This document shows positions 1-64,000 of a stretch of 64,000 nucleotides of DNA, piece after piece (the first letter of the stretch is position 1; each line of letters starts with the position of its first letter). A model generated the notes under the pieces. That model was not told the origin of the DNA. It made no database searches and was given only the letters and a program-made list of their open reading frames with translations. The position numbers and the translations under genes were made by a program. The stretch is from a virus (Duplodnaviria > Caudoviricetes): positions 60,722-124,721 of IMG/VR virus record IMGVR_UViG_3300033121_002356; one strand, 5' to 3'.

Positions 1-2249
1 ACATTCAAATCAACCGTACTAATAGGTCTCTGTACGTCTTCAGGAAAATTATGCCTAACAAATAAGCTATACCCAGAAGCGGGGGCCAGCCCAAGTGGGA
101 AAGTAAAATCTAACACTCCTCCTGTATATACCCCGTCTATAGTATCTGACAGCTCAAAATATCCATCAAGATTGTTTGAAAAGTATGCAGAACCCGAATA
201 AACAACAACATTAGTGTTGTTAACTAGGTCTAATTGAATAGGGTCTTCTGTAGAATAAACTCCAGTTTCAACAATATTGAAAGCAGCCGTAGAATTATAG
301 TAAGTATTTATTGGCCTGACTTTCAATTTCTTAATCATCAAAGGATAGCCAAGTTTAGAACTATTAGGTTTTATTTTAATATATCTAGCCTTGCTTAATA
401 TAAGATGCTCTGTAGAGTATAGTCTCTCCAGCTTTGAAGAATATCGTAAGTGTTTTACCCAATTATTTTCTATTGATTGTGTACTACCGCTTATATATTG
501 AGTATAATTTTCTCCATGAGAATACGCTCTATCTTCCGATGCCACATAACAATAAGAGGTTAAACCAGTCAAATTTACCCTATAATCATTATTAGCATAA
601 TCCCTATAGCTTGTTCCACCACCGGGTAGTAAAGAAAACCCCATGGAAGAAGAGCTCGGGTATCCAATCCAAGAATTTTTCTCTATATGATACGTAATAT
701 ACCCGTCGTAATTATAGTTCCAAATAAAATGTATAACATTTCTTTTAGAATCTAAAAAGAAATCTAATGCCTGCATTCCCCCAAAACTAGTTACTAACGT
801 ATTTGTATTTCCCATATTATCGACAGTTTTATCCGACCACGTATTACCAGTAACACTGTATTTATACAAACCATAAAGGGAAGTACTACTACTGCTACTG
901 CTCGGTACTGCATAAATAGAGTCATCGTACGGGCTATACAGTGTTCTACCCCCTCGCATAAAATACTTACCTGAAGTAATAGACGTCTTCTGCGTCCAGG
1001 TATCGGTTTTTATGTCGTATCTAAAAAATGTACCAGTAGTAGATACACCGCAATACAAACTATGATTAGTAGGAACATAGCATATATTTGTAATAGTACC
1101 AGAAGTTAAGGAGCTTGGCGGCGGGGCTAATGGCTCGAAAGAATTTGTTCCAATAATGTATTTCCAAAAATAATTACCAACCCCATATATCTCATTAGAT
1201 TTTGTATCTAGTGTTATCTCACTATTGTAGGTAGCGTAAGAATTAGTAGCTAAAGTAGACCAAACCCTGGTGTTTAGGTCAAACTTATACATTACTAATC
1301 CATAATATAAATATAAACAATTATCATTTGGGTTATGCAATAATTGTGGCATATATATGCTTTTATAAATATCATTTGGGTTACTATAGATGGAAGGAAC
1401 AGGAGAACGCTCCTCCTTGTCTTCTTCATACCATAAAAAAGCATGCTCTAATATTTGTTTTTTATTCTTATATCCATATTCAGTATCTTCTAAGGCGTAT
1501 GTTACGGCATACGGGTATGCCAATTTATGTAAATCGGCGTTATCTTCAATATAAACTGAAAATATATCATATACATCGCCTAAATCAATTTTCATCTCAT
1601 AGCCTTGAATACCAGAAGCAGTGGTATTATACGCAAATATAACATTAGGAGTAGCCCCAACTCTATCATTTTGGTGAACTGTCCCATTTGGTTGAAATCC
1701 AACCTCGCCTAGATTTCCTATATACCGACTAGAAGTTAACGTATACGGGATACTCCTAGAATTAGAGTAATAACTCCAATACGAAGACATATTGTATGAG
1801 GAGTCTACAACAGACCAAGAAGAATTATTACTGCTCTTATAAATACAGCCTCCATTCACCTCACTGTATGGGGCCTTGGATGCTGCCATAAAAAATCCAC
1901 TAAATCCTACATACATGTAATCAGTATCTTTTGCCGTACCTAAATCAACTCCTAAAAAATTAGTTGCGTATGGATTATTAGATGAAGGCCTTACGTATGA
2001 GCTTCCATTTAAATAGGTAGAATCATTAGTAAAAGAACCGGTAAAATTACTTCCTATTGCGTACGCCCCTTCCCCATATAAGGAGCCGGATGGGGCAATT
2101 GCATACCCCCATATAGTTTCATACTGAGTATTATCTTCGTCAATAATCCTAGCTAATTGGGCCTCACTTAAAGTTTCAGACCCTGATTGGGTTACTACTA
2201 CCCCATCCATTGTTAGCAAATTAAAATTACTTCCTTCTATGGGTAACAC
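1..2249 (-). CDS. Putative receptor-binding/tail-tip protein with discoidin (F5/8C)-like motifs and Kelch-like beta-propeller; 3'-truncated by window edge, absent from supplied ORF track
   Basis: GTG at 2249 directly follows the TAA of the upstream gene. The segments I translated by hand stay open in this frame toward position 1. They contain 'FLGVDLG', 'MKIDLGDVYDI' and 'KARYIKIKP', plus repeats such as 'YKFDLNTRVWSTL', 'FRYDIKTDTWTQK' and 'YKYSVTGNTWSD'. Confidence 0.8.
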   Translation of the reverse strand, partial: MLPIEGSNFNLLTMDGVVVTQSGSETLSEAQLARIIDEDNTQYETIWGYAIAPSGSLYGEGAYAIGSNFTGSFTNDSTYLNGSSYVRPSSNNPYATNFLGVDLGTAKDTDYMYVGFSGFFMAASKAPYSEVNGGCIYKSSNNSSWSVVDSSYNMSSYWSYYSNSRSIPYTLTSSRYIGNLGEVGFQPNGTVHQNDRVGATPNVIFAYNTTASGIQGYEMKIDLGDVYDIFSVYIEDNADLHKLAYPYAVTYALEDTEYGYKNKKQILEHAFLWYEEDKEERSPVPSIYSNPNDIYKSIYMPQLLHNPNDNCLYLYYGLVMYKFDLNTRVWSTLATNSYATYNSEITLDTKSNEIYGVGNYFWKYIIGTNSFEPLAPPPSSLTSGTITNICYVPTNHSLYCGVSTTGTFFRYDIKTDTWTQKTSITSGKYFMRGGRTLYSPYDDSIYAVPSSSSSSTSLYGLYKYSVTGNTWSDKTVDNMGNTNTLVTSFGGMQALDFFLDSKRNVIHFIWNYNYDGYITYHIEKNSWIGYPSSSSMGFSLLPGGGTSYRDYANNDYRVNLTGLTSYCYVASEDRAYSHGENYTQYISGSTQSIENNWVKHLRYSSKLERLYSTEHLILSKARYIKIKPNSSKLGYPLMIKKLKVRPINTYYNSTAAFNIVETGVYSTEDPIQLDLVNNTNVVVYSGSAYFSNNLDGYFELSDTIDGVYTGGVLDFTFPLGLAPASGYSLFVRHNFPEDVQRPISTVDLN

Positions 2250-2729
2250 TTATTTCTCTCCAATTATAGGAAGATTAAAATTCATAATCTCGTTTAATTC
2301 CGCATTTCCAATATGAGGGCAAACTTTCCACAACTCCGAAAGACAAGGATTTTTATTTATAGGACAAATCTCTGTTGGAAATCTAGATTTAGCTGACCAA
2401 GTTTGTCCTTTATATGGATTACAATTCATTGCTACATCTGTTAAATTTTTAGATTTTTTCACAAGTTTAACATAATTAGAATCAATCTTCTTACTATCTA
2501 AAATATTACCACAATTAGAGCAATAAAATATAAAGGTATCATTAACAGATTCTTCTGACAAATCGTTTAATGCGTACGCCCTTTTTTCTTTCCGGGCCTT
2601 ATCTGTAAGAACACTATCTACTTGAAGCGTCTTATTATCACAACTAGAGCAATAATAGCTATCCTTTATAGCAGCTTCTTTATCATAGACAGAAGATATT
2701 TTTCCAGGCTCTACTATAGTTTCTACCAT
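2250..2729 (-). CDS. Cys-rich zinc-ribbon protein of unknown function
   Basis: CSSC and CSNC pairs plus a C-terminal Cys cluster; abuts both neighbours. Confidence 0.7.
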   Translation of the reverse strand: MVETIVEPGKISSVYDKEAAIKDSYYCSSCDNKTLQVDSVLTDKARKEKRAYALNDLSEESVNDTFIFYCSNCGNILDSKKIDSNYVKLVKKSKNLTDVAMNCNPYKGQTWSAKSRFPTEICPINKNPCLSELWKVCPHIGNAELNEIMNFNLPIIGEK

Positions 2730-2731
2730 AT

Positions 2732-5700
2732 TTATCCTAATTGTCCTTGAAAGGAGTAATCAAACCAAAAATAAAACGGAGACCCTGCTGGAACAACATA
2801 ATCTCCAGTAATTGTTATATGGCGTGAACGCCCTTGTGGGTTTATATCAGAAAATATATCTTTATTTTTAGGAGTAACATATGGCTGACCCACAAGTTCA
2901 GGCCATAAGGAAAGCAACCCATCACTCCATGTCATAAAAAAAGCATACCCCAAAACATTTGTAAATCTTCTAACTATGTGAGATAAATCATTTATATAAG
3001 AGCGACTTCCGCTATACCCCATAGTCATAAATCTATCAGTGCATGAAGGTTCCCCTTCTGGACCACCAGGCTCGCCGCAAATTTTACTAATCTTACCCAC
3101 ATAACACCAACAACTTCCAGTTCTATCTTGACTTACATAAACACCGGGGGCCTGCCACGGTACCCCTAGATAATTCTTATAAGTATCCCCTCTAAATAAA
3201 GCAAGATTCTCAGGAACAGAAAGTGATATAGTACAACGCGAGATATCCACATTGTTCTGCGGTAAAATAGTAGCATCGACCCCCAAGTCATTAACGAAGA
3301 ATGACTCTTCATCTGGATGCATAAAGTAGTCATACACAAGCGTATCTTGTAAAATTAGATTCTTAGCATATGTGTATATATCTTCCTGCATGCTCTCACC
3401 GGGCCCCGGAGAACCGCCTGGGGGGAATCTATCCTGAATACCTGTAACATCAACATGTAAGTCTCTTCCGTTAGCCCCCTTTACTGCGGCATCGTCTCTA
3501 GGAGTATCCATTACAACTCTACCCCCTTTAAATACAGAAGAAAAGGGAGAAGTAACTAAATCTCCCCCTGGTAATACGTGATAAGGCCAAGTCGGTAGAA
3601 TGGGGCGCTTAACAGCGGTCATACCAAAGTTAACAAAACGTCTAGCATCCCCTTTATAAGTATCCTGAGTTAATATGGCATCACTACCATGCCCCGCAGA
3701 ATTTACAAGTGCGGCTACAGGTGTTATAAACGAGGCGGTGGGCCCAATACCTGTAATACCATCATCTTTATTTATAAAAGATGGGGTATATTTTCTATCA
3801 TAAGTAGTAATAACCTCAGAAGCGTCTTGTTGAATTCTTGCATAGACGTACACTTTTGATACTATTACATACCCGCTTTTGCCAAGTGGAGGAGAAAACG
3901 ATAACTTAAGTGAAGAGGCGTTTAGATTTATATTCTCTAGTTTTAATAGAAAAAAATCAGAAAGAGCAGAAGGGTCATACATAGTTCCAACTGCCTCAAA
4001 CGAAGAGCCGTACCGTTTTAAGCTAACATCAATTTGCGGCTGTATAACTTTAACGGTTCCTTCTGGTAATCTGGTATCTCCCTGAAACAGCTCTACCTCA
4101 ATGCGTTCAATATAGGGCTGCCATACTTTCTCTTGAGGAGTACCAGCCGGAGGATTAGAAAAATTAAAAATTATATCGAAGACTGACGTATCCATTACGG
4201 TATTGAAATTTCTAAACGTACCAGTAGTTATAGCTCCTTCTTTAATCTCAAATAGCTTAGAGCATGGGTCTCCACTTACGTCTCCCCCATATTTAGGGCA
4301 TATAGAATAATTATAAGTACCCCGTACCGAAGCTATACTAGTGTAAGTGGAAGCGTTTAAAATATTGTCAACCAAATAAGGCAAGGAATTAAAGTCAATA
4401 GGGGTTCTAACCATTAATCCTCTTCTTTTCTTATGACTTTCCGTATTTCTTTCAAATTGGTCCTGTACGTCGGAAGCTAAAAATGATTCTCTATCAATAT
4501 CATCACTTAGTTCCATATCGTCATAAGGAGGCTCTTCATCGCTTGGTATAAAAGACCCCTCAATAGTAAGGCGGCGCTTAGGTGCGTCGTCTATGCCTAG
4601 CTTAGCCTCTGCCCCATCAAGGATAAGCCCCCCACTATTATATATAGGAGCCTTAAAGTAAAGAGTATGAGTTCCTTCAGCCGGACGATATGAAACAACA
4701 AAGTATTTTTCTGGCGGAAGATTTTCAAATAACTCCCCAGCCGAAACATAGTCCTGAAAATCAGGAGGATACTCTAAAACAACTGCTCTAAGGGTTAAAG
4801 CGGATAAATAAGAAATAATCCCAGAAGAAACCCCGGCTCCTTGAAGTGCTAAAACTGTGCTATAACTTCTCTGTATAGGTGTAACTTTTTTATCTAAATA
4901 AAGCCAAGATATTTGTTTACCAGGTACTTGTTCCCCGCGATTAGGAGGAGCAATCTCTCCTTCGCAATCCATATAAGTACTACCGTCTTGATAGTTATTA
5001 TCAAACCACCACTCTATTAAAGGCCATTTCCAATTTTCTCCACCTAGATTACCCGTTATCCAATAACTACTACATTTTCGTAATGAAATAACAACTGGCT
5101 GCTCATTAACAATAGCTGTATATTCTTTAATAAGATATTCTTCTGTAGGGAACCCTCCTATGCTAACTGCTCTCATCTGATTAAATGGATGAATAAAATC
5201 CTCAGTAGCTATTCCATTTAAGTCTACGCCGGCCGGTTCGGTTAAATACCCTAAACCGGAAACACCATCTGTTCCTATGTTACTAACGTAACCAGTAACT
5301 ATATCCAAATAATTCATTGCTTTATCAATACCGGCATAGAGAACCTTTCTTTCTCTCTCCGTGCCCCAGAGCCACCCTCCTGCACTTTTAGTACCAACGC
5401 CATCAGATGTATTGGCTCTCATATCTCCTGCTCTAATTACAGTACCACCCGACCATGCCCCCGCAAAGCTAACACTTCCTGGGCTTAACGTATAAATAGA
5501 GTACTTCGTACCAAAAAAGCAATCAAAGAAATACCCTGAATCGCTGGTTGTACTGTCCCTAAAAAAATCATATCCTACTAGATATTTGTTATTCCAGACA
5601 GGCCCGTTTGTAGGAACTAAAGAAAAGAATGAACCAAAATTCTTCGGCTCATCATAAGACGGTATTTCACAAGAGTAATACGGCCACCATACTCTATCAT

Positions 5701-8440
5701 AAGATTCCCCGTGGTCAAAACAAATCTTTGATAAGTATAATGCGGGGCCAGCGTCTCTTAAAGTAAGGGTCGGCGTACCCCCGCAAGGAGTACCCGCATG
5801 TTCATAACAAGACGCACCCCCACTCCAGTTACAAAATCTGTGAAAAATAGGCAGCAATCTAGCTGAGTTATATATTCCTGCCCATGCATAAGATATTTCT
5901 ATATCTGCGCAGGTTGGTACAGAAATACCAAACAGAATAGCACTTTGTTTTTTGCCTATAACTCTCCCTTCCTCATCCGTAAAAAATACTATATATCTTA
6001 TCCGATATGGTATATCTCCCCCCGAGATAGTATAGGTCCTTACTAAGGGTAATTTTAATGGAACATCTCTCGGAATTAGTTCCCCATTTGGGCCTATAGT
6101 ATAAAATGAGCTCAATCCATCATCAACATAGTCACCCCCACTGGGTGATAATGAATAATATCCGTTCTCTAAAACATTAACTTGTAGATTAACATTTTCG
6201 GGGTATCTAAAATCACTATCAACGCTATTTGAAACAGGATTAATGGAGGAGTCTTTATGTTCTAAATAATCAAAAGATAAAGAGATTCTAGCATTTGATA
6301 AAAAGGCAACACTACTAGAGTCCACTGAAGGAGATAATCTAAGATGTAAATAATTAGCAGGTAAAGGGTAACCACCTCGATAGCTAACCCCCTTATACTG
6401 AGTACCATATAATTCATAATTTGAATAGTCTTCTAAATTATAATGGTTAACTACATCTAACGGGATGCCGGTCTCGCCCACTAATAAAGAAGCACTAGTG
6501 ACGTTCCAATAAGATAGCTTACTGGCATCTAAATCCATTACTCTAACTATAAATTCTCGGTTGGTATGCAGTGGGGTTATATCTACAGATTGTATTTCTA
6601 TAGACTTAGATTTTCTATGTAAATAATAAGACTGCTTAAATGGCACAGGTGCCTCAATAACAGATTTTTTCCAGGTTGCATATATTGCTCCTAAATCAGG
6701 AGAGGCAATCATCACAGATGAAATACTTTCAAATCCCGATGCAAGCTGCACCTTCAACGTGGCATCAAACTCTTTAAAGGTAGAATCGGTATTATTACAA
6801 TTCCCATTAAAAGAGGTTTGATATGTCCATCCATGCAGAAATCTACATTTAACATGTGTAGTGTCATATAATATGTTAGAGCTAACAGAGGCGGAGGGGG
6901 TATATACTCTTATTTTATTGATATAAGAATCATCGGCCTTAGAGTAAACTAATTTAATCCTATTCTCTTTATCTATCTCACCCAAATCAGAATTTGAGTA
7001 GTCTAGCCCAAATACAAAAGACCCATCATACGCTGATGTCGTCGTATATACAGCATCAGGTACATTCTCTTGTAAAAACTGTATATAAGCGGCACTTGGA
7101 AGCCCACCATCCGGACTATCAACAATATCCATTTTTGCCGGTATAATGCCGAGTTCATATTGTCTTATAGTGGCGTATGTAACGTTAACGGCGTACAGAG
7201 TTGATTTACCTATAGAGGTATGCCCATATACTTCTATTTCGTTTTCATTCCCCGTAAAATTTCTTACAATGAATGGGTTAGTTGGAGGATTTCTAGGAAA
7301 ATCAATCATCAAAGAGCTAGAAGCAAAAAGTTCCTTTATTAAAGTAGGATAATTAGGTAGACCCTCATTCGTTAAGGTTCCTAAATCTATTACAGACTCA
7401 GCACCAATAATTATGTCATTTACTTCGTCATTAACAGACACCTTTTTTACCTTTATTTGAGTTGGGATATCATCTCCATTTTCATCTTTCACAAACCCAG
7501 TCCATGCCCATATATCAGGGTCAATAGTAAATCTAGATTTAAATGTAGCCTTTGGGTTTGCATATTGCGCCCAATTATCAGATAATATTCTAAGCTCTTG
7601 AACATGCGCAGCAGCAATTTTAGGGGTATATCCAGATTTCTTAAATCCGAGAGCATCATCGAAAACGTGCTTAAATACCTTATCGCTACTATAAAAAGGG
7701 CATCTTCCTACGTTATCATCTGGAGTACCAGATGCATTAGTATTTGATGGGTCGTTCTTAAAAGGTTTGGCACCATTGCAAGGAGGGAAGGGCCTACCAG
7801 CAAGAGGAGTACTCCAGTTGCTAGCCGCATCTAGTATACACATTGTTTTTAATGCGCCAACAGGCTTTACAGTTCCCACCCAATTATCCGGTATTGAGGG
7901 GTCTGCATTTTTATCAGCCAATGAAACGACATAACCTAAATCAGATATATATTCTTTTGTGCCAGAATCAGACTCTTTTACTTCTTTCACTACATAGTCG
8001 CGGACTGCCCCCTCCCAGAAAGAACAAGGTGCCACATGGGCCCTTAAATTAGCCATCTGTATATTCAAAGGATTCTGTGTTAAATCAGGAGAAGTAGGGA
8101 CCGGTACAATATCACTCGGCTTTAGCCCGCTAAAAGACAAACCCGGCCATGTAACCGCAATTACTTTTGTTGCAGATAATGAAACATTATTTTCTTCTGC
8201 ATCCTTGTATTGATAAGAAACGGTTAGTGTAACATTTCCTAATTTTTTTCCTAAAATTATAGGGGTAGCACTACTACTAGATGTAGTTTCTCCGTTACCA
8301 AAGACAGCGATGCTTTCATCAGATAATTTCCAGAGAAAAACCTCATTAATATTACCCGCTATCTGCTCTTGTACTGAAAGCATCACCTGACTATTAATAG
8401 CTAACCGCGTAAAGCCAGGCAATATAGTTAGATTTGACAA
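2732..8440 (-). CDS. Large tail tip / central fibre-like structural protein (1902 aa) with N-terminal Ig-like segment and Cys clusters
   Basis: Long beta-rich ORF with TTG start preceded by GGGGG; lies in the distal tail gene cluster. Function is inferred from size and context only. Confidence 0.55.
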   Translation of the reverse strand: MSNLTILPGFTRLAINSQVMLSVQEQIAGNINEVFLWKLSDESIAVFGNGETTSSSSATPIILGKKLGNVTLTVSYQYKDAEENNVSLSATKVIAVTWPGLSFSGLKPSDIVPVPTSPDLTQNPLNIQMANLRAHVAPCSFWEGAVRDYVVKEVKESDSGTKEYISDLGYVVSLADKNADPSIPDNWVGTVKPVGALKTMCILDAASNWSTPLAGRPFPPCNGAKPFKNDPSNTNASGTPDDNVGRCPFYSSDKVFKHVFDDALGFKKSGYTPKIAAAHVQELRILSDNWAQYANPKATFKSRFTIDPDIWAWTGFVKDENGDDIPTQIKVKKVSVNDEVNDIIIGAESVIDLGTLTNEGLPNYPTLIKELFASSSLMIDFPRNPPTNPFIVRNFTGNENEIEVYGHTSIGKSTLYAVNVTYATIRQYELGIIPAKMDIVDSPDGGLPSAAYIQFLQENVPDAVYTTTSAYDGSFVFGLDYSNSDLGEIDKENRIKLVYSKADDSYINKIRVYTPSASVSSNILYDTTHVKCRFLHGWTYQTSFNGNCNNTDSTFKEFDATLKVQLASGFESISSVMIASPDLGAIYATWKKSVIEAPVPFKQSYYLHRKSKSIEIQSVDITPLHTNREFIVRVMDLDASKLSYWNVTSASLLVGETGIPLDVVNHYNLEDYSNYELYGTQYKGVSYRGGYPLPANYLHLRLSPSVDSSSVAFLSNARISLSFDYLEHKDSSINPVSNSVDSDFRYPENVNLQVNVLENGYYSLSPSGGDYVDDGLSSFYTIGPNGELIPRDVPLKLPLVRTYTISGGDIPYRIRYIVFFTDEEGRVIGKKQSAILFGISVPTCADIEISYAWAGIYNSARLLPIFHRFCNWSGGASCYEHAGTPCGGTPTLTLRDAGPALYLSKICFDHGESYDRVWWPYYSCEIPSYDEPKNFGSFFSLVPTNGPVWNNKYLVGYDFFRDSTTSDSGYFFDCFFGTKYSIYTLSPGSVSFAGAWSGGTVIRAGDMRANTSDGVGTKSAGGWLWGTERERKVLYAGIDKAMNYLDIVTGYVSNIGTDGVSGLGYLTEPAGVDLNGIATEDFIHPFNQMRAVSIGGFPTEEYLIKEYTAIVNEQPVVISLRKCSSYWITGNLGGENWKWPLIEWWFDNNYQDGSTYMDCEGEIAPPNRGEQVPGKQISWLYLDKKVTPIQRSYSTVLALQGAGVSSGIISYLSALTLRAVVLEYPPDFQDYVSAGELFENLPPEKYFVVSYRPAEGTHTLYFKAPIYNSGGLILDGAEAKLGIDDAPKRRLTIEGSFIPSDEEPPYDDMELSDDIDRESFLASDVQDQFERNTESHKKRRGLMVRTPIDFNSLPYLVDNILNASTYTSIASVRGTYNYSICPKYGGDVSGDPCSKLFEIKEGAITTGTFRNFNTVMDTSVFDIIFNFSNPPAGTPQEKVWQPYIERIEVELFQGDTRLPEGTVKVIQPQIDVSLKRYGSSFEAVGTMYDPSALSDFFLLKLENINLNASSLKLSFSPPLGKSGYVIVSKVYVYARIQQDASEVITTYDRKYTPSFINKDDGITGIGPTASFITPVAALVNSAGHGSDAILTQDTYKGDARRFVNFGMTAVKRPILPTWPYHVLPGGDLVTSPFSSVFKGGRVVMDTPRDDAAVKGANGRDLHVDVTGIQDRFPPGGSPGPGESMQEDIYTYAKNLILQDTLVYDYFMHPDEESFFVNDLGVDATILPQNNVDISRCTISLSVPENLALFRGDTYKNYLGVPWQAPGVYVSQDRTGSCWCYVGKISKICGEPGGPEGEPSCTDRFMTMGYSGSRSYINDLSHIVRRFTNVLGYAFFMTWSDGLLSLWPELVGQPYVTPKNKDIFSDINPQGRSRHITITGDYVVPAGSPFYFWFDYSFQGQLG

Positions 8441-8442
8441 AA

Positions 8443-8766
8443 CTAGACCCCCTTAGGTTCCTTCACCTCCCACCGCGCATTCCCGCTTATTTCATCTACG
8501 CGAACTAAAACAGTGCTACCATCGTCCTCCTTATACCCAATACATCTGCTCAATATAGTAGGCTCTTTATCTCCTAAAGCTTGAGTGGCAGATTTAAATT
8601 GAACATATTTATCTCCTGCCTTACCAGATATTTTCCACACCTTTTCATACCACTTCAATCTTAATTCAGAGATAAGACGTTTATCCAGCTTATTCCAAGG
8701 CAGGTCTTCCTCTGTTATGACCTGCCTATCCTTTGTCAGGACAATCCACCCTTTTTTTAAAACCAT
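8443..8766 (-). CDS. Hypothetical protein (107 aa)
   Basis: ATG with GGGG RBS; fills the gap between flanking genes. Confidence 0.7.
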   Translation of the reverse strand: MVLKKGWIVLTKDRQVITEEDLPWNKLDKRLISELRLKWYEKVWKISGKAGDKYVQFKSATQALGDKEPTILSRCIGYKEDDGSTVLVRVDEISGNARWEVKEPKGV

Positions 8767-8778
8767 AAAACCCCCTTA

Positions 8779-10302
8779 TTAACTGAAATCGTAGAAAATT
8801 CTATATGTAATGGTATTTGCAGAAGTCTCAGAAGCACCAAGTTTAATTCCTAGAAAAATAAAGTCTGAAACCAATCCGGTATTCCCAACTGCTTCTGAAT
8901 CATCAGCAGAATTAACCACTGTAAGGTCTTTAACACTTGAATAAAGCTCCTCAGGAGGACCCGCATCAGGTCCTGTTTTTCTAGTCACCTCTGACAAATT
9001 GACAGCAGTAATCCCTGTCTCCCATTGGTGCCCAGCATCATTCGGGTTTCCAGCACCTACCGTCCCAAAGTGTACAAAAGTATCATTATCCCCGGCCTGA
9101 TGATGTTGGAATCCACCGTCATTATTCAAACCGAATTTTAGAGAGTCCATTATTACCGCACCGGACATAATCTCAAATTGCACTACTTTTACAGGACTAT
9201 CCGTACTAACAGTAACGTTTCCAAAGTTAGCAGTAGTTATACCAGCATCGTCAGATGTAGGAGCTATTGACCTGGCGTAAACAACCCAATAGTCTCTAGC
9301 TTGTATGGTATCAGAAGTCCAAGAAACAGTAAGGCCTTGAGAGCCCAAATCAACTGGAGTAAGACTAGTTAGGGCGGGGGCGGCGTCGTCGCCCCGCAAA
9401 CTTCTAACAATAAAGTAAGCGGTTCCTACAGGGCCGCTAGGAGAAGAGCCGTGAGTCTGGCTTATGCCATTAGCAGTAAACTGAAATACCGCAGTATCAA
9501 AAGCACTATCCGTAAACTTTATCCTGTTTCCGTTTATTCCGTATGCATACCAAGTATCAGGATACAGTAGGTCTATAGGACCGCCATTGTCTGTGTTATC
9601 GTTATTTGACCAACTCATTTGTGGAACCAAACCAGCGCCGGCCCCCATAGTAACACCGTTAGTGGTATCAATAGTAATTGTGTATGTTCGAGTCGTATTT
9701 GACTTATATGTTCCGCCTATAGTAACAGTACCATCATAATCTCCAGAAGTTTTTGTCACCGACCCATAATTAGAATTCTTTGAAGCAATAATAGTATAAA
9801 TATCATCAAATTGTCCATGATATGTACCACTAATTGTTACAACACCGCCGTAACCATTAGTAGCAGTAGTAGTATCAGTCTTAGAGGTGGCATCAAACCC
9901 AAGAACAGTTCTAGCTTCGCCTGCTGTAGGAACAACATCAACCGTAATACCGTTTCCTATAGGAGGTAAATATATCGCAAAGTGCCCCTCTTCCCATTCA
10001 CACTTAGCATTTAATGCGTAATCATCATAGGGGGCGCTCCATAAAGAAGAAGAATCTTGTAGTTTTCTTTGTATATCTAACGCCACAAATCTAGGGTCCA
10101 AATCTGTACCTGAAGCTAAAACAAGAGTATGTTCCTCCCCTTCAATGGATATTCTCAAATTATCAGTACTTCCGGTTATAGTAAAGGCGTCAGTACCGGA
10201 CTGATTTGTAGCTTTAACATATCCTGGGGTGCCCACAAGTGCAGAAGTATAGCCAGTAGTAGCGTTGACACTGTACTCATTCCAACGGCTAATAGCAATC
10301 AT
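8779..10302 (-). CDS. Thr/Gly-rich beta-strand virion structural protein (appendage/fibre-like)
   Basis: GGAGGG RBS. Internal repeat 'GVVTISGTY' / 'GTVTIGGTY'. N-terminal motif resembles that of 19469..20383. Confidence 0.55.
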   Translation of the reverse strand: MIAISRWNEYSVNATTGYTSALVGTPGYVKATNQSGTDAFTITGSTDNLRISIEGEEHTLVLASGTDLDPRFVALDIQRKLQDSSSLWSAPYDDYALNAKCEWEEGHFAIYLPPIGNGITVDVVPTAGEARTVLGFDATSKTDTTTATNGYGGVVTISGTYHGQFDDIYTIIASKNSNYGSVTKTSGDYDGTVTIGGTYKSNTTRTYTITIDTTNGVTMGAGAGLVPQMSWSNNDNTDNGGPIDLLYPDTWYAYGINGNRIKFTDSAFDTAVFQFTANGISQTHGSSPSGPVGTAYFIVRSLRGDDAAPALTSLTPVDLGSQGLTVSWTSDTIQARDYWVVYARSIAPTSDDAGITTANFGNVTVSTDSPVKVVQFEIMSGAVIMDSLKFGLNNDGGFQHHQAGDNDTFVHFGTVGAGNPNDAGHQWETGITAVNLSEVTRKTGPDAGPPEELYSSVKDLTVVNSADDSEAVGNTGLVSDFIFLGIKLGASETSANTITYRIFYDFS

Positions 10303-10320
10303 CTTATAAATCCCTCCAAA

Positions 10321-12240
10321 CTACTCAGGTTTCATTTGAATCCTGAAGTTAAACTCATAGGGCACCATCTCGTTTCCCTCAAAATCTGATGCCTCAACTC
10401 GCACATTTATTAATTTGTTATAGTAATACATAGGAGCAACTGGTTGAATAGTACCTATTAAATATCTTGAATCTAAGTTAGACACAATGTAACCGTTTAA
10501 ATCTTTTGAAAAAGTCTTGTGTGTTTTAAATTTAAAGACTTCTGTTATGCCGCTTGGATTTCTACCTAAATTATCCGAAGATACAATAGGAATAACCTCT
10601 TCATCGAATTCATATTTATTTTCTTTTAACACCTGAATGCTATATCCGGGGGATAACTTGTACGTTTTTTCACGAAATACTGAAAAGGACAGGCCCCTGC
10701 TATTTACAGCATGTACAGTTACTACTATATTCGGGCTTTGCACAAATAAATCAGGAGGCTGGTATGATAACCGATATCCATCCGTAATAGATACGTAGGA
10801 AAAAACTACTTCCTCATAATTATAGTAAAGCTTGGTTGCTGATATATCAATCCCATAAATAGGGTCTGTAATGTCAGCCTTTAAATACGTATTGTTATTA
10901 ACTCGAATCTTGTCATTAATCTCTTCTATAAAAAAGTTATCAATAAGTATCGTATCGTTATTTACTGTTTCATAAGAATATATGGTATCCAAAATATTAG
11001 GAGAAATACTATAGTTATCAGTTCCTGATACAGTTATCGTATATTCCTTGCCCCATTCAAAACACTCATTGGTATAATAACTAAATGTATACCCATTACT
11101 AATGGGAGTAAATAAAACAAAGGAAGAGTCTACTTGGCAAACACCTTCTAATATTATAGGTTGCCCATCTACGGTTATAGTTAGACTGTCTAAATTTACC
11201 CCTGTATGATTATCCAATATATCAAATGTAATAGGAGAGCAAGGATTCTCAAAAAGTCCACCAGATACCGGTAAGGTATTTTCAATATACGGAGGCTCAA
11301 CATCTGGGTCTGCGGTAATAATTCCGTATAATTGTCCTGTATTCTCTATTCTAAAAGAATAATCAAAATTAGTCGTATTTGCTAAAGGAGATGCTAAATC
11401 TTTACCTTGTACATGCACTAATACCGTTTCACCCTCTTGAAATGGGGAATCCTTAGTATAGGTATACCTTATATTATTATAAGGGGGAGTTTCTATTTCA
11501 TATGAAATGGTACCCAATGTAGCGGTATCAACCCCATTCGTTATTACAGCATCGTCCCCAATAACTATATCAAGTTCGCCTAATAAAATACCGCCCAAAT
11601 CGTCGCTCAAAAGAAAAGAAACTTGTGAATCTTTGGGAATTAAAATAGAGCCAGACGCTGGAGATAAATCTAAAACATTAAAAGGCTCTAAATCTAATTG
11701 GCTAATAGTAACTGTGGCTGTTTTTTTAATAGCCTTACTAGAGTCAGGGTCTTCATCCCACTTAGATATTATACAAGTAGAAGAAGCACTACTATTTATA
11801 TCCCCTAAAGAATATTTATCAACAAGCACATTTGTGGGAAGTTTTAAAAAATTGGCATAACTTTGTATTTTTATTGCTCTCTCTACATTATATTCAAAAT
11901 AATCTGAATCTATATTTCTTCCTCTACGAACGTAGCCACTTCTTGTTTTAAATTCTTTAAGTAGAAATTCAAAAAAATTAGAATACGAAAGTGACTTTAA
12001 TTCAAAAGAGCTCAAACTAAATGAATCTATCTTTAAAAAAGAGCTTCTACCTTCAAATGGTAATAAAAAATAGTCTACACTAACGGAACTGGGTACTCCT
12101 TTAAATTTAACACTATAAACAAGCCCTGTATACGAAGATACGAAATAATCCCTAGATACAGGTACATAGGCCGAAGTAATACACTCTCTAGCTAGTCCCC
12201 CTAATTGAAAAACTCTTATGGTTCTTGTACTATCCCCCAT
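10321..12240 (-). CDS. Structural protein with tandem Ig-like (SbsA/Big_5-like) repeats
   Basis: Repeated 'P..I.F.(I/L).D...G(V/I)......I' units, e.g. 'PPYIENTLP...PITFDILDNHTGVNLDSLTITVDG'. Confidence 0.65.
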   Translation of the reverse strand: MGDSTRTIRVFQLGGLARECITSAYVPVSRDYFVSSYTGLVYSVKFKGVPSSVSVDYFLLPFEGRSSFLKIDSFSLSSFELKSLSYSNFFEFLLKEFKTRSGYVRRGRNIDSDYFEYNVERAIKIQSYANFLKLPTNVLVDKYSLGDINSSASSTCIISKWDEDPDSSKAIKKTATVTISQLDLEPFNVLDLSPASGSILIPKDSQVSFLLSDDLGGILLGELDIVIGDDAVITNGVDTATLGTISYEIETPPYNNIRYTYTKDSPFQEGETVLVHVQGKDLASPLANTTNFDYSFRIENTGQLYGIITADPDVEPPYIENTLPVSGGLFENPCSPITFDILDNHTGVNLDSLTITVDGQPIILEGVCQVDSSFVLFTPISNGYTFSYYTNECFEWGKEYTITVSGTDNYSISPNILDTIYSYETVNNDTILIDNFFIEEINDKIRVNNNTYLKADITDPIYGIDISATKLYYNYEEVVFSYVSITDGYRLSYQPPDLFVQSPNIVVTVHAVNSRGLSFSVFREKTYKLSPGYSIQVLKENKYEFDEEVIPIVSSDNLGRNPSGITEVFKFKTHKTFSKDLNGYIVSNLDSRYLIGTIQPVAPMYYYNKLINVRVEASDFEGNEMVPYEFNFRIQMKPE

Positions 12241-12246
12241 ATCATA

Positions 12247-14670
12247 TTATTCGCTCACTGTTGCAGTAATTGTACTTGGAGAGACGCTGCTGCCGACCGT
12301 AAATACCGGATAAGCAGGCGAGCCCCCACCAACAGGCTGATTAGCAACCCCATCTGAATCTGTCAATCTTGTCGCGGGGGCTATAGAGCCGTCCCCATCA
12401 GTAACAGAAAAGCTTATAGTCTTACCAGACAAAGGTACACCCCAGGCATTGCACACGCTGGCAATTACATTAGTACCAGTACCTGTCCCGGCCGCTAATG
12501 TGGGGTCCTCGGCGTTAACGTTAATAAACGCTACCAATCTATCATCTGCGTTATATTGGTACAAACTACCGTCAGTCCCTATTAAATAGATAGTATTAAA
12601 ATCATTTTGATTTATAAATATTGGTAAAGATTTTGTTAAAGTAAACGCAGATAACTCTGTTTCGTCCAACAATAATTCTCTTTCATTTTGTGATGAAAGC
12701 AACCCAGAGGTAGTAACGGTCCTTATAGACAATTGAGATAAATCTGAATCGTAATATGTGTATAAAATAGCCCTCTCAGAAGCAACCAATGATTCCCCAG
12801 AAGAAATATCTATATTAAAGGCCCCCGTAGACATGTTGTACACGTCTCGTACTGGAATCTCTCCTGTTGTATCTAATATACCGGTTTCTCCATCTGAAGA
12901 AATTAGAGTATCATCAAAATTAAATCTCATAAGCTTGTCTTCAATTTTAACGAAAACATAATCATTATCAGTACAAATACCAACAACGCCGCCTATAAAG
13001 TCATTATATGTTTTTACTTCATTATTATCATTAAATCCAAGCCCATTAATAACATCCAAAACAGTAACCACATCATTTGTAATCTCTCCCAATGAATTCA
13101 TTCTGTGGATAGAAAATGAAGGGAAATTTGCGTAGTACCCGGCTCCTGAAGTAACTACAAAGTAGTCTGAAGAAACATTTATCGGCGCAGTAGCAGCACC
13201 ATATATCTGTACCTTAACATCATCTGTAGTAATAGTAGTACCGGGATTAATGTGCTCAGTTGCTAAGGTGCTTATACTTCTTCTAAGGTTAACAGTACCA
13301 GCGGCATCAATTCGCTCAAGTTCATACAAATGAGTATCAAAAGTAATCGTCTGTCCAACAGATGCCCCACTACTAGACTCATCAATCAAAAATTTTAATT
13401 TTGAATTTGTAAAATTTGTACCAGCAGTAGCAGTTCCTAAGCTACCATCAACCCCACCAACAACGGTCCAACTTCCGCTACCATTAGAGGTTAAAGTCCA
13501 TGACTGGACCCCAGATGCTACTGCATATTGTGGCTCTAAGTTCTTAAGCTCGGTGTTATCCGCATTATTCTGTATAGAACTAGCGTACAAAGTATAATAC
13601 ACCGCATCAGTGCTTGTAATATGTGTACTAACCCCCTCAGCAGCAATGACATTATTGTTAACATCTACCGCTCTTAACTCAAATCTACCTGTACCAGAAG
13701 CAGGTATATCCCCTAAATCGGCCCACTCTAATTCTACTATAAAATCACCAGTCAATGTAAAATTACTAGTAAGCATCCCCTCGCCAGAACTAACGTTAAA
13801 CAATAATAAGTCGTCCACAGTTCGAATAAAATTCGGACGCGATTCACTTTCTTCCCATCTAGATGTATTAAAACTAGTAGTGCCAGATATTGTAGTCCAA
13901 TCATCGTTAAAAGAAAGAACACTCTCTGTTAACCCACCAGCATCATTATACTTCAAAATATAGAATACATCATTTCCCTCGCTATAACATACATCCAAAG
14001 TACCTTCCGGGAGCGCTCTAGTAATTCCTTCAGACCCATCTGTTTCACCGGGGTCAGCACTACCTAAAAACCAAAATTTCATTCTAGGGGAAAGTATAGA
14101 CGGCAATAAAACCACCTCAGTAATCATTTCAGCTGAGGATATTACAGTAGTATCTATCTTAGATATTCTGATATAATTAAACTCTTTACTTGTAGTAACG
14201 GGAGGGTTAGCCCCATTATTAAAAGTAGCTACATATTTATAAACATTAGAGGTGTTAATATATGTGACCGCGTACGTAGCTGACACGGCGGTATAAGTTA
14301 CATTATCATAGCTAATCTCTATCTTTATATTGCTAGTACTCCAGTTTCCTTTTGTATAAAAATGAATAACAGATGTAGATACAGGAAAAGGAGTATTTGT
14401 ATACCCCACCACAACTTTTTTAGTACTTGATGGCCAACTCACCCCAACAAACCCTAATTCACTATCTATTAAATGTGGCAGATTACCACTAGAACTATCC
14501 GTTACATATCTAGCATAATTAATACGAGGATTCGTATAATTACAGTATACAATCTGGTTGCTATTATGTAGCATTTTATCAATACCAAATTGACCCCCAG
14601 CCACCCAGTTAACTAGGTCTATACCAACATCTGTTCTTTGCATTTTACCCTGTTCAACAATGGTCGGCAT
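12247..14670 (-). CDS. Structural protein with C-terminal invasin-type Ig (Big_1-like) domain
   Basis: C-terminal 'VIASVCNAWGVPLSGKTISFSV...TDSDGVA...STITATV'. TAATG overlap with the upstream gene. Confidence 0.65.
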   Translation of the reverse strand: MPTIVEQGKMQRTDVGIDLVNWVAGGQFGIDKMLHNSNQIVYCNYTNPRINYARYVTDSSSGNLPHLIDSELGFVGVSWPSSTKKVVVGYTNTPFPVSTSVIHFYTKGNWSTSNIKIEISYDNVTYTAVSATYAVTYINTSNVYKYVATFNNGANPPVTTSKEFNYIRISKIDTTVISSAEMITEVVLLPSILSPRMKFWFLGSADPGETDGSEGITRALPEGTLDVCYSEGNDVFYILKYNDAGGLTESVLSFNDDWTTISGTTSFNTSRWEESESRPNFIRTVDDLLLFNVSSGEGMLTSNFTLTGDFIVELEWADLGDIPASGTGRFELRAVDVNNNVIAAEGVSTHITSTDAVYYTLYASSIQNNADNTELKNLEPQYAVASGVQSWTLTSNGSGSWTVVGGVDGSLGTATAGTNFTNSKLKFLIDESSSGASVGQTITFDTHLYELERIDAAGTVNLRRSISTLATEHINPGTTITTDDVKVQIYGAATAPINVSSDYFVVTSGAGYYANFPSFSIHRMNSLGEITNDVVTVLDVINGLGFNDNNEVKTYNDFIGGVVGICTDNDYVFVKIEDKLMRFNFDDTLISSDGETGILDTTGEIPVRDVYNMSTGAFNIDISSGESLVASERAILYTYYDSDLSQLSIRTVTTSGLLSSQNERELLLDETELSAFTLTKSLPIFINQNDFNTIYLIGTDGSLYQYNADDRLVAFINVNAEDPTLAAGTGTGTNVIASVCNAWGVPLSGKTISFSVTDGDGSIAPATRLTDSDGVANQPVGGGSPAYPVFTVGSSVSPSTITATVSE

Positions 14671-17339
14671 TATTCAATCCTCTTAACCAGTTTGTTTACT
14701 GCGAATCTTCTATCAACACCATTAATATTTACTCTTACGGTTTCCAATCTAATCCCATCTCCTGTGCTATAAAGTTCAAATACTATGTTCTGGTTTCTTG
14801 ATGCAAATGGAAAGCAATTATAAGGAGACACCATAATTATTTCAGGCGGGCTACTTGGTTTAGTCATAAATAAATAATTATGTATAGATTTATTTCCCAT
14901 ATTATCTTCCACGGAAAGATAAATAGACATATCTTGCATATTTTTAAAAGGAATAGCGGGGGTAAACGATACATGGTATACCTCCGACTCATTATCAACT
15001 ACAGGAGAAACCTTTATATTATTAATATAAAGCTCTAATGTATCAATATCTGTACCAGACCCCTCATCATAAATATCAAAACTTATTTCAGCATCTAGAG
15101 GCACATCAACCTCATTCTTATCCGGATAAAAGTTATAAACTACTGGGGCCTTATAATCCTCAATAATATCAAAATAATATGGAATCTCTATAAAATTTGG
15201 AATAGCTGCTTGGTCGAAAAAAGATATTGCAACAAAAACTCTACTTCCAAATTCAAATAACCCGGGGGGATTGTACAGTATTTCTAAGTACTGATTGGCT
15301 ACATAATTAATTATACAATCACCAGTAACTACTTGTTCATTTACAGTAAGCTTAACCGTTTGAATATTTATATTAGTACCAGGAATATCTTTTATTTTAG
15401 CATAAATATTTGTATTTCTTGGTACCTTTATCGCTAAAGGCTCCGGTACAAAAGAAATTGAAAAATCATACTGCAATACAGTGGTTTCAGTATCAATATC
15501 CCCAAACATTCTTACTAATGCTTTATCTGTTTTTGTTTCACCAAGTTGGTTAATTAGCACCAGCCCTTCAACCGTAGAAGTATACAAAATAAGACATTCA
15601 GCTGTTATATCCTCAAAAGATTGAGAAAGTATTTTTGGGGCAGCTCTAACTATCGGGTGAAACTCAGGAGCAGTGCCTCCTCCCCCAACTATCTCGTTAT
15701 AATCTTCCCCCCAGAAGGCCCAGTCTATATCCCGATTCCCATTATGCATATCTCTATAATCATTCTCGGGTGTACCATTATTATAGGTAGCTTGTACAGA
15801 AGGAAACCCAAAATTCTTGTATAAAACTATATTAGACTGGCCGTTTATACTTCCTATTTGTCTAAATAAAGCTCTATCGGCAAGCCCAGAAAGTTGTTTT
15901 ACTAAAACTCTATCCGAAGAAGATAAATACTGATATACGTAACTAAACCCCACAGTATTATTTGATACAGCGGTTACATTAAACTTAACTATATCTTGAG
16001 CGGGCCCCGCTTTATATTTAAATCGTACAAATCCATCATCATTTGTTTCTTTTTGTGTGGAGTTTGCTTGGTCCTGCGGGTCAGAACTACTAAAAGTTAA
16101 AAACACTCCCTCACCGCCTGCTAATGCTACAGCGTCTATATTCACAATTTCTCCGGCAAGAGGAAATCCATACTGGTCAACTACATGTACGTCAATAAAA
16201 GTAGTATCATACTCATTCGCTATAATGGCCTGAAGATGTGGTCTAACAGAAATAGAAGCTACATTTTGTGGAACATTCGTCTTTATATAATTATAACTTC
16301 CATAATTATGAATAAGCATATTATCAAAATCAGCTACCTGATTTTGAAGTCTATATATAAAAGAATCAGAAATGCTTAAATCATATATTGGTAATGCTGG
16401 ATTTTTGTTCGTATCTACATTATCTAAAATAACTGAATCAGTATAAGTCAAAGAATCTGGATGCAAGTATAATAATTGGTTCCCTTTAGTAAATAAAATT
16501 CTATTCAATTCTGGGGAAAATACTGCACCAGTTACATCTTTATAGATAATACCAGTAAATACAGAACTAATAGCACCATCAATGGCACGAATTTTAAAAA
16601 GGCATCCTTGCCCGTCATCAACTCGATAGTTATAATCATTGAATAAATAAATATAGGTATGATAAATAATGTTGGTACCAGAGTTATAATCGTATGTAAC
16701 AGGGTAACGAAGATTTATCCTATACCCGTTCTTATCTGAATCGAATGCGCCTATAGAAACGATTTCATTTTCCTCAACTTTTCCATAATTATATGAGGAC
16801 TCACTCGGTCCTATCACTATTCTAGAATTTGGCACTAATCTCACTATATCGGGGAAATAAATAGAGGACGAACCTGGTTCTATTGGAAAAGAGGTTACAG
16901 AGCGGTGATACTCCACTGCTATAGAGGACGATTTATAATTTTGTCCACTTCTTGATACATATCTAAACACATCCGGCCTAATGTCTCCAGTAGGAGTTTT
17001 TGTAGTACTAAATCTTAAAATGGCATCCTTTAAATTAAACCGACGAATAGTAAGAGCAGTGGTAATGTTCTGCGAATCCACCTCAGATTCTAATGTCCAT
17101 AGGCTAGCGTTCCCTTGAACTATTCCCGCCTCAAACGCGCCCCCTGTAAACTTTAATGAAGTAACTTCTCTAGTAAGGTCATTTATAAGGTCATTACTTA
17201 TAATAGGAAAAGTAGTTACAATAGAACCTGTAGAGTTTTTTCTAATTAATCTAGAAGTTTGATGGTCTATATTATAAAAGTCACTTCCATCAAAAGCAAA
17301 GTTAGGGTAACCAAACTGCACATTTGGGCTTGGAATCAT
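14670..17339 (-). CDS. Structural protein: beta-propeller-like N-terminus, Big_1-like domain, C-terminal Ig repeats; paralog of 17339..18907
   Basis: Collinear motifs shared with the 522-aa neighbour. Contains 'VVDQYGFPLAGEIV..TNDDG' and 'PVVYNFYP...ISFDIYDEGSGTD'. Confidence 0.65.
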   Translation of the reverse strand: MIPSPNVQFGYPNFAFDGSDFYNIDHQTSRLIRKNSTGSIVTTFPIISNDLINDLTREVTSLKFTGGAFEAGIVQGNASLWTLESEVDSQNITTALTIRRFNLKDAILRFSTTKTPTGDIRPDVFRYVSRSGQNYKSSSIAVEYHRSVTSFPIEPGSSSIYFPDIVRLVPNSRIVIGPSESSYNYGKVEENEIVSIGAFDSDKNGYRINLRYPVTYDYNSGTNIIYHTYIYLFNDYNYRVDDGQGCLFKIRAIDGAISSVFTGIIYKDVTGAVFSPELNRILFTKGNQLLYLHPDSLTYTDSVILDNVDTNKNPALPIYDLSISDSFIYRLQNQVADFDNMLIHNYGSYNYIKTNVPQNVASISVRPHLQAIIANEYDTTFIDVHVVDQYGFPLAGEIVNIDAVALAGGEGVFLTFSSSDPQDQANSTQKETNDDGFVRFKYKAGPAQDIVKFNVTAVSNNTVGFSYVYQYLSSSDRVLVKQLSGLADRALFRQIGSINGQSNIVLYKNFGFPSVQATYNNGTPENDYRDMHNGNRDIDWAFWGEDYNEIVGGGGTAPEFHPIVRAAPKILSQSFEDITAECLILYTSTVEGLVLINQLGETKTDKALVRMFGDIDTETTVLQYDFSISFVPEPLAIKVPRNTNIYAKIKDIPGTNINIQTVKLTVNEQVVTGDCIINYVANQYLEILYNPPGLFEFGSRVFVAISFFDQAAIPNFIEIPYYFDIIEDYKAPVVYNFYPDKNEVDVPLDAEISFDIYDEGSGTDIDTLELYINNIKVSPVVDNESEVYHVSFTPAIPFKNMQDMSIYLSVEDNMGNKSIHNYLFMTKPSSPPEIIMVSPYNCFPFASRNQNIVFELYSTGDGIRLETVRVNINGVDRRFAVNKLVKRIE

Positions 17340-18907
17340 TAACTTACTATTTGTTTAACGGATGCAGCTATAGTTACGTCAGTATTATTATTTCCAGCCT
17401 GATAAATTATAGAGGCTTGCCCGTTAACGTCTGTTTGTAATACATCCGTAATAGTCCCGTTATATGTAAGTGGACCTCCTCCTCCTTCTGGATAGTAAAT
17501 AAAAAATCCACCTTGCCCTGATACACCCCCTGTAGCATCATTCTCAGTTAGATTCACAAATACCCCCGATACCGGTTGATTAAACTGGTCTCGTACTGTT
17601 ATTGTTATCGTTGTTGTATCTATATTGTCCGCAGCTATTATTTGTGGAACCGGGCGTAAGCTAATAGACTTCACTAAAGGAAATAAAGGAGTTACAACAT
17701 AATTACAAGTTGTAAAGTTTTCTAATGCACCATTAAAAACCTGTTGAGTCTGAAGTCTAAATAAGGAGCCAGAATAAGAAACACAAGCATCATAAATGGG
17801 TATTACTGTTATTGAATCCACACTAATATTATCAAGGGTCATCGTTTTAACGATTCTTAAATCCTCTTGATTAGGTTCTAAAAACGAAGCATTTGATTGT
17901 TTAGTAAATATTACTTTTCTATCTCTTTGAGAGAAAACAGCACTTGATACGCTACCATACTCAACCCCTTCTACACTCTTTACTATACCGCCTAAATCAT
18001 TTAATAAATATAATGTACCATTATTATAACTACTAAATAGAAATATATTCTTATAGAAGCGTACAGGGGTACCTTCGGGGTAGCTTCGACTCAAAGGGGT
18101 AGCAATTTTAACATCAACGTACCGTAATGGATTACCAGCATATGTAGCTACATAATGTTGGGGAACATCACTAACAGTTGCCGTTTCAAAGTACCCGTCG
18201 TCGTCGGGACCAATGATAATCTTAACAGATGTATCTATTATCTCTGTATCATCGTCATATTTAAACTGCTGTAAAAGCGTTTGCTGTGACTTACTCATGC
18301 CAATGTCTGGGTCGGTCTTTAAGGGGGCCGAATCAGCATATCCGTTTTCTCCTTTGAACTGCTTCGTGCCATGAAGATTGTCCGTTAAATCATCATACAT
18401 TCTTATGTATGTATTTCCTGAATTATTGGCATTATTAGCCGAACCACCTGTTTGTGGCATGAAAGAATCTTTATCTAATAGCTTTGTTTCATAACATTCA
18501 ATAGCCATACTCTCTATGCTAGACCAATTTATAGAATTATTATTCGTTTTAGTTATAGTCAAAGGAGTCACAGCTACAACAGCAGTATTAACACCAGAAG
18601 ATTTACATATATAGTTATCAACTACTAACCTTCTTATTACAATACCGGTATTACCAGCCTGCCCTTCTAATGTCCAAAAACAAGCTCCATTTATAGAATT
18701 CTGTCGGTCGAGCCCCTCATAATGAATAGACTTTACTTCCTGGGTCATAACAGCAGCAACAGGAAAAGTAAAGGCCACATTACCATCATCGGTTTTTTGA
18801 ACGATAGAATTTGTGGTATTATTATAGTAATAAAAATAGATACCATCAAATGTAAAATTCTTATCTGATGCATCTATCTTTAAATTTTTATGGTCAGTAG
18901 TTGGCAT
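17339..18907 (-). CDS. Structural protein: beta-propeller-like region plus C-terminal Big_1-like domain
   Basis: 'ITITVRDQFNQPVSGVFV...TDVNGQASIIYQAG'; paralogous to the downstream gene. Confidence 0.65.
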   Translation of the reverse strand: MPTTDHKNLKIDASDKNFTFDGIYFYYYNNTTNSIVQKTDDGNVAFTFPVAAVMTQEVKSIHYEGLDRQNSINGACFWTLEGQAGNTGIVIRRLVVDNYICKSSGVNTAVVAVTPLTITKTNNNSINWSSIESMAIECYETKLLDKDSFMPQTGGSANNANNSGNTYIRMYDDLTDNLHGTKQFKGENGYADSAPLKTDPDIGMSKSQQTLLQQFKYDDDTEIIDTSVKIIIGPDDDGYFETATVSDVPQHYVATYAGNPLRYVDVKIATPLSRSYPEGTPVRFYKNIFLFSSYNNGTLYLLNDLGGIVKSVEGVEYGSVSSAVFSQRDRKVIFTKQSNASFLEPNQEDLRIVKTMTLDNISVDSITVIPIYDACVSYSGSLFRLQTQQVFNGALENFTTCNYVVTPLFPLVKSISLRPVPQIIAADNIDTTTITITVRDQFNQPVSGVFVNLTENDATGGVSGQGGFFIYYPEGGGGPLTYNGTITDVLQTDVNGQASIIYQAGNNNTDVTIAASVKQIVS

Positions 18908-18909
18908 GC

Positions 18910-19467
18910 TTATTCCTCTTCTATCTGCTCTAATACATAGGGTACTTTATATGAAATTTCATATCTAAAAGGATTGCCGACTATAGAAGTAGGAACCACC
19001 TCGATTCCATCAACAAAAAGTTTTATAGTATCAACATCAATTCCTTTGGCCGGTAAAAAATCCTCAATCGTTACGAAAATACGTTGATGTATATTAACGT
19101 TCTCCTCATTAGAAGCAGGAACAGTAGAAGTCACTAGTGGAGGATAAATATCCTCCATCATTTCGTAAGTACCACCTTCGCTCCAATCTATGCGAGAAGC
19201 AATCTCATTTACAGCTGAAACAATTAAGGCATCTACTGTAGTTTCCTCATTCGAAACTACGTCTTTCCAAATACTAGGAACAGGATTCCCCTCTGTATCA
19301 ACTGCATCTGCAACTGCGATATGTAGTTCCCAAAATAAATCATCAGACCCTTTTTTACTAAACTTAGTCCCTGTCTCCCCATACGGTTTTATAACTTTAT
19401 CTATAGAAACTGTAAACTTTTTTGGGTTAGCTGGGTATAAGGAATTTGTAACTAAAAACGTCGCCAT
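18910..19467 (-). CDS. Small structural protein with one Ig-like (Big_5-like) domain
   Basis: 'PPLVTSTVPASNEENVNIHQRIFVTIED..GIDVDTIKLFVDG'. N-terminus resembles 19469..20383. Confidence 0.6.
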   Translation of the reverse strand: MATFLVTNSLYPANPKKFTVSIDKVIKPYGETGTKFSKKGSDDLFWELHIAVADAVDTEGNPVPSIWKDVVSNEETTVDALIVSAVNEIASRIDWSEGGTYEMMEDIYPPLVTSTVPASNEENVNIHQRIFVTIEDFLPAKGIDVDTIKLFVDGIEVVPTSIVGNPFRYEISYKVPYVLEQIEEE

Positions 19468-19468
19468 A

Positions 19469-20383
19469 TTAGAGACTAAAGTCTATCTGTGCAACCACAC
19501 TAGCAATAGCCTTGGTTAAGAGAGTATCTACGTCGGACGTTGGGCTAGTAGGAACAGAGTCTGGGTCCGACTCAACAAGAGTTTGAACCTTAGACCCACT
19601 AGCTAAAACAACAGATACAGCAGGAGTAACCGTTAAACTAGATGTACCACCACCAGCGGTTATAACAAAGTTTTGTCTATTCCCATTAGCAGCAACAACT
19701 ACTATTGCGGAACCGTCATCAAATCCAGTACCATCAGAAATAGTTAAAGAAGTACCGGAAGAAAAGTTTCCAGTTAACTTAGCTGTTACGATGCTATCTG
19801 ATAAAAGAGCTAAAGCCCGGCTTTCAAAAGGAATATCAAATCCTACCAAAGCTGCAAATCCAGTAGCAGTAGTTCCGTCAGTAATTTCAACCGAACTTCT
19901 TCCAGTCCCAGTATAAGTGTTAGAGATAGTTCCTGATTTTATTTCTATTTTTCCATTTAAATAATCAGAAGAAGAGTTCTTAAAACTAAGATTTCCCGCT
20001 TCAAGCCCTCCTACTTCAGCGAGGCTTCTTATCTCATCTTCTATAGCTGTGGCTATAGAATTTCCAGTATAGATTCCCGGTGGTATAGTTATCTCTCGAC
20101 TTAAAGACCCATCAATGGATACATTTAAATAATTAGTTCCAGAAACAACCGCAAATGGGGTAGATGCCAACCCAGATGATTTAGAAAATCCATTTAATGT
20201 ATATGATACTAATTCGTCATCAATAGAGGCCTCACTAGCATCCAGCGCGCTAGTAGTAACCGTTAAAAACCATCTTTCGTCGCCCTCGCTGAGAGAATCA
20301 ACAATGGATTTCAAGTCTACTGAAACCGTCTTTGTATTGTCTGGATAGTTCACACTATCAACAACTGTTAATGAAGTAGCCAT
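19469..20383 (-). CDS. Virion structural protein (304 aa)
   Basis: GAGAGG RBS; Ser/Thr-rich; tail gene context. Confidence 0.55.
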   Translation of the reverse strand: MATSLTVVDSVNYPDNTKTVSVDLKSIVDSLSEGDERWFLTVTTSALDASEASIDDELVSYTLNGFSKSSGLASTPFAVVSGTNYLNVSIDGSLSREITIPPGIYTGNSIATAIEDEIRSLAEVGGLEAGNLSFKNSSSDYLNGKIEIKSGTISNTYTGTGRSSVEITDGTTATGFAALVGFDIPFESRALALLSDSIVTAKLTGNFSSGTSLTISDGTGFDDGSAIVVVAANGNRQNFVITAGGGTSSLTVTPAVSVVLASGSKVQTLVESDPDSVPTSPTSDVDTLLTKAIASVVAQIDFSL

Positions 20384-20402
20384 TTTTTATAATCCTCTCG
20401 TA

Positions 20403-20771
20403 TTATGTTTCAAAAAATCTTGTACCCGTTTGAACAAAATGTGGGCAATTATCATCCATACACATCCAACCAATACCACCGCCGCCTCTAGACTTTGTTA
20501 TCATTTTACCGTCTGTATAAGGGTGGGTATCGTACACCGCATCACCAAACATAGTATACTCATCTGAGTAAGTAACTACTCCACTTTCTCTTCCGCCATA
20601 AGGAAATTTTTTAGAATTTCCTACATTACTTAAAGTACCGGATGCCACAGCACCAGTATCAACATCCCACCCATCATAAAAATCAAATGAAAACGGGCAT
20701 AACTTATAGCAATGCCCTGTAAAAGGGGTTATAGAAACTGTAACATTATTGTCGCAACTTCTATCTATCAA
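20403..20771 (-). CDS. Small Cys-containing hypothetical protein
   Basis: C-x3-CP and C-x4-CP motifs; overlaps the upstream stop codon. Confidence 0.6.
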   Translation of the reverse strand: MIDRSCDNNVTVSITPFTGHCYKLCPFSFDFYDGWDVDTGAVASGTLSNVGNSKKFPYGGRESGVVTYSDEYTMFGDAVYDTHPYTDGKMITKSRGGGGIGWMCMDDNCPHFVQTGTRFFET

Positions 20772-21151
20772 TACTCATCCACCTCTGCTTTATAAAAAAT
20801 ATTCTTATAATGCTCTGTTTCATTGTGACCTTCAAGAGAAATTTTAATAAATCCACGCTTTCTTATTTTACCAAATAAATCAAAATTAACGTTCTTTAAT
20901 ATGGCTTCCTTAAAGTAAACATAATAAGTACCGTCATAACGAGCGCCATTCCAAAAAAATCGTACAGTGTAGAAGGAATCTATAGCATTTTTTCCGGAAT
21001 AATATTCCGTAAAATCTAAATTAATATTGTCCTGCGGTAATAACTGATAGGAATCTTTTATACCTGGCCCACTAAAATTTGCACCACGTAGCTCTATATC
21101 ACCATTTTCTCTAATCTTATAAAATTCCCAATTTAAAATTATGTAAGACAT
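20768..21151 (-). CDS. Hypothetical protein (127 aa)
   Basis: AGGA RBS; operon packing. Confidence 0.65.
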   Translation of the reverse strand: MSYIILNWEFYKIRENGDIELRGANFSGPGIKDSYQLLPQDNINLDFTEYYSGKNAIDSFYTVRFFWNGARYDGTYYVYFKEAILKNVNFDLFGKIRKRGFIKISLEGHNETEHYKNIFYKAEVDEY

Positions 21152-21159
21152 ACCTATCC

Positions 21160-21885
21160 TTAACCTGCGGCTGTATATATCGGGCTATATTCTATATTTA
21201 CCTGTGCTTCACAAACTGTTCCATCTTTCTTTAAGAGAGTAGAATTACCAAATTTTTCTACAAATCCTTGAGTAACTTCCTTAGCCCTTCCTAAACTAAG
21301 TGCCCCCGCAGATACCTCGGCGCTTTTAGTCGTAAGGGTACTGTTATATAATGTAACGCCTGCTTCCGCTTGGCTTATTCCCTCGCCATAAAACTGACCA
21401 GTAGGCATTCCATTAATCATAACAATAGTTGGACTATTAGAAATAGGAGTTGAAATAACTTTTGTATTTCCAGTCATCATATAGAAATCACTACTAGGAT
21501 AAGTAGTAAGAGACCAGCTTTCCTGCCCTACACCCTGAATATCTTTAGAGTAAGAGTAAGAAGTAACGAAAAATGTTCTATTATTTAATGTATACCCAGA
21601 AGCCCCACCAACCGGGCAAAATCCAGGAGTAAACGATACTGATACACTTAGTTGAGAATCAGTACAGTTAGGAGTACTCATATCTGTAAACTCAGTTGTT
21701 CCTGCGCCCCCATAAATAGAAATACTAACCGTTTCGCTACCAGTGCTTTCAACTGCAAATAAGCTATCACTTCCTAATTGGTACAAAGGAGAAAATCCTT
21801 TACCCTCTTGCCATGAAAAAGAGATTATACCATCAGACAATCCATCAAAAGAAACAACACTTGATTGTCCAATAATAAATGGCAT
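21160..21885 (-). CDS. Tail-tube-fold baseplate / distal-tail-like protein
   Basis: 'GIISFSW...PLYQLGS...VSISI' and 'FVTSYSYSKDIQGVGQESWSL' parallel the motifs of the 535-aa tube protein. Confidence 0.5.
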   Translation of the reverse strand: MPFIIGQSSVVSFDGLSDGIISFSWQEGKGFSPLYQLGSDSLFAVESTGSETVSISIYGGAGTTEFTDMSTPNCTDSQLSVSVSFTPGFCPVGGASGYTLNNRTFFVTSYSYSKDIQGVGQESWSLTTYPSSDFYMMTGNTKVISTPISNSPTIVMINGMPTGQFYGEGISQAEAGVTLYNSTLTTKSAEVSAGALSLGRAKEVTQGFVEKFGNSTLLKKDGTVCEAQVNIEYSPIYTAAG

Positions 21886-22220
21886 TAATTTATTCCTCTC
21901 TCGGCTTCTACTTTTTTATCATATTCTTCTAAGATTTGTTTAAAGGCATCAGTACCAAAAACGCAATTAGATACATCGCAAGGAGACTGCTCTTCGACAA
22001 CACAACACTGCCTATAAACAGCATCTAAACAAGTATGATTAGCAACAGTACAAAATACAGGAAGCCTTCCATGTACTTTAATTTTATCACTTTTAATTTC
22101 TTCATCGGTACTTTGTTTGTAAAACATACCTATCTTTTTTTGTGGCTCTACTTTTTTAGATTTTTCAAGAGCCAGTGCTTGCATTTTTTCTCGTCGGGCT
22201 CTACAGGGTTGGCACGCCAT
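21885..22220 (-). CDS. Cys-rich hypothetical protein
   Basis: N-terminal CQPC and six further Cys residues; AAGGA RBS. Confidence 0.65.
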   Translation of the reverse strand: MACQPCRARREKMQALALEKSKKVEPQKKIGMFYKQSTDEEIKSDKIKVHGRLPVFCTVANHTCLDAVYRQCCVVEEQSPCDVSNCVFGTDAFKQILEEYDKKVEAERGIN

Positions 22221-22233
22221 ATCTTAATATCCT

Positions 22234-22506
22234 TTAAAAGCTTATCGCTTGTATAGTTACTTGGTGCTGATAAATTGGGTCCGAACAATCCATTGCAGAT
22301 AGCGGTAAATTAGTTATTATACTAACCTGGTGTGCTACAATAAATCCTTGAAAAGTTCTATTATTTATATCTAAAGTTATTGGGTAAGTACCTGGTAACG
22401 AGGGGCTTGTACTAAAAGCCACAAGAGAAATATTAGCTATCCCGGAAGCCTCAATATTTATTGAAACAGATTCACAATCTATAATTGGGGTAGCTATACA
22501 AGGCAT
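22234..22506 (-). CDS. Small tail-tip region protein
   Basis: Abuts the upstream gene; beta-rich. Confidence 0.55.
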   Translation of the reverse strand: MPCIATPIIDCESVSINIEASGIANISLVAFSTSPSLPGTYPITLDINNRTFQGFIVAHQVSIITNLPLSAMDCSDPIYQHQVTIQAISF

Positions 22507-22848
22507 TTACAAAATCATCTCGCTATCACAATTATCCGGTGAAGCTACATCATCGCTATCACAGAAAATAGAGGAACGTTGCTCTGTACTTGTAAAATCT
22601 AATAAACCGTCTTGAGTTATTATACTTTTCGATTGGTAGCTAATATTAGCAAAAGGACCGTTCTCTGTAACTGGTGGGTCTTTAATGGCCTGCATCGAAT
22701 CAGAGCCCTTTAGTTCCGTTATAGTACAATAATTTCTTGTTATTGTTTTTGACACACCAAAAGACTGCATAAGATATTTTGTATCTTCTGTTAATTGAAG
22801 TCCAGCACTCCTTAATTTACTAACTTCAGTATCAACAAAAGTTGCCAT
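22507..22848 (-). CDS. Small tail-tip region protein
   Basis: Operon packing. Confidence 0.55.
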   Translation of the reverse strand: MATFVDTEVSKLRSAGLQLTEDTKYLMQSFGVSKTITRNYCTITELKGSDSMQAIKDPPVTENGPFANISYQSKSIITQDGLLDFTSTEQRSSIFCDSDDVASPDNCDSEMIL

Positions 22849-22854
22849 AAAATA

Positions 22855-23571
22855 TTAATCCCCACAATTATCTAATGTTAATGGTTTAATATTATCGTCT
22901 TCAAATATATAGGTTATACTAACAGTAGCAGGGGACGGTGGGTCGATAGTTAAATTAAAGGACTGTGGGTACGCTTTATAAAGAGTTCCTTCAATGGTTA
23001 TACCAACTGGAACGTCTATAGTACCATCATGCGTGTTAAAATTATATATTTCATGAATACCTGTAAAATCTACTCTTTTAAAAAAATAAGCATTTAGAAT
23101 ACTAGCCTTACTCTGCAACCCAGAAGAAATGTCAGCACTAACTGCATCTACAGGGCCACCAAGACTATTATACCCCCACAGACTAACCGTACCAGCGTTT
23201 GGTAAAAGATTTATATTACTTCCAACAGAAGCATTGCCGAAATCTTCAGGACATTTTACTGTTACCGCAGCATTAATTTGTGGAATAAATAAAAGAGAGG
23301 AATCGTTACCAGGTATAGTAATGTTACTTCCACTCCACTCCCCACATTTTCTTTTCATCAGCCAATTAATAGATGCTTCTATAGAAAATGGGCCACACGC
23401 AATTCCTAAATAAGGCCCATTCGTACTACTATCAAAACTAAACCCAGTTATTTGAATAGTTCCAACACTTTCAGAAATATTTGTAGCGGGCTGTACACTT
23501 ATACTTCGTACACCAGAAGCCGGGGGTGAAAAAGTTAAAGAATTCGCTAATTTACAACAAACTGTAGCCAT
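22855..23571 (-). CDS. Tail-tip region protein, possibly tube-fold derived
   Basis: C-terminal 'AYPQSFNLTIDPPSPATVSITY' resembles tube-type strands; context. Confidence 0.45.
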   Translation of the reverse strand: MATVCCKLANSLTFSPPASGVRSISVQPATNISESVGTIQITGFSFDSSTNGPYLGIACGPFSIEASINWLMKRKCGEWSGSNITIPGNDSSLLFIPQINAAVTVKCPEDFGNASVGSNINLLPNAGTVSLWGYNSLGGPVDAVSADISSGLQSKASILNAYFFKRVDFTGIHEIYNFNTHDGTIDVPVGITIEGTLYKAYPQSFNLTIDPPSPATVSITYIFEDDNIKPLTLDNCGD

Positions 23572-23626
23572 GATGTTCGTCCATTAAAGTAATAATCTGA
23601 AATTGTTACATTGTTTATATAACATA

Positions 23627-24868
23627 TTAAGTTTCTTCTTCTGAAATAGGAGCGTATGTACCATATGCAGGACCGCCCTCTTTCATTTCTGCATGTTTAT
23701 GCACTGGAAGGCCCATAATAGTTGCAGACCCAGTTGCCCCATTAGAATTACTAGTTAAAATTATTTCATTCCATTGTGTTCCAATTCCTTTGTGTCTATA
23801 CCAAACCCCATCCGTAGCTGGAAAATCACTATCCTTAGTTTCTATAACAGAACCCTGTGGACCGTCTATTATTGTACCATAATTTGAATTTAATACAGAC
23901 CACGTATAAGCAGTACCCTCTCTAGCATCTTCTGCCGGAGGAGCGCATACAGTAGCATCGGAACATCTAAAATTTAACTCTTCATCCGGGGACAGCATTA
24001 TAAATGCTGGAACGATTCTTATCGAACCAGAGCCAGAGCCGGTAGAAGAAACACTACCAGAACCACCAGAAGTTTGCTTAAAAGCTCCTCTATCGAAAAA
24101 TGAATGCTTTGCTTTCGTATTCATATTTGAGGACCCTGCTGGAATTCCAAAAGTATCAGATAAAAAGCTAAAAAACCCACTTCCACTTACTACAGACTTA
24201 GACATATCTAATTTTTTTATACTAGACTCCTTAACAAACATCTTCTTAGATTTTTTTGAAACTTTTCTAGAAGTAGGTGCCTTAATACTAGAAGAAGAAA
24301 ATCCAGACGAATGTATACCTCCTGAACTATCCCACCTTCCGCCTGCTCTAATTACACTATTCGCAGCTTGTTGGTATCTTCCTAGTAATGATTTTTGTTC
24401 AACTCCTGTTATAACTGCAAAAACTCCCATACCATTTTCTACTACAGTTCTTCTAGTATAAGTTCTTTCTTGAATAATATGTAAAATATCCACTGCCTGA
24501 ACTTCAACTACATAAGTAGAAGCCAGCATAAAATCTCTACGAATTGTAACATTTTTTACAATACCTTTAAATAGGGGTACCCAACCAGTCTCCCCTTTTA
24601 ACATACCATAAATCGCAAAAGATGATTTATTATTAAATTTCTCATTAAATGGAACAGATGGTGTATTTTGTGGTTGTACCGCTCCAAGCTCCGACGCACG
24701 CATACGTATCGTAGCGGATGCAGTTGATACTACATTTCCTCGTTGCTTGCTAATATTAAAAGCCTTCACCTGTGGAGTTTCAAAAGAATTGCCAACCCCA
24801 GCAGCATCATTGAAAGTTATTTTAAATCTTAAATCTTCAAAAATATTAGCTACTAATTTAAAGGACAT
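23627..24868 (-). CDS. Baseplate hub (gp27/Tal-like) protein with C-terminal HxH motif
   Basis: 'VKAFNISKQRG..STASATI...LFKGIVKNVTIRR...VEVQAVD' is a hub-like pattern. 'VHKH' lies near the C-terminus. AGGAG RBS. Confidence 0.5.
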   Translation of the reverse strand: MSFKLVANIFEDLRFKITFNDAAGVGNSFETPQVKAFNISKQRGNVVSTASATIRMRASELGAVQPQNTPSVPFNEKFNNKSSFAIYGMLKGETGWVPLFKGIVKNVTIRRDFMLASTYVVEVQAVDILHIIQERTYTRRTVVENGMGVFAVITGVEQKSLLGRYQQAANSVIRAGGRWDSSGGIHSSGFSSSSIKAPTSRKVSKKSKKMFVKESSIKKLDMSKSVVSGSGFFSFLSDTFGIPAGSSNMNTKAKHSFFDRGAFKQTSGGSGSVSSTGSGSGSIRIVPAFIMLSPDEELNFRCSDATVCAPPAEDAREGTAYTWSVLNSNYGTIIDGPQGSVIETKDSDFPATDGVWYRHKGIGTQWNEIILTSNSNGATGSATIMGLPVHKHAEMKEGGPAYGTYAPISEEET

Positions 24869-24879
24869 TTACTATCTCC

Positions 24880-27000
24880 TTAGACTTCAACAGGATTGTT
24901 ATAAATCTGGACCGTTACTCTATCCCCTGCCTCTAATTCATCTCTAACTGAGGAGATACAGCCGTAAGAGCCCATACCATCCACTTTGACTGTATACAAA
25001 GCCCCACCACCGGCTACAGAGGTAACTGTACCGCTTCTAGATACTTGCTCTGTTCTTCTCTCATATATTTCAGTACCCCACGACCCCACCCCAACTATTT
25101 TCTTACCAGTTGTAATTGTAACCTGGAAAGACGACTCATCTTGCATAGAATAATTTATACTATTTATAATTTCATTACTATTATCGTATTTAGCTCCTAA
25201 GTATGGCTGTTCTCCCTTAAGTATCTGCCCACTGAATATATACTGAGACTGTGTTTCTATTTCTTCTTCATTATATAATTTAAAAATAAAGTCTCTAACT
25301 GCTATAATGTCTTCATCAGACGCAGTAGGATTTATATCACCCGGAGTACACTGCCCCCCTGTTGTTTCCGATAAGTCACTACCAACTACCTTTCCCCCGC
25401 TTATAAATGGCAAAGATACATCTATTACTCTAGAGGCCCCAGAATTTTGTAATTGCATACTAGGAGTATGTTGTAAATCCTGTTTGATAGTTGGGTCAGA
25501 ATCTACTAAGTCCTTTTCATGATTTATATAGCTACTTCTTGCAAGTCCTGCTGGGAGGGGGAAATCATTTCTAAATCTATAATATACAGGAGCAGGAGCA
25601 TCCTGTATAACTACAGGAGTCATCATAATAAACTCACCATTTCTTAATACGTTCGCTATTTCAACCGCTCTACCTAGGGGGGAATAAACATTAACTGATG
25701 GTAAATTTACAGATATGTTTAACCAAGCTGTATTTGCTATATACCCTAGCCCTCCTCCTGAAGGAAGGTAAGGAAACCCAGGAATACTAATATCAGAAGG
25801 CCATACAGGGTCACCACCGGGTCTTGCAAGATTTTTATATAAATCAATATATATAGTTTCGTTAGCGGGAGGCCCCACTCTCCAACTATATTCAGACCCC
25901 TCACTAAGTTCAAATATACTAAGTTCTTCATCAGCAAATTCAAAAAAATTACCAGAAATGCTTTGATAAATTCTAGATACACGCTGTCCTATGAGGAAAA
26001 AATTCGACACATTCTCAAAAACATAAACATGTTCCCCGTATACATTTTTTCGTAAAAGTAAAGATTGTAAAGAAACAGATGTCGTGCCTCCTGGCCTAGT
26101 CGGTATAGTTTTACTATTTATATTTAGTGCTAAAGTCTGAAAAGCATTATTGTCGCCGCCACCCGCATTTGCTGATGCAAGGTCAGAACCAGTTATAGGT
26201 ATAGAAATAACAGAATTATTTGATAATTCAATTTTAGCGTCCGGGTCATAACCATTCTTTAACTTTTCTTTTACATCTGTTTTCCACGCCAATAATGATT
26301 CAAAGCACTGCGGATGATAGGCATTTAATAAATTATTCTTATATGTGTCATCCCATGATGGTTCTTGATAAACAATAGAAGCGTATCTATTAATTATTTT
26401 CTTATACCTATCGAAAATATTACTACTTTCTGCTGGATACCCATCGGAGCCAGGAAATCCTTGATTACCCCCGGAACCCGAATGAACGGCTTGGGTAACA
26501 ATACCATTCCCAACCTCCAATAAATTCACTGCTTTACCGGTTCTAATTATTCTTTTAGGGGGACGGTCATAGCCTCTTATAACAACTAATTCAATAGTTT
26601 GGTCCGCTATTTTTGTGCTGCTTTTAGCAATTAACCCAACATCGCCTTGGGGAGAAGTCCAAGAGGACTCCCCTATCCTAACGAATCTGGGTATTCCGTC
26701 TGTATCGGCGTATAACTCTACTAAAACTTGGTCAATCATGCTCTCCGCTAAAGAGAGCCTAATAGCTTCTTGAGCAGACATATTTCTTATATCATAACCG
26801 TTAACCACCCCTCTAGTAAGAATTCCCTCCTCCTTATAAGGTATACCAAACTTATCAAGTACATCCCTTGCCACTATCTTAGTATCAGTTAAATCAGAAG
26901 GGTCTCTAACACCAGCAGGTAAAAATACAGCCGAGTTAGTACCAGTATGACTATCCTCATAATCTAAAACAGTTGAATTTCCTGGGTATATTATTCTCAT
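24880..27000 (-). CDS. Baseplate hub / tail tip protein with C-terminal OB-fold-like segment
   Basis: First gene after the TMP. Contains 'ELYADTDGIPRF', 'IINSINYS...FQVTITTG' and C-terminal 'GTVTSV...YTVKVDG...LEAGDRVTV'. Confidence 0.55.
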   Translation of the reverse strand: MRIIYPGNSTVLDYEDSHTGTNSAVFLPAGVRDPSDLTDTKIVARDVLDKFGIPYKEEGILTRGVVNGYDIRNMSAQEAIRLSLAESMIDQVLVELYADTDGIPRFVRIGESSWTSPQGDVGLIAKSSTKIADQTIELVVIRGYDRPPKRIIRTGKAVNLLEVGNGIVTQAVHSGSGGNQGFPGSDGYPAESSNIFDRYKKIINRYASIVYQEPSWDDTYKNNLLNAYHPQCFESLLAWKTDVKEKLKNGYDPDAKIELSNNSVISIPITGSDLASANAGGGDNNAFQTLALNINSKTIPTRPGGTTSVSLQSLLLRKNVYGEHVYVFENVSNFFLIGQRVSRIYQSISGNFFEFADEELSIFELSEGSEYSWRVGPPANETIYIDLYKNLARPGGDPVWPSDISIPGFPYLPSGGGLGYIANTAWLNISVNLPSVNVYSPLGRAVEIANVLRNGEFIMMTPVVIQDAPAPVYYRFRNDFPLPAGLARSSYINHEKDLVDSDPTIKQDLQHTPSMQLQNSGASRVIDVSLPFISGGKVVGSDLSETTGGQCTPGDINPTASDEDIIAVRDFIFKLYNEEEIETQSQYIFSGQILKGEQPYLGAKYDNSNEIINSINYSMQDESSFQVTITTGKKIVGVGSWGTEIYERRTEQVSRSGTVTSVAGGGALYTVKVDGMGSYGCISSVRDELEAGDRVTVQIYNNPVEV

Positions 27001-27015
27001 ATACTATGCCTTTAA

Positions 27016-30000
27016 TTACGGAGGTGGAGAAGGCTTATAATTATTCGCGCGGGCTGCGGCAAGCGCAGCTTCTGCCTTTCTATCTGCGGACGCGGCGGTG
27101 GCGTTCGCGGCATTAGCAACCCCCGTAACCGCCCTAACTCTATCCGCGACGGCAGATATTTTATTAGTAGCATCATTAGCAATTTGAACGGCCGATGCAA
27201 CCTGTTCTTTTATATTTGGCATCTCAAGTTTTTGTATCACACTCTCAGTGATAGAGGAAATAAGTATTTCGTCAGCACCAGCTGCGCTTGCAGTATTACT
27301 TTTTTTGCTCTCATCACCAGATATTTGTAAGGACCCCGCCTTAATAGCAGGAGTAGTTATTTCAGTTTGAACTATAATTTTAGAAACAGTTAGCTCTGGT
27401 GCTTGCGCCTTCTTTCCATCAGCAGTTGTAGCTCCTTCAGCTTCCTTATCAGTTGAAGTTTTACCATCTAGGCCGGCTGCCTTAACACCAAGTAAATCAG
27501 CCAACGGCTTAGCAGCCTCACTATCTAACCCGTGCTGGGTAAACTTAGCAAAATTTTCCGCTGAAATTTCTTTACCACCGAGAAATGCTTTCTGTCCTCC
27601 GCCAGAGTATTTAAAAGTACCACCAAGTTGTTCAAATGTTTTATCCAAACCAAACGCTTTAACAGTGTCTATATTCTTTGTATAATCATCCTTTGCTTTA
27701 CCAGTCGTACCTGCTGCAAAGGCGGCTATAACCCCATTATTTGCCAAATTAGTACCAGTTACTGTGTCACCAAATGCTGAGGTAGGGGAAATACCAGATG
27801 GACCCACACTACGCACCAAAGCCTGCACACTAGGCTGTAATGCGGTACTGTTGGCCACAGAAGTGGCTAAAGCGCCTTTCATACCAAATGGGTCAATTGG
27901 AGTAGGAAGCTTTGTGCCATCTGATTGCAATAGACCAAATGTAGCCTGTCCTACTTTAGCTTTCTGAAAATCATTATTTCCATATATCTCTCCAAGGTTA
28001 AATCTATCTTCTACCATAATGTCGGAAGGAGTTCTGGTTACAAGTTGACCACTTCCCGACAACCCCAAACCAGCAAAAGGAGAATCTCCGCCTTCAGAGA
28101 GTTTACCCAAAGCGGCTAATTGACGATTACGTGTTTCTACGTCTACATTTCCTGTAAAATATGCATTCTCTGTTTCTTTAGATAGCTTCTTACTGGGTAT
28201 ATTTACCGTATACGCCATTTTATCAATTTCTGGGTCTCTACGAGCAACCGCACCGTATCGCTGCAAGCCATACGATGTACCATTAGCTTCATTCATAATA
28301 CTTAGCGTATTATTAGCGCCCGTCGTGTTACTGAGCCCTATTGCTGGGCGGCGAGCTCTATCATTAGCTAACATTATATCTTCAAAATAACTACCAGTCT
28401 GTCTATTTCCAGAAAGTAAGCTAGCGTTAGCTGCACCAAATAAGTTAGCTCCTTGTGCGTCCTCCCTCACTGTATTTATAATAGAAGGAAAGGACATATC
28501 AGGACTTAACTTTTTAAGGGTTTCATCGCTTACATTTTTATTTCTTAACTCAAGAATAAGATTGTCAAAGAAATTATTTAATTTATTTCCTATCTGGTCT
28601 GGATTAAATCCTTCTGAGCTATATAACCCCTTTAGTGCTTCAAGTCCGCCACCGGTACCTTTTCTTGGGCCTCCTACTATAGAAGTACCATCCTTTATGG
28701 TGGACTTATCTGGTGAAGGAACCAAAGACATTGTAGACGTATCAAGAGATACCGCATCTGCCGCACTTTTTACTGCTTTATCAGCTTTTTCTTTTAGTCT
28801 TTCTTCTGGTTCAGGCTCTACATATCCTTCTCTTCGCTTTGTGTTAAGCTGTGTTTTAACTGCTTCTATAGTCTTAAGAAGATTTTTCATTGCTTCTTCA
28901 TTTTCTACAGTAACTTCACCTGTTCTTACAGACTCCAATATAGGGCGAGCCATAGACGAAGTTGAAGTATCAAATTCGTGGGGCTGAAGTATGTTTCCCT
29001 TATATTCCCTTACTGTAGCACCGGGCGTAAGTCTTTGTAAATCTTTCAAAGTAGTAGCAATAGTATAAAGTTGTGATTTAAACCCATAAAACTTTCTATC
29101 TGATATATCCTGCAAAGTAACACCAGAAGACTCTGCTGCTTTTTCTAATTCTTTAAAAGCTTCTTGAACCTTTTTAAAGGTATCAAGTCCACTACCAGAA
29201 ACGGGAGAAGGAATTAAAGGCATTATGTCACTACTATACCCGCTACTATACGGACTTGGCTTCGGTTCTGGAAAGTTTGGTGTACTAGGAAAATTAGTTA
29301 ACGAGGCATTAAGTTTATTTTTATCATATTTATCTGTACCATAATTGCGCAATGTTTCACTATGTCCAGCAAAGGATTTCGCAAATTTTTCTCTAGCTGC
29401 AAAATTACTACTCAATGATGTCTCGTTATCTGGGTTATCTACACTTTTTAGAAAATTAGAAGTGTAACTATTAGCATAACTACTCATAGCACTGTCTCTG
29501 GCCTCTTTGAGCTCAACATCAGTAAAAGGACCAGATGATTCTCTATTTCTCCTAATTCTATCCAATTCTTTTGTAAACCTATCTCGTATATCTTTAAACC
29601 CTCTTTGAACCTGTTTGTCATCAATAGCGGTTTCTTTTTTATTGTCAGAAAAAGCCTCGTTAAACTTCTCCCATTTTACAAATATAGGTGATGGAGATAT
29701 ACTGTCTTTATATTTAGGCGGAGGGCCTAATATTTTATCCGACTCCAATAATTTATTAAATAGGTCTCTTGGAATACCTTTGCCTGACATAACATCAGGA
29801 GCCAAAGACACTATATCTTCGGATGCTTTCTTTTTCTTAAGAGCCTCTTCTAATCTTTTTTCTATATCCGGTCCAGTCTGGCCAGCATCTATAGATTCCT
29901 GTATAGTTTTTACTTCCTCATTCAACGCATTTCTTCTTCTATTTGCACCCCTAAAATAATAAGAGAGCGGACTAGTAAAATATTCAACAGAATCTCTTAA

Positions 30001-33000
30001 AGGGTTATCCTTATCTTTACTAGAAAACCGTTGATTAGTTATTTCACCCGCTGCTCCGAGTGCTAACCCACCGGCACCACCCCATGCTGCTCCTGTAGCA
30101 GCACCAGCAACTATACCGGGGGGCCCACCAGGTATACCGGCTAGTCCTCCAAGAAATCCTCCAATAAACATACCGGAAGAAGAAGGACGAAGAACGTTTG
30201 ACGCAGTATTCGTTATATAACTAAGAGTTGGAACATCATCAGTACGTCTGCGCGGCCCCATGAAAGCATCATATGTTGCCATGGTTCTAGTACTTCCCGC
30301 CTGTCTACTGCCTCTATAGTCAGTATATACATCACTAGCTCCTACAGCAATCCCCATAGGAACTACAGCCTTACTAAGAGCACCGCCTGGTATATTCTTT
30401 GCAAGACCCCCTACTGAATCCGCCCCCGCACTCATATAACGGCCCATTCTTCTAAAAAATCCTAATTTAGGGGCCGCTTCTTCTAGCGGAGCAGCGGCTT
30501 CTCTCGCTATAGCAGCACCCGTTCTTCCTTCCCTTGCCGCTGCGGTATATACATTTTCAGGCCAATTTAAGTTAGGGTCAGGTTTAGGGAAGAATGCATC
30601 ACGAACTTCCTCTAAATACCCATTCAACTTCGGTATACTCTCTCTTACTTTAGGGCCAACTGGATTAGTAGGGGTAGTAATTCCAGCTTCTGTGGGTACA
30701 AATTCCGGAAATTTGCTATAATCCCTGCCTTTTCGACTTACATAATAAGCCCTCTTCATTGCGTAGGCAGCTTCTGGAGTTATAACGTTTTTAACTTTAG
30801 CAGCAGCACGAGCAGCCTCGGCAGCGGCTCGGCGAGCACTGATTGTATTAAAATCTCCCATTAAGGGAACTGTTCTAGCAAGGTCATTTGTTAATCCTGC
30901 TGTTGTTACGTCTACCCCAGAACTAAAACTTGGCATAGTAAAAGCTTTAGAAGCTAAAGGATTGCTGCTGTTTACAGTAGAAGGAGGAAGCACGGGCCCC
31001 TTAATATCATATATACCATCTATAAGAGCCGATTCTGGACTAAGCATATCAGGAATATTAAAAGCGCTAGATGATGGGCTTGTACTAGAAGGCAAACTAC
31101 CAGCTATCCCAATGCCAGCTGCCTTAACCCCTTCTGAGGCTATCTGGTAACCGGAGGTATTATAGTATCTTCCACCCGCCCCAGTATACATAGGCCCACC
31201 ATTAGAGGCGAATATAGTTCCCACAGCTCCCGGCACGCCCGACGAAGCACCACCAGCAACACCCCCAGTAGTACCTCCTGAAGGTATTACCCCTCCTGCC
31301 ATGCTATTATTAGCATTTTTAACTATTTGTTGCAAAATATCAACCATTCTATCTGTATTCGCAATAGCTACACTATCTGAACGCTGAAACAATGCATCTT
31401 CAGCTAAGATAAAGTTACTAAACAAATCCTTAAATGTGCCGCCTAGTTTTCCTGCGATAGCTTCGGCGTTAGTATTAGCTTTAGTTTTCTCTAACTCTAG
31501 TGTTAGACTCCTTATACCCCTGTCTATGGCTGACCCTTCTAGGTCTATCCCCGCAAACTCTGGTACATGGTTTTTCTCTCCAACTATTCTACCAGACCCC
31601 GCAAGCTCCGCATTAATATCATTAAGTAATGCTTTAGACCCAGGTACATTTAGCCTTACACCTTCAATAGCTACTTTTCTAGCTTCCTCGCCCACCGATT
31701 GTTGTCTTGCAAGCTCTTCTTGATTTTCCTTTAATCTTCTAGCCTCATCCGCAGCTTCTTTTGCTAAGGACGCATTTCTATCATCTATGATTGAAGGATG
31801 CTTCTTTTGTGTTCTTTCTACCTCTTGCTGAGAAGCAGTCAACCCAGCAGAACCAAAATATTTCTGTCCATTAGTACCATCTAACAGCTGACGGGGCTGA
31901 AGTCCCTGCGCGGTATCATAAGAAGCTTTGCTATATAAATTATCCTTATCAATCTTAAAGGTATCTAATTGTTTTCTTAATGATTCCAAAGATGAAATCA
32001 TCTTTTGTATATCTAAGCCTTTAGATAGTGAATCCGCAAGAATTTTTAACTGGTCAGTCATATCCTCACGAGCAGATTGTATATCTCTAATAGTATTAGA
32101 TAGTACATTTCTCTCGGCTTGTGAACGACCTTCTTTTGAGAATTGAACCAATTTATCCTTTAACCCTGTTAGCATGGTTCCTGATTCTTGAAGGGCCGAA
32201 TTTAATATGTTAACTGAAAATACATCTTCCTGTCTAGAAGAAAAAAGTCTCTCCTCTGGAGATAAATCTTCCTTTCTTCTTCTCAAATCTATGCTTGGAT
32301 TTACATTTTTAAACCCTGCTAATTCACCAACTCCAATTGAAGGGGTTGCCACGACTGTAGATAACTGATTAAATGTAGAGAGTATAGAATTAAACCCACC
32401 CTCTACAGCCCCCAACACAGCATCAATAGTGGCCTTTAAACCATCCAATATAGTTGTTAACCGGTCTCCCGAAGAAGCCAATTCACTTGCTTGTGCCTTA
32501 GTAGATGATATTATATTGTCAAGTATAGCCAAAGTAAGTTTTTCAAATTCCCCTAAATTAGCTCTAAACTTAATAGGGTCTGTAGTTTTATCACCACCTG
32601 GCGTTAATGCAGCTAAATCAGCCAATTTAGACTCTAAAGCATCCTTCATATTACGTCCTTGAGTAATCTCTAAAGGCGCTTCCTGTATTGTTCTGTCCCC
32701 AACCTCTCGTGTACGCTCTATGATTGCATCCCTAATAGCTAACTTAGTTTTTTCAGGGATACCACCAGATGTAAATACATTTGAAATTATAGAAGTTAGT
32801 GTGCTAAAATCTCCTTCTTTTGCTGCTTTATCAACAGCCTGAAATGTTTGTGGTAACTTGCTTTGTAAAGACTTAACTCTAGCATCTTTATCTTTTTCAG
32901 TAAATCCTTCTACAGTATTCTTAGCTATTATTTCTAATATTTCATTAGTACGAGCGGATTCAGTAAATATATCCTTATTAACTTCAATGCTCTTTAACGC

Positions 33001-36000
33001 AAGTTCTTTATTTTCGTATTGACCTAAATTTCCAGACTTAGCAGCAGCTCCTACCTCTTCTAATGATTTAGTATCAGGAGATATGCCGGCCTTCGTAAAA
33101 TCTCTAATTATATTTTGTACAAGTAATTTACTTTTAACAGCATTCTGCCCTGCGGAAGAGAAGTCCGAGACAAGTGCCTTAGTTTCATTAAAAGTATCAA
33201 CTAAAGATGTAATACCACCGCCCCCTTGAACTTGTCGCTCAAACGGAGATAGATTAATTCTTCTAGTTCCTAAATCAATAGGGGGCCTATTACGACCACC
33301 CGTCAAGTAATTTCGCTCATCAAATTCTTTAAACTGTAATAACTCTCTTCTTTCTCTTATTGAATCAGCTACATTATTTAATACATCCCCGAGACTTTGT
33401 ATTTCTTGAGAAAACGTTATTATAGCAGAATTATTAGCGAGAGTCTCTTGTAGGTCTGTAACTGCTTTTCTAGAAGCACCAGATATCTTAACTAAATTGT
33501 CTACCTCTTCAGAGTCAAATTGAGAATTTCTACCTCCTTCTTTTGTTAGACCAAGAGCCTCTTTTCTACTTTTAAGGGTTTCCTGCTGTTTCCTAACTAT
33601 ATCTAAGAAATTTTCTCTTTTACCCCCGGCATCTTCTCCTCTGATGTTTATTAGATTATTACCAAAAGTTCTATAAAGTCTTAATTGAGGTTCAAGCTCT
33701 TTTTCAAGTCTAGCTCCTGTATTAATATCTCCTGGAAATGAAATACCAAATCCTGCACCAGTTGAAATTCTTCTCGCCTCTTTAACCGCAGCCTCGAATA
33801 ATGTCTCTGTGTCTCTTGCCACATTAGAAAACATCATTACAAATTTAGATTGTGCATTATCAGCAACAGAAGACATGGCCTCATTAAATTGGTCCGTAGT
33901 AAAACTCTTTATCTCATTATCATTTCCTAGTGTTTGGAATCTATCCCCAATATATACAGCAAATTTAGCAGCTACTCTAAGTTTATCAGCTATCTCATCA
34001 CTAAATGTAATAACGTCTCTATTAGAGGGGGCTGCTCTGCCTTCAGAAATACCTTTAGGAGTTAGTCCCGCTTCCATATATTTCTCGGCTATGCCTCTTC
34101 CTGAAGTAGTTCCCCTTGTAGGTATACCAAATTGAGAAAATACCAAAGCAGCTAAATTCTCTTTGGCTCGTGTATCTACCGCGTTTATTTTATCGTATGC
34201 AGAACCAGTTAAAGCCCCTTCTTTTGCAAGCTCTCTTCTAGAGAACTCTGTCAAAGCATTTTTATTAGCATCTGAGGAAAGTTTTGTAAGAACATCAGAT
34301 GGAGCTAAATTCTTGGAAGCAGGAATTAAATTCTCATAAATTCTATTAAGAATAGTATCAACATCTGTTTGAGCTTCAGCTATTTTTGTCTGAAGTTCTC
34401 TCATTTCTGGGTCAACAGACTTATCTCCAGTTTTTCTCTTGTCCGTCAATACTTCCATTCTATTTGTATAATAATTTAAAGCATTTATAGGCTTAGTATC
34501 TATTTGTTTTTCTAGGTATCTCCCGCCCGCCCCGAAATGAGAAAGTAATTCTTTAAATCTTTGTCGCATAATATCCCAATTATTTGAAAGATTTCCTAGG
34601 TCATTTGCGAAGCCTTCCGCTATTTTAATTTTTGAAAAAGCAATAGCGGTATCCGAGAGAGACTTTACAAGGTCTAACTGGATGGATAATAAATTATTTG
34701 TTTTTAATATTGCATTTCCCTGCTTATCGTAACTATCTACTAAGTCTAGATTTATTCTTGCTACTTCATTTATAATTGATTGCTGCTCAATTAAAGCCTT
34801 CTTTCGTATAGCCAGTGGGGATTCAAAAGTACCTTCACTGATTTTACTCAAAGCCTCAGCAGTGCCTTCAGGTCCCGCCTTCTCAAGATTATAAGATTTT
34901 AAGAAAGCTTGACCAGTTTTAGCTAATCTAGCAGAGGCAGAAGCAGAACGAGATGAAGTATCCTCTTCCTTAAAGATAGAAAGATTTAATTTCTTTTCTG
35001 TACTTTCCCCTGTTAACCCAATCTTAAGTTTAGAATCTAATAAAGAGTCTATGTCATCTTTTAGATTTGAAAATGTCTTTTTAGCAGCATCACCAACGTC
35101 AGTAAATAGAAGGGCTAATGCAGCTACAGTGCCTCCTAGAAGCTTAGTATTAGAAGTTAACATAGGTATAACTTTTTCTAACCCAGTAGCAAGGCCTATT
35201 TTTAAATTAGAAAATAACTTTAAAGGACTAGCACCGCCTAGTAAATCTCCTGTCATCCCTTTAATTTCTTGTATCTTACCAAGAACAATTAACAAGGATG
35301 CAGCAGCCGCGGTGGCTATCTTAACAGAATTTGGTATCTCTGTAAAAATATGCACCATACCAGTCATAGTTGCTACAACAGCCTTGGCTACAGGAAGAAG
35401 AACATCACCAAATTTTATAGCAAGAGCGTCCGTTGATGCCTTTAATACTTCTACTTTCTTTGCATATGACTCCATAACCAATTGATTTTCTCTCATGGCG
35501 GAACCCTGAGAATTAGCGCTTATAGTAGTTGCACTTAAAGCAGTATCAAAGTTATGTAAAATTACCGCAAAGTCATTATAACGTCTAGTTCCTACTGTAG
35601 CTTCAACCACATTTAGCTTTTGTTCTGCTGAAAGAGAGTCAAAAACAGTAGATAAGTCTTTCAAAATATCTGTAGCAGTACGTAATCCTTTTGCGTCGAC
35701 TACTGGTATACCTATCTCAGCTAGTGCCTGTCTTGATTTCGGTCGATATAGAGACCTCAACATATAGTTTAACGAAGTACCAGTTTCTCGACCTGTTTTT
35801 CTAGTTACTTCTACTAATGCAGTAGTTAATCCCAAGAATTCATCAAAGCTAACACCAGCTACCTTAGCAGAAGCACCAGCTCTTAATAGAGAGTCTCCTA
35901 GGTCCGTCTCTGTAACTGCAAATCTATTAGCCACTTCATTCAATGAATCTAAGAATCTTAATGCATCTCCTCCTTCTTCGGGGAATTGTTTTAATGCTGA

Positions 36001-39000
36001 CGTAAGTATTTCTGTCGCTTTCTCCGGCTTCATACCTTCTGTTACGTTTCCTGCCAATACCGAAGTACGACCACGTTCTAACACTTCTGATTGCCCAAGG
36101 CCCTGCTTAGCAAATACAACGAAAGAATCTAATACAGTATTTACTGATGTACCAAACTCTTTAGCAAATCCAACAGCACTATCTCTTAGTTTTCCAAAAT
36201 CAGTAGTAGCCGGGTTCATAACCTTCTGAAGTTCTATCATATTAACTTCAGTTTGCTTTATAACTTGAGCCATACTTCCTATAGCTCTAATTAACCCATA
36301 GACAACTCCAGACGCTGTGCCCCATAAAGCTACCCGCTTAAAGGCATTTGAAAGGGTTTGGTTAGAGGAAGGAGCATTATTCTCAACTTTCTCACTTATA
36401 TCTCTAAATGATAACTCTGGGTCAGGCCCCCTTGGTCTAATAATAGTATTTCTTGTTTGTATTATTCTTCCAGATGAGTCAGTAATTTTCTGATTCTGTC
36501 CTATTGAAGTACCAGGCTCAAAAGCGTGTAAAGAATCAGCATAATGCTCTCTTATTCCAGGAAATTTTTTTCCAAGATAATCTGAAGCATATACTCGTAA
36601 TCGCAATCTCCCTAGATTTTCACGCTGAAGTTTTTCCTGAAAACCAGGAGCCAACATAGCCATATTTTCATGGGGTATTTCATCCGGTAAATTTAACAAC
36701 ATTTCTCTTATTTCAGTACGCCCTACACGCCCTTTGTATCCTTTACCAAATAAATATTCTCCTGGATTAAACTTAGGGTTTCTCTTCTGCATTGCAGCGA
36801 CTTCTTTCATAAACCCACTAGCTACAATATCAGCATGCTCTTCGGACATTACTAAAGAGCCCATTGAGGATTTTTCAACACCGGCATACAATTTCTTTAA
36901 TGTTGCTTCAATTAATGTCTGGTCTCTTCGTTCTTTCTCACTAGTTTTACCTGCCTTCATTCTAGTGTCAAATATGCCTCTTGTAGTTGCAATAGTATCT
37001 CTGAGATAATCAGAGAAAAATGGTCTATTAGAAGGGTCTAATAATGGAGTTAGTATTTCGTTTAATCTAACAGAAGGAGGAGCGTCCGACATAATAGTAC
37101 CTGCCCCTATCTGGGCAGCTCTTAATACAACAGCATTATTAGGCTCTCTTGAGGCCTCATCTCGCTTAGCACGGTTAAAGGCATCTGTAAATCCAGGAAT
37201 ATCAGCAATTCCTTCTTCGAGGCCAATATACCCTCCTTCTAGGCCGCGACCTCGACCGCGTGGAGCATATGGGAAAGACTGACGTGTAGCAAACTTACGC
37301 CCCATATGTTCACCTATGGACCTAGTTAATCTTTCGTAATCACGTTCGACACTTTCAACTTGGCTTGTCCATGTAGTATCCCTTTCCTTAATGGGCTTAG
37401 CTTGTAACTCTTGAGCAACTTTTTGTGTCTTCTCTAAGTTAGCAGTATCGCTTTGATAGGCTAAATCATAATATTCAGCCCAAAATGATGTCGGATTAAT
37501 TTTACTTAATGCACTTCCTTCTTTTCCTCCAGCAATTCTATCGCCTATATCCATGGCTTTTTTCAAAGATTTGTGCAGCTCTTCCCTACCAACTACTCCT
37601 GTTTGGGCTTTTTTAGCCGTTTCATGTAACTCGCCTAATGCAGCTAGAAGCTCCTTTTTAGTATCCTCAGAAGGAGTTAAACCGGCACGAGCACCAGAAA
37701 GGAGCTTAAACAAAGCGCTATTCTCATCAAACCCTTTCGTCTCAGAGAAATCAAAATACGTTGGAACTGGGCCGAATTTTTCTCCAAAAGTTGTACGAAA
37801 TAAACCATGTTTCTGTCTAAGCGTTTTTATTACAGGGCTATTTACTATTTTTTCTAAGGAGTCTTCATGAGAAATCTTTTTTCTATCTTGTACTTCAACA
37901 GGTACAGTACCATGTCTAGCTGCTGCCTCTTCTGGAGTGGCATTTTGCTCAAATATGCCACCAATAAAATCAAACAAACCAGGGTCGAAGTCAGAATCAC
38001 CACCACCACTGCCCCCGGTAAGCCTCAAAACATCTGCACTTGGACTTGAGAAGGGGGTCTCAATTCTAGCCCGCTCTCTTTCATCCTTTAATGTAGCTAA
38101 TCTAGACTCAAGAGTAGCATAACTATTAGCTGCTCTCCTGTCTCTACTGAATCGCTCTCTACGGGTTAGTATAGAGGGTCTTCTAAAATATTTATCTCTT
38201 TTAGCTATGTCTTTATCTATTTCTGAAGGCAATCTAGTAGCGCTAGCACTTACACCGGAACCTCTACCCACACTTATAGAAACAATACCGTCTTCCTCTG
38301 TCCGGCTAAAAGTATGTCCGTACCGCTCTGCTTGTTTTTCAATCATTTCAAGCCATCTTAGATGTTTCTTTGTACCTACTGTCTGAAACTCTAGCCCTTC
38401 TCTTTGAGACTGAGGAGTTCCTAGGCCTTCAATAAGACCCATTACTCTGCGTAGTTTACCCTGATTACTAGTATATGCTCTATTCTTATCATTTTTGTCT
38501 AATTCCTTTCCGCGCGCTCCCGCACCACTAAGTTCTCCCAATCTCATAGTAAACGTACCGCTTCCTGAGAGTGCCTTTTCAATTGATGGAAGTCTTCTAG
38601 CCGTATATCCAGCGCTACTAGCCGAAGGAGCAGAAACGAGAAGTGACTCTAATTCAGCATCAGACATGCTTGCTAGAGCTTCTTTAGAAATACCCAGTCT
38701 CGTACTAATTGGGTATTCAGATGAGCCCCTCTTACCAGAGGAAAATTTAGCGTAATCAGAATCAGGCGCCGATGGGCTTGCGGCTCTCTGAGCCATTTTT
38801 TGCAAGCTTGCAAGTATTCTAGGGTCATTAAAGTTTCTTAAAGGACCTAGATTAGGGGCAGAAACACCTATAGAGGTACGTACCATAACCCCTACAAGTA
38901 ATTCTTCTAATGCAGTCATTAAAACGTTTTTATAAACACTGGCTACTTTTTCTTCCGCTACATTTGTGTCTAATGGAACAACTTTACCCTCAGAAGCAAA

Positions 39001-42000
39001 TTGACTAACCCCTTCTAAAAGAGCTTTATTCATTTTAGTTCGACCAACATCCCCTTCCTCAAACCCTAATTCACTTTGTACCCGAGGAGAAATAGCGTTT
39101 GTGCTAATAACTTTTCTTGCTTGGTCTGTTAGTAATCCGAGCATGCCTTTGTCCTTATCTTCAAGAACTCTATCTAACATACTAGAACCTAGCTGCCCTT
39201 CCCCGTACCCACCCCCAAAGGACTTACTTAAAGCTAAATGCCCTCCTTCATGAGCAAGAGTAGAAACTAGTTTCATTTTCTCCTCATCGTCCATATCGTC
39301 AATCTTACCCAACAACTTTGACGGGTCAAACTTACCATAAGTAACGAGTTTATTTCCTCTTAAAGCTTCTGCAATAGTCGGAAATGCCTTTTCATTAAGC
39401 TTTGGAACTCCGCCAGCGAATTGCCCATATATATCAGTATTTTCTTCAGAAAAAAGATACCTATTTGGGTCTTCAACAGCTTTAGCCCCATATGCACGAA
39501 GAATCTTATGCATATTCATATATTGCTGTATTTTTAGGTCGTTATCGCTCCCGGAAATACCGGAATGAGCCAAAAATTCCATACCACCTTGTGTTAAATC
39601 AGGAGTAAAAACTCCAAGACGTCTGTAACTTCCTACTTCTCTTCCATATCCCCCCTCTTGCCTCCCACGAGCAGTACTAAGTCCTACGTTACTAATATCT
39701 CCTTCAGAAAGTCTCTGTAATGCTCTTTCAATAAATTGTTGCCATTTAATAATATTTGCTTCCAATTCAGCCTTATAGGCTTCAAATTTATCATCTGTTA
39801 CAACTACAGACTGAGCCGGTAAATCAAGAGGAGCTATGCCCAAAGCAAGTTCTCGATTTCCTTTTACATAGTCCTTTATTCCAGCAATTAATCGGTCAGG
39901 TTTAAATAGGTCTTTATCTTCCTGGTTTGCTGGCCGGTCTTGCCCCTCATCTCTGGGGCGCATAGATTCTACCTGACTTCTAACAGCAGTATCTATTTCC
40001 TCATCGGATTTTCCTTTCAACCTTTTCTTTAATTCATAAAGAGCTAGACCATATGGCATAAGCTGGTTTCTAAATTTGTTGTTCTTACCACTTAATAAAG
40101 CAGCTGGGTCAGCCTCTCCTTTAAGTTCTTTACTAGTTTTTACATCATATAGCCCTAGTAAATTCATTCCTGTTGCTGGGCTTACCTCAGTAGTCATGAT
40201 GTCTGCTTTACCACCTATACTATATGGAACTGACCCCGCCGCCACGCCCCCAGTCTTAAGAGATAGTTCGCTTCCAATGGCTTCCTCTGCTAACTTTCGT
40301 CTATCCTCAGTCTCTATGCTTTTATCATACATAGTTTCAGCCATGTGGTGTAATTCCACAGTACCTTTCTGTGGATGCTCGCTTTCTATAGATTCTCTAA
40401 GAACTGCAAGGCCTCTGGCTCTGGCTTTCTCAAGATTTTCTCTATCACCCTTAAACTCAGCAGCAAATGCAACATATGCTCGACCGACAGCAGTTCCTAG
40501 TATAGCTGGGTCAGACTTTTCTGGTTCAAACCCAAGACTTTCACGAACCTTAGCAGGTATCCCCTTTTTATCTACACCAAGAATCCCTTTTGACGACCTA
40601 AAAGTACTTAAACTAAGATTATCTCCTGCGGCTGCGGCTGTAGCAACCATAGAAGGTGACAAATACATTTTACCTCTATTACTTCCCTTTTCTACCAAAG
40701 ACTTAAAAAAATCTTCAACTTCTTTCTCTTCTGGTACTATGCCTAAAGTATTAAGAGCGTCTATAGAGGCTCTATCAAAATTACTAAACTTTCTAGAGCC
40801 AGCCCCGGATACTTCCGCCTTCTCATAATCATACCCACCACGAGCGCGCTGTCTATTAGTAGCTTCGACCAAACGCACAAGAGTATGCTGAGATTCAGTA
40901 AGTATCTGTAGCATTTTTGACTGCAATTCGACTAGCGCCTTAAACTGTGCATCACTCATTAATCCGCTGCTAGACCCGCCGCCAGTAACAGCTACACTAG
41001 AAGCACCCGGAATAGAAGGACCACCAGTAGAAGCCGCCTTTATTGCCTCTGCTTTCTTTATCTCTTCTGTATCTGTGTCGGTAACTCCTCCTGCCTGAGA
41101 CATAAGACGCATAAGCTGAAGACTATTAGCTCCCCCTTTCCCAAGAGCATCTAACTCTTTAATTTTTTCTAGTCTTACCGCATTATATACAGTTCCAATT
41201 CTTAATTTAGACCTGCTAATAGCTCTTTCATTATTTTTTCTTTCTTCTTCCACCCATTCTTGTGGTTCATGCCCCTCAGGTACATCATCTAATGTACCTA
41301 TTAAACTTCTTTTCTTTAAAAGTAACTGTAAATGCTTTTTCTCTCTAATTAATCGTCTATTTCTATCTTTTTTAAATTCAGTTTGTAGTTCTTTATAAGA
41401 AGTGGTTACATCCGTATCGCCACTAAAATTTTCCAAACCTTCATTAGGAAGAGAATCTAGCCCCAAAAACTCATTATCGGACATATCGAATTTAGAAAGT
41501 AATGCGTCTTTATGTTCCTGAAGAGCACTACTAGCCTTAACGCTTCGAATAAACTTTTCTCTAGCAAAAAAGGTTGGCTGACTTAATGTTCCAAGATTAG
41601 ATTTTGACGGCAATTGCACCCTCTGGAACATTAAAGCAATTTCTTTATCTAATTCCTTAACGGATTCGGGAGGCTCAATTTCTACTTCCTCCCCCTCTTT
41701 TGACCCCGACAATAATCCATAGGCTTCTGCATGTTTATCCTGTCTACTAAGTACCCTTTTACGTAAAGAAGATACTTTATCATCATACTCACTTAAATAC
41801 TTTTCTGCTTCTTTATGACTTAATTGAACCGCACCTGTATCAGCAGTAACAAAATCTGGATTGATAGCTCTAACTATACTCTTTAAGAAGCTTGCAGTAA
41901 CACCGCCACTAAGTGCTGCTTTTCCTGCGCTCTCTTCATCCCCGCCAATGTACCCCAGCATTTCTCTTAATCGGTCAATGCCCTTATTAGCAAACTGTCT

Positions 42001-45000
42001 AACGGGCGCAACAGTCTCAAATACCCTCGGTCCTTTTATTCTTACGGCGGCGGCAACTATTTCACGTATACTAGCAGTACTAAGGTCATGAATACCCCCT
42101 ACGTCTAGCTTAGAAAATTTAGAAGCCATACCAGGTAAATCTGGCTTAAAGTCCTTTAAGAACCCAAAAACTTTAGCTATTTGTTCTAGTATCTCTCCTC
42201 TGGCTTCTCTCTCTGTTTTACCTCCTCTTCTTAACTGCCACTCTCTACTTTGCATCTTATCAGAAACAGAAGAAATTGTATTTCTTTCTAAAGTACTTCT
42301 CATAAGTTTAACAATCTCTCTAGGAGAATATTCTGAAGACATGGTATCAATAATACCGGCACCAGTTATACCGCTCTTTCCCGCAAATATTCCTTCATTC
42401 TTTTTAGCGTCTTCTATTCCTTGTTCAATTTGTTTTGCAGAGTATTCTTTAAAACCTCCGCCCGCATCCCTAAGATTTACTGTGGAACCAGGAGCCATCT
42501 CCTCTCGTATTCTTGCAAAAGCCAACAGTCTTTGTTGTAACTTTTCTGGAGTTAGTTTACTTAACTCTGATATTCTAGCAGCTTTATTTGCTCTAGCCGG
42601 TTCATTTAACGATTCGAACCCTCCGCCCTCTTTAATAGAACTCATAAAATCATTAAACGACATCTCTCCACCAGAATCTTCACTGTGCGCTGGTGCATTT
42701 AATGCATTAAGAAGTTTCAATGCAACTGGTATATTACCAAACTTTGTCGAAAGGGCCTCTTGAATAACACCGGCAGAAGAATGCTGAAATGCACCTTCCC
42801 TTGTTTTAAACTCATCCGATAGCGCTTCTTGCTCTTTACTATCAATACCTATTGAATGTCTTTTACTTATGTTAGCTAAAGCTCTCTTGTTTTCAGCTTC
42901 AAGTAAACGCACTACTGTATTAGTACTTTCAGTAACAGCACCGGTTAGTAACTTAGGACCAGCTAGTTTTAGTATTGTACTTTTAGCCTCTAATTGGTCA
43001 ACAGCCTCAGAAGCCATCGCATCAAGATTCTTTTGTGTTTCTTCACCTTCTAATGAGCCAAGAACTATTGGGCGCGACGGAAGAGATACCCCTACTTTTT
43101 CTAAAGAGCTTCTTAAAGCTTTTTCCCCTATAGCCATTCTCCCTTCTTGACCATATTCCGTAGGAGCCTCGCCGTCACCACCACGTATTTTAATAAACTG
43201 TTTAAAAGCATCAGATACTGCTAGTTTTGCTTCTGGTCCTCTAAGATTGCCCATAAGTCCATAAGATGGTGCTTGTATTTCATCTTCTTTCCCTGTTCTA
43301 CCAGAAAAGAATCCAGGAAGCTGCTCATTCATAAATAAGCTATCTATAGTATCTAAAATATCTATACCTCCAGCGTTTGCACTAGAAGTATTACTTGTAC
43401 GTATCTTTGGGCCTTTTCCTGACATCTGTTGGTCCTGTAACTCCGACATAAAATCAGTTACAAGAACTGGTTTGCCATTAACCATCTCGTACCCTTTAGC
43501 TAATTTTGTTACAGACCGAACAAGTTCTTTTTGGGCATCCGTACCGGCCATAAGAGAAATAAAGAATTTATCCCCGTCGAAGTCAGCTGCCATACTCATA
43601 GAATGGAAAGTATTTGTCAATGCTTGTATAGCTTTACTTAAAGCCGTATATCTAAGATTAAGGTCTTTTAATTTATCTTTATCTACATCAGTCAAACTTC
43701 CAATTGGCATTGACAATAATTTACTACGTTGTTCAGATATTTCATCTCTAGCGGTTACCAATTTTCCGCCAACTGCGCGGCCGCCTTTAAATTGTATTAA
43801 TGCAGGGTCTAAGGCTGCTTCTTGAGAAGCCTTAGAAAGACCTCCAGCTATTCTAAGAGAAAACTTATTATCGTCTTCATTATGAGTTTTTAATATTCTA
43901 CCTTGAAAAGATTTAAAGTCAGTAATGGGGAATCTTGTTACAAAGGAGCCTATGCCTTCCGTTTTAGCCTGAGCCAAGAGTTTATCTCTTGTATCTTCAT
44001 CTGTATAGCCGGATGAGACCATATTATTAAGCAACTCTTTTAAACGGTCCTCGTGCATTTCTACTGTTTCTAATGAAGTAGTCTTTACTTTTTTAGACTC
44101 CTCCATAAGCTTCTCTAAATGTGGGCCAAAAGACGCAAAATCTGACATATCACTACCAGCTAGCTTTTCACTTAAGTCCCTCACACTCTTCAGCTGGTCA
44201 GATATATCAACTTGTCTATTAGTAATAGGAAGCATCATAGTTGGATATCTTAACTCAGAAGTTCCTGTATGAAATATAGACCCTTTACCGAACACTTGTT
44301 GTTGAGAAGCATCCATAAGGCCTTTTATACCATATTGTACTTGAGAGGCTACTTCTGGATTTGTCTCTTCCCCCGGTCTAAACCCAAGTCCTTTAAATCC
44401 AAGTCTATTAGATGAGTCAGAAAATATAGTGGCCAATTGCTCATATTGAGCGCTCGCCTGGGCACGGGTATCGTCATTACTATAAAGTCTAGAAATTTCT
44501 GAAAATACCGATGGATGCCCTACTGAGCCTCCTTCATGCGGGTCACGATAACGGTAGCCACGTATAAAATAGTTTTCTAATTCACTTACTTTATGAATTA
44601 ACATATTTTTACGAACGGCAGGGGTGGGTGCCTCTGAAATATTAGTACCAATTATGTCTTTAAGAGCGGTTTTATTTCTTTCTCCTATAGAAGCCTTAGC
44701 TACTCTATCTATTTCATCCGATATTTCCTGAGCTTTCTTAGGGTCTTCTTTAGCCTCCTCTATAAGGTCCTTAAGTTTGCTTCCATAGGAAGAGACACCA
44801 GCCTGTAAAGCTGTCTTTGGAAATAATTCCCCTGTATTATATTCTTGGAGAGAACTAACAACACTAGTAATTGCTCTTCCTAATTGGTCTTGCCCGACAC
44901 TTCCAGTATTGGTCTGGAAAGTACCTCTGGCTGCTGCTGAAGGTATAACTACATACTCAGGTAATTGTGATTCGCTCCCTCTTCTTAGCGCCGCTGGTAT

Positions 45001-48000
45001 GGGAATTTTTAATGTTTCTGGGTATTTACTAGTATCATGTACAGAACCAATCAAATCATAAGCAGAAGAAAATGAATCAGGGCTCAACCTCTTAAAGTCA
45101 TTAACATTTACTTCTCTAGCACTACTGACAACGGCTTCTCTATATTTATCTAATTGGGGACTAGTTCTAGCCATCTCAGCATCCATTGCTACCATAACCT
45201 TAAACATTTCATAGAAACGTAAGGATACCCCTTCCGATGCTTTAGATAGCTCTTTGAATATAGCTGAATTTTCTCCAAATGAGGTCTTAAATGCAGCTAA
45301 TGTATTTGGATTAAACTTCAAAAACTTATCACTTTCAACTCCTTCTTGTGGACGTAGATTGGCGAACTCCGTAACTGGTACTTTAGCTATTAATGATTTA
45401 TGTCTACCATCAGTACGTCCAGGACCTCCTATCGCTTCTGATAATATAGGAAGATTATCCCCCTCAGCATGGAACCCTATTCCTTTACCATATTTTCCAA
45501 TTACTCTTCTAAGTAGCGCAGGGTCTTCATTACCAATAACTAAAGGGGTCTCCCCAGTAATAGCAGTAGCAGCCGCTGCAACCATTTCAGCTCGTAATCC
45601 TCGACGAGCAACAGCTGCTTCACTAGTAACCATATCTATTGGACGCTTGGTATAAAGGGCCTCTTCATTATCCTCGCCAGCTACTTCTTTTACCTTTTTT
45701 CTAAAGTCTTCAATAGATTTAATCTCTTGTCCAAATACAAGATTTATAGCAGCCTTAGTCTCTTTTATTTTTTGTATTAATTCTTCTGTATTTAATGCCT
45801 TTGTTTTTCGTCCTTCTTCACGATATTGTGGCAAAGTCATTTCCATTTCTTTTATATCATTCTCATCCCAATACAAAAGATTTCCCAAACCTCTAGCGCC
45901 AGCTCTAGCAGTTTTAAGAGCTGCTCTATCCATGTTTGGTAATTTTTTATTATGTCCTAAATACTGAAGAGACTGAAAGGGGGTTTTCGGTAATAATTGT
46001 GAGCCTAAATCATCCTTAAAAACTACGACACCTTTATCTCCTGTTTGAAGAGATACTTTCTTTCCTTGCTGTGAATGGAATAAATCTAATATCTGTAAAA
46101 CAGTAGCCTCATCTACAGTAGACCCTTGCTTAACTCTTGATTCTATTATATCTAATATTTGAGAAGCAGCCTCCTTCTTATCTATAGTAAAAGCAGCGGA
46201 CCCCATACTAGATGTAACCGCTTGTCCTGTTCTATAAACTCTTCTTAAGGCATCTTCTCTATTTATTATTTTACCGTCACTACCAACAAATTGTTCATTT
46301 ATATCTCTAATCAAAGAATGAACACCGCCAGTAACACTTCTTGCTAATCTTGACCCTCTACGAAGAAGTTTCTGGTCTTCAAACGTTTCTGGGGTAGTTC
46401 TAAACTCTGTTACAGTATTGTACGCTGAAGGCCCTATCAAACCCATATCAATAGCCTGTTGCCCCTCTACCGTCCTAAGATAAGGCAAATCAGGCCCAAT
46501 ACCACTTAATGGCTGCTCACTTCGTCTTGTTATAACTGTTGGTCTTGCGTACGGAATTAAATCTCTAACACTGCCTCTAACTCTTTTAACGGATATTTCA
46601 TTTCCGTTACGACCTTCCGATATTTTAGCGGCTACTTCTTCACTTAATGAACGTCCTGATACATTTCGTATACCTTCTAAATTTTCGTTGGTAGCCCCAA
46701 ATGCTAGTACATCATTTAACTCTCTTAATACGTCTTCTATTTCAGTTTGTACACTAAATCCATGCTCAAATAGACCATAACTATTTCTACCGCCGCCTCT
46801 ACTAACTCGTCCTATATCGGCACTTGTAGTTATATGAACCTGTTGGAGTGCTCTTTTATTTTGATTCGCTCTTCTTAGTCTAGCTCGACGCGGGTCACCA
46901 CTAGAAGCAATTATTTGCTCTTCAAACGGCTCGACATCCTCTAAAAGAGCTGTGATAGGTCTGGAAAAATTTGATTGTGCCTTAGGTATATTTTGTGGAC
47001 GATTTCTTAATTCTACAAGATTCAAGAGAGCCCTGGCTATGGGGGTAGACATATCAGTACCTCTTGCTGCCTTCTTCCCATCGTCTGTTGTAAGAACATC
47101 TACCATTTTATCTGCTATATTCTGCCCCTTAGCAACAGATAAATGTCTTACTATCGCTGTTCCAGTTATTCCTAATTCTCTAGAAAGACTAAGTAATTGT
47201 TCTAGCCCCATATTAGAATTATTAAGATTAGCTAAAACGGTATTGGCTGCCTCTTTAGCCGCAGCTTGCTGGGCTCTACTTATTCTTGTAATATCCCCAG
47301 CTTGAGTTTCAGAATAACCAGTTCTAGCTGCTACTGCTCTGGCTTTTCTTTCAATTGCCTCCAACGCACCCGGGGTGCGTCCTGCGGGAAGTAGTTTAGC
47401 TATCTCCGCATCACGAACTCTCTTAAATACATTTTCTTTTGCAGACTCCGCAGCAGTGGCCTGACCTGCCCTATATGCAATTGCTTGCTTTAGTGCTTTT
47501 TCTATTTCTCCTTTAGCAAACTCCCCGTGTTCACCGGAATTAAGTCTTTTAAATAACTCTTCGAACTCGGGTTCTAATACCTGCCCTTTTAAAATAGATG
47601 TTTTAATCCTCTCAGAATCCCTTCCCATTGTTCTTACAGCCAAAGGTCTTTCCTTACTGTATGCGCCCATATTAGAAATTGCTGAAACAAGTCTATCTAT
47701 ACCAGTTCGTAGTTCTACGAACTCAACTGGATTACTTCTAATAGGTCCCTTTTGTCCAGTATACACCAACTGTGCCCCTCTATCAGAGGCCGCTAAAGTA
47801 GGAACAGGAAAAGATACTACAGCACTTTCTACTTCTTTCTTAAATGTACCTTTTAATTGTTTTTTTAAATCTCCAAGAGCCCTTGCTATTTCAAACTCAG
47901 TGTCTAATTCTCTAGTTCCTAAATGCTTTGTAACTACCTTACGTAATTGTTCTACATTTAGTGTTCTAAACTCTAGCCCTCCAAAATCTCCCGAAGGTGT

Positions 48001-49035
48001 AGTTACACGTTGTAATTTAGCTTCTTTAAAACTAGATGCGGCTTTATTACGTTCCGTACCACCTTGATTGTATGTATCGGCAATAGTTTCAACTGAAGAA
48101 GATAAGACTTTAAACCCCGTATTTAATTTTTCTACAACATCTCGACTTAATACTTCAGCACCCCTAGTTTTTCCTTTAGTAAATGTTTCTGTAAATACTT
48201 CTTCTAATCTTTTAAGAGCATTAGCTACTTTTTCTTCACGTTTTCTAGCTAATTGCTCCACGGAAGACATGTTTGTGCTTGTTCTACCGGCTTGATTTGC
48301 CTTTTGTATTTCCTCAACGGTCATAGGTACTGCCCTATGAGGAGGAACTCTACTAGCCGTTACACTGCTTCTAGTGCCTTTAATTTCTCTTTCTGCATTA
48401 GCCTGAAGTGTAGTTAAGTTAGAGAGTAATGCTGGTAATGTATCATCTCTATAGCGATTTACTCCCTCATGAACTACTAGAAGCTGTTTAAGTGCATTTA
48501 GAATTTTTGAAGACTCTTGATTTACAGCTACTTGTGCTTTTTTATGTGCTTCTAGTAAAGCATACATTTCCTTACTATTAGCAACATCTGCGGCAGAAAG
48601 CCTTGCCATGCCCCCTTTGCCATAAGATACGCCTGCCCCGGGGGTAGACGCAGTTATAGCGGCCATCCTAGCGGTATCAACGCTGGGATGCCTACTCTTA
48701 TCAGCATAATTATTTTGTATGGTATTATTTAGCTCTGCTATATTTACAGAAAGACGCCTTAAATCGGGGTCAGGTACTGATTTGGCAGAACTGGGGGTTC
48801 CTCTAGCGGTAGGCGGTGCGCCTTGTGTAAAGGAGTACTCAACAGGGCGTGGAGGAAGTTTAGCATCGCTTACCTTCGTTGGATTTTTTCCATTATTTCC
48901 AAATCTAAGGTCTATAATGTTATTACCAAAATCCTCAATAGACTCTTTAAGTACCTTAAGTCGTCTTTCTAACTCCTCAAGATTTGTTAAGTCTACCCCT
49001 ATCTTAATCTTAAATAGCTCACTTTCGTTGGCCAA
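27016..49035 (-). CDS. Giant tape measure polyprotein (7339 aa): N-terminal two-barrel RNA polymerase, PD-(D/E)xK nuclease-like and zincin-like domains, followed by TP901-type tape measure region
   Basis: 22-kb uninterrupted ORF with TTG start and GGGGG RBS. It sits in the canonical TMP slot between chaperones and hub genes. Domain motifs are listed separately. Confidence 0.9.
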   Translation of the reverse strand: MANESELFKIKIGVDLTNLEELERRLKVLKESIEDFGNNIIDLRFGNNGKNPTKVSDAKLPPRPVEYSFTQGAPPTARGTPSSAKSVPDPDLRRLSVNIAELNNTIQNNYADKSRHPSVDTARMAAITASTPGAGVSYGKGGMARLSAADVANSKEMYALLEAHKKAQVAVNQESSKILNALKQLLVVHEGVNRYRDDTLPALLSNLTTLQANAEREIKGTRSSVTASRVPPHRAVPMTVEEIQKANQAGRTSTNMSSVEQLARKREEKVANALKRLEEVFTETFTKGKTRGAEVLSRDVVEKLNTGFKVLSSSVETIADTYNQGGTERNKAASSFKEAKLQRVTTPSGDFGGLEFRTLNVEQLRKVVTKHLGTRELDTEFEIARALGDLKKQLKGTFKKEVESAVVSFPVPTLAASDRGAQLVYTGQKGPIRSNPVEFVELRTGIDRLVSAISNMGAYSKERPLAVRTMGRDSERIKTSILKGQVLEPEFEELFKRLNSGEHGEFAKGEIEKALKQAIAYRAGQATAAESAKENVFKRVRDAEIAKLLPAGRTPGALEAIERKARAVAARTGYSETQAGDITRISRAQQAAAKEAANTVLANLNNSNMGLEQLLSLSRELGITGTAIVRHLSVAKGQNIADKMVDVLTTDDGKKAARGTDMSTPIARALLNLVELRNRPQNIPKAQSNFSRPITALLEDVEPFEEQIIASSGDPRRARLRRANQNKRALQQVHITTSADIGRVSRGGGRNSYGLFEHGFSVQTEIEDVLRELNDVLAFGATNENLEGIRNVSGRSLSEEVAAKISEGRNGNEISVKRVRGSVRDLIPYARPTVITRRSEQPLSGIGPDLPYLRTVEGQQAIDMGLIGPSAYNTVTEFRTTPETFEDQKLLRRGSRLARSVTGGVHSLIRDINEQFVGSDGKIINREDALRRVYRTGQAVTSSMGSAAFTIDKKEAASQILDIIESRVKQGSTVDEATVLQILDLFHSQQGKKVSLQTGDKGVVVFKDDLGSQLLPKTPFQSLQYLGHNKKLPNMDRAALKTARAGARGLGNLLYWDENDIKEMEMTLPQYREEGRKTKALNTEELIQKIKETKAAINLVFGQEIKSIEDFRKKVKEVAGEDNEEALYTKRPIDMVTSEAAVARRGLRAEMVAAAATAITGETPLVIGNEDPALLRRVIGKYGKGIGFHAEGDNLPILSEAIGGPGRTDGRHKSLIAKVPVTEFANLRPQEGVESDKFLKFNPNTLAAFKTSFGENSAIFKELSKASEGVSLRFYEMFKVMVAMDAEMARTSPQLDKYREAVVSSAREVNVNDFKRLSPDSFSSAYDLIGSVHDTSKYPETLKIPIPAALRRGSESQLPEYVVIPSAAARGTFQTNTGSVGQDQLGRAITSVVSSLQEYNTGELFPKTALQAGVSSYGSKLKDLIEEAKEDPKKAQEISDEIDRVAKASIGERNKTALKDIIGTNISEAPTPAVRKNMLIHKVSELENYFIRGYRYRDPHEGGSVGHPSVFSEISRLYSNDDTRAQASAQYEQLATIFSDSSNRLGFKGLGFRPGEETNPEVASQVQYGIKGLMDASQQQVFGKGSIFHTGTSELRYPTMMLPITNRQVDISDQLKSVRDLSEKLAGSDMSDFASFGPHLEKLMEESKKVKTTSLETVEMHEDRLKELLNNMVSSGYTDEDTRDKLLAQAKTEGIGSFVTRFPITDFKSFQGRILKTHNEDDNKFSLRIAGGLSKASQEAALDPALIQFKGGRAVGGKLVTARDEISEQRSKLLSMPIGSLTDVDKDKLKDLNLRYTALSKAIQALTNTFHSMSMAADFDGDKFFISLMAGTDAQKELVRSVTKLAKGYEMVNGKPVLVTDFMSELQDQQMSGKGPKIRTSNTSSANAGGIDILDTIDSLFMNEQLPGFFSGRTGKEDEIQAPSYGLMGNLRGPEAKLAVSDAFKQFIKIRGGDGEAPTEYGQEGRMAIGEKALRSSLEKVGVSLPSRPIVLGSLEGEETQKNLDAMASEAVDQLEAKSTILKLAGPKLLTGAVTESTNTVVRLLEAENKRALANISKRHSIGIDSKEQEALSDEFKTREGAFQHSSAGVIQEALSTKFGNIPVALKLLNALNAPAHSEDSGGEMSFNDFMSSIKEGGGFESLNEPARANKAARISELSKLTPEKLQQRLLAFARIREEMAPGSTVNLRDAGGGFKEYSAKQIEQGIEDAKKNEGIFAGKSGITGAGIIDTMSSEYSPREIVKLMRSTLERNTISSVSDKMQSREWQLRRGGKTEREARGEILEQIAKVFGFLKDFKPDLPGMASKFSKLDVGGIHDLSTASIREIVAAAVRIKGPRVFETVAPVRQFANKGIDRLREMLGYIGGDEESAGKAALSGGVTASFLKSIVRAINPDFVTADTGAVQLSHKEAEKYLSEYDDKVSSLRKRVLSRQDKHAEAYGLLSGSKEGEEVEIEPPESVKELDKEIALMFQRVQLPSKSNLGTLSQPTFFAREKFIRSVKASSALQEHKDALLSKFDMSDNEFLGLDSLPNEGLENFSGDTDVTTSYKELQTEFKKDRNRRLIREKKHLQLLLKKRSLIGTLDDVPEGHEPQEWVEEERKNNERAISRSKLRIGTVYNAVRLEKIKELDALGKGGANSLQLMRLMSQAGGVTDTDTEEIKKAEAIKAASTGGPSIPGASSVAVTGGGSSSGLMSDAQFKALVELQSKMLQILTESQHTLVRLVEATNRQRARGGYDYEKAEVSGAGSRKFSNFDRASIDALNTLGIVPEEKEVEDFFKSLVEKGSNRGKMYLSPSMVATAAAAGDNLSLSTFRSSKGILGVDKKGIPAKVRESLGFEPEKSDPAILGTAVGRAYVAFAAEFKGDRENLEKARARGLAVLRESIESEHPQKGTVELHHMAETMYDKSIETEDRRKLAEEAIGSELSLKTGGVAAGSVPYSIGGKADIMTTEVSPATGMNLLGLYDVKTSKELKGEADPAALLSGKNNKFRNQLMPYGLALYELKKRLKGKSDEEIDTAVRSQVESMRPRDEGQDRPANQEDKDLFKPDRLIAGIKDYVKGNRELALGIAPLDLPAQSVVVTDDKFEAYKAELEANIIKWQQFIERALQRLSEGDISNVGLSTARGRQEGGYGREVGSYRRLGVFTPDLTQGGMEFLAHSGISGSDNDLKIQQYMNMHKILRAYGAKAVEDPNRYLFSEENTDIYGQFAGGVPKLNEKAFPTIAEALRGNKLVTYGKFDPSKLLGKIDDMDDEEKMKLVSTLAHEGGHLALSKSFGGGYGEGQLGSSMLDRVLEDKDKGMLGLLTDQARKVISTNAISPRVQSELGFEEGDVGRTKMNKALLEGVSQFASEGKVVPLDTNVAEEKVASVYKNVLMTALEELLVGVMVRTSIGVSAPNLGPLRNFNDPRILASLQKMAQRAASPSAPDSDYAKFSSGKRGSSEYPISTRLGISKEALASMSDAELESLLVSAPSASSAGYTARRLPSIEKALSGSGTFTMRLGELSGAGARGKELDKNDKNRAYTSNQGKLRRVMGLIEGLGTPQSQREGLEFQTVGTKKHLRWLEMIEKQAERYGHTFSRTEEDGIVSISVGRGSGVSASATRLPSEIDKDIAKRDKYFRRPSILTRRERFSRDRRAANSYATLESRLATLKDERERARIETPFSSPSADVLRLTGGSGGGDSDFDPGLFDFIGGIFEQNATPEEAAARHGTVPVEVQDRKKISHEDSLEKIVNSPVIKTLRQKHGLFRTTFGEKFGPVPTYFDFSETKGFDENSALFKLLSGARAGLTPSEDTKKELLAALGELHETAKKAQTGVVGREELHKSLKKAMDIGDRIAGGKEGSALSKINPTSFWAEYYDLAYQSDTANLEKTQKVAQELQAKPIKERDTTWTSQVESVERDYERLTRSIGEHMGRKFATRQSFPYAPRGRGRGLEGGYIGLEEGIADIPGFTDAFNRAKRDEASREPNNAVVLRAAQIGAGTIMSDAPPSVRLNEILTPLLDPSNRPFFSDYLRDTIATTRGIFDTRMKAGKTSEKERRDQTLIEATLKKLYAGVEKSSMGSLVMSEEHADIVASGFMKEVAAMQKRNPKFNPGEYLFGKGYKGRVGRTEIREMLLNLPDEIPHENMAMLAPGFQEKLQRENLGRLRLRVYASDYLGKKFPGIREHYADSLHAFEPGTSIGQNQKITDSSGRIIQTRNTIIRPRGPDPELSFRDISEKVENNAPSSNQTLSNAFKRVALWGTASGVVYGLIRAIGSMAQVIKQTEVNMIELQKVMNPATTDFGKLRDSAVGFAKEFGTSVNTVLDSFVVFAKQGLGQSEVLERGRTSVLAGNVTEGMKPEKATEILTSALKQFPEEGGDALRFLDSLNEVANRFAVTETDLGDSLLRAGASAKVAGVSFDEFLGLTTALVEVTRKTGRETGTSLNYMLRSLYRPKSRQALAEIGIPVVDAKGLRTATDILKDLSTVFDSLSAEQKLNVVEATVGTRRYNDFAVILHNFDTALSATTISANSQGSAMRENQLVMESYAKKVEVLKASTDALAIKFGDVLLPVAKAVVATMTGMVHIFTEIPNSVKIATAAAASLLIVLGKIQEIKGMTGDLLGGASPLKLFSNLKIGLATGLEKVIPMLTSNTKLLGGTVAALALLFTDVGDAAKKTFSNLKDDIDSLLDSKLKIGLTGESTEKKLNLSIFKEEDTSSRSASASARLAKTGQAFLKSYNLEKAGPEGTAEALSKISEGTFESPLAIRKKALIEQQSIINEVARINLDLVDSYDKQGNAILKTNNLLSIQLDLVKSLSDTAIAFSKIKIAEGFANDLGNLSNNWDIMRQRFKELLSHFGAGGRYLEKQIDTKPINALNYYTNRMEVLTDKRKTGDKSVDPEMRELQTKIAEAQTDVDTILNRIYENLIPASKNLAPSDVLTKLSSDANKNALTEFSRRELAKEGALTGSAYDKINAVDTRAKENLAALVFSQFGIPTRGTTSGRGIAEKYMEAGLTPKGISEGRAAPSNRDVITFSDEIADKLRVAAKFAVYIGDRFQTLGNDNEIKSFTTDQFNEAMSSVADNAQSKFVMMFSNVARDTETLFEAAVKEARRISTGAGFGISFPGDINTGARLEKELEPQLRLYRTFGNNLINIRGEDAGGKRENFLDIVRKQQETLKSRKEALGLTKEGGRNSQFDSEEVDNLVKISGASRKAVTDLQETLANNSAIITFSQEIQSLGDVLNNVADSIRERRELLQFKEFDERNYLTGGRNRPPIDLGTRRINLSPFERQVQGGGGITSLVDTFNETKALVSDFSSAGQNAVKSKLLVQNIIRDFTKAGISPDTKSLEEVGAAAKSGNLGQYENKELALKSIEVNKDIFTESARTNEILEIIAKNTVEGFTEKDKDARVKSLQSKLPQTFQAVDKAAKEGDFSTLTSIISNVFTSGGIPEKTKLAIRDAIIERTREVGDRTIQEAPLEITQGRNMKDALESKLADLAALTPGGDKTTDPIKFRANLGEFEKLTLAILDNIISSTKAQASELASSGDRLTTILDGLKATIDAVLGAVEGGFNSILSTFNQLSTVVATPSIGVGELAGFKNVNPSIDLRRRKEDLSPEERLFSSRQEDVFSVNILNSALQESGTMLTGLKDKLVQFSKEGRSQAERNVLSNTIRDIQSAREDMTDQLKILADSLSKGLDIQKMISSLESLRKQLDTFKIDKDNLYSKASYDTAQGLQPRQLLDGTNGQKYFGSAGLTASQQEVERTQKKHPSIIDDRNASLAKEAADEARRLKENQEELARQQSVGEEARKVAIEGVRLNVPGSKALLNDINAELAGSGRIVGEKNHVPEFAGIDLEGSAIDRGIRSLTLELEKTKANTNAEAIAGKLGGTFKDLFSNFILAEDALFQRSDSVAIANTDRMVDILQQIVKNANNSMAGGVIPSGGTTGGVAGGASSGVPGAVGTIFASNGGPMYTGAGGRYYNTSGYQIASEGVKAAGIGIAGSLPSSTSPSSSAFNIPDMLSPESALIDGIYDIKGPVLPPSTVNSSNPLASKAFTMPSFSSGVDVTTAGLTNDLARTVPLMGDFNTISARRAAAEAARAAAKVKNVITPEAAYAMKRAYYVSRKGRDYSKFPEFVPTEAGITTPTNPVGPKVRESIPKLNGYLEEVRDAFFPKPDPNLNWPENVYTAAAREGRTGAAIAREAAAPLEEAAPKLGFFRRMGRYMSAGADSVGGLAKNIPGGALSKAVVPMGIAVGASDVYTDYRGSRQAGSTRTMATYDAFMGPRRRTDDVPTLSYITNTASNVLRPSSSGMFIGGFLGGLAGIPGGPPGIVAGAATGAAWGGAGGLALGAAGEITNQRFSSKDKDNPLRDSVEYFTSPLSYYFRGANRRRNALNEEVKTIQESIDAGQTGPDIEKRLEEALKKKKASEDIVSLAPDVMSGKGIPRDLFNKLLESDKILGPPPKYKDSISPSPIFVKWEKFNEAFSDNKKETAIDDKQVQRGFKDIRDRFTKELDRIRRNRESSGPFTDVELKEARDSAMSSYANSYTSNFLKSVDNPDNETSLSSNFAAREKFAKSFAGHSETLRNYGTDKYDKNKLNASLTNFPSTPNFPEPKPSPYSSGYSSDIMPLIPSPVSGSGLDTFKKVQEAFKELEKAAESSGVTLQDISDRKFYGFKSQLYTIATTLKDLQRLTPGATVREYKGNILQPHEFDTSTSSMARPILESVRTGEVTVENEEAMKNLLKTIEAVKTQLNTKRREGYVEPEPEERLKEKADKAVKSAADAVSLDTSTMSLVPSPDKSTIKDGTSIVGGPRKGTGGGLEALKGLYSSEGFNPDQIGNKLNNFFDNLILELRNKNVSDETLKKLSPDMSFPSIINTVREDAQGANLFGAANASLLSGNRQTGSYFEDIMLANDRARRPAIGLSNTTGANNTLSIMNEANGTSYGLQRYGAVARRDPEIDKMAYTVNIPSKKLSKETENAYFTGNVDVETRNRQLAALGKLSEGGDSPFAGLGLSGSGQLVTRTPSDIMVEDRFNLGEIYGNNDFQKAKVGQATFGLLQSDGTKLPTPIDPFGMKGALATSVANSTALQPSVQALVRSVGPSGISPTSAFGDTVTGTNLANNGVIAAFAAGTTGKAKDDYTKNIDTVKAFGLDKTFEQLGGTFKYSGGGQKAFLGGKEISAENFAKFTQHGLDSEAAKPLADLLGVKAAGLDGKTSTDKEAEGATTADGKKAQAPELTVSKIIVQTEITTPAIKAGSLQISGDESKKSNTASAAGADEILISSITESVIQKLEMPNIKEQVASAVQIANDATNKISAVADRVRAVTGVANAANATAASADRKAEAALAAARANNYKPSPPP
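35480..36280 (-). other. TP901-family tape measure core domain (about aa 4255-4520)
   Basis: 'MIELQKVM...LRDSAVGFAKEFGTS...FAKQG...LDSLNEVANRFAVTETDLGDSLLRAGASAKVAGVSFDEFLGLTTALVEVTRKTGRETGTSL'. Confidence 0.9.
38890..39480 (-). other. Zincin-like metallopeptidase motif region within the TMP
   Basis: 'STLAHEGGHL' (HExxH, aa 3262-3266, nt 39238-39252). Candidate third ligand in 'ALEELLV' at about aa 3377. Confidence 0.55.
40020..40670 (-). other. PD-(D/E)xK (RecB/Cas4-like) nuclease domain within the TMP (about aa 2790-3005)
   Basis: LSPS, 'ILGTAV', 'SELSL', 'IGGKADI' (D2945), 'YDVKT' (D2964/K2966) and 'QLMPY' occur in canonical order. Confidence 0.75.
42440..46970 (-). other. Single-chain two-barrel (beta + beta'-like) RNA polymerase region within the TMP (about aa 690-2200; boundaries approximate)
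   Basis: FED aa 885-887; GKKVSLQTGDKGV aa 991-1003; PID-x10-R aa 1132-1145; GKGSIF..R aa 1583-1596; RFP aa 1701-1703; DFDGD aa 1818-1822 (nt 43570-43584) followed by AQKE. Confidence 0.88.
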
Positions 49036-49076
49036 AGCAATAACCCCCTATTAAACTATCTTGCAGTTAAATTACT

Positions 49077-50123
49077 TCATACTTTATTTACTTCTCCCTT
49101 TTCCCTAACTGCACTTGATGCTTTTTCATCCTTTTTAAACTTCTTATGATGATTATACTCAACGTCCTTATATATAGGATTAGACGCTGTTATAATAACA
49201 TCTCCATGGTCAGTAGCAGAAGGCGTTTTACTTCTGTTCTTCCCAAGAAATTTATTACCATCTTGTCTAAGTGTACGCTCATTTCGTCTATTGGTCATAA
49301 TTTCTTCCATATAGGCATCAAGGGCTTCATCATCTCCTATAATTTCATCAGGAGGTATTTCGTCTGGAAGCATGTCATATAAAGAGCGGTACCATCCCGC
49401 CCAATAAGTAACACTTAGCATATCAATGGTGTACTCAGCTGTTGGTAAATTAAATATAGGGGTTGACGTTTTAGATGAACTTAAATATCTAATAATAAAG
49501 TGATTACTTCTAGCTATCGCACGTATTACAGACACAGGGAGCCCATGATAAAAGCTAATGTAGCTAAAAAGTAAAAAATTTCTTAATCTATTATCAGACT
49601 CATTTTCGAACTCATCTTTAGTTTTCCAAACTAATACTTCGTTCCAATCTTTATCGTATTCATAACAACCAGTATAACATAAGTATATATACTGTTCTTC
49701 TCTTGCTTTGGCCTCACAGGTCCTTTCCATTAAGATGAGTTTCTTTCTCTTTATTACGTCAATCTCTTCCTGCATTCTATTTATTATTTGTACCAAACGG
49801 TCTCTTTTTGCAGGAACTCTATAAGTCTTTTCAAGAACAGCTTGCTGTCCTTTAATTTTATCTTCAATTTCTTTTATTTTTCTTTCATCTTCTTCAGTAT
49901 ATAATTTTCTAGATTCTATAACCTTCTCTAAAGCGGTCTCAGTAGGGAGGCCAAACTCAATAGCCTCCCTTAATGTATTTTTATACACAATACGAGACTT
50001 AAATATTGTCTCTTGAGAAGGGTGCTTTAAAATATATGTCTTACCACTATATTCTACAATGGACCTTCCTAAAGAAATGTCATTAATATAATCAACGACC
50101 TCATTTGTGGAAAGAGTAACCAT
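49077..50123 (-). CDS. Tail assembly chaperone, long form
   Basis: Immediately upstream of the TMP; helical and charged; paralogous to 50134..50991 with a C-terminal extension. Confidence 0.65.
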   Translation of the reverse strand: MVTLSTNEVVDYINDISLGRSIVEYSGKTYILKHPSQETIFKSRIVYKNTLREAIEFGLPTETALEKVIESRKLYTEEDERKIKEIEDKIKGQQAVLEKTYRVPAKRDRLVQIINRMQEEIDVIKRKKLILMERTCEAKAREEQYIYLCYTGCYEYDKDWNEVLVWKTKDEFENESDNRLRNFLLFSYISFYHGLPVSVIRAIARSNHFIIRYLSSSKTSTPIFNLPTAEYTIDMLSVTYWAGWYRSLYDMLPDEIPPDEIIGDDEALDAYMEEIMTNRRNERTLRQDGNKFLGKNRSKTPSATDHGDVIITASNPIYKDVEYNHHKKFKKDEKASSAVREKGEVNKV

Positions 50124-50133
50124 TAAGCACCTA

Positions 50134-50964
50134 TTATCCAGCTATATCTGATATTTGTGCATCTTCCTCTTTACTTTGTTTCTTCTTTTTTGTCTTCTTT
50201 TTAGAGTTACCGTCTTCAGATGACATTGATTCCTCTAACAGAGGAGTACTCATATTCTCACTCTCATTAGCCGTAGCTATTGCTTTAGTGATTTCATCAA
50301 GAGCTGTTTGCACTTTCTCTTTTCTCTTTTCATCGATTCGTTTAAACACAACATTCTCTGGTATCTTATTTAGGATATCCCCATCAATACCTTGCAACCA
50401 TAGATATACCTGCGTCTTGGCGGTCAATATGAAATTAAAATTTGTATCATTCATATAATCTGCGTATGTCGGCCAAACCTTTTTACCAGAAGCATCAACT
50501 ATTACTGAAGAGATTATAAAATCAATCTTAGCATCTTCGGCTAATTTCTCGCAAGTTGTATTCATTGGATTAGTAAATCGAAGATTAAGTCTATAAAGGT
50601 CATCTCTGGCACGAGCAACCTCTAGTGCTATCTTCTCTAGCTCTTCATCCTCTGTGTCTGGGTCTAGATTGGCAAGCTCTAATCTCATTAAAGCATCTTG
50701 TAGGTGGCTTCTAGAAACGGAGAGTTCCCTTTCATACTCTTCCCCTAAAAGCCCACGACCCTTTAAAAGACCTTCCATTTCGTGGGATGTGTAAACCCCT
50801 TCCGCAACAGCCTCATTATAAACCTTAGCGTGGTGCCACTCTGACTTTCTAATAGCTTCGGCTGAAGGAGGGTTTATGTAGTAAGTAAGGTCATTGAATA
50901 CAAACTTAACTCTAGTATCTTCCTTTAGTGGGTCAACTGTTCCATTTTCATTATTTGCTATCAT
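50134..50964 (-). CDS. Tail assembly chaperone, short form (likely start 50964 rather than 50991)
   Basis: Lies between tube and TMP genes. AAGGAGAAGG precedes the ATG at 50964. Confidence 0.65.
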   Translation of the reverse strand: MIANNENGTVDPLKEDTRVKFVFNDLTYYINPPSAEAIRKSEWHHAKVYNEAVAEGVYTSHEMEGLLKGRGLLGEEYERELSVSRSHLQDALMRLELANLDPDTEDEELEKIALEVARARDDLYRLNLRFTNPMNTTCEKLAEDAKIDFIISSVIVDASGKKVWPTYADYMNDTNFNFILTAKTQVYLWLQGIDGDILNKIPENVVFKRIDEKRKEKVQTALDEITKAIATANESENMSTPLLEESMSSEDGNSKKKTKKKKQSKEEDAQISDIAG

Positions 50965-51277
50965 TTTTTCCTTCTCCTTTATTAAATTCAACTATTGATT
51001 CCATTTTAGAATCAAAATTCACAACATAATGAGAATCTATTTCTGCCTGTAAATCTCTTACTAGGTTATTTAATATTCTCAATGCCTTTGCTCTAAACCT
51101 ATTATAGGATTCTTTATTTCCTATTGCGACTTCTGCAAGGTCCAAAACAGAACGGCCTCCTGTGTGAATTACCTTATCCTTTATTAGATTTTTTAACTTT
51201 TCCCGTGACTTATCCTCGTTAGAAGGAACAAACTTATACATCTTGTCCCCGATACGAGTTCCTTTATTTTGATACAT
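50951..51277 (-). CDS. Hypothetical protein (108 aa)
   Basis: AAGGAG RBS; lies between the tube and chaperone genes. Confidence 0.7.
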   Translation of the reverse strand: MYQNKGTRIGDKMYKFVPSNEDKSREKLKNLIKDKVIHTGGRSVLDLAEVAIGNKESYNRFRAKALRILNNLVRDLQAEIDSHYVVNFDSKMESIVEFNKGEGKNDSK

Positions 51278-51316
51278 ATTATCTCCTTATTCCTTTATAG
51301 AGCACCTTCCTTTACT

Positions 51317-51350
51317 GAACAAATGGGAGAGCGGGTTTCCCCGCGCTCCC
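51317..51350 (-). terminator. Intrinsic terminator-like hairpin after the tail tube gene
   Basis: Minus strand reads GGGAGCGCGGG-GAAA-CCCGCTCTCCC followed by an imperfect U-tract, ATTTGTT. Confidence 0.7.
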
Positions 51351-51378
51351 TTTTGCCTTTCTCAATAACGATTAGTTA

Positions 51379-52986
51379 TTAAGTATTCTTTACTATACCG
51401 GGGTCAAGCAATAGATAGTCAAAATCTATGTCACCTTTAATCCAAGTAAGTTCGTTTCGTGCTCTAAAGTTAAATGTCTGAGTAGCGTTGTTACCAACCG
51501 CTAGATTGAATGCCTCAGAAGTAATCGCTAGACCCGGAACGATAATTGTCTTAAGAGCGTACTCTTGCTCTGGTGTAGGTTGAACAGTTGAGGCATAGGT
51601 GCCTTTAGTACCGTTGTTGAAGTAGTCTTCACCAAGAAGGTCGTCAGTAAGCACTTTACGGCTTGAACCAGTTCCACCTGCATCCTCGTCAGTTTGACGA
51701 TAAACCTTGATAACAAGAATTGAATCTTTCTTGTTCATAAGGTCAAAGATGTCGATATCGTCTAGGGTATTGTTGGTATACTCATCGAGTTTACCAGCAA
51801 AGATTGCCCATTGTTCCAAATCAGCCGCAGTAGTTTCTACTGTAACTGTAATAGGAATAGGCACAGTTGCCGGACGGTCATAAGCACGAAGTCTACCAAG
51901 CTCCATCAACTGCTCTCGGGTAAGAGTAGCTGAAATATTAACACTCTGTAGTCTAAGGGCTCTGCTCCAATCTGTGGTAGTAAGTGGGTCTACGATGTAG
52001 GCCTCGATTTGTCCTTTTCTCAAACCACCTGCTAGTTTGGCATCAGCAGCTTCGTAATAGTGTGAACGAACCACTCTATTAGCACCTGCTGCGCTTTCAT
52101 CTGCGGGAGCATTAGCAGCATAAATAAGCTCTAGTGTGTCACCAGAGGCTACAGTAAATGCTGTTGGGAAAAGAAGGTTGTTGTTTGCGGAATTGTAAAC
52201 CGCATAGTTTACTCGTGCTACAGTACCTGCAACTACTGGCCAATAATGAACAGTACCGGCAGATGAGTCGTAGAAGGTAACTGCTCTATCACCATTTGGG
52301 TCAATTCTCATAAACCCTACGGAACTATCTGATAGAGTAACTACTGCTTCTGCGGGGGAACCACCTTCGTTAAGAGCCAAATCTACAGAAGAGGCTGACC
52401 CAGTAAAGGTGAATTTCTCATACGATACGAAACGGCCGTCATTCAAAAGCCATAGTTTAAAGTCAGTCTCACCAGCGTAGTTCTCAGTAGCGTTGCCACG
52501 AACATTGTAGCTCATGTCAATTCTATTGATATAAATACGGCTTAGATACTGAGTAAACTCAATGTTATTTGCAGTTGTACCTACGTCGCATTCCTCTTGC
52601 ACTGGAGACCAAAAGTCAATACCAGTGGTACCATCGCAGGTTCCACGGGCAAAGGCTAATAGGTTAGCTCCATGAAGATACGCAACTTCAGTATTACCGC
52701 TAGCAACAACGAGGTAAGCGTTTGAATTGTCGGCAGTAACGCCGAAATTTGTGATATCGATACCCGCTAGAGTTGCAACAGTATCAACCGAACCGTAATC
52801 ATTGGTATCGATTGTTACCGCAACTGCCGGAATATCGTCTACTACGTCTACTATCTCCTGGCTACCAAGCTCAAATAGGTCTTCACTATTAAATGTAGTG
52901 TCGGTACCAATTGTTTGAACTCGATGTAGGAGAACGCCGTTTACCCATGGCGCCATGCTTGGGTAAATTATTCGAGCTCTAACCAT
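51379..52986 (-). CDS. Major tail (tube) protein with two tandem tube domains
   Basis: Lies between tail terminator and chaperones; GGAGG RBS; visibly higher GC; followed by a hairpin. Internal duplication 'RVQTIG..SEDLFELG' / 'RLQSVN..REQLMELG'. Confidence 0.8.
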   Translation of the reverse strand: MVRARIIYPSMAPWVNGVLLHRVQTIGTDTTFNSEDLFELGSQEIVDVVDDIPAVAVTIDTNDYGSVDTVATLAGIDITNFGVTADNSNAYLVVASGNTEVAYLHGANLLAFARGTCDGTTGIDFWSPVQEECDVGTTANNIEFTQYLSRIYINRIDMSYNVRGNATENYAGETDFKLWLLNDGRFVSYEKFTFTGSASSVDLALNEGGSPAEAVVTLSDSSVGFMRIDPNGDRAVTFYDSSAGTVHYWPVVAGTVARVNYAVYNSANNNLLFPTAFTVASGDTLELIYAANAPADESAAGANRVVRSHYYEAADAKLAGGLRKGQIEAYIVDPLTTTDWSRALRLQSVNISATLTREQLMELGRLRAYDRPATVPIPITVTVETTAADLEQWAIFAGKLDEYTNNTLDDIDIFDLMNKKDSILVIKVYRQTDEDAGGTGSSRKVLTDDLLGEDYFNNGTKGTYASTVQPTPEQEYALKTIIVPGLAITSEAFNLAVGNNATQTFNFRARNELTWIKGDIDFDYLLLDPGIVKNT

Positions 52987-53084
52987 TTCGATTATTCCTC
53001 CAAATGTAAAAGTCTATGCATATCCTTTTCGGATTTTGTGAGCACCCATCAATCCCATTCCTTGTGGCCAAAATAAATTGGCTC

Positions 53085-53912
53085 CTACACCGAATCACGG
53101 GAGTTATATACCCTCATGGATAAACTTACCACAGATTTATATCTCTCGCCATATGTAAAGTCGCGTGTTCCTGGTACATCAAAATTTGTAACCTTCTCAA
53201 AGAAGATTCTGCTAGATTTTTCTAGTTGTACAGGAATGAAATCGGAATTAAAAGTGCCATCATAATTAAGTGGAAACCCATTTAAGTTAAAATCTATAAG
53301 CATGCAACATCTTTCTTCCAAATTATCTAGCAATGTTTGTACTATATCATCTCTTTCAGAAGTACTTTTTGCATACACACTTATCTTAGTAACTCTATCA
53401 GTTATTTTTCCGCCCCCTATTTCTAGAGGAGTAAGGGGCTCTTGTCCGCTAGTTTCTACCGCTATAAATGGTAAATCTAATTTATCACTTTCTCTGTTTT
53501 CTTCATACGCATCTAAAACTGCGACATAAGGAAACTCGTAAGAAATTTTAGCTGGAGCCGCTCCATTTAATCTTGTCACTTTTCCGTTCTTATAATCTAT
53601 CTTGTAGTCCGTATTAGAAAGAACGGAATCCGCTATATCGTATACAGTTACTATTGATGACTGCTCTTGTGAGTTATCTACAACTATGCCCGATGGGGTT
53701 GATATTTTATCATAAAAATATAACCCTCTTCCTCTTTGAAAAGGATTAGGCATAAGTGGAGACGAATTAATTAATTTAATTTGATAAACATCTCCGCCCA
53801 AAGAAACAAGAGAGTCTTTTACTCTGGGTATGTAAAACTCTTTAGAAAATACCATATTTCTTAAATGAAATATTAGGGATAAATCCTCTAATCTGGCTCT
53901 TTTCATTTTCAT
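53085..53912 (-). CDS. Tail terminator / tail completion protein
   Basis: 'LPFIAVE...LEIGGG...ISVYAKSTSERDDIVQTL' matches the gp17/gpU-type pattern; directly upstream of the tube gene. Confidence 0.7.
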   Translation of the reverse strand: MKMKRARLEDLSLIFHLRNMVFSKEFYIPRVKDSLVSLGGDVYQIKLINSSPLMPNPFQRGRGLYFYDKISTPSGIVVDNSQEQSSIVTVYDIADSVLSNTDYKIDYKNGKVTRLNGAAPAKISYEFPYVAVLDAYEENRESDKLDLPFIAVETSGQEPLTPLEIGGGKITDRVTKISVYAKSTSERDDIVQTLLDNLEERCCMLIDFNLNGFPLNYDGTFNSDFIPVQLEKSSRIFFEKVTNFDVPGTRDFTYGERYKSVVSLSMRVYNSRDSV

Positions 53913-54622
53913 TTCTGCATCATACCCTTAAGTTGGTCTATTATAAACTCTGATACGCCGCTGTTTTGAAGCCTACTATAAACACGTTGAATATAGCTAC
54001 CACTAACCTCTATATTACCAGCTACGTATTCAGGTGAATGTATTAAGTCCCACCCATCTTGAAAAAAGAAATCTGGCTCAGCTAGAATAGCACCAGAAAA
54101 TTTAAATAGTTTTCCTTCAGTGAGTAATGATAATGATTCAGCAGAAACGCCATAATAAGTATTTAATCTTTCGACAAAATGGTCTCGTTCTTCTGAAGAT
54201 ATTACATTATTTTGAACTAAATCCTCTAAAAATTTAGGAGTTATTTGCCCCTTATCTATAAGAATATATTTTCTACGTATACCATTTAAATACGCAGACA
54301 CCCATCTAAAATCACCAAGACTAAATTCCTCGGAATAATCTGTATTGTACATACCAAACTGTTGGTCATTAAGTAGTCCTATTTCTATACCGCTTGTAGA
54401 AATAGAAACACCCTCTTCGTATGAATTTAAAACAACATTCTGATACGAAGTTAATATATCTTCATAACTTATTGGGGTATTACTATTATTTCTTATATTT
54501 GAGTAATCTATGGCAATAGGTCTAAATTCTTCAACTAAAATATTAACTATAGGTCCTTTTAAAGGAACCCTAGCTATATAATTTAGCTTGTCCATAAATT
54601 CTCTAACTAAAGTACTCATCAA
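53909..54622 (-). CDS. Putative neck / tail completion protein
   Basis: Position between head-closure-like and terminator genes only. Confidence 0.45.
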   Translation of the reverse strand: MMSTLVREFMDKLNYIARVPLKGPIVNILVEEFRPIAIDYSNIRNNSNTPISYEDILTSYQNVVLNSYEEGVSISTSGIEIGLLNDQQFGMYNTDYSEEFSLGDFRWVSAYLNGIRRKYILIDKGQITPKFLEDLVQNNVISSEERDHFVERLNTYYGVSAESLSLLTEGKLFKFSGAILAEPDFFFQDGWDLIHSPEYVAGNIEVSGSYIQRVYSRLQNSGVSEFIIDQLKGMMQK

Positions 54623-56262
54623 CCAGCCTTTGCGTCAGTAGCAACTTGTACAAACCAACAAATCACTAATGCATTCATGCCTATCCCATCATAAAGGGGA
54701 GGCTTTATTTTTTCATATCGAACATCATTAATAGTTATATATAAGCAATTTAATAATATATCAAAATTTTGTTCACTGGTTTTTAAAATAATATATGACT
54801 TTCCATCTTTACCATATGGGGTAGGTTCATAAACAGCATCAGCTGAATACAATTCTTCCGGAAAAAAATCTATTAATGCCTTTATAACTGTAGTAGAAGT
54901 TGCTTCTAGTTTTCCATTACCCCAACATACAGGACAAACATACGAATTAAAATCTTGGGGGGTTATCGTTACTTCAGAAGAAGTCCCGGAAAATAATACT
55001 ACAGGAGCAACAAAATTAATGTTAAAAACACCAGAAGATTTTCCACTACTTATATCAAAAAGACAATTGTTAACGGATATGCCACTTGCTATATAGCTAT
55101 GCACATGTTCAACTTCAAAATTAAATACCGTTGTTTTTTTATTTTCAACTAAAACCGAAGATACAACTGTATAATATTTATCATCTGTTAATACCGCTCC
55201 TCTTTTTTCTTTGCTTTCCCAATATCTTATAAAATAAGAATTTTTTCTAAATATACCATCTTTTCTAGTCCCTTCTTTGTTTAAAGAGATAGTAGCATAG
55301 TAACCACAGGACAATAAAAGGCTATATAATTGATAAGCTAGCTTTTCTGATATAGTAGAAGCCACCCTAGCACCCAAATTTAACTCTCTATGCCCATCAC
55401 CAAAGTAATACCCATCTAATAGTATTTTAGTCTGTCTTTTACTAAGTTTACCATATAATTCTCTAGGTATAATTTTGTTTTCTGCTAAATGCCCGCAAAA
55501 TGAATCCAAAAATTTTGCCAGATATACACTATATAGCTCAAATACAGCATTTTTAGAGTTAGGTCTTGAACAGAGGGACCAATTAATATTAAGTAATTCT
55601 TTCCAATAATTAGAAACCTTAGTACCAACCTCTATCTCTTCATTATTTAAGCAATATTGAATTTGTCTATTCTTAGAGGTGCATCCTTCTGCGATAAAAA
55701 GACCAATGGCGAACAAAAAGTCATCTGTGACTTCAATTTGTTTCGGTAACAAAGAATTTCGTAGTACGTATTTACTTACATACCAATCAGGAGTAATATA
55801 CAAAAGGTCTTGTTCTGGTAACTTCAATAATCCTTTAAATAAAATATCCCCAGGCTTAATCTCTTTAATTTCTTTTTCAACTAATTCTCCTAATATGGGG
55901 GAATATTTATTACCTTTATTTGTATAAGTAGGAATTCTATGAGACTCTGTAGCAGTTATTCCTATATTATTTCCATGAGTTTTTAACGTAATAAAATTAC
56001 AATCTACTTCTTTAAATAATATATTTGAAATCCTCCGTATATCTCCATTGCCATCTAATACCTCATCTCCTATATTTAAATTATCAATATATTCCATACC
56101 ATATGGTACCTCTATAAGAGTACCAGCTTCAAAGCAATTCGGGCAGGAAACAATAGTGGAAGGGTTATATACAACTACAGCGTCAGATAAATCTAAAATT
56201 ACCTGATTCATTACTTTTTTATATTCTTTTTGAATACTTTTAGGTATTAAAGAACCAGGCAT
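54619..56262 (-). CDS. Putative head-closure/neck protein with CxxC...CxxCxGxG zinc finger, interrupted by an intein
   Basis: The spliced extein (190 aa) reads 'IVSCPN|CLFD...YVCPVCWGNG'. It follows the adaptor gene. Confidence 0.65.
   Translation of the reverse strand: MPGSLIPKSIQKEYKKVMNQVILDLSDAVVVYNPSTIVSCPNCFEAGTLIEVPYGMEYIDNLNIGDEVLDGNGDIRRISNILFKEVDCNFITLKTHGNNIGITATESHRIPTYTNKGNKYSPILGELVEKEIKEIKPGDILFKGLLKLPEQDLLYITPDWYVSKYVLRNSLLPKQIEVTDDFLFAIGLFIAEGCTSKNRQIQYCLNNEEIEVGTKVSNYWKELLNINWSLCSRPNSKNAVFELYSVYLAKFLDSFCGHLAENKIIPRELYGKLSKRQTKILLDGYYFGDGHRELNLGARVASTISEKLAYQLYSLLLSCGYYATISLNKEGTRKDGIFRKNSYFIRYWESKEKRGAVLTDDKYYTVVSSVLVENKKTTVFNFEVEHVHSYIASGISVNNCLFDISSGKSSGVFNINFVAPVVLFSGTSSEVTITPQDFNSYVCPVCWGNGKLEATSTTVIKALIDFFPEELYSADAVYEPTPYGKDGKSYIILKTSEQNFDILLNCLYITINDVRYEKIKPPLYDGIGMNALVICWFVQVATDAKAG
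55066..56136 (-). mobile_element. Intein with LAGLIDADG homing endonuclease (357 aa)
   Basis: Block A 'CFEAGTLI'; block B 'ITATESHRI'; endonuclease motifs 'IGLFIAEG' and 'LDGYYFGDG'; blocks F/G 'VFNFEVEHVHSYIASGISVNN|C'. Confidence 0.95.
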
Positions 56263-56269
56263 AATTTAT

Positions 56270-56914
56270 TTACTCCAGCCGTATACCCCCTAAATTTAGG
56301 GCAATATGCATACGCACATTAGTCATCATTTCTTTTAATTGACTTCTCAGCCCATCTAAGTATTGAACATCGGCTCCTTTACCCTTTGTAAATTGAGTTC
56401 GTCCATCTGTAACTTGAATAGAGCCAGGCTGTGATGCAGTTTGTCCTTCTAATAAAAGTATGGCCGCTTGTACTTCTTGTAAATTTATAGGAATTTTAGA
56501 AACAGGAATACTTCGCTCAGATAAAATTACTAAAGCCTGGTCAAAAGCATCTAGTATCTCTTTATCAGAGAATCTAAAGGTTTGGAAAAACATCTCAAAG
56601 GTGGGCTCATCTAGAGGGGCATCTGAAAATAAAAGCCACTGATAATTATTAACAGTGGGGTTATCAGAGTCCTCATAATCCATACCGGATACAGTAATCT
56701 TTAATGGCCAACTTTTTTCTGAAAATCTATAAAGACTGTCATTTCTAAATACTCTTGAGGAAAACGGTCCTGTATCGGATGATACAAACCCATAAGCATC
56801 ATACCCAACTTCGGGGTAGTCTCCTATAAGCTTTCTTATATCAGAAACTACACCTTCCTCCTCAACCGTAAGGCTGATTTCAGGGGGATAAGTTGTATCA
56901 GCAAATATGCTCAC
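56270..56914 (-). CDS. Head-tail adaptor-like protein
   Basis: 'VSDIRKLIGD...FSDKEILDAFDQAL...AAILLLEG' matches the gp6/gp15-type helical pattern; GTG start. Confidence 0.6.
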   Translation of the reverse strand: MSIFADTTYPPEISLTVEEEGVVSDIRKLIGDYPEVGYDAYGFVSSDTGPFSSRVFRNDSLYRFSEKSWPLKITVSGMDYEDSDNPTVNNYQWLLFSDAPLDEPTFEMFFQTFRFSDKEILDAFDQALVILSERSIPVSKIPINLQEVQAAILLLEGQTASQPGSIQVTDGRTQFTKGKGADVQYLDGLRSQLKEMMTNVRMHIALNLGGIRLE

Positions 56915-57357
56915 TTATTCATCCTCTTTAATTCCTTAACCCGTCTGGCTAAGGCTTTTTGTAAAAATTTATTTTTACCATTCTTCCTAGCCATAGTCTG
57001 GGCATACGTTAATAGTCTAGTACTGTCAATTTTAGATATTAGTAGTTTAGTATCGTCATTATACTCTAATTCTGATAATATTTTTGGGGTAACCGTTTCT
57101 ACATCCATCTGATACTTCTTTAATTCATTTTCTATACGAATTTCTTTAGGAGTCTCTGGATTTAATAAGTCAACCCCTATCACTTCTACCCCAGAGGAAT
57201 TTGATTTATTTTTTATATGTTCTATAAAATTTTCTAAAGTCATTCTTAAAGAGTATACTTTATAAAGGTCTAATAAATTTATTTTTTCGTTAGGACCAAT
57301 AGTTCTACCAAATACATGCTTAAATGTCCCTGTCCTATTGATAATATAGCCTTCCAT
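56911..57357 (-). CDS. Hypothetical basic protein (148 aa)
   Basis: AAGGAG RBS; first gene after an AT-rich intergenic gap. Confidence 0.7.
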   Translation of the reverse strand: MEGYIINRTGTFKHVFGRTIGPNEKINLLDLYKVYSLRMTLENFIEHIKNKSNSSGVEVIGVDLLNPETPKEIRIENELKKYQMDVETVTPKILSELEYNDDTKLLISKIDSTRLLTYAQTMARKNGKNKFLQKALARRVKELKRMNK

Positions 57358-57450
57358 ATAAACTTCTCCTTACGTAAATCTATAATATAAAGTACAGAAT
57401 TTGTTCAGTACCTACCTACAAGATATTGAAAATATTATAAATTATATTTA

Positions 57451-60400
57451 CTATAAAGGATTACTGAATACTCCCTGATTTATAATATTATTATCTCTTA
57501 CCCCATCGCAATCATCATCTAAACCATTACTAATTTCCCTAGCTCCTGGATGAACAGAAGCACGAGTATCGTCACAGTCTGTTTCGGGGTGAGTACAACC
57601 AGCTGAACCTGGGTTTCCGTATCCATCCCCATCGCTGTCCACGCAATCAGCTTGTATAGTCCAGTTATTATTATTTCCTGAATCTAGACTTGTTGATGCT
57701 GTGCGTGCTGATGCATTTGAGTTATTTGAATCTTTAATGTCTACATATGAAACACTAGGGATGCTTTGAGGATTTATATTCCACCTAGTAGGGGTAGCAG
57801 AACTTCTAAGTACAATTTTACTTCCGGAAGTACCTGTTAACGTAAGAACACCTGATATTGTCTGCGTAGAGCCAGCTGTGAAAGTAAGGGCTTTTCCCGC
57901 TGTAGTACAGGTTAGTGTGGTAAAAGTGGTGTTTCCTGTAAATAAACTAGTACCAGAACCATTGAATGTTACTAATCCTGAATTAGTAAAGGTGCCGTTA
58001 TTAGTCCAATTTCCACCAACCACAATGTTTTGGGAATTTTGAACTAAAGTAGTACCAGAAGCAATAGAAACGTCGCCGCTCAATGTAAGAGTATTGCCAA
58101 GAGAGACTTTCCCAGACCCACTCAGGGTGAGCGTGTTTATGGTCAGAGCCCCGCTGAGAGTTCGTGTATAAGCGGTAGAAACCGATGTGTGACTGTTATT
58201 GTTTACAGCCACATCTCCGTAGGTAGCCGCTGCTGCTTTGGTATAGATGGTTCCCGCCGCTGCATATGTTCCATCGTAAATACTTCCTCCATAGGCTGTG
58301 ACAGAACCATTATGAGTCCTGGTAGTATAGGTAAGGGAAATCTTGCCTCCACCACCACCACGACCTGAAGAGTTTCCACCATTACCCCCATTAGCAGTAA
58401 TTGAACCAGCTCCAGCTAGGGTACCAGCATTTATCCAAATACTACCTCCTGCTCCAGCTCCTGCATCAACTCCTCCTCCATTGCTACCATTTGCAACAAT
58501 GTTTCCAGTAACCGTTAAAGTCCCAGTTACATCAAGTCGAATGGTACCTCCGCCATACCCACCATTGGAACCGGAGCCACTTCCAGCACCCGAACCAGCA
58601 GTAACAGGTGAAGTTATGGAACCAATTCCAGAAAGGCCACCACCAGAACCATTCCCCTTGGCACCGTCACCACCATTTCCTCCTCCGGAGGGGGAACAAC
58701 ACCCCGTTCCATCTCCAGTTGCTGGCCCCTGACCTGTCACAAATCCGAGACCGGTAACAGTAACAGAACCAGAAGAAATATTCATGTCTCCAGAAACAGT
58801 GAAGTACACGGCTCTGGCTGCGGTTGTTCCAGTTCCATTGGGCTCCTGGGTATGATTTACCGTTCCTCCAGAAATTGTCAAGTTTCCAGGAATAGAAAGT
58901 CCAGTATTGTTTGCGAAAGAAAAAATTCCACCAGTAGATATAGTTAAATTAGTTAATCCAGAAAAAGCCCCGTTATATGTATAAGTACTAGAAGATAGAG
59001 TTGTGGAAGAGGCAACCGTATGAGTTCCTAAGTTGGTTATGTTAGGGGCTCCGGTCAGAGAGGAAATTGCTGAGGTATCAAGAATTCCTCCACTGTTGAT
59101 AGTCAAAGTTGCGTCGGATGTACCATTAGTAAATGCAGTGGCAACGGTCAGAGTCTTTCCAGAGGTAATTAAAAGTTGAGCGTAATTTTTAACTGTTACG
59201 TTTGCGAATGTCTCACTCGCTGGTATTCGGGTATACCAGGTAGTCGTTGGTGTTGTACTATTGGTTCCATTATCAACAGTTAGGTCACCATAAGTTGCAG
59301 AGGATGCCTTTGTGTAAATAGTTCCAGCCGCACTTACATATATGCGACCGTTGTAAGAACCCGTAGTGGTTCCATAGGCAGAAACAGTCCCGTTGTGAGT
59401 TCTCGTTGTATAGGTTAGAGAAATCTTGCCTCCTCCTCCAGCACCACCACCATAGCTTGCTGTTCCACCACCATTTGCCCTGATAGTACCAGAACCAGCC
59501 AGGGTTCCTGCATTTATCCAAATGCTTCCTCCTGCACCTTCACCACAATCACCTGTCTGCCCGTTGGAAGAGATGGTACCGGTTACTGTCAAAGTTCCAG
59601 TAACATCCAGCCTAACGGTTCCTCCACCTGAACATCCATTATTTCCTCCAGACCCGGCGGTTACTGGAGCTGAGATGGAACCAAAGCCAGAAGTTCCTGG
59701 GGTATACCCGTTGTAGTAATTATTTTGAGTACCATCCCCTCCGTTAGCACCACCAGCATAATACCCAGGAGCAGTTCCTGGACCTTGTGCATAAGCGAAT
59801 CCTAAGCTATCCACAGTAATAGAACCAGAAGAGATATTCATATCTCCAGCTACTGCAAAGTAAACAGAACGAGCAGCCGTTGTTCCAGAACCATTGGGTT
59901 CCTGGGTATGATTTACCGTAGCTCCAGAGATAGTTAGATTTCCAGGAATTGACAAGCCAGTATTTGAAGTGAATGTGAAGATTCCACCGGATAAGGTTAA
60001 ATTGGTTAATCCAGAAAAGGAACCTCCGTTATAGAGATAAGTATTAGACGCTAGAGTGGTAGAAGAATTTATAGTATGGGTTCCTGCATTGGTTATGTTT
60101 GGAGAACCAGATAGGGACGAAACAGCAGATGTGTCAAGTGTTCCACCACTATTTATGTATAAAGTTGAATTGGATGTCCCACCCGAAAACCCAGAGGCAC
60201 TCGTAAGTGTCACACCAGACTGAATTAGTACTTGAGCATAGTTTTTTATTGTAATGGTTGCAAAAGTATCACTTGCCGGAATTCTTGTGTACTTAGGACT
60301 TGGGTAAGATACCGTACTACTTGACCCATTGTCTATAAGAAGGTCTCCATATGTGGCGGCAGAAGCTTTGGTATAGATAGTTCCTGGGGCAGAAGTGCTT

Positions 60401-61350
60401 ACATATGCATTATATGCTCCCCCCGTGAACCCATAAGCTGTAACAGTGCCGTTATGTGTCCTGGTTGTATAGGTAAGAGAAATTTTTCCTCCACCCCCTG
60501 GATTGCCTGAAGTATTATTTCCACCATTAGCCCGGATGGTTCCAGACCCGGCCAAGGTCCCTGCACTTAACCAAATACTTCCTCCTGCTCCTTCGCTACA
60601 TACACAAGCTGCCCCATTCGCACTAATGATTCCTGTCACAGTAAGAGTTCCGGATACGTTCAATCGAACGACTCCACCTCCAGCGGCATCTTGCCCTCCG
60701 GAACCAGCGGTTACGGGAGCAGAAATAGAACCAAATCCAGAGTAAGCATATGCAGAATGGTAGTATGCCCCATTTGCTCCATCTCCGCCATTTGCTCCTC
60801 CGGCATCTCCTCCCGTATTATTTTTTCCAGGACCCTGGTTGGCAGGAAATCCGAGAGAATCTACTGTTATTGAGCCAGCTGAATAATTTAGATTACCAGT
60901 TATATTGAATGAGACTGCTCTTACTGCTGTAGTCCCAGAACCATTAGGCTCTTGAGTTTGGGTAACTGTACCACCAGAAATAGTGCTATCGGCTCCAGCC
61001 GTAATAATTGGGGAACCCGTATTAAAGGTCATCGTTCCACTGGCCTGATTATATGCTCCAGTTAGATTAAGAGAATTATTCAGTGTTATCGCTTGAGCAC
61101 CAGCATTTATAGAAAATGAAGCAAACGTTGTTGCAGAAGAAATATCCCACGTACACGCTTTAGTTGACGTAGCATCAAAAACAATAGCGTCGCCAGCAAT
61201 CGGTGCAACATCGGTATCCCAATTACCCGCCGTAGACGCTAAGTTGCCGGAGCCGCCACCGTCCCACGTTGCGGTTCTAGCTAAGGCCAAAGAAGGGCTG
61301 CCTATAAGTACTAACAATAAAAGAGTTTGAAATAAATATTTTATTTTCAA
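57451..61350 (-). CDS. Secreted-type Gly/Thr-rich repeat protein with N-terminal signal peptide and C-terminal MopE-like putative metal-binding motif
   Basis: N-terminus 'MKIKYLFQTLLLLVLIGSPSLALA|R'; three ~350-aa repeats with 'GAGGSIWI'; C-terminal 'DSDGDGYG...DCDD....HPGA.E..NGLDDDCDG'. Confidence 0.75.
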   Translation of the reverse strand: MKIKYLFQTLLLLVLIGSPSLALARTATWDGGGSGNLASTAGNWDTDVAPIAGDAIVFDATSTKACTWDISSATTFASFSINAGAQAITLNNSLNLTGAYNQASGTMTFNTGSPIITAGADSTISGGTVTQTQEPNGSGTTAVRAVSFNITGNLNYSAGSITVDSLGFPANQGPGKNNTGGDAGGANGGDGANGAYYHSAYAYSGFGSISAPVTAGSGGQDAAGGGVVRLNVSGTLTVTGIISANGAACVCSEGAGGSIWLSAGTLAGSGTIRANGGNNTSGNPGGGGKISLTYTTRTHNGTVTAYGFTGGAYNAYVSTSAPGTIYTKASAATYGDLLIDNGSSSTVSYPSPKYTRIPASDTFATITIKNYAQVLIQSGVTLTSASGFSGGTSNSTLYINSGGTLDTSAVSSLSGSPNITNAGTHTINSSTTLASNTYLYNGGSFSGLTNLTLSGGIFTFTSNTGLSIPGNLTISGATVNHTQEPNGSGTTAARSVYFAVAGDMNISSGSITVDSLGFAYAQGPGTAPGYYAGGANGGDGTQNNYYNGYTPGTSGFGSISAPVTAGSGGNNGCSGGGTVRLDVTGTLTVTGTISSNGQTGDCGEGAGGSIWINAGTLAGSGTIRANGGGTASYGGGAGGGGKISLTYTTRTHNGTVSAYGTTTGSYNGRIYVSAAGTIYTKASSATYGDLTVDNGTNSTTPTTTWYTRIPASETFANVTVKNYAQLLITSGKTLTVATAFTNGTSDATLTINSGGILDTSAISSLTGAPNITNLGTHTVASSTTLSSSTYTYNGAFSGLTNLTISTGGIFSFANNTGLSIPGNLTISGGTVNHTQEPNGTGTTAARAVYFTVSGDMNISSGSVTVTGLGFVTGQGPATGDGTGCCSPSGGGNGGDGAKGNGSGGGLSGIGSITSPVTAGSGAGSGSGSNGGYGGGTIRLDVTGTLTVTGNIVANGSNGGGVDAGAGAGGSIWINAGTLAGAGSITANGGNGGNSSGRGGGGGKISLTYTTRTHNGSVTAYGGSIYDGTYAAAGTIYTKAAAATYGDVAVNNNSHTSVSTAYTRTLSGALTINTLTLSGSGKVSLGNTLTLSGDVSIASGTTLVQNSQNIVVGGNWTNNGTFTNSGLVTFNGSGTSLFTGNTTFTTLTCTTAGKALTFTAGSTQTISGVLTLTGTSGSKIVLRSSATPTRWNINPQSIPSVSYVDIKDSNNSNASARTASTSLDSGNNNNWTIQADCVDSDGDGYGNPGSAGCTHPETDCDDTRASVHPGAREISNGLDDDCDGVRDNNIINQGVFSNPL
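58180..61020 (-). repeat. Three tandem diverged ~1050-bp coding repeats
   Basis: 'QEPNG' anchor at about 60941, 59891 and 58835 (periods 1050 and 1056 nt). Confidence 0.9.
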
Positions 61351-61366
61351 TTTTATTTTCTCTCTA

Positions 61367-64000
61367 TTAAGCGAATCCTAGTGAGGCAGTACCAAAATAA
61401 GAGGTACCATCATAATAAAAGGCTATTATATCCGTACTTCCTTGTGCAGTACTTAATGTAGGAGCAACTCCTCCAGGCCATTTTACTGAGCCAGGCCATG
61501 TTATTGTCTTTGTACCCCCTGACCCTTGAACTACTTTTAAAGTTATATTACAAGGCCCAGGAGGAGCAGTAAATGTAAGAACTCCAGGTGAGCCGGTAGC
61601 TGTTAATTTTTGTTTAATTCCATTATTCCAATCTATAGTGGCCGAACCAATTGTGCCATTATCATACTCTGTAAAAAAAGGAACATAGGATTGATAATTG
61701 GTATGTGCTCCTAAAGTAATTCTATTAGCAGCGGCAGTAGCCCCAGTAAATAATGAAAGCAAGGTAGTATTTAAAGCTGCTAAATCCATCTGCCCTGTCT
61801 GGGTAGCATGAGCTGCCGTTGGAAACTTACAATTTATTCTTCCTGCTTGGTCTATATTACCAGAAGCATCTTCGGAGTAAAACGCCAATCCAGTACCAAT
61901 TCCATCTGCGGCAGTACCAGTGGTGGAATGCGTAAGAGTTAAAATATCAACTATAGAGTTAGTTGTGGCATCATCTTTAACTACGTGTAACTTGGAAGAG
62001 GGGGTATCAGTCCCAATACCAAGACTATCCGAAGATACATCCATATAAAAAGCATTATCATCGTTTTGTCCATGTATATTAAAATCGGCAGCAGCTGTTT
62101 TGGATACGTTAAAATCTGCTTTGCCTCCATAAGCATATATGGAATTATTTAAAACCGATGAGCCGCTTTGGTCTAATATAACTATTGCCGAAGAAGCTGT
62201 TTGTCCAGCATGCCCCTGATTGGCAACATATAGACCCATGTTAGTACCAATTCTACCAGAAGAAGAGTATGTAGGAGCTGCAATTTGAATTGCTAAAGCA
62301 TTTGAGGCCCCGCCCGCATCCGTTAATTCAAAAGCAAAATTCCCACCATAGAGGGTATCAATAGTGGAGCTTCCATGATGAGCAACTACTGTATCTAATG
62401 CCAACGCTTGAACAGCAGTACCACTGCCATTAAAGTGTACTGCCGCTAATACTGAAGCAACATTTGTATGACGCCCACTTCCTAGAGCTGTAGTTGTGGC
62501 ATTAAGTGCATAAGTAAAATCTGTTGTACCGGAAGCAGTTACGTCATGAGTTACTGCTATTTCAACCCCGCTCTCTGTACCTGTAAGCTGTGTATGTAGG
62601 GAGTCAACTAAAAGGTTACCATTTATGATACCACCAGTAGCCGTTAAATCTCCAGCAACATTCACACCAGAATACATATCAATACCGCTAACACTTACAA
62701 CTATAGCGTTAGTGGGCATACCATTAACTAATTCTACACCAATAGAAGCCGCCATCGTACCGGCATAAGTATCACTTTCTGCCAGCGAAAAAACTCCCCT
62801 TATACTAGGGGGACCTTGGTCATTCGATGCTACATAAACGTGGAAATCACCAATTCCATTATTACTTAGGGCCATATAAGAGTTCGTAGCGTAAGTATCC
62901 GTATGTACATCTACAAGAAAATTCCCACTTGTAAGAACAACCGACAAAGAGTTATCCTTAGGATTAGAATATCCTTCAGAATACTCTAAGTTTATACTTG
63001 GATTGCCCCCATATCCTAGACCCTGTGTAAGAAAAGATAATGACTCTTCCACATACCCACTTGCTAAGGCTGTGGCTCCTATTGTAAATGGAGTTCCTTC
63101 TGGCACAACTAATTTATTCATTACGCCAGCATTATTCCCTGAAGAACCATTATACAAATATAATCCGTGGTCTATATTATAATTTGTATTAGAGTCTATT
63201 ACTCCTAATGCTGGAGATACATAAATAGCAGAACTATCTTTGCTTCCTATAAACATTGTGCCGCTTACAGGCACTAATAAAGCTGTCTCGTCTGTTTGAT
63301 AAGCGGTAGTATCGCTCCCCCCTATATCAAACCCTCTAGAAAATCCATTAGAAACTATATGCAGACCGTGGTCGGCAGTCGCTGAGTTCCACCAACTTCC
63401 GACTGCAACCCTCGCAATTCCTTGATTCTTTACCCCCAATATAGCAGAACCATTTTCTGCGGATATTAAAGATGTAACAAAATTTACAGGACTAGACCCA
63501 CCACCACCCCCACCACCCCCACCAGACATTGCTGGTATAATAAACCAACCATTAAAAGGAGTAGGTCCTAGTAAAATGGTATCATAAGTATTACCATTAT
63601 AAGTAGCGGTCCATTGATTACCATTGTAAGCTCCGCCGCTATAAGTCAATGCAGGGGTAGAACTAAATGAGCCACCGGCAGCAGTTAGTGGCGTTGCATC
63701 TGCTATATAGCTTTGCCCCGCACCTGCACTTATCAATACCGGGCCAGGTGACGCTGTATTACCACCATCGTTAGAATACCAAGTTAATGCATTTGCTTGA
63801 ATACCTATACCTGCTAGGAAAGTCTCAGCTTGTGTTCTATCCCCATGAGGCACAAGTATAGGCATACGTTGACCCATTCCATCTACTAGCGCTAAGTCAT
63901 AGCTCAAGGTACCGTCACAGTTTTGTATCGGGTCGGGAAAAACATTGGCGTACCAATCTATGTTGCTGGGACCTCCACCGCCTCCACCGCCTCCACCGCC
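61367..64000 (-). CDS. Fibre-like virion protein, 5'-truncated (frame stays open past 63907 to the window edge)
   Basis: In-frame 'GGGGGGGGGGPSNIDWY' continues to 64000. Contains the 'LGIGTDTPSSKLHV' fibre motif and a C-terminal 'IDWNNG...ITWPGSVKWPGGVAPTLST...DII' phage fibre-tip pattern. Confidence 0.7.
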   Translation of the reverse strand, partial: GGGGGGGGGGPSNIDWYANVFPDPIQNCDGTLSYDLALVDGMGQRMPILVPHGDRTQAETFLAGIGIQANALTWYSNDGGNTASPGPVLISAGAGQSYIADATPLTAAGGSFSSTPALTYSGGAYNGNQWTATYNGNTYDTILLGPTPFNGWFIIPAMSGGGGGGGGGSSPVNFVTSLISAENGSAILGVKNQGIARVAVGSWWNSATADHGLHIVSNGFSRGFDIGGSDTTAYQTDETALLVPVSGTMFIGSKDSSAIYVSPALGVIDSNTNYNIDHGLYLYNGSSGNNAGVMNKLVVPEGTPFTIGATALASGYVEESLSFLTQGLGYGGNPSINLEYSEGYSNPKDNSLSVVLTSGNFLVDVHTDTYATNSYMALSNNGIGDFHVYVASNDQGPPSIRGVFSLAESDTYAGTMAASIGVELVNGMPTNAIVVSVSGIDMYSGVNVAGDLTATGGIINGNLLVDSLHTQLTGTESGVEIAVTHDVTASGTTDFTYALNATTTALGSGRHTNVASVLAAVHFNGSGTAVQALALDTVVAHHGSSTIDTLYGGNFAFELTDAGGASNALAIQIAAPTYSSSGRIGTNMGLYVANQGHAGQTASSAIVILDQSGSSVLNNSIYAYGGKADFNVSKTAAADFNIHGQNDDNAFYMDVSSDSLGIGTDTPSSKLHVVKDDATTNSIVDILTLTHSTTGTAADGIGTGLAFYSEDASGNIDQAGRINCKFPTAAHATQTGQMDLAALNTTLLSLFTGATAAANRITLGAHTNYQSYVPFFTEYDNGTIGSATIDWNNGIKQKLTATGSPGVLTFTAPPGPCNITLKVVQGSGGTKTITWPGSVKWPGGVAPTLSTAQGSTDIIAFYYDGTSYFGTASLGFA

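Follow-up and report, generated by a model that had tools for sequence, protein, structure and literature searches.

The 7,339-aa product of a single phage gene is best explained as the tail tape measure protein (TMP) of a large, probably jumbo phage, which would double as a carrier of injected enzymes in the manner of gp96 of Thermus phage P23-45. We put the probability of this reading, which leans on the analogy with gp96, at roughly 0.68. Far from standing alone, the protein is one of a family of giant TMPs that has at least 74 members of 4,055-7,998 aa (mostly 6,000-8,000 aa), encoded on contigs of up to 325 kb. Their modules follow a common collinear order, in which an RNA polymerase (RNAP)-like module is followed by a Gly-rich linker, a nuclease and a TP901 core.

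Layout of the giant tape measure protein

The gene lies on the minus strand of the window, the whole stretch of 64,000 nucleotides that was analysed. The source phage (IMGVR_UViG_3300033121_002356) is large, probably jumbo, and uncultured; its contig measures 152 kb, and those of some relatives 234-325 kb. A single open reading frame of 22,020 nt without internal stop starts with TTG, 7 nt downstream of a Shine-Dalgarno-like GGGGG, and ends with the stop codon at 27016-27018. From the N- to the C-terminus the protein consists of the RNAP-like module, a Gly/Ser linker, the nuclease, ~1,000 lineage-specific aa, the TP901 core and its hydrophobic hairpin, and ~2,750 aa of tape. The following features were assigned:

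27016-49035, minus strand: whole gene of the giant TMP, collinear with six relatives (4,461-7,618 aa)
47203-49035, minus strand: N-terminal region, aa 1-611, with weak family conservation
42106-47202, minus strand: RNAP-like module, aa 612-2310, candidate virion two-barrel RNA polymerase
46006-46431, minus strand: candidate beta-like barrel (DPBB-B), aa 869-1010
43546-43953, minus strand: candidate beta-prime-like barrel (DPBB-A), aa 1695-1830
43570-43584, minus strand: DFDGD, aa 1818-1822, candidate catalytic Mg-binding triad
40963-41034, minus strand: Gly/Ser/Ala linker between the RNAP-like and nuclease modules, aa 2668-2691
39856-40458, minus strand: putative Cas4/RecB-type PD-(D/E)xK nuclease module, aa ~2860-3060
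36766-39978, minus strand: lineage-specific stretch, aa 3020-4090 (unmatched to ~4200), holding HEGGH and a second Gly linker
39238-39252, minus strand: HEGGH, aa 3262-3266, unverified zincin-like motif
35299-36300, minus strand: TP901-type tape measure core, aa 4246-4579
35263-35427, minus strand: two hydrophobic membrane-type segments at the end of the core, aa 4537-4591
27019-35262, minus strand: C-terminal tape region, aa 4592-7339

Conservation was assessed in alignments of 7 sequences (A1), of 26 sequences for the RNAP region (A3) and of 21 sequences for the nuclease (A4). Both low-complexity linkers claimed by the first-pass annotation were found, the second at aa 3673-3682, and the motifs that it had named (DFDGD, HEGGH and D...DxK...QxxxY) all lie where it placed them. 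At the place equivalent to the first linker, several relatives have Gly-rich runs (A4). The N-terminal region has scattered invariant columns from K155 to G445 in A1, and aa 1-611 gave no match in Pfam, PHROG and PDB searches. Sequence searches of Pfam, PHROGs, NCBIfam and PDB likewise returned nothing for the first 4,200 aa and the last 2,400 aa of the protein.

The assignment of the TP901 tape-measure core is secure: TIGR01760 matches aa 4246-4579 (E 1.4e-43, 149.3 bits, cut-off 28.8) and PF10145 matches aa 4291-4481 (E 1.2e-28, 100.8 bits, cut-off 33.2), bearing out a core start previously put at about aa 4255. PHROG TMP families match as well (best E 5e-82), and the core is 36-45% identical to that of relatives P0004-P0010. 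Ordinary TP901-type TMPs measure ~600-2,000 aa and have their core close to the N-terminus. The giant TMP resembles TP901-1-type TMPs in that the core scores far above the cut-offs and is followed by hydrophobic segments, but differs from them by ~4,245 aa of cargo ahead of the core. In a Kyte-Doolittle scan, the two hydrophobic segments were the sole stretches of the protein reaching at least 1.5. The C-terminal tape region is conserved to ~aa 5290 (BLAST to relatives over aa 4672-5290) and divergent beyond, and had no domain match in Pfam, PHROGs, PDB or NCBIfam. It includes a Gly-zipper-like patch (aa 6284-6335) that aligns loosely to gp96 4851-4912. The Pfam sheath model did not match in two records.

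A family of collinear giant proteins

The RNAP region is common to ~70 giants, with BLAST E values down to 1e-262 (to P0009). In a pattern search of viral contigs 13 of 13 hits were family members, and an upstream RFPxTG was present in 48 of 100 pattern hits (13 viral and 87 from metagenomes). Extra cargo appears interchangeable among relatives, e.g. RNase_T and HhH/PolX-like domains. When 50,697 deposited phages were searched by tblastn with aa 700-2300, none matched. An exhaustive phmmer search with aa 1150-2349 against 1.84 billion representatives returned only two marginal fragments besides the protein itself; relatives were missed there because their scores are too low for a library of that size. 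A moraphage paper (PMC12619734) was considered as well and proved unrelated. The modules expected to co-occur in phage proteins do so in part: TP901, RNAP-like and nuclease parts occur together in a fixed order throughout the family, whereas HExxH motifs of relatives are unaligned with that of the giant TMP.

The recurrence of this order bears on whether the 22-kb reading frame might be an assembly chimera of RNAP, nuclease and tape measure genes. The exact protein is known from one assembly only (1 contig), and aa 3020-4200 were found in the giant TMP alone, both of which would suit a chimera. However, the same module order in one open frame recurs in dozens of independent assemblies (JGI, ENA, NCBI, Logan), which makes a chimera very unlikely for the shared modules. 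Moreover, the alignment with relatives is collinear from ~aa 155 to beyond aa 5200, composition is even along the gene, and cysteine is missing throughout, while it makes up 1.09% of the residues encoded by neighbouring genes. We give the chimera, which the first-pass annotation had named as a way in which its proposal could fail, hardly any credence.

The lack of cysteine is itself a family trait. In the giant TMP, 0 cysteines compare with ~80 expected (P ~1e-35), and the 74 relatives together contain 23 in 531,942 aa. gp96 has 0 cysteines as well. A near-absence of cysteine would suit unfolded passage through the tail and the oxidising periplasm, followed by refolding.

The RNAP-like module

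An RNAP module had been claimed at aa ~690-2200. BLAST similarity to relatives begins at aa 612 (P0005, E 6e-23), and alignments A1 and A3 place the module at aa 612-2310; the A3 profile detects it in the phage's own record with an E value of 7e-206. Along the module, FEDQ is followed by two lysines in GxKxxxxxxGxKGV and, ~800 aa on, by RFPxT and then DFDGD. The candidate beta-like barrel contains ETFEDQ (E886, D887, Q888) and GKKVSLQTGDKGV (K993, K1001), and the candidate beta-prime-like barrel contains TRFPIT (R1701, P1703, T1705) and AADFDGD. Across the 26 sequences, E886, D887, Q888, K993, G999, G1002, V1003, R1701, P1703, T1705 and D1818-D1822 are invariant and K1001 nearly so. The RNAP reading is supported by these hallmark motifs of both candidate barrels, which are invariant and ordered as in single-chain two-barrel RNAPs. 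DFDGD is invariant in A1 and A3. Throughout the family giants it is present in 63 of 74, with DYDGD in 7 and DHDGD in 1, so that a D-x-D-G-D loop is kept in 71 of 74. By chance, 0.004 occurrences of DFDGD would be expected in the giant TMP.

Profile alignments by hhalign point to the same loop. The 7-sequence block matched rpoC 456-501 with 63% probability (E 7e-5). The 26-sequence block matched rpoC 458-480 with a score of 29.6 (shuffles 16.0 +/- 2.7) and gp96 773-789 with a score of 28.3 (shuffles 15.0 +/- 2.6), and in either case 0 of 70 shuffles reached the score. The local rpoC match falls on NADFDGD of E. coli beta-prime. For the beta-like barrel block the signal is marginal: its best rpoB match, 1062-1076 (GDKMAGRHGNKGV), falls exactly at the catalytic lysine loop, but 2 of 70 shuffles equalled the score and the rpoC score was as high as the rpoB score. 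Comparison of the whole-module profile was weak (1.9% probability), and the formal profile comparisons were all short and below 2%.

Curated RNAP models did not reach threshold on the giant TMP. Pfam RNA_pol_Rpb1_2 (PF00623) hit the DFDGD site in 1 of 5 relatives (a 7,224-aa frame) at E 0.003, below the cut-off. None of PF00623, PF00562 and PF05183, each run singly against the record of this phage, gave a match. The A3 profile matched neither gp96 chains nor single-chain RNAPs in the PDB. Apart from the module, no RNAP of a non-virion type turned up in the record of this phage, which is estimated to be 44% complete, and no second paralog was found with the A3 profile in five family records. 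AlphaFold models of the module had a mean pLDDT of 37.9 (single sequence) and 46.6 (26-sequence alignment), with low confidence at the DFDGD stretch. Foldseek with the model of the module returned nothing from the PDB at E <=0.001, and such matches as it gave were generic helical ones. A VIA-wide fold search returned generic helical hairpins, confined to a low-confidence stretch and uninformative on the fold. Thus, the claimed RNAP stands as far as its conserved motifs are concerned, whereas its fold was not recovered by AlphaFold. Judged by these motifs, an RNA polymerase that would be injected into the host is probably part of the giant TMP.

The putative nuclease module

The claim of a PD-(D/E)xK module at aa ~2790-3005 held up, with its motifs at aa 2945-2995. 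The module is marked by G2942, D2945, D2964, K2966, T2967, Q2991 and Y2995, which are invariant in the 21 aligned members of A4 and include the D, DxK and QxxxY residues (D2945, D2964, K2966, Q2991 and Y2995). The signature is present in 56 of 74 family giants. Against the PDB, the A4 profile matched residues 58-125 of 4ic1_A over the H-E-D-ExK region (E 2.5e-4, 23.9 bits), and PDB 4IC1 is the Cas4 protein SSO0001 (PMC5704561). Pfam PDDEXK_1 and Cas_Cas4 gave no match in the giant TMP, and 2 of the 21 members matched PDDEXK_1 faintly (E 0.31). A stand-alone Cas4-like gene is also present in the phage's own record; BLASTP detected no similarity between it and the nuclease region.

The module resembles Cas4/RecB nucleases such as SSO0001 in its motifs (GxxD, DxKT, QxxxY) and in how these are spaced. 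It differs from these enzymes in that it lies under the PDDEXK_1 threshold and forms part of a structural protein of 7,339 aa; moreover, the giant TMP does not have the His that is conserved in its own family. It also lacks the four-cysteine Fe-S cluster: because the giant TMP has no cysteine, a 4Fe-4S cluster is precluded, so that the likeness to RecB/Cas4 is confined to the core of the module. On the strength of the conserved motifs, the giant TMP probably carries a DNA-cutting enzyme. No earlier report of an injected nuclease on a TMP chain was found in the literature searched.

Might the protein be only a long tape, in which the RNAP- and nuclease-like motifs are structural or assembly elements or relics of enzymes? 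Such a reading would account for the failure of curated RNAP and nuclease models to pass threshold and for AlphaFold models that show no barrels and are mostly helical, like tape. It would also fit the Asp and Ser that the giant TMP has at two nearly invariant nuclease columns of the family (His and Glu). However, among sequences that are otherwise ~20% identical, the most conserved residues are those needed for catalysis only, namely the three Asp of DFDGD, the two Lys of the beta-like loop and D/DxK/QxxxY of the nuclease. Triad substitutions are limited to DYDGD and DHDGD, in both of which the three Asp are intact. Furthermore, gp96 looks equally unpromising by sequence, yet is active. We therefore regard a mere tape as unlikely, and favor a tape measure protein that carries enzymes.

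The HExxH motif

HEGGH is present at aa 3262-3266, where an HExxH module had been claimed. An HExxH protease in the giant TMP is not supported, and the motif stands alone in a region absent from relatives. The lineage-specific stretch had no BLAST match to family members at E 1e-3 or better, and neither the stretch nor HEGGH yielded a lead from Pfam, PHROGs, NCBIfam, PDB or the atlas language model.

The motif would matter if all four modules worked and the protease cut at the Gly/Ser linkers, freeing RNAP and nuclease in the host. HEGGH has a plausible hydrophobic context (LAHEGGHLA) and a chance expectation of 0.04 for HExxH in the giant TMP, the modules are flanked by Gly-rich linkers, and ~25 relatives have an HExxH elsewhere in the protein. 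Yet the motif lies within a 1,070-aa stretch without counterpart in relatives, where HExxH is mostly C-terminal and does not align with aa 3262-3266. No peptidase family or structure was matched and the third metal ligand could not be assigned. In addition, virions contain gp96 at full length, and the metallopeptidase of gp96 belongs to the M23 type, which hydrolyses the cell wall and does not serve in processing. Proteolytic release, as first proposed, is thus conjecture, and we consider a set of four working modules improbable. A tape measure protein that carries RNAP and nuclease remains the preferred reading.

Relation to gp96 and other multidomain proteins

The first-pass annotation knew of no characterised phage with such an architecture, but novelty of a TMP with enzyme modules is precluded by gp96 of Thermus phage P23-45, a tape-measure-fused virion RNAP that is active (Chaban et al., Nat Commun 2024, PMC10770324). 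As published in 2024, gp96 is a TMP whose N-terminal RNAP is joined by a metallopeptidase and by membrane segments; its RNAP domain is found in virions within the full-length protein, is recognisable by DFDGD alone at sequence level, and delivery at ejection has been shown experimentally (PMC10770324). The giant TMP has the RNAP-like module (aa 612-2310) before the TP901 core (aa 4246-4579) in one frame, as a fusion of the gp96 type requires. Both are giant TMPs without cysteine, with DFDGD in the N-terminal part, a downstream enzyme and membrane segments, and in both RNAP similarity is confined to the motif region. They differ in length and motif position (5,002 aa with DFDGD at 779 in gp96; 7,339 aa with DFDGD at 1818 in the giant TMP) and in domains: an M23 peptidase was found in gp96 and a PF10145 core was not, whereas the giant TMP combines a TP901 core with a Cas4-like nuclease and has no M23. 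P23-45 is an 84-kb phage of a thermophile, while contigs of the giant-TMP family reach 325 kb. RNAP activity has been demonstrated for gp96 and is inferred for the giant TMP. Direct comparison yielded a best BLASTP E value of 0.39; phmmer against the PDB and the A3 profile missed the gp96 chains, and only the 17-residue local profile match at DFDGD was obtained. We treat the giant TMP as a probable analogue or very distant relative of gp96, not as a member of its family.

No TMP-RNAP fusion other than gp96 was found in the literature searched. The portions of the supplementary text of Chaban et al. that include their survey of viral two-barrel RNAP genes contain no mention of tape measure proteins, and their discussion describes the RNAP of crAss-like phages as virion-packaged within a very large protein (PMC10770324). 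The single-chain RNAPs phi14:2 gp66 (crAss-like), YonO of SPbeta and eukaryotic QDE-1 have both barrels in one chain, the beta-like barrel first, and a DxDxD loop, an arrangement that the candidate barrels of the giant TMP would match. Unlike the giant TMP, they have no tape measure part, and they showed no sequence match to it (phmmer, A3 profile against the PDB).

Another parallel is provided by the polyvalent proteins that phages and conjugative elements encode, reportedly described by Iyer, Aravind and colleagues in 2017 as giant proteins with several enzyme domains each that are delivered with the DNA. In the giant TMP, too, several enzymatic domains would be strung together in one protein that accompanies the DNA, and relatives swap cargo. 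Polyvalent proteins, however, are typically head-packaged (MuF-linked), whereas the giant TMP is a tape measure.

Proposed function and implications

By analogy with gp96, the giant TMP would be held in the tail lumen and expelled at infection, when its hydrophobic segments may help to build a channel through the envelope. The RNAP end would then transcribe the first-entering phage genes without the host enzyme, and the nuclease may act on intracellular DNA, either that of the host or the ends of the phage DNA. A TMP is expected to be delivered at ejection, as was seen for gp96. Of the host-takeover kit that had been proposed to be stored in the tail lumen and delivered at ejection, the RNAP-like and nuclease cargo N-terminal to TP901 is conserved and ejection would proceed as in gp96; the protease part did not hold.

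What is new here is a family of at least 74 members with a shared order of RNAP-like module, nuclease and TP901 core. The design of a tape measure with enzyme cargo, which would thus extend to ~70 uncultured large phages, had been shown before only in one group of hot-spring (Thermus) phages. We lean towards a broader reading as well, in which TMP-fused virion RNAPs would be widespread in large or jumbo environmental phages, independent of gp96 or anciently diverged from it. The tape would also carry a cysteine-free Cas4-like nuclease and exchangeable cargo (RNase_T, HhH/PolX-like), and the tail lumen would serve as a modular delivery device. At present, family proteins are annotated as "TP901 family tape measure protein" alone or left unnamed, and early-transcription machinery would therefore be missed in jumbo-phage genomes.

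The near-cysteine-free composition of the family, over half a million residues, is a concrete clue to tail passage and refolding, and its ~70 natural variants offer material on how an enzyme of 1,500 residues may be stored, passed through a tail tube and refolded. If the RNAP module is active, the polymerase would be delivered tethered to the injection channel, and the case of P23-45 would widen into a general way for large phages to start transcription without the host enzyme.

The giant tape measure gene

The giant tape measure protein (TMP) is encoded in a single frame that opens with a TTG start codon, with a GGGGG run 7 nt and the stop of the previous gene 42 nt before it. The first-pass annotation had read an AADFDGD motif, a nuclease motif set, HEGGH and two Gly/Ser linkers in this protein, and all of these were located where it had placed them.

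Features of the giant TMP (aa, residues of the protein)
Window 27016-49035, (-) strand: giant TMP gene, single frame of 7,339 codons without stop
aa 1816-1822, (-) strand: AADFDGD motif
aa 2668-2691 and aa 3673-3682, (-) strand: two Gly/Ser linkers
aa 2942-2995, (-) strand: motif set GKAD...YDVKT...QLMPY
aa 3262-3266, (-) strand: HEGGH motif
aa 4246-4579, (-) strand: TP901 core, TIGR01760 (tape_meas_TP901), E 1.4e-43

By profile matching the TP901 tape measure core is beyond doubt. The protein also matches PF10145 (E 1.2e-28), and its best PHROG TMP family match has an E value of 5e-82. The only strongly hydrophobic segments follow the core (aa 4537-4591).

The giant belongs to a family with a conserved module order

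With the RNAP region as query, the giant seemed to have no relatives. A core-based search among proteins of 4,036-12,844 aa returned eight further giants. LDFDGD was present upstream of the core in six of these, and five were also BLAST-similar to aa 612-1436 of the 7,339-aa giant (E down to 6e-23). A search with residues 1300-2650 of the most central relative, P0009, yielded ~70 giants, mostly of 6,000-8,000 aa and nearly all with PF10145. Their contigs, from JGI, ENA, NCBI and Logan, reach 325 kb; the record of one relative spans 234 kb at an estimated completeness of 89%. Where the source annotation names these proteins, it reads 'TP901 family phage tail tape measure protein'. With a degenerate DNA pattern encoding KLDFDGDA, matches were obtained in 13 viral contigs, all 13 of them family members, and in 87 metagenome stretches; the family RFPxTG was found just upstream in 48 of these 100 matches.

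An assembly chimera is very unlikely for the shared modules. The identical module order in one frame was seen in dozens of independent assemblies, and the giant and its relatives are collinear from close to the N-terminal end until past aa 5200. For the unique stretch aa 3020-4200, and only there, outside support of this kind is missing.

Some family members (P0068, P0070, P0071, P0023, P0074) carry extra precomputed Pfam domains, namely an RNase_T exonuclease (PF00929), PF14449 and one HhH/PolX-like set. This suggests that cargo is exchangeable within a common tape measure scaffold.

A putative two-barrel RNA polymerase module

The RNAP region was aligned for 26 sequences, at ~20% identity to the giant. 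E886, D887 and Q888 (TFEDQ) are invariant, as are K993, G999, G1002 and V1003 of GxKxxxxxxGxKGV, with K1001 nearly so. R1701, P1703 and T1705 (RFPxT) and D1818-D1822, which come some 700 aa later in the chain, are invariant as well. We take TFEDQ and GxKxxxxxxGxKGV to correspond to NFEDS and GDKMAGRHGNKGV of bacterial RNAP beta, the two lysines of the latter sitting at the active site. We likewise take RFPxT and DFDGD to correspond to beta-prime RxPxLH...NADFDGD. The corresponding motifs were located in both E. coli sequences (rpoB, rpoC). Among 74 family giants, the candidate catalytic Mg-binding loop reads DFDGD in 63, DYDGD in 7 and DHDGD in 1. The beta-like barrel comes first, which is the order of single-chain two-barrel RNAPs, including gp96, the TMP-fused virion RNAP of Thermus phage P23-45 (PMC10770324).

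Formal profile tests agreed in place and were modest in strength. The DFDGD block matched rpoC 456-501 with a probability of 63% (E 7e-5). With a deeper profile it scored 29.6 against rpoC (shuffled targets 16.0 +/- 2.7) and 28.3 against gp96 (shuffled targets 15.0 +/- 2.6), and in both comparisons 0 of 70 shuffles reached the real score. The beta-like block fell exactly on rpoB 1062-1076, but 2 of 70 shuffles equalled its score, and the score against rpoC was similar. Of five relatives, one matched the Pfam beta-prime model at the DFDGD site, with a score under the cut-off. AlphaFold gave no usable fold of the module (pLDDT 37.9 from the single sequence, 46.6 with the family alignment); since these models are of low confidence, fold searches on them are meaningless. 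The same detection difficulty was reported for gp96, which was found via DFDGD only, and a 1,200-residue fragment of gp96 has RNAP activity and a two-barrel structure that has been solved (PMC10770324). We put the probability that the module of the giant is a two-barrel RNAP homologue at roughly 0.75-0.8. That it would be an active virion RNAP is probable to a lesser degree.

A predicted nuclease module and the HEGGH motif

The signature GxxD ... [DE]xK[TS] ... QxxxY is present in 56 of the 74 giants, 850-1,000 aa past the DFDGD loop and 700-800 aa ahead of the core. In an alignment of 21 nuclease regions G2942, D2945, D2964, K2966, T2967, Q2991 and Y2995 are invariant. Its profile matched one solved structure, 4ic1_A (E 2.5e-4), over the H...E...D...ExK region of that structure, which is the Cas4 nuclease SSO0001 (PMC5704561); the Pfam threshold was not reached. 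The 7,339-aa giant has an aspartate (D2904) in the nearly invariant His column of the family and a serine (S2925) in the nearly invariant Glu column, with E2923 two residues before. Because the giant contains no cysteine, its nuclease domain cannot hold the iron-sulfur cluster of Cas4. A PD-(D/E)xK fold of this domain is likely.

The first-pass annotation had further proposed a HExxH protease and 'proteolytic release' of the modules. The motif is expected by chance 0.04 times in this protein, so its presence should not be dismissed. The region around HEGGH (aa 3020-4200) had no counterpart in any relative and no match in Pfam, PHROGs, NCBIfam, PDB or the atlas. HExxH sites in ~25 relatives lie mostly near aa 6300-7300 and are not alignable with HEGGH of the giant. 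Moreover, gp96 occurs full-length in virions (PMC10770324), and its metallopeptidase is an M23 cell-wall hydrolase. Proteolytic release is thus a conjecture, and we regard it as very unlikely.

Cysteine depletion

Cysteine makes up 1.09% of the rest of the predicted proteome of the phage, which predicts ~80 in the giant, where none was observed (P ~1e-35). The 74 family giants together contain 23 cysteines in 531,942 residues, and gp96 likewise has none. The depletion extends over both the tape and the enzyme modules, and tryptophan and tyrosine are also depleted in the 7,339-aa giant. The near-absence of cysteine would fit a chain that crosses the tail and the cell envelope unfolded and then refolds.

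Gene neighbourhood

The source is a large and highly divergent phage. The window forms the right half of an IMG/VR record of 124,721 bp (CheckV completeness estimate 44%), and the giant is also recorded on a 152,078-bp source contig, ~27 kb of which were trimmed from that record. One strand carries every ORF of at least 120 aa, and no host-like block supporting the IMG/VR 'provirus' label was seen in the 124,721 bp. The left half of the record encodes DnaB, an intein-bearing ribonucleotide reductase, PhoH-PIN, a stand-alone Cas4-like nuclease and a ClpB-like ATPase. Almost all genes surrounding the giant are without family matches.

A 547-aa ORF (window 54619-56262, (-) strand) has Hint, Intein_splicing and LAGLIDADG_3 domains and a faint PHROG match to the terminase large subunit; it may be a packaging ATPase interrupted by an intein. 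The second intein of the phage, also LAGLIDADG, splits the ribonucleotide reductase large subunit outside the window (G000:C1:11822-14872; L003:11822-14872). Three consecutive ORFs of 807, 889 and 522 aa (window 12247-18907, (-) strand) each have a sub-threshold match to the bacterial Ig-like domain Big_1; they probably encode proteins of the distal tail or its fibres. A 1,902-aa ORF (window 2732-8440, (-) strand) and a 1,660-aa ORF (G000:C1:52358-57340, (-) strand) had no Pfam match. Upstream of head and packaging-like genes lie a 1,299-aa ORF (window 57451-61350, (-) strand) with a MopE-type metal-binding motif at its end (E 5e-10) and, next to it, an 846-aa ORF (window 61367-63907, (-) strand) that has a tail-fibre C-terminal domain at its end (PHROG E 2e-14).

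The local gene order recurs on the contig of P0007, a 4,461-aa relative, which is preceded by genes of 352 and 289 aa (348 and 285 aa before the giant) and followed by a 744-aa gene (706 aa after the giant). Downstream of P0007 lie several genes for homing endonucleases of the HNH and GIY-YIG types.

Relation to gp96

The architecture had been considered possibly new. The underlying concept, a TMP with an N-terminal virion RNAP, another enzyme and membrane segments, was published in 2024 for P23-45 gp96, where the association of RNAP and TMP was termed 'previously unsuspected' (PMC10770324). Outside the catalytic loop, the family of the giant has no detectable sequence similarity to gp96. It differs in core and cargo, exceeds gp96 in length by half and is widespread on large environmental contigs. 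No other description of the family was found in the literature searched. The giant TMP family is of real interest for phage biology; the case for it is computational, and its RNAP fold is putative.

Follow-up and report, generated by a model that had tools for sequence, protein, structure and literature searches.

We propose, on the evidence of its sequence, that the giant tape measure protein encoded in this phage DNA probably carries a single-chain two-barrel RNA polymerase module (aa ~844-2181), a divergent member of its family, fused upstream of the tape-measure domain. All coordinates refer to the window, that is, to the whole stretch of 64,000 nucleotides that was analysed. The concept of a tape-measure-fused polymerase was already published in 2024, when gp96 of Thermus phage P23-45 was shown to be a virion-borne, active RNA polymerase of this kind (PMC10770324). 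The precedent invoked in an earlier note on this DNA is thus real; what we describe here belongs to another lineage, which is far more widespread.

The tape measure protein and its polymerase-like module

The open reading frame is a genuine and intact tape measure gene. A GGGGG stretch lies 8 nt upstream of its start codon, and an identical 7,339-aa product is present in the public protein collection. The identity given to it in the earlier note is confirmed by the Pfam domain PF10145 (E 1e-28) and by PHROG tape-measure families, which match the same polypeptide with E down to 4e-82. Hydrophobic, membrane-like segments lie directly C-terminal of the tape-measure domain. The protein contains no cysteine at all. 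The polymerase-like module and PF10145 reside in one polypeptide, in that order (Table 1), and the interval originally proposed for the polymerase, 42440-46970, corresponds to aa 689-2199 and encloses the whole module.

Table 1. Features of the giant tape measure protein, with positions counted in the window
Feature	Residues (aa)	Position	Strand	Basis or remark
Giant tape measure protein, single ORF	7,339 in all	27016..49035	minus	uninterrupted frame, TTG start
RNA-polymerase-like module	844-2181	42493..46506	minus	span aligned collinearly by family HMM
Beta-like part, candidate DPBB-B	848-1177	45505..46494	minus	HHalign vs beta core
FEDQ	885-888	46372..46383	minus	cf. E. coli beta N-F-E813-D814-S
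GKKVSLQTGDKGV	991-1003	46027..46065	minus	K993/K1001 = beta K1065/K1073
PIDMVTSEAAVARR, then RGL	1132-1145, RGL 1145-1147	45601..45642	minus	HHalign and invariant RGL
Beta-prime-like part	1217-1907	43315..45387	minus	five collinear HHalign matches
KFLKFNPNTLAAFKTSFGENS	1237-1257	45265..45327	minus	fifth collinear HHalign match
VVIPSAAAR	1362-1370	44926..44952	minus	cf. beta-prime PVLPPDLR 243-250; HHalign E 0.057
GKGSIFHTGTSELR	1583-1596	44248..44289	minus	cf. beta-prime GKQGRFRQNLLGKR 333-346; HHalign E 0.14
TRFP	1700-1703	43927..43938	minus	cf. beta-prime NRAP 424-427; HHalign E 0.047
AADFDGDKFF	1816-1825	43561..43590	minus	candidate Mg-binding triad D1818, D1820, D1822
K2028-x3-G2032-x3-E2036 element		42928..42954	minus	invariant 73/73
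Tape-measure domain PF10145 (PhageMin_Tail)	4291-4481	35593..36165	minus	Pfam E 1e-28
Hydrophobic, membrane-like segments	4537-4588	35272..35427	minus	Kyte-Doolittle window 19, score >1.6

Motifs, profiles and predicted structure

The case for a polymerase begins with the motifs. Seven of them (FED 885-887, GKKVSLQTGDKGV, PIDMVTSEAAVARR, VVIPSAAAR, GKGSIFHTGTSELR, TRFP and AADFDGDKFF) stand at the residues given in the earlier note, and its further claims that beta-like motifs precede beta-prime-like ones in the cellular order within one chain, and that the three catalytic aspartates D1818, D1820 and D1822 are intact, hold as well; the aspartates are invariant in 73/73 aligned sequences. Both the order and the identity of the motifs are those of cellular RpoB and RpoC (PF00562, PF00623): the module has in common with beta the E813/D814 pair, K1065/K1073 and PVD..SR, and with beta-prime IFGP, PPDLR, GKQGRFRQ, NRAP and NADFDGD. 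The set is more than chance. From the composition of the protein itself one expects 0.004 occurrences of DFDGD and 0.001 of G.K.....G.KGV.

The pairings of all seven motifs with beta and beta-prime were recovered by HHalign as top, collinear local matches of the family profile. Against the beta core there are three such matches: FEDQ is aligned to beta 811-815 (E 0.0013), GKKVSLQTGDKGV to GDKMAGRHGNKGV at 1063-1075 (E 0.012) and PIDMVTSEAAVARR to TPVDIVLNPLGVPSR (E 0.22), the last being weak by itself. Against residues 24-482 of beta-prime, represented by a profile of 31 sequences, there are five (E 1.3e-4, 0.047, 0.057, 0.14 and 0.36), the best of which joins AADFDGDKFF to beta-prime 459-482, while the fifth pairs KFLKFNPNTLAAFKTSFGENS with the N-terminal segment (E. 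coli 24-64, ...IFGP). The beta-prime-like part comprises equivalents of the beta-prime N-terminal motifs together with a candidate DPBB-A. For calibration, the same test was applied to the family of gp96, an experimentally active enzyme; it gave E 0.0038 with beta-prime and 0.59 with beta.

Library searches gave a fainter signal. Curated thresholds for RNA polymerase families were not exceeded in any search; the window's own sequence is matched by none of Pfam's RNA polymerase models, PF00562 gave no match in Pfam, and HMMER against PDB sequences found no RNA polymerase of any kind, the gp96 structures 8H2M and 8H2N being part of the library searched. Among the 73 relatives, the most frequent Pfam match to the DFDGD segment is nevertheless PF00623 (RNA_pol_Rpb1_2), below threshold, with 45/73 at E<=10 and a best value of 0.0016; the next commonest is coiled-coil noise, in 6-11 members. 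We infer that the PF00623 matches of these relatives fall short of the 25.3-bit cut-off.

A predicted fold does not support the polymerase reading. Two AlphaFold2 models are of low confidence (pLDDT 44 and 57.5) and too poor to judge double-psi barrels, with the motif regions, rendered as helix or coil, below 50; Foldseek and VIA-align returned from them only helical matches, that is, noise. Two features are better defined. At ~aa 1017-1127 in the beta-like part there is a helical insertion, a confident hairpin between two short strands, and the distance of 114 aa from P1703 to DFDGD is explained by another helical insertion, modelled with pLDDT 85-92.

It may be argued from this that there is no polymerase homology at all, and that the motifs arose by chance or convergence in a mostly helical extension of the tape measure. 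The predicted region is indeed nearly all helical, with DFDGD itself placed in a helix, although at pLDDT below 50, and the want of any above-threshold library match points the same way. In our opinion this reading is highly improbable. The ordered set FED..GxKx5GxKG..D[FY]DGD appeared in 0/20,000 shuffles; the residues invariant in the family are exactly those of the motifs; PF00623 matches 24/73 relatives at E<=0.05; and each of the eight collinear HHalign matches corresponds to one classical motif, whereas reversed-profile controls gave best values of E 0.14-0.34 and no collinearity, the beta-prime control yielding a single match at 0.34.

The polymerase reading of the earlier note therefore stands as far as motif order, invariance and profile matches are concerned, but to call the enzyme complete goes further than these findings: the bridge helix and trigger loop went undetected, the family having no profile match to beta-prime 480-1000. 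It is possible that the K2028-x3-G2032-x3-E2036 element, downstream of DFDGD, has the bridge-helix role. Besides this, and besides falling below all curated Pfam thresholds, the module differs from cellular polymerases in being a single chain, in lacking the Zn-binding cysteines and in carrying large helical insertions in both candidate barrels.

A divergent branch of a metagenomic family

The module belongs, as a divergent member, to a large family of giant tape measure proteins known from metagenomes, seen at >120 loci with open frames of up to 7,674 aa (for example P0002, P0014 and P0016; loci L003-L127). A family HMM built without the window's protein matches it with E 7e-38 in five collinear domains, and BLASTP reaches E 2e-22, with one HSP across aa 844-1847. 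Full-length relatives measure 7,488-7,674 aa and come from viral records of 150-269 kb. They have the architecture and size of the window's protein, all the catalytic residues, and upstream genes of similar size in the same order; their tape-measure domains are 39-44% identical to the one here (E 1e-66 to 2e-87). The spacing of the parts differs: FED and DFDGD are 933 aa apart here and 950-1,180 aa in the giant family, and the spacer between polymerase and tape measure is ~2,470 aa here against ~1,400-1,900 aa there.

The alignment of 73 sequences has 32 columns that show no variation at all. Among them are FEDQ, K993, G999, K1001, G1002, R1145, G1146 and L1147 in the beta-like part, then F1253, G1254, P1365, R1370, G1583, R1701 and P1703, and finally G1821 beside the aspartate triad, with K2028, G2032 and E2036. 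At the same time, no member of the family that we have seen diverges further than the window's protein. Of the 55 residues that its relatives share without exception it keeps 32 and has lost 23, including the Arg at the position of beta R1069 (Q997 here), the His after DFDGD (S1827 here) and the prolines of VPGxP, and its activity may therefore be reduced or altered.

Taken further, these losses would make the module a relic of a polymerase, catalytically weakened or dead, retained for its bulk or for a structural role in the tape measure or the ejection apparatus. The protein is an outlier, only 18-22% identical to the 73 aligned homologues, with no closer one among 1.8 billion cluster representatives, and 23 of the 55 family-invariant positions, Q997 and S1827 among them, have changed. 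We nevertheless think a relic unlikely. The residues that are directly catalytic in cellular enzymes (the Asp triad, the two lysines, the FED pair and RxP) are all retained; gp96, which is active, likewise lacks the His after DFDGD (DFDGDTLVVL); and an identity of 43% at positions conserved in >=90% of relatives, against ~20% overall, indicates continued constraint.

Relation to other phage polymerases and possible role

One of the closest known analogues of the proposed polymerase module is gp96, the sole characterised tape-measure-fused example, whose kin are found in P74-26, G20c and TSP4, whose shape is flat and clamp-less and whose structures are PDB 8H2M and 8H2N (PMC10770324). Both are giant proteins (5,002 aa for gp96, 7,339 aa here) without cysteine, a property common to the window's whole family, and both have a two-barrel polymerase with DFDGD upstream of tape-measure and membrane segments, the beta-like barrel preceding the beta-prime-like one (in our case by prediction). 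The differences are as follows. The module is internal here and N-terminal in gp96; it keeps more motifs of the cellular type (FEDQ, GxKx5GxKGV, GKxG and the beta-prime N-terminal motif) than gp96; and it comes from uncultured mesophilic phages of 150-270 kb and not from Thermus phages. Direct comparison joins the two hardly at all: tblastn of gp96 gave matches in Thermus phages only, and HHalign against a three-sequence gp96 profile matched the DFDGD pentapeptide alone (E 0.11). The survey in the P23-45 study demanded 20-100 residues between [RK]xP and the triad (PMC10770324, Supplementary Data 4), and the RxP-to-DFDGD spacing of 114 aa here lies outside that filter. Whether the window's family with its >120 metagenomic relatives represents a second fusion of beta/beta-prime to a tape measure, independent of that in P23-45, is a proposition to which we would give even chances.

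Gp66 of phi14:2, a crAss-like phage, and YonO of a Bacillus prophage are also single-chain two-barrel phage polymerases, like the proposed module but without fusion to a tape measure; gp66, of known structure (6VR4), is carried in the virion and injected, according to work cited in PMC10770324.

A cellular-type catalytic core within a tape measure suggests that the tail of this phage probably delivers a phage-encoded transcription enzyme into the cell, as in P23-45, and by the same analogy we infer virion location, injection and catalysis for the window's module. It would be packed inside the tail along with the tape measure protein and would leave the virion together with it at infection. D1818, D1820 and D1822, holding Mg2+, would then act with E886/D887 and K993/K1001 to catalyse RNA synthesis with the incoming genome as its DNA template, and with an injected polymerase at work on the entering DNA the first phage genes would be expressed without the host RNA polymerase. 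Transcription may even be coupled to DNA entry through a tape-measure pore. The absence of cysteines fits a protein that travels in extended form through tail and cell envelope.

A real two-barrel polymerase could of course have another job, serving as a DNA-pulling motor, making replication primers or copying RNA in the manner of QDE-1. Template and product cannot be read from motifs, the superfamily takes in RNA-dependent enzymes (QDE-1) and DNA polymerase D, and many members of the giant family carry, N-terminal to the module, a DEDDh 3'-5' exonuclease (PF00929), which is unusual for a transcriptase. That domain, however, is undetectable in the window's protein by Pfam search. Moreover, the motif set and the Pfam matches indicate beta-prime (PF00623), the Pfam matches listed include neither an RdRP nor a PolD family, and gp96 transcribes pre-early genes (PMC10770324). 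We consider another job improbable and prefer a transcribing enzyme.

A complete relative of 268.8 kb encodes a separate polymerase paralogue of ~1,100 aa, as does a MAG, and PF00623 matches this stand-alone protein with E 2.4e-4; P23-45 likewise has a second polymerase, gp64. In the 124.7-kb record of the phage itself, which is ~44% complete, no second polymerase was found. The paralogue in relatives suggests a programme of two polymerases, a virion enzyme followed by a non-virion one. If the fusion in this family did arise independently of that in P23-45, large uncultured phages would commonly infect by means of transcription that is delivered by the tail and then taken over by a separate non-virion polymerase, so that the strategy would be no mere oddity of thermophiles, and the copy in the window would represent an orphan branch deep in the family.

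The open reading frame and its signature motifs

The earlier note had placed a complete two-barrel RNA polymerase within the tape measure protein, at coordinates that correspond to aa 689-2199 of its 7,339 residues. We confirm the underlying observation: on checking the sequence, all of the motifs listed sit at the claimed residues, and the whole set lies inside an intact ORF that also carries PF10145. The start codon of the ORF is TTG, with GGGGG located 8 nt ahead of it, and the genes of the window are all co-directional.

Coordinates of the tape measure ORF, its motifs and domains, and the stand-alone ORFs of relatives
Feature	Position	Strand	Remarks
Tape measure ORF, 7,339 aa	window 27016-49035	minus	one uninterrupted frame
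FED	aa 885-887	minus	beta-like motif
GKKVSLQTGDKGV	aa 991-1003 (K993, K1001)	minus	beta-like motif
PIDMVTSEAAVARR	aa 1132-1145	minus	beta-like motif
VVIPSAAAR	aa 1362-1370	minus	beta-prime-like motif
GKGSIFHTGTSELR	aa 1583-1596	minus	beta-prime-like motif
TRFP	aa 1700-1703	minus	beta-prime-like motif
AADFDGDKFF	aa 1816-1825 (D1818, D1820, D1822)	minus	beta-prime-like motif
PF10145 tape-measure domain	aa 4291-4481	minus	Pfam, E 1e-28
Hydrophobic segments	aa 4537-4588	minus	C-terminal to PF10145 domain
Stand-alone ORF, 1,109 aa	L200 (G033:C1:43506-46613)		ERFP-36 residues-DFDGD
Stand-alone ORF, 1,158 aa	L132 (G002:C9:5797-8988)		ERFP-36 residues-DHDGD

PF10145 and PHROG tape-measure families, the latter with E-values down to 4e-82, mark this polypeptide as a true tape measure protein. 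Its N-terminal 2,500 aa have no Pfam or PHROG match, and Pfam at E<=0.1 lends no support to a nuclease or protease domain elsewhere in the protein. The stretch from the polymerase module to the tape-measure domain contains an HExxH-like motif, HEGGH (aa 3262-3266, window 39238-39252), which has no Pfam match at E<=0.1; the same holds for a RecB-like nuclease suggested in a separate first-reader note at window 40020-40670. There is not one cysteine in the 7,339 aa, as against about 10 per 1,000 aa on average in the other long ORFs of the same genome; relatives longer than 3,000 aa (loci L005-L127 of the uncultured-phage family) have a median of 0 per 1,000 aa. The lack of cysteine may have evolved to let an extended chain pass through the tail and the periplasm.

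Three other ORFs on the minus strand of the window deserve mention. In the ORF at 54619-56262 (547 aa), signatures of intein, Hint and LAGLIDADG homing endonuclease (PF14890, PF13403, PF14528) are joined by a faint PHROG match to terminase at the C-terminus; this is probably a structural or packaging gene that contains an intein. A MopE-type metal-binding motif (PF11617) closes the 1,299-aa ORF at 57451-61350, and an 846-aa ORF at 61367-63907 has a C-terminal tail-fibre-like domain (PHROG).

With the amino-acid composition of this protein, chance would yield DFDGD 0.004 times and G.K.....G.KGV 0.001 times, and the ordered motif triple was found in 0 of 20,000 shuffles. In an alignment of 73 sequences (first row, aa 848-2047 of the window protein) only 32 columns are invariant, among them FEDQ 885-888, K993, G999, K1001, G1002 and R1145-G-L1147, as well as P1365, R1370, G1583, R1701, P1703, D1818, D1820, G1821 and D1822. 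The window protein shares only 18-22% identity with each relative, keeps 43% of the positions conserved in >=90% of them, and has lost 23 of the 55 residues that are invariant in the other members. These losses include the Arg at the position of beta R1069 (Q997 here) and the His after DFDGD (S1827 here); gp96, the experimentally active tape-measure-fused polymerase of Thermus phage P23-45, likewise has no His at this place.

Relatives of the fused protein

By database searches the polymerase region is nearly an orphan: beyond the protein itself, HMMER found three weak matches to it among 1.8 billion cluster representatives. Neither that set nor the 5.8 billion sequences of the length class searched contained a closer relative; 50,697 phage records had no tblastn match to the module, and an ESM Atlas feature search (best score 0.77) was uninformative. 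The best of the three weak matches, protein P0002, has the same motifs, far better conserved (TFEDQILISGRL, FGRKFATRFGTKGVSV, RYPFTGT and QKLDFDGDALFIH), and served as the starting query for outward searches. These yielded 16 proteins, some carrying a tape-measure annotation (PF10145) and many with PF00929, together with 45 IMG/VR loci and 78 metagenome loci. PF00929, a DEDDh 3'-5' exonuclease domain, precedes the polymerase module at about aa 200-430 (P0002, P0006-P0009, P0011); the first 840 aa of the window protein have no Pfam match to it. A scan of prokaryotes (one genome per species, 185,579 species) gave only two matches, both on short MAG contigs, and thus no host can be assigned.

Most loci of sufficient length have the polymerase-like region and the tape-measure domain within one ORF, the latter matching that of the window protein at E of about 1e-70 to 1e-90. 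Five large viral records, from phage genomes of 150-269 kb, include four full open frames of 7,488-7,674 aa. In a few loci the two parts are separate neighbouring genes. At L004:10001-29924 (also L098) a 3,307-aa polymerase-bearing protein is followed by a separate tape-measure protein of at least 4,044 aa, and elsewhere (L027, L105) two ORFs share the polymerase region; fused and split forms therefore coexist. The upstream genes have similar sizes and the same order in the window and in the relatives. An HMM built from 35 relatives, with the window protein left out, matches the latter at E 7e-38 in five collinear domains spanning aa 844-2181, and its tape-measure domain is 39-44% identical to those of the family. 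The HMM match and this identity make the window protein a divergent member of a large polymerase-tape-measure fusion family.

A complete 268.8-kb relative and one MAG also have a separate ORF of about 1,100-1,160 aa with ERFP 36 residues ahead of DFDGD. The two ORFs show strong mutual homology (E 5e-228) and weak, collinear matches to the HMM of the fused family; PF00623 matches the MAG copy at E 2.4e-4. They are candidates for a second, non-virion RNA polymerase. No such gene was found in the 124.7-kb record of the window phage, which is about 44% complete.

Comparison with cellular RNA polymerases and with P23-45 gp96

Against PDB sequences, phmmer and hmmsearch with the region and two family profiles returned coiled-coil noise only, Pfam gave no RNA polymerase match on the window's own protein, and the genome record of the phage had no match to profiles PF00940, PF00623 or PF00562. 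We also scanned the 73 family members separately. For the DFDGD segment PF00623 (RNA_pol_Rpb1_2) was by far the most frequent match, reaching E<=10 in 45 of 73 members and E<=0.05 in 24 of 73 (best 0.0016); the runner-up was coiled-coil noise, in 6-11 members, and RdRP and PolD families were absent among the listed matches. The beta-like segment of the same 73 members matched no RNA polymerase family in Pfam.

With HHalign, the family profile was compared with bacterial ones, made from 31 sequences each of beta-prime and beta. Against beta-prime (E. coli numbering), the five best local alignments are collinear and each falls on a classical motif: DFDGD..H..EA on 459-482 (E 1.3e-4), RYPF on NRAP 421-456 (0.047), YVPGxxAR on PVLPPDLR (0.057), GKxGs..FF.R on GKQGRFRQNLLGKR (0.14), and an N-terminal motif with an IFGE/IFGP end (0.36). 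The same is true of the three best alignments with the beta core: TFEDQ on NFEDS 811-815 (0.0013), FGRKxTTRYGSKGV on GDKMAGRHGNKGV 1063-1075 (0.012) and PIDxRISSxGxAKR on PVDIVLNPLGVPSR (0.22). Reversed-profile controls reached a best E of 0.14-0.34, without collinearity. The lower-ranked matches are individually weak and their weight comes from order and identity. From these collinear, top-ranked matches, all seven motif pairings proposed earlier were thus recovered independently. As a calibration, the gp96 family in the same test reached E 0.0038 with beta-prime and 0.59 with beta. The Pfam matches to DFDGD, HHalign and this calibration agree in pointing to homology with RNA polymerase.

The precedent invoked for such a fusion is borne out: the N-terminal ~1,100 residues of gp96, whose 5,002 aa make up a tape measure and include DFDGD at 779-783, form an active, virion-borne, clamp-less two-barrel polymerase, which transcribes the pre-early genes, including that for a non-virion second polymerase, gp64 (PMC10770324). 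The literature searched contains no description of such fusions other than this one. Both proteins share the tape-measure fusion, the order of the barrels (candidate barrels in the window protein), the giant size and the lack of cysteine (0 in the 5,002 aa of gp96, L002:13288-28296). They differ in that the module is internal in the window protein and N-terminal in gp96, and there is no sequence similarity beyond DFDGD. With regard to the HEGGH motif of the window protein, gp96 also has a metallopeptidase domain. An HHalign alignment with the single gp96 sequence was spurious and was discarded.

Fold, completeness and significance

Sequence signatures and profile homology thus favour the RNA polymerase reading; the predicted fold does not add to it. 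AlphaFold2 reached pLDDT 44 for aa 831-2000 with a 19-sequence alignment, and pLDDT 57.5 (pTM 0.43) for aa 848-2047 with 73 sequences, with all motifs scoring below 50; neither model can be used to judge the barrels, and Foldseek and VIA-align with such low-confidence models returned helical matches only. Helical hairpins make up what was modelled with confidence: the first is flanked by short strands (near aa 1012-1016 and 1128-1132), the second lies between RFP and DFDGD. They would be lineage-specific insertions within the two candidate barrels. Because of the second insertion, the distance from RxP to DFDGD is 114 aa (113-114 aa from [RK]xP to DxDxD in the family), which exceeds the filter [RK]xPx{20,100}DxDxD of a published survey (PMC10770324) and may be why the family was missed. 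The claim that the polymerase is complete is not established, since HHalign found nothing above the reversed control for either the bridge helix or the trigger loop.

In our opinion, it is rather likely that the window protein is a tail-delivered, active RNA polymerase. A tape-measure-fused virion RNA polymerase has been documented for a single small group of phages, those of Thermus. Should the module be active, the strategy of a tail-delivered polymerase would be widespread in uncultured phages of 150-270 kb, with an enzyme that has preserved more of the beta and beta-prime signatures of cells and to which standard annotation gives only the label 'tape measure protein'. The family consists of cysteine-free, single-chain candidate polymerases of cellular type. 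It would make it possible to study the packing of a polymerase of about 1,300 residues and its threading through a tail tube, and would provide a route to a possible coupling of transcription with genome entry.
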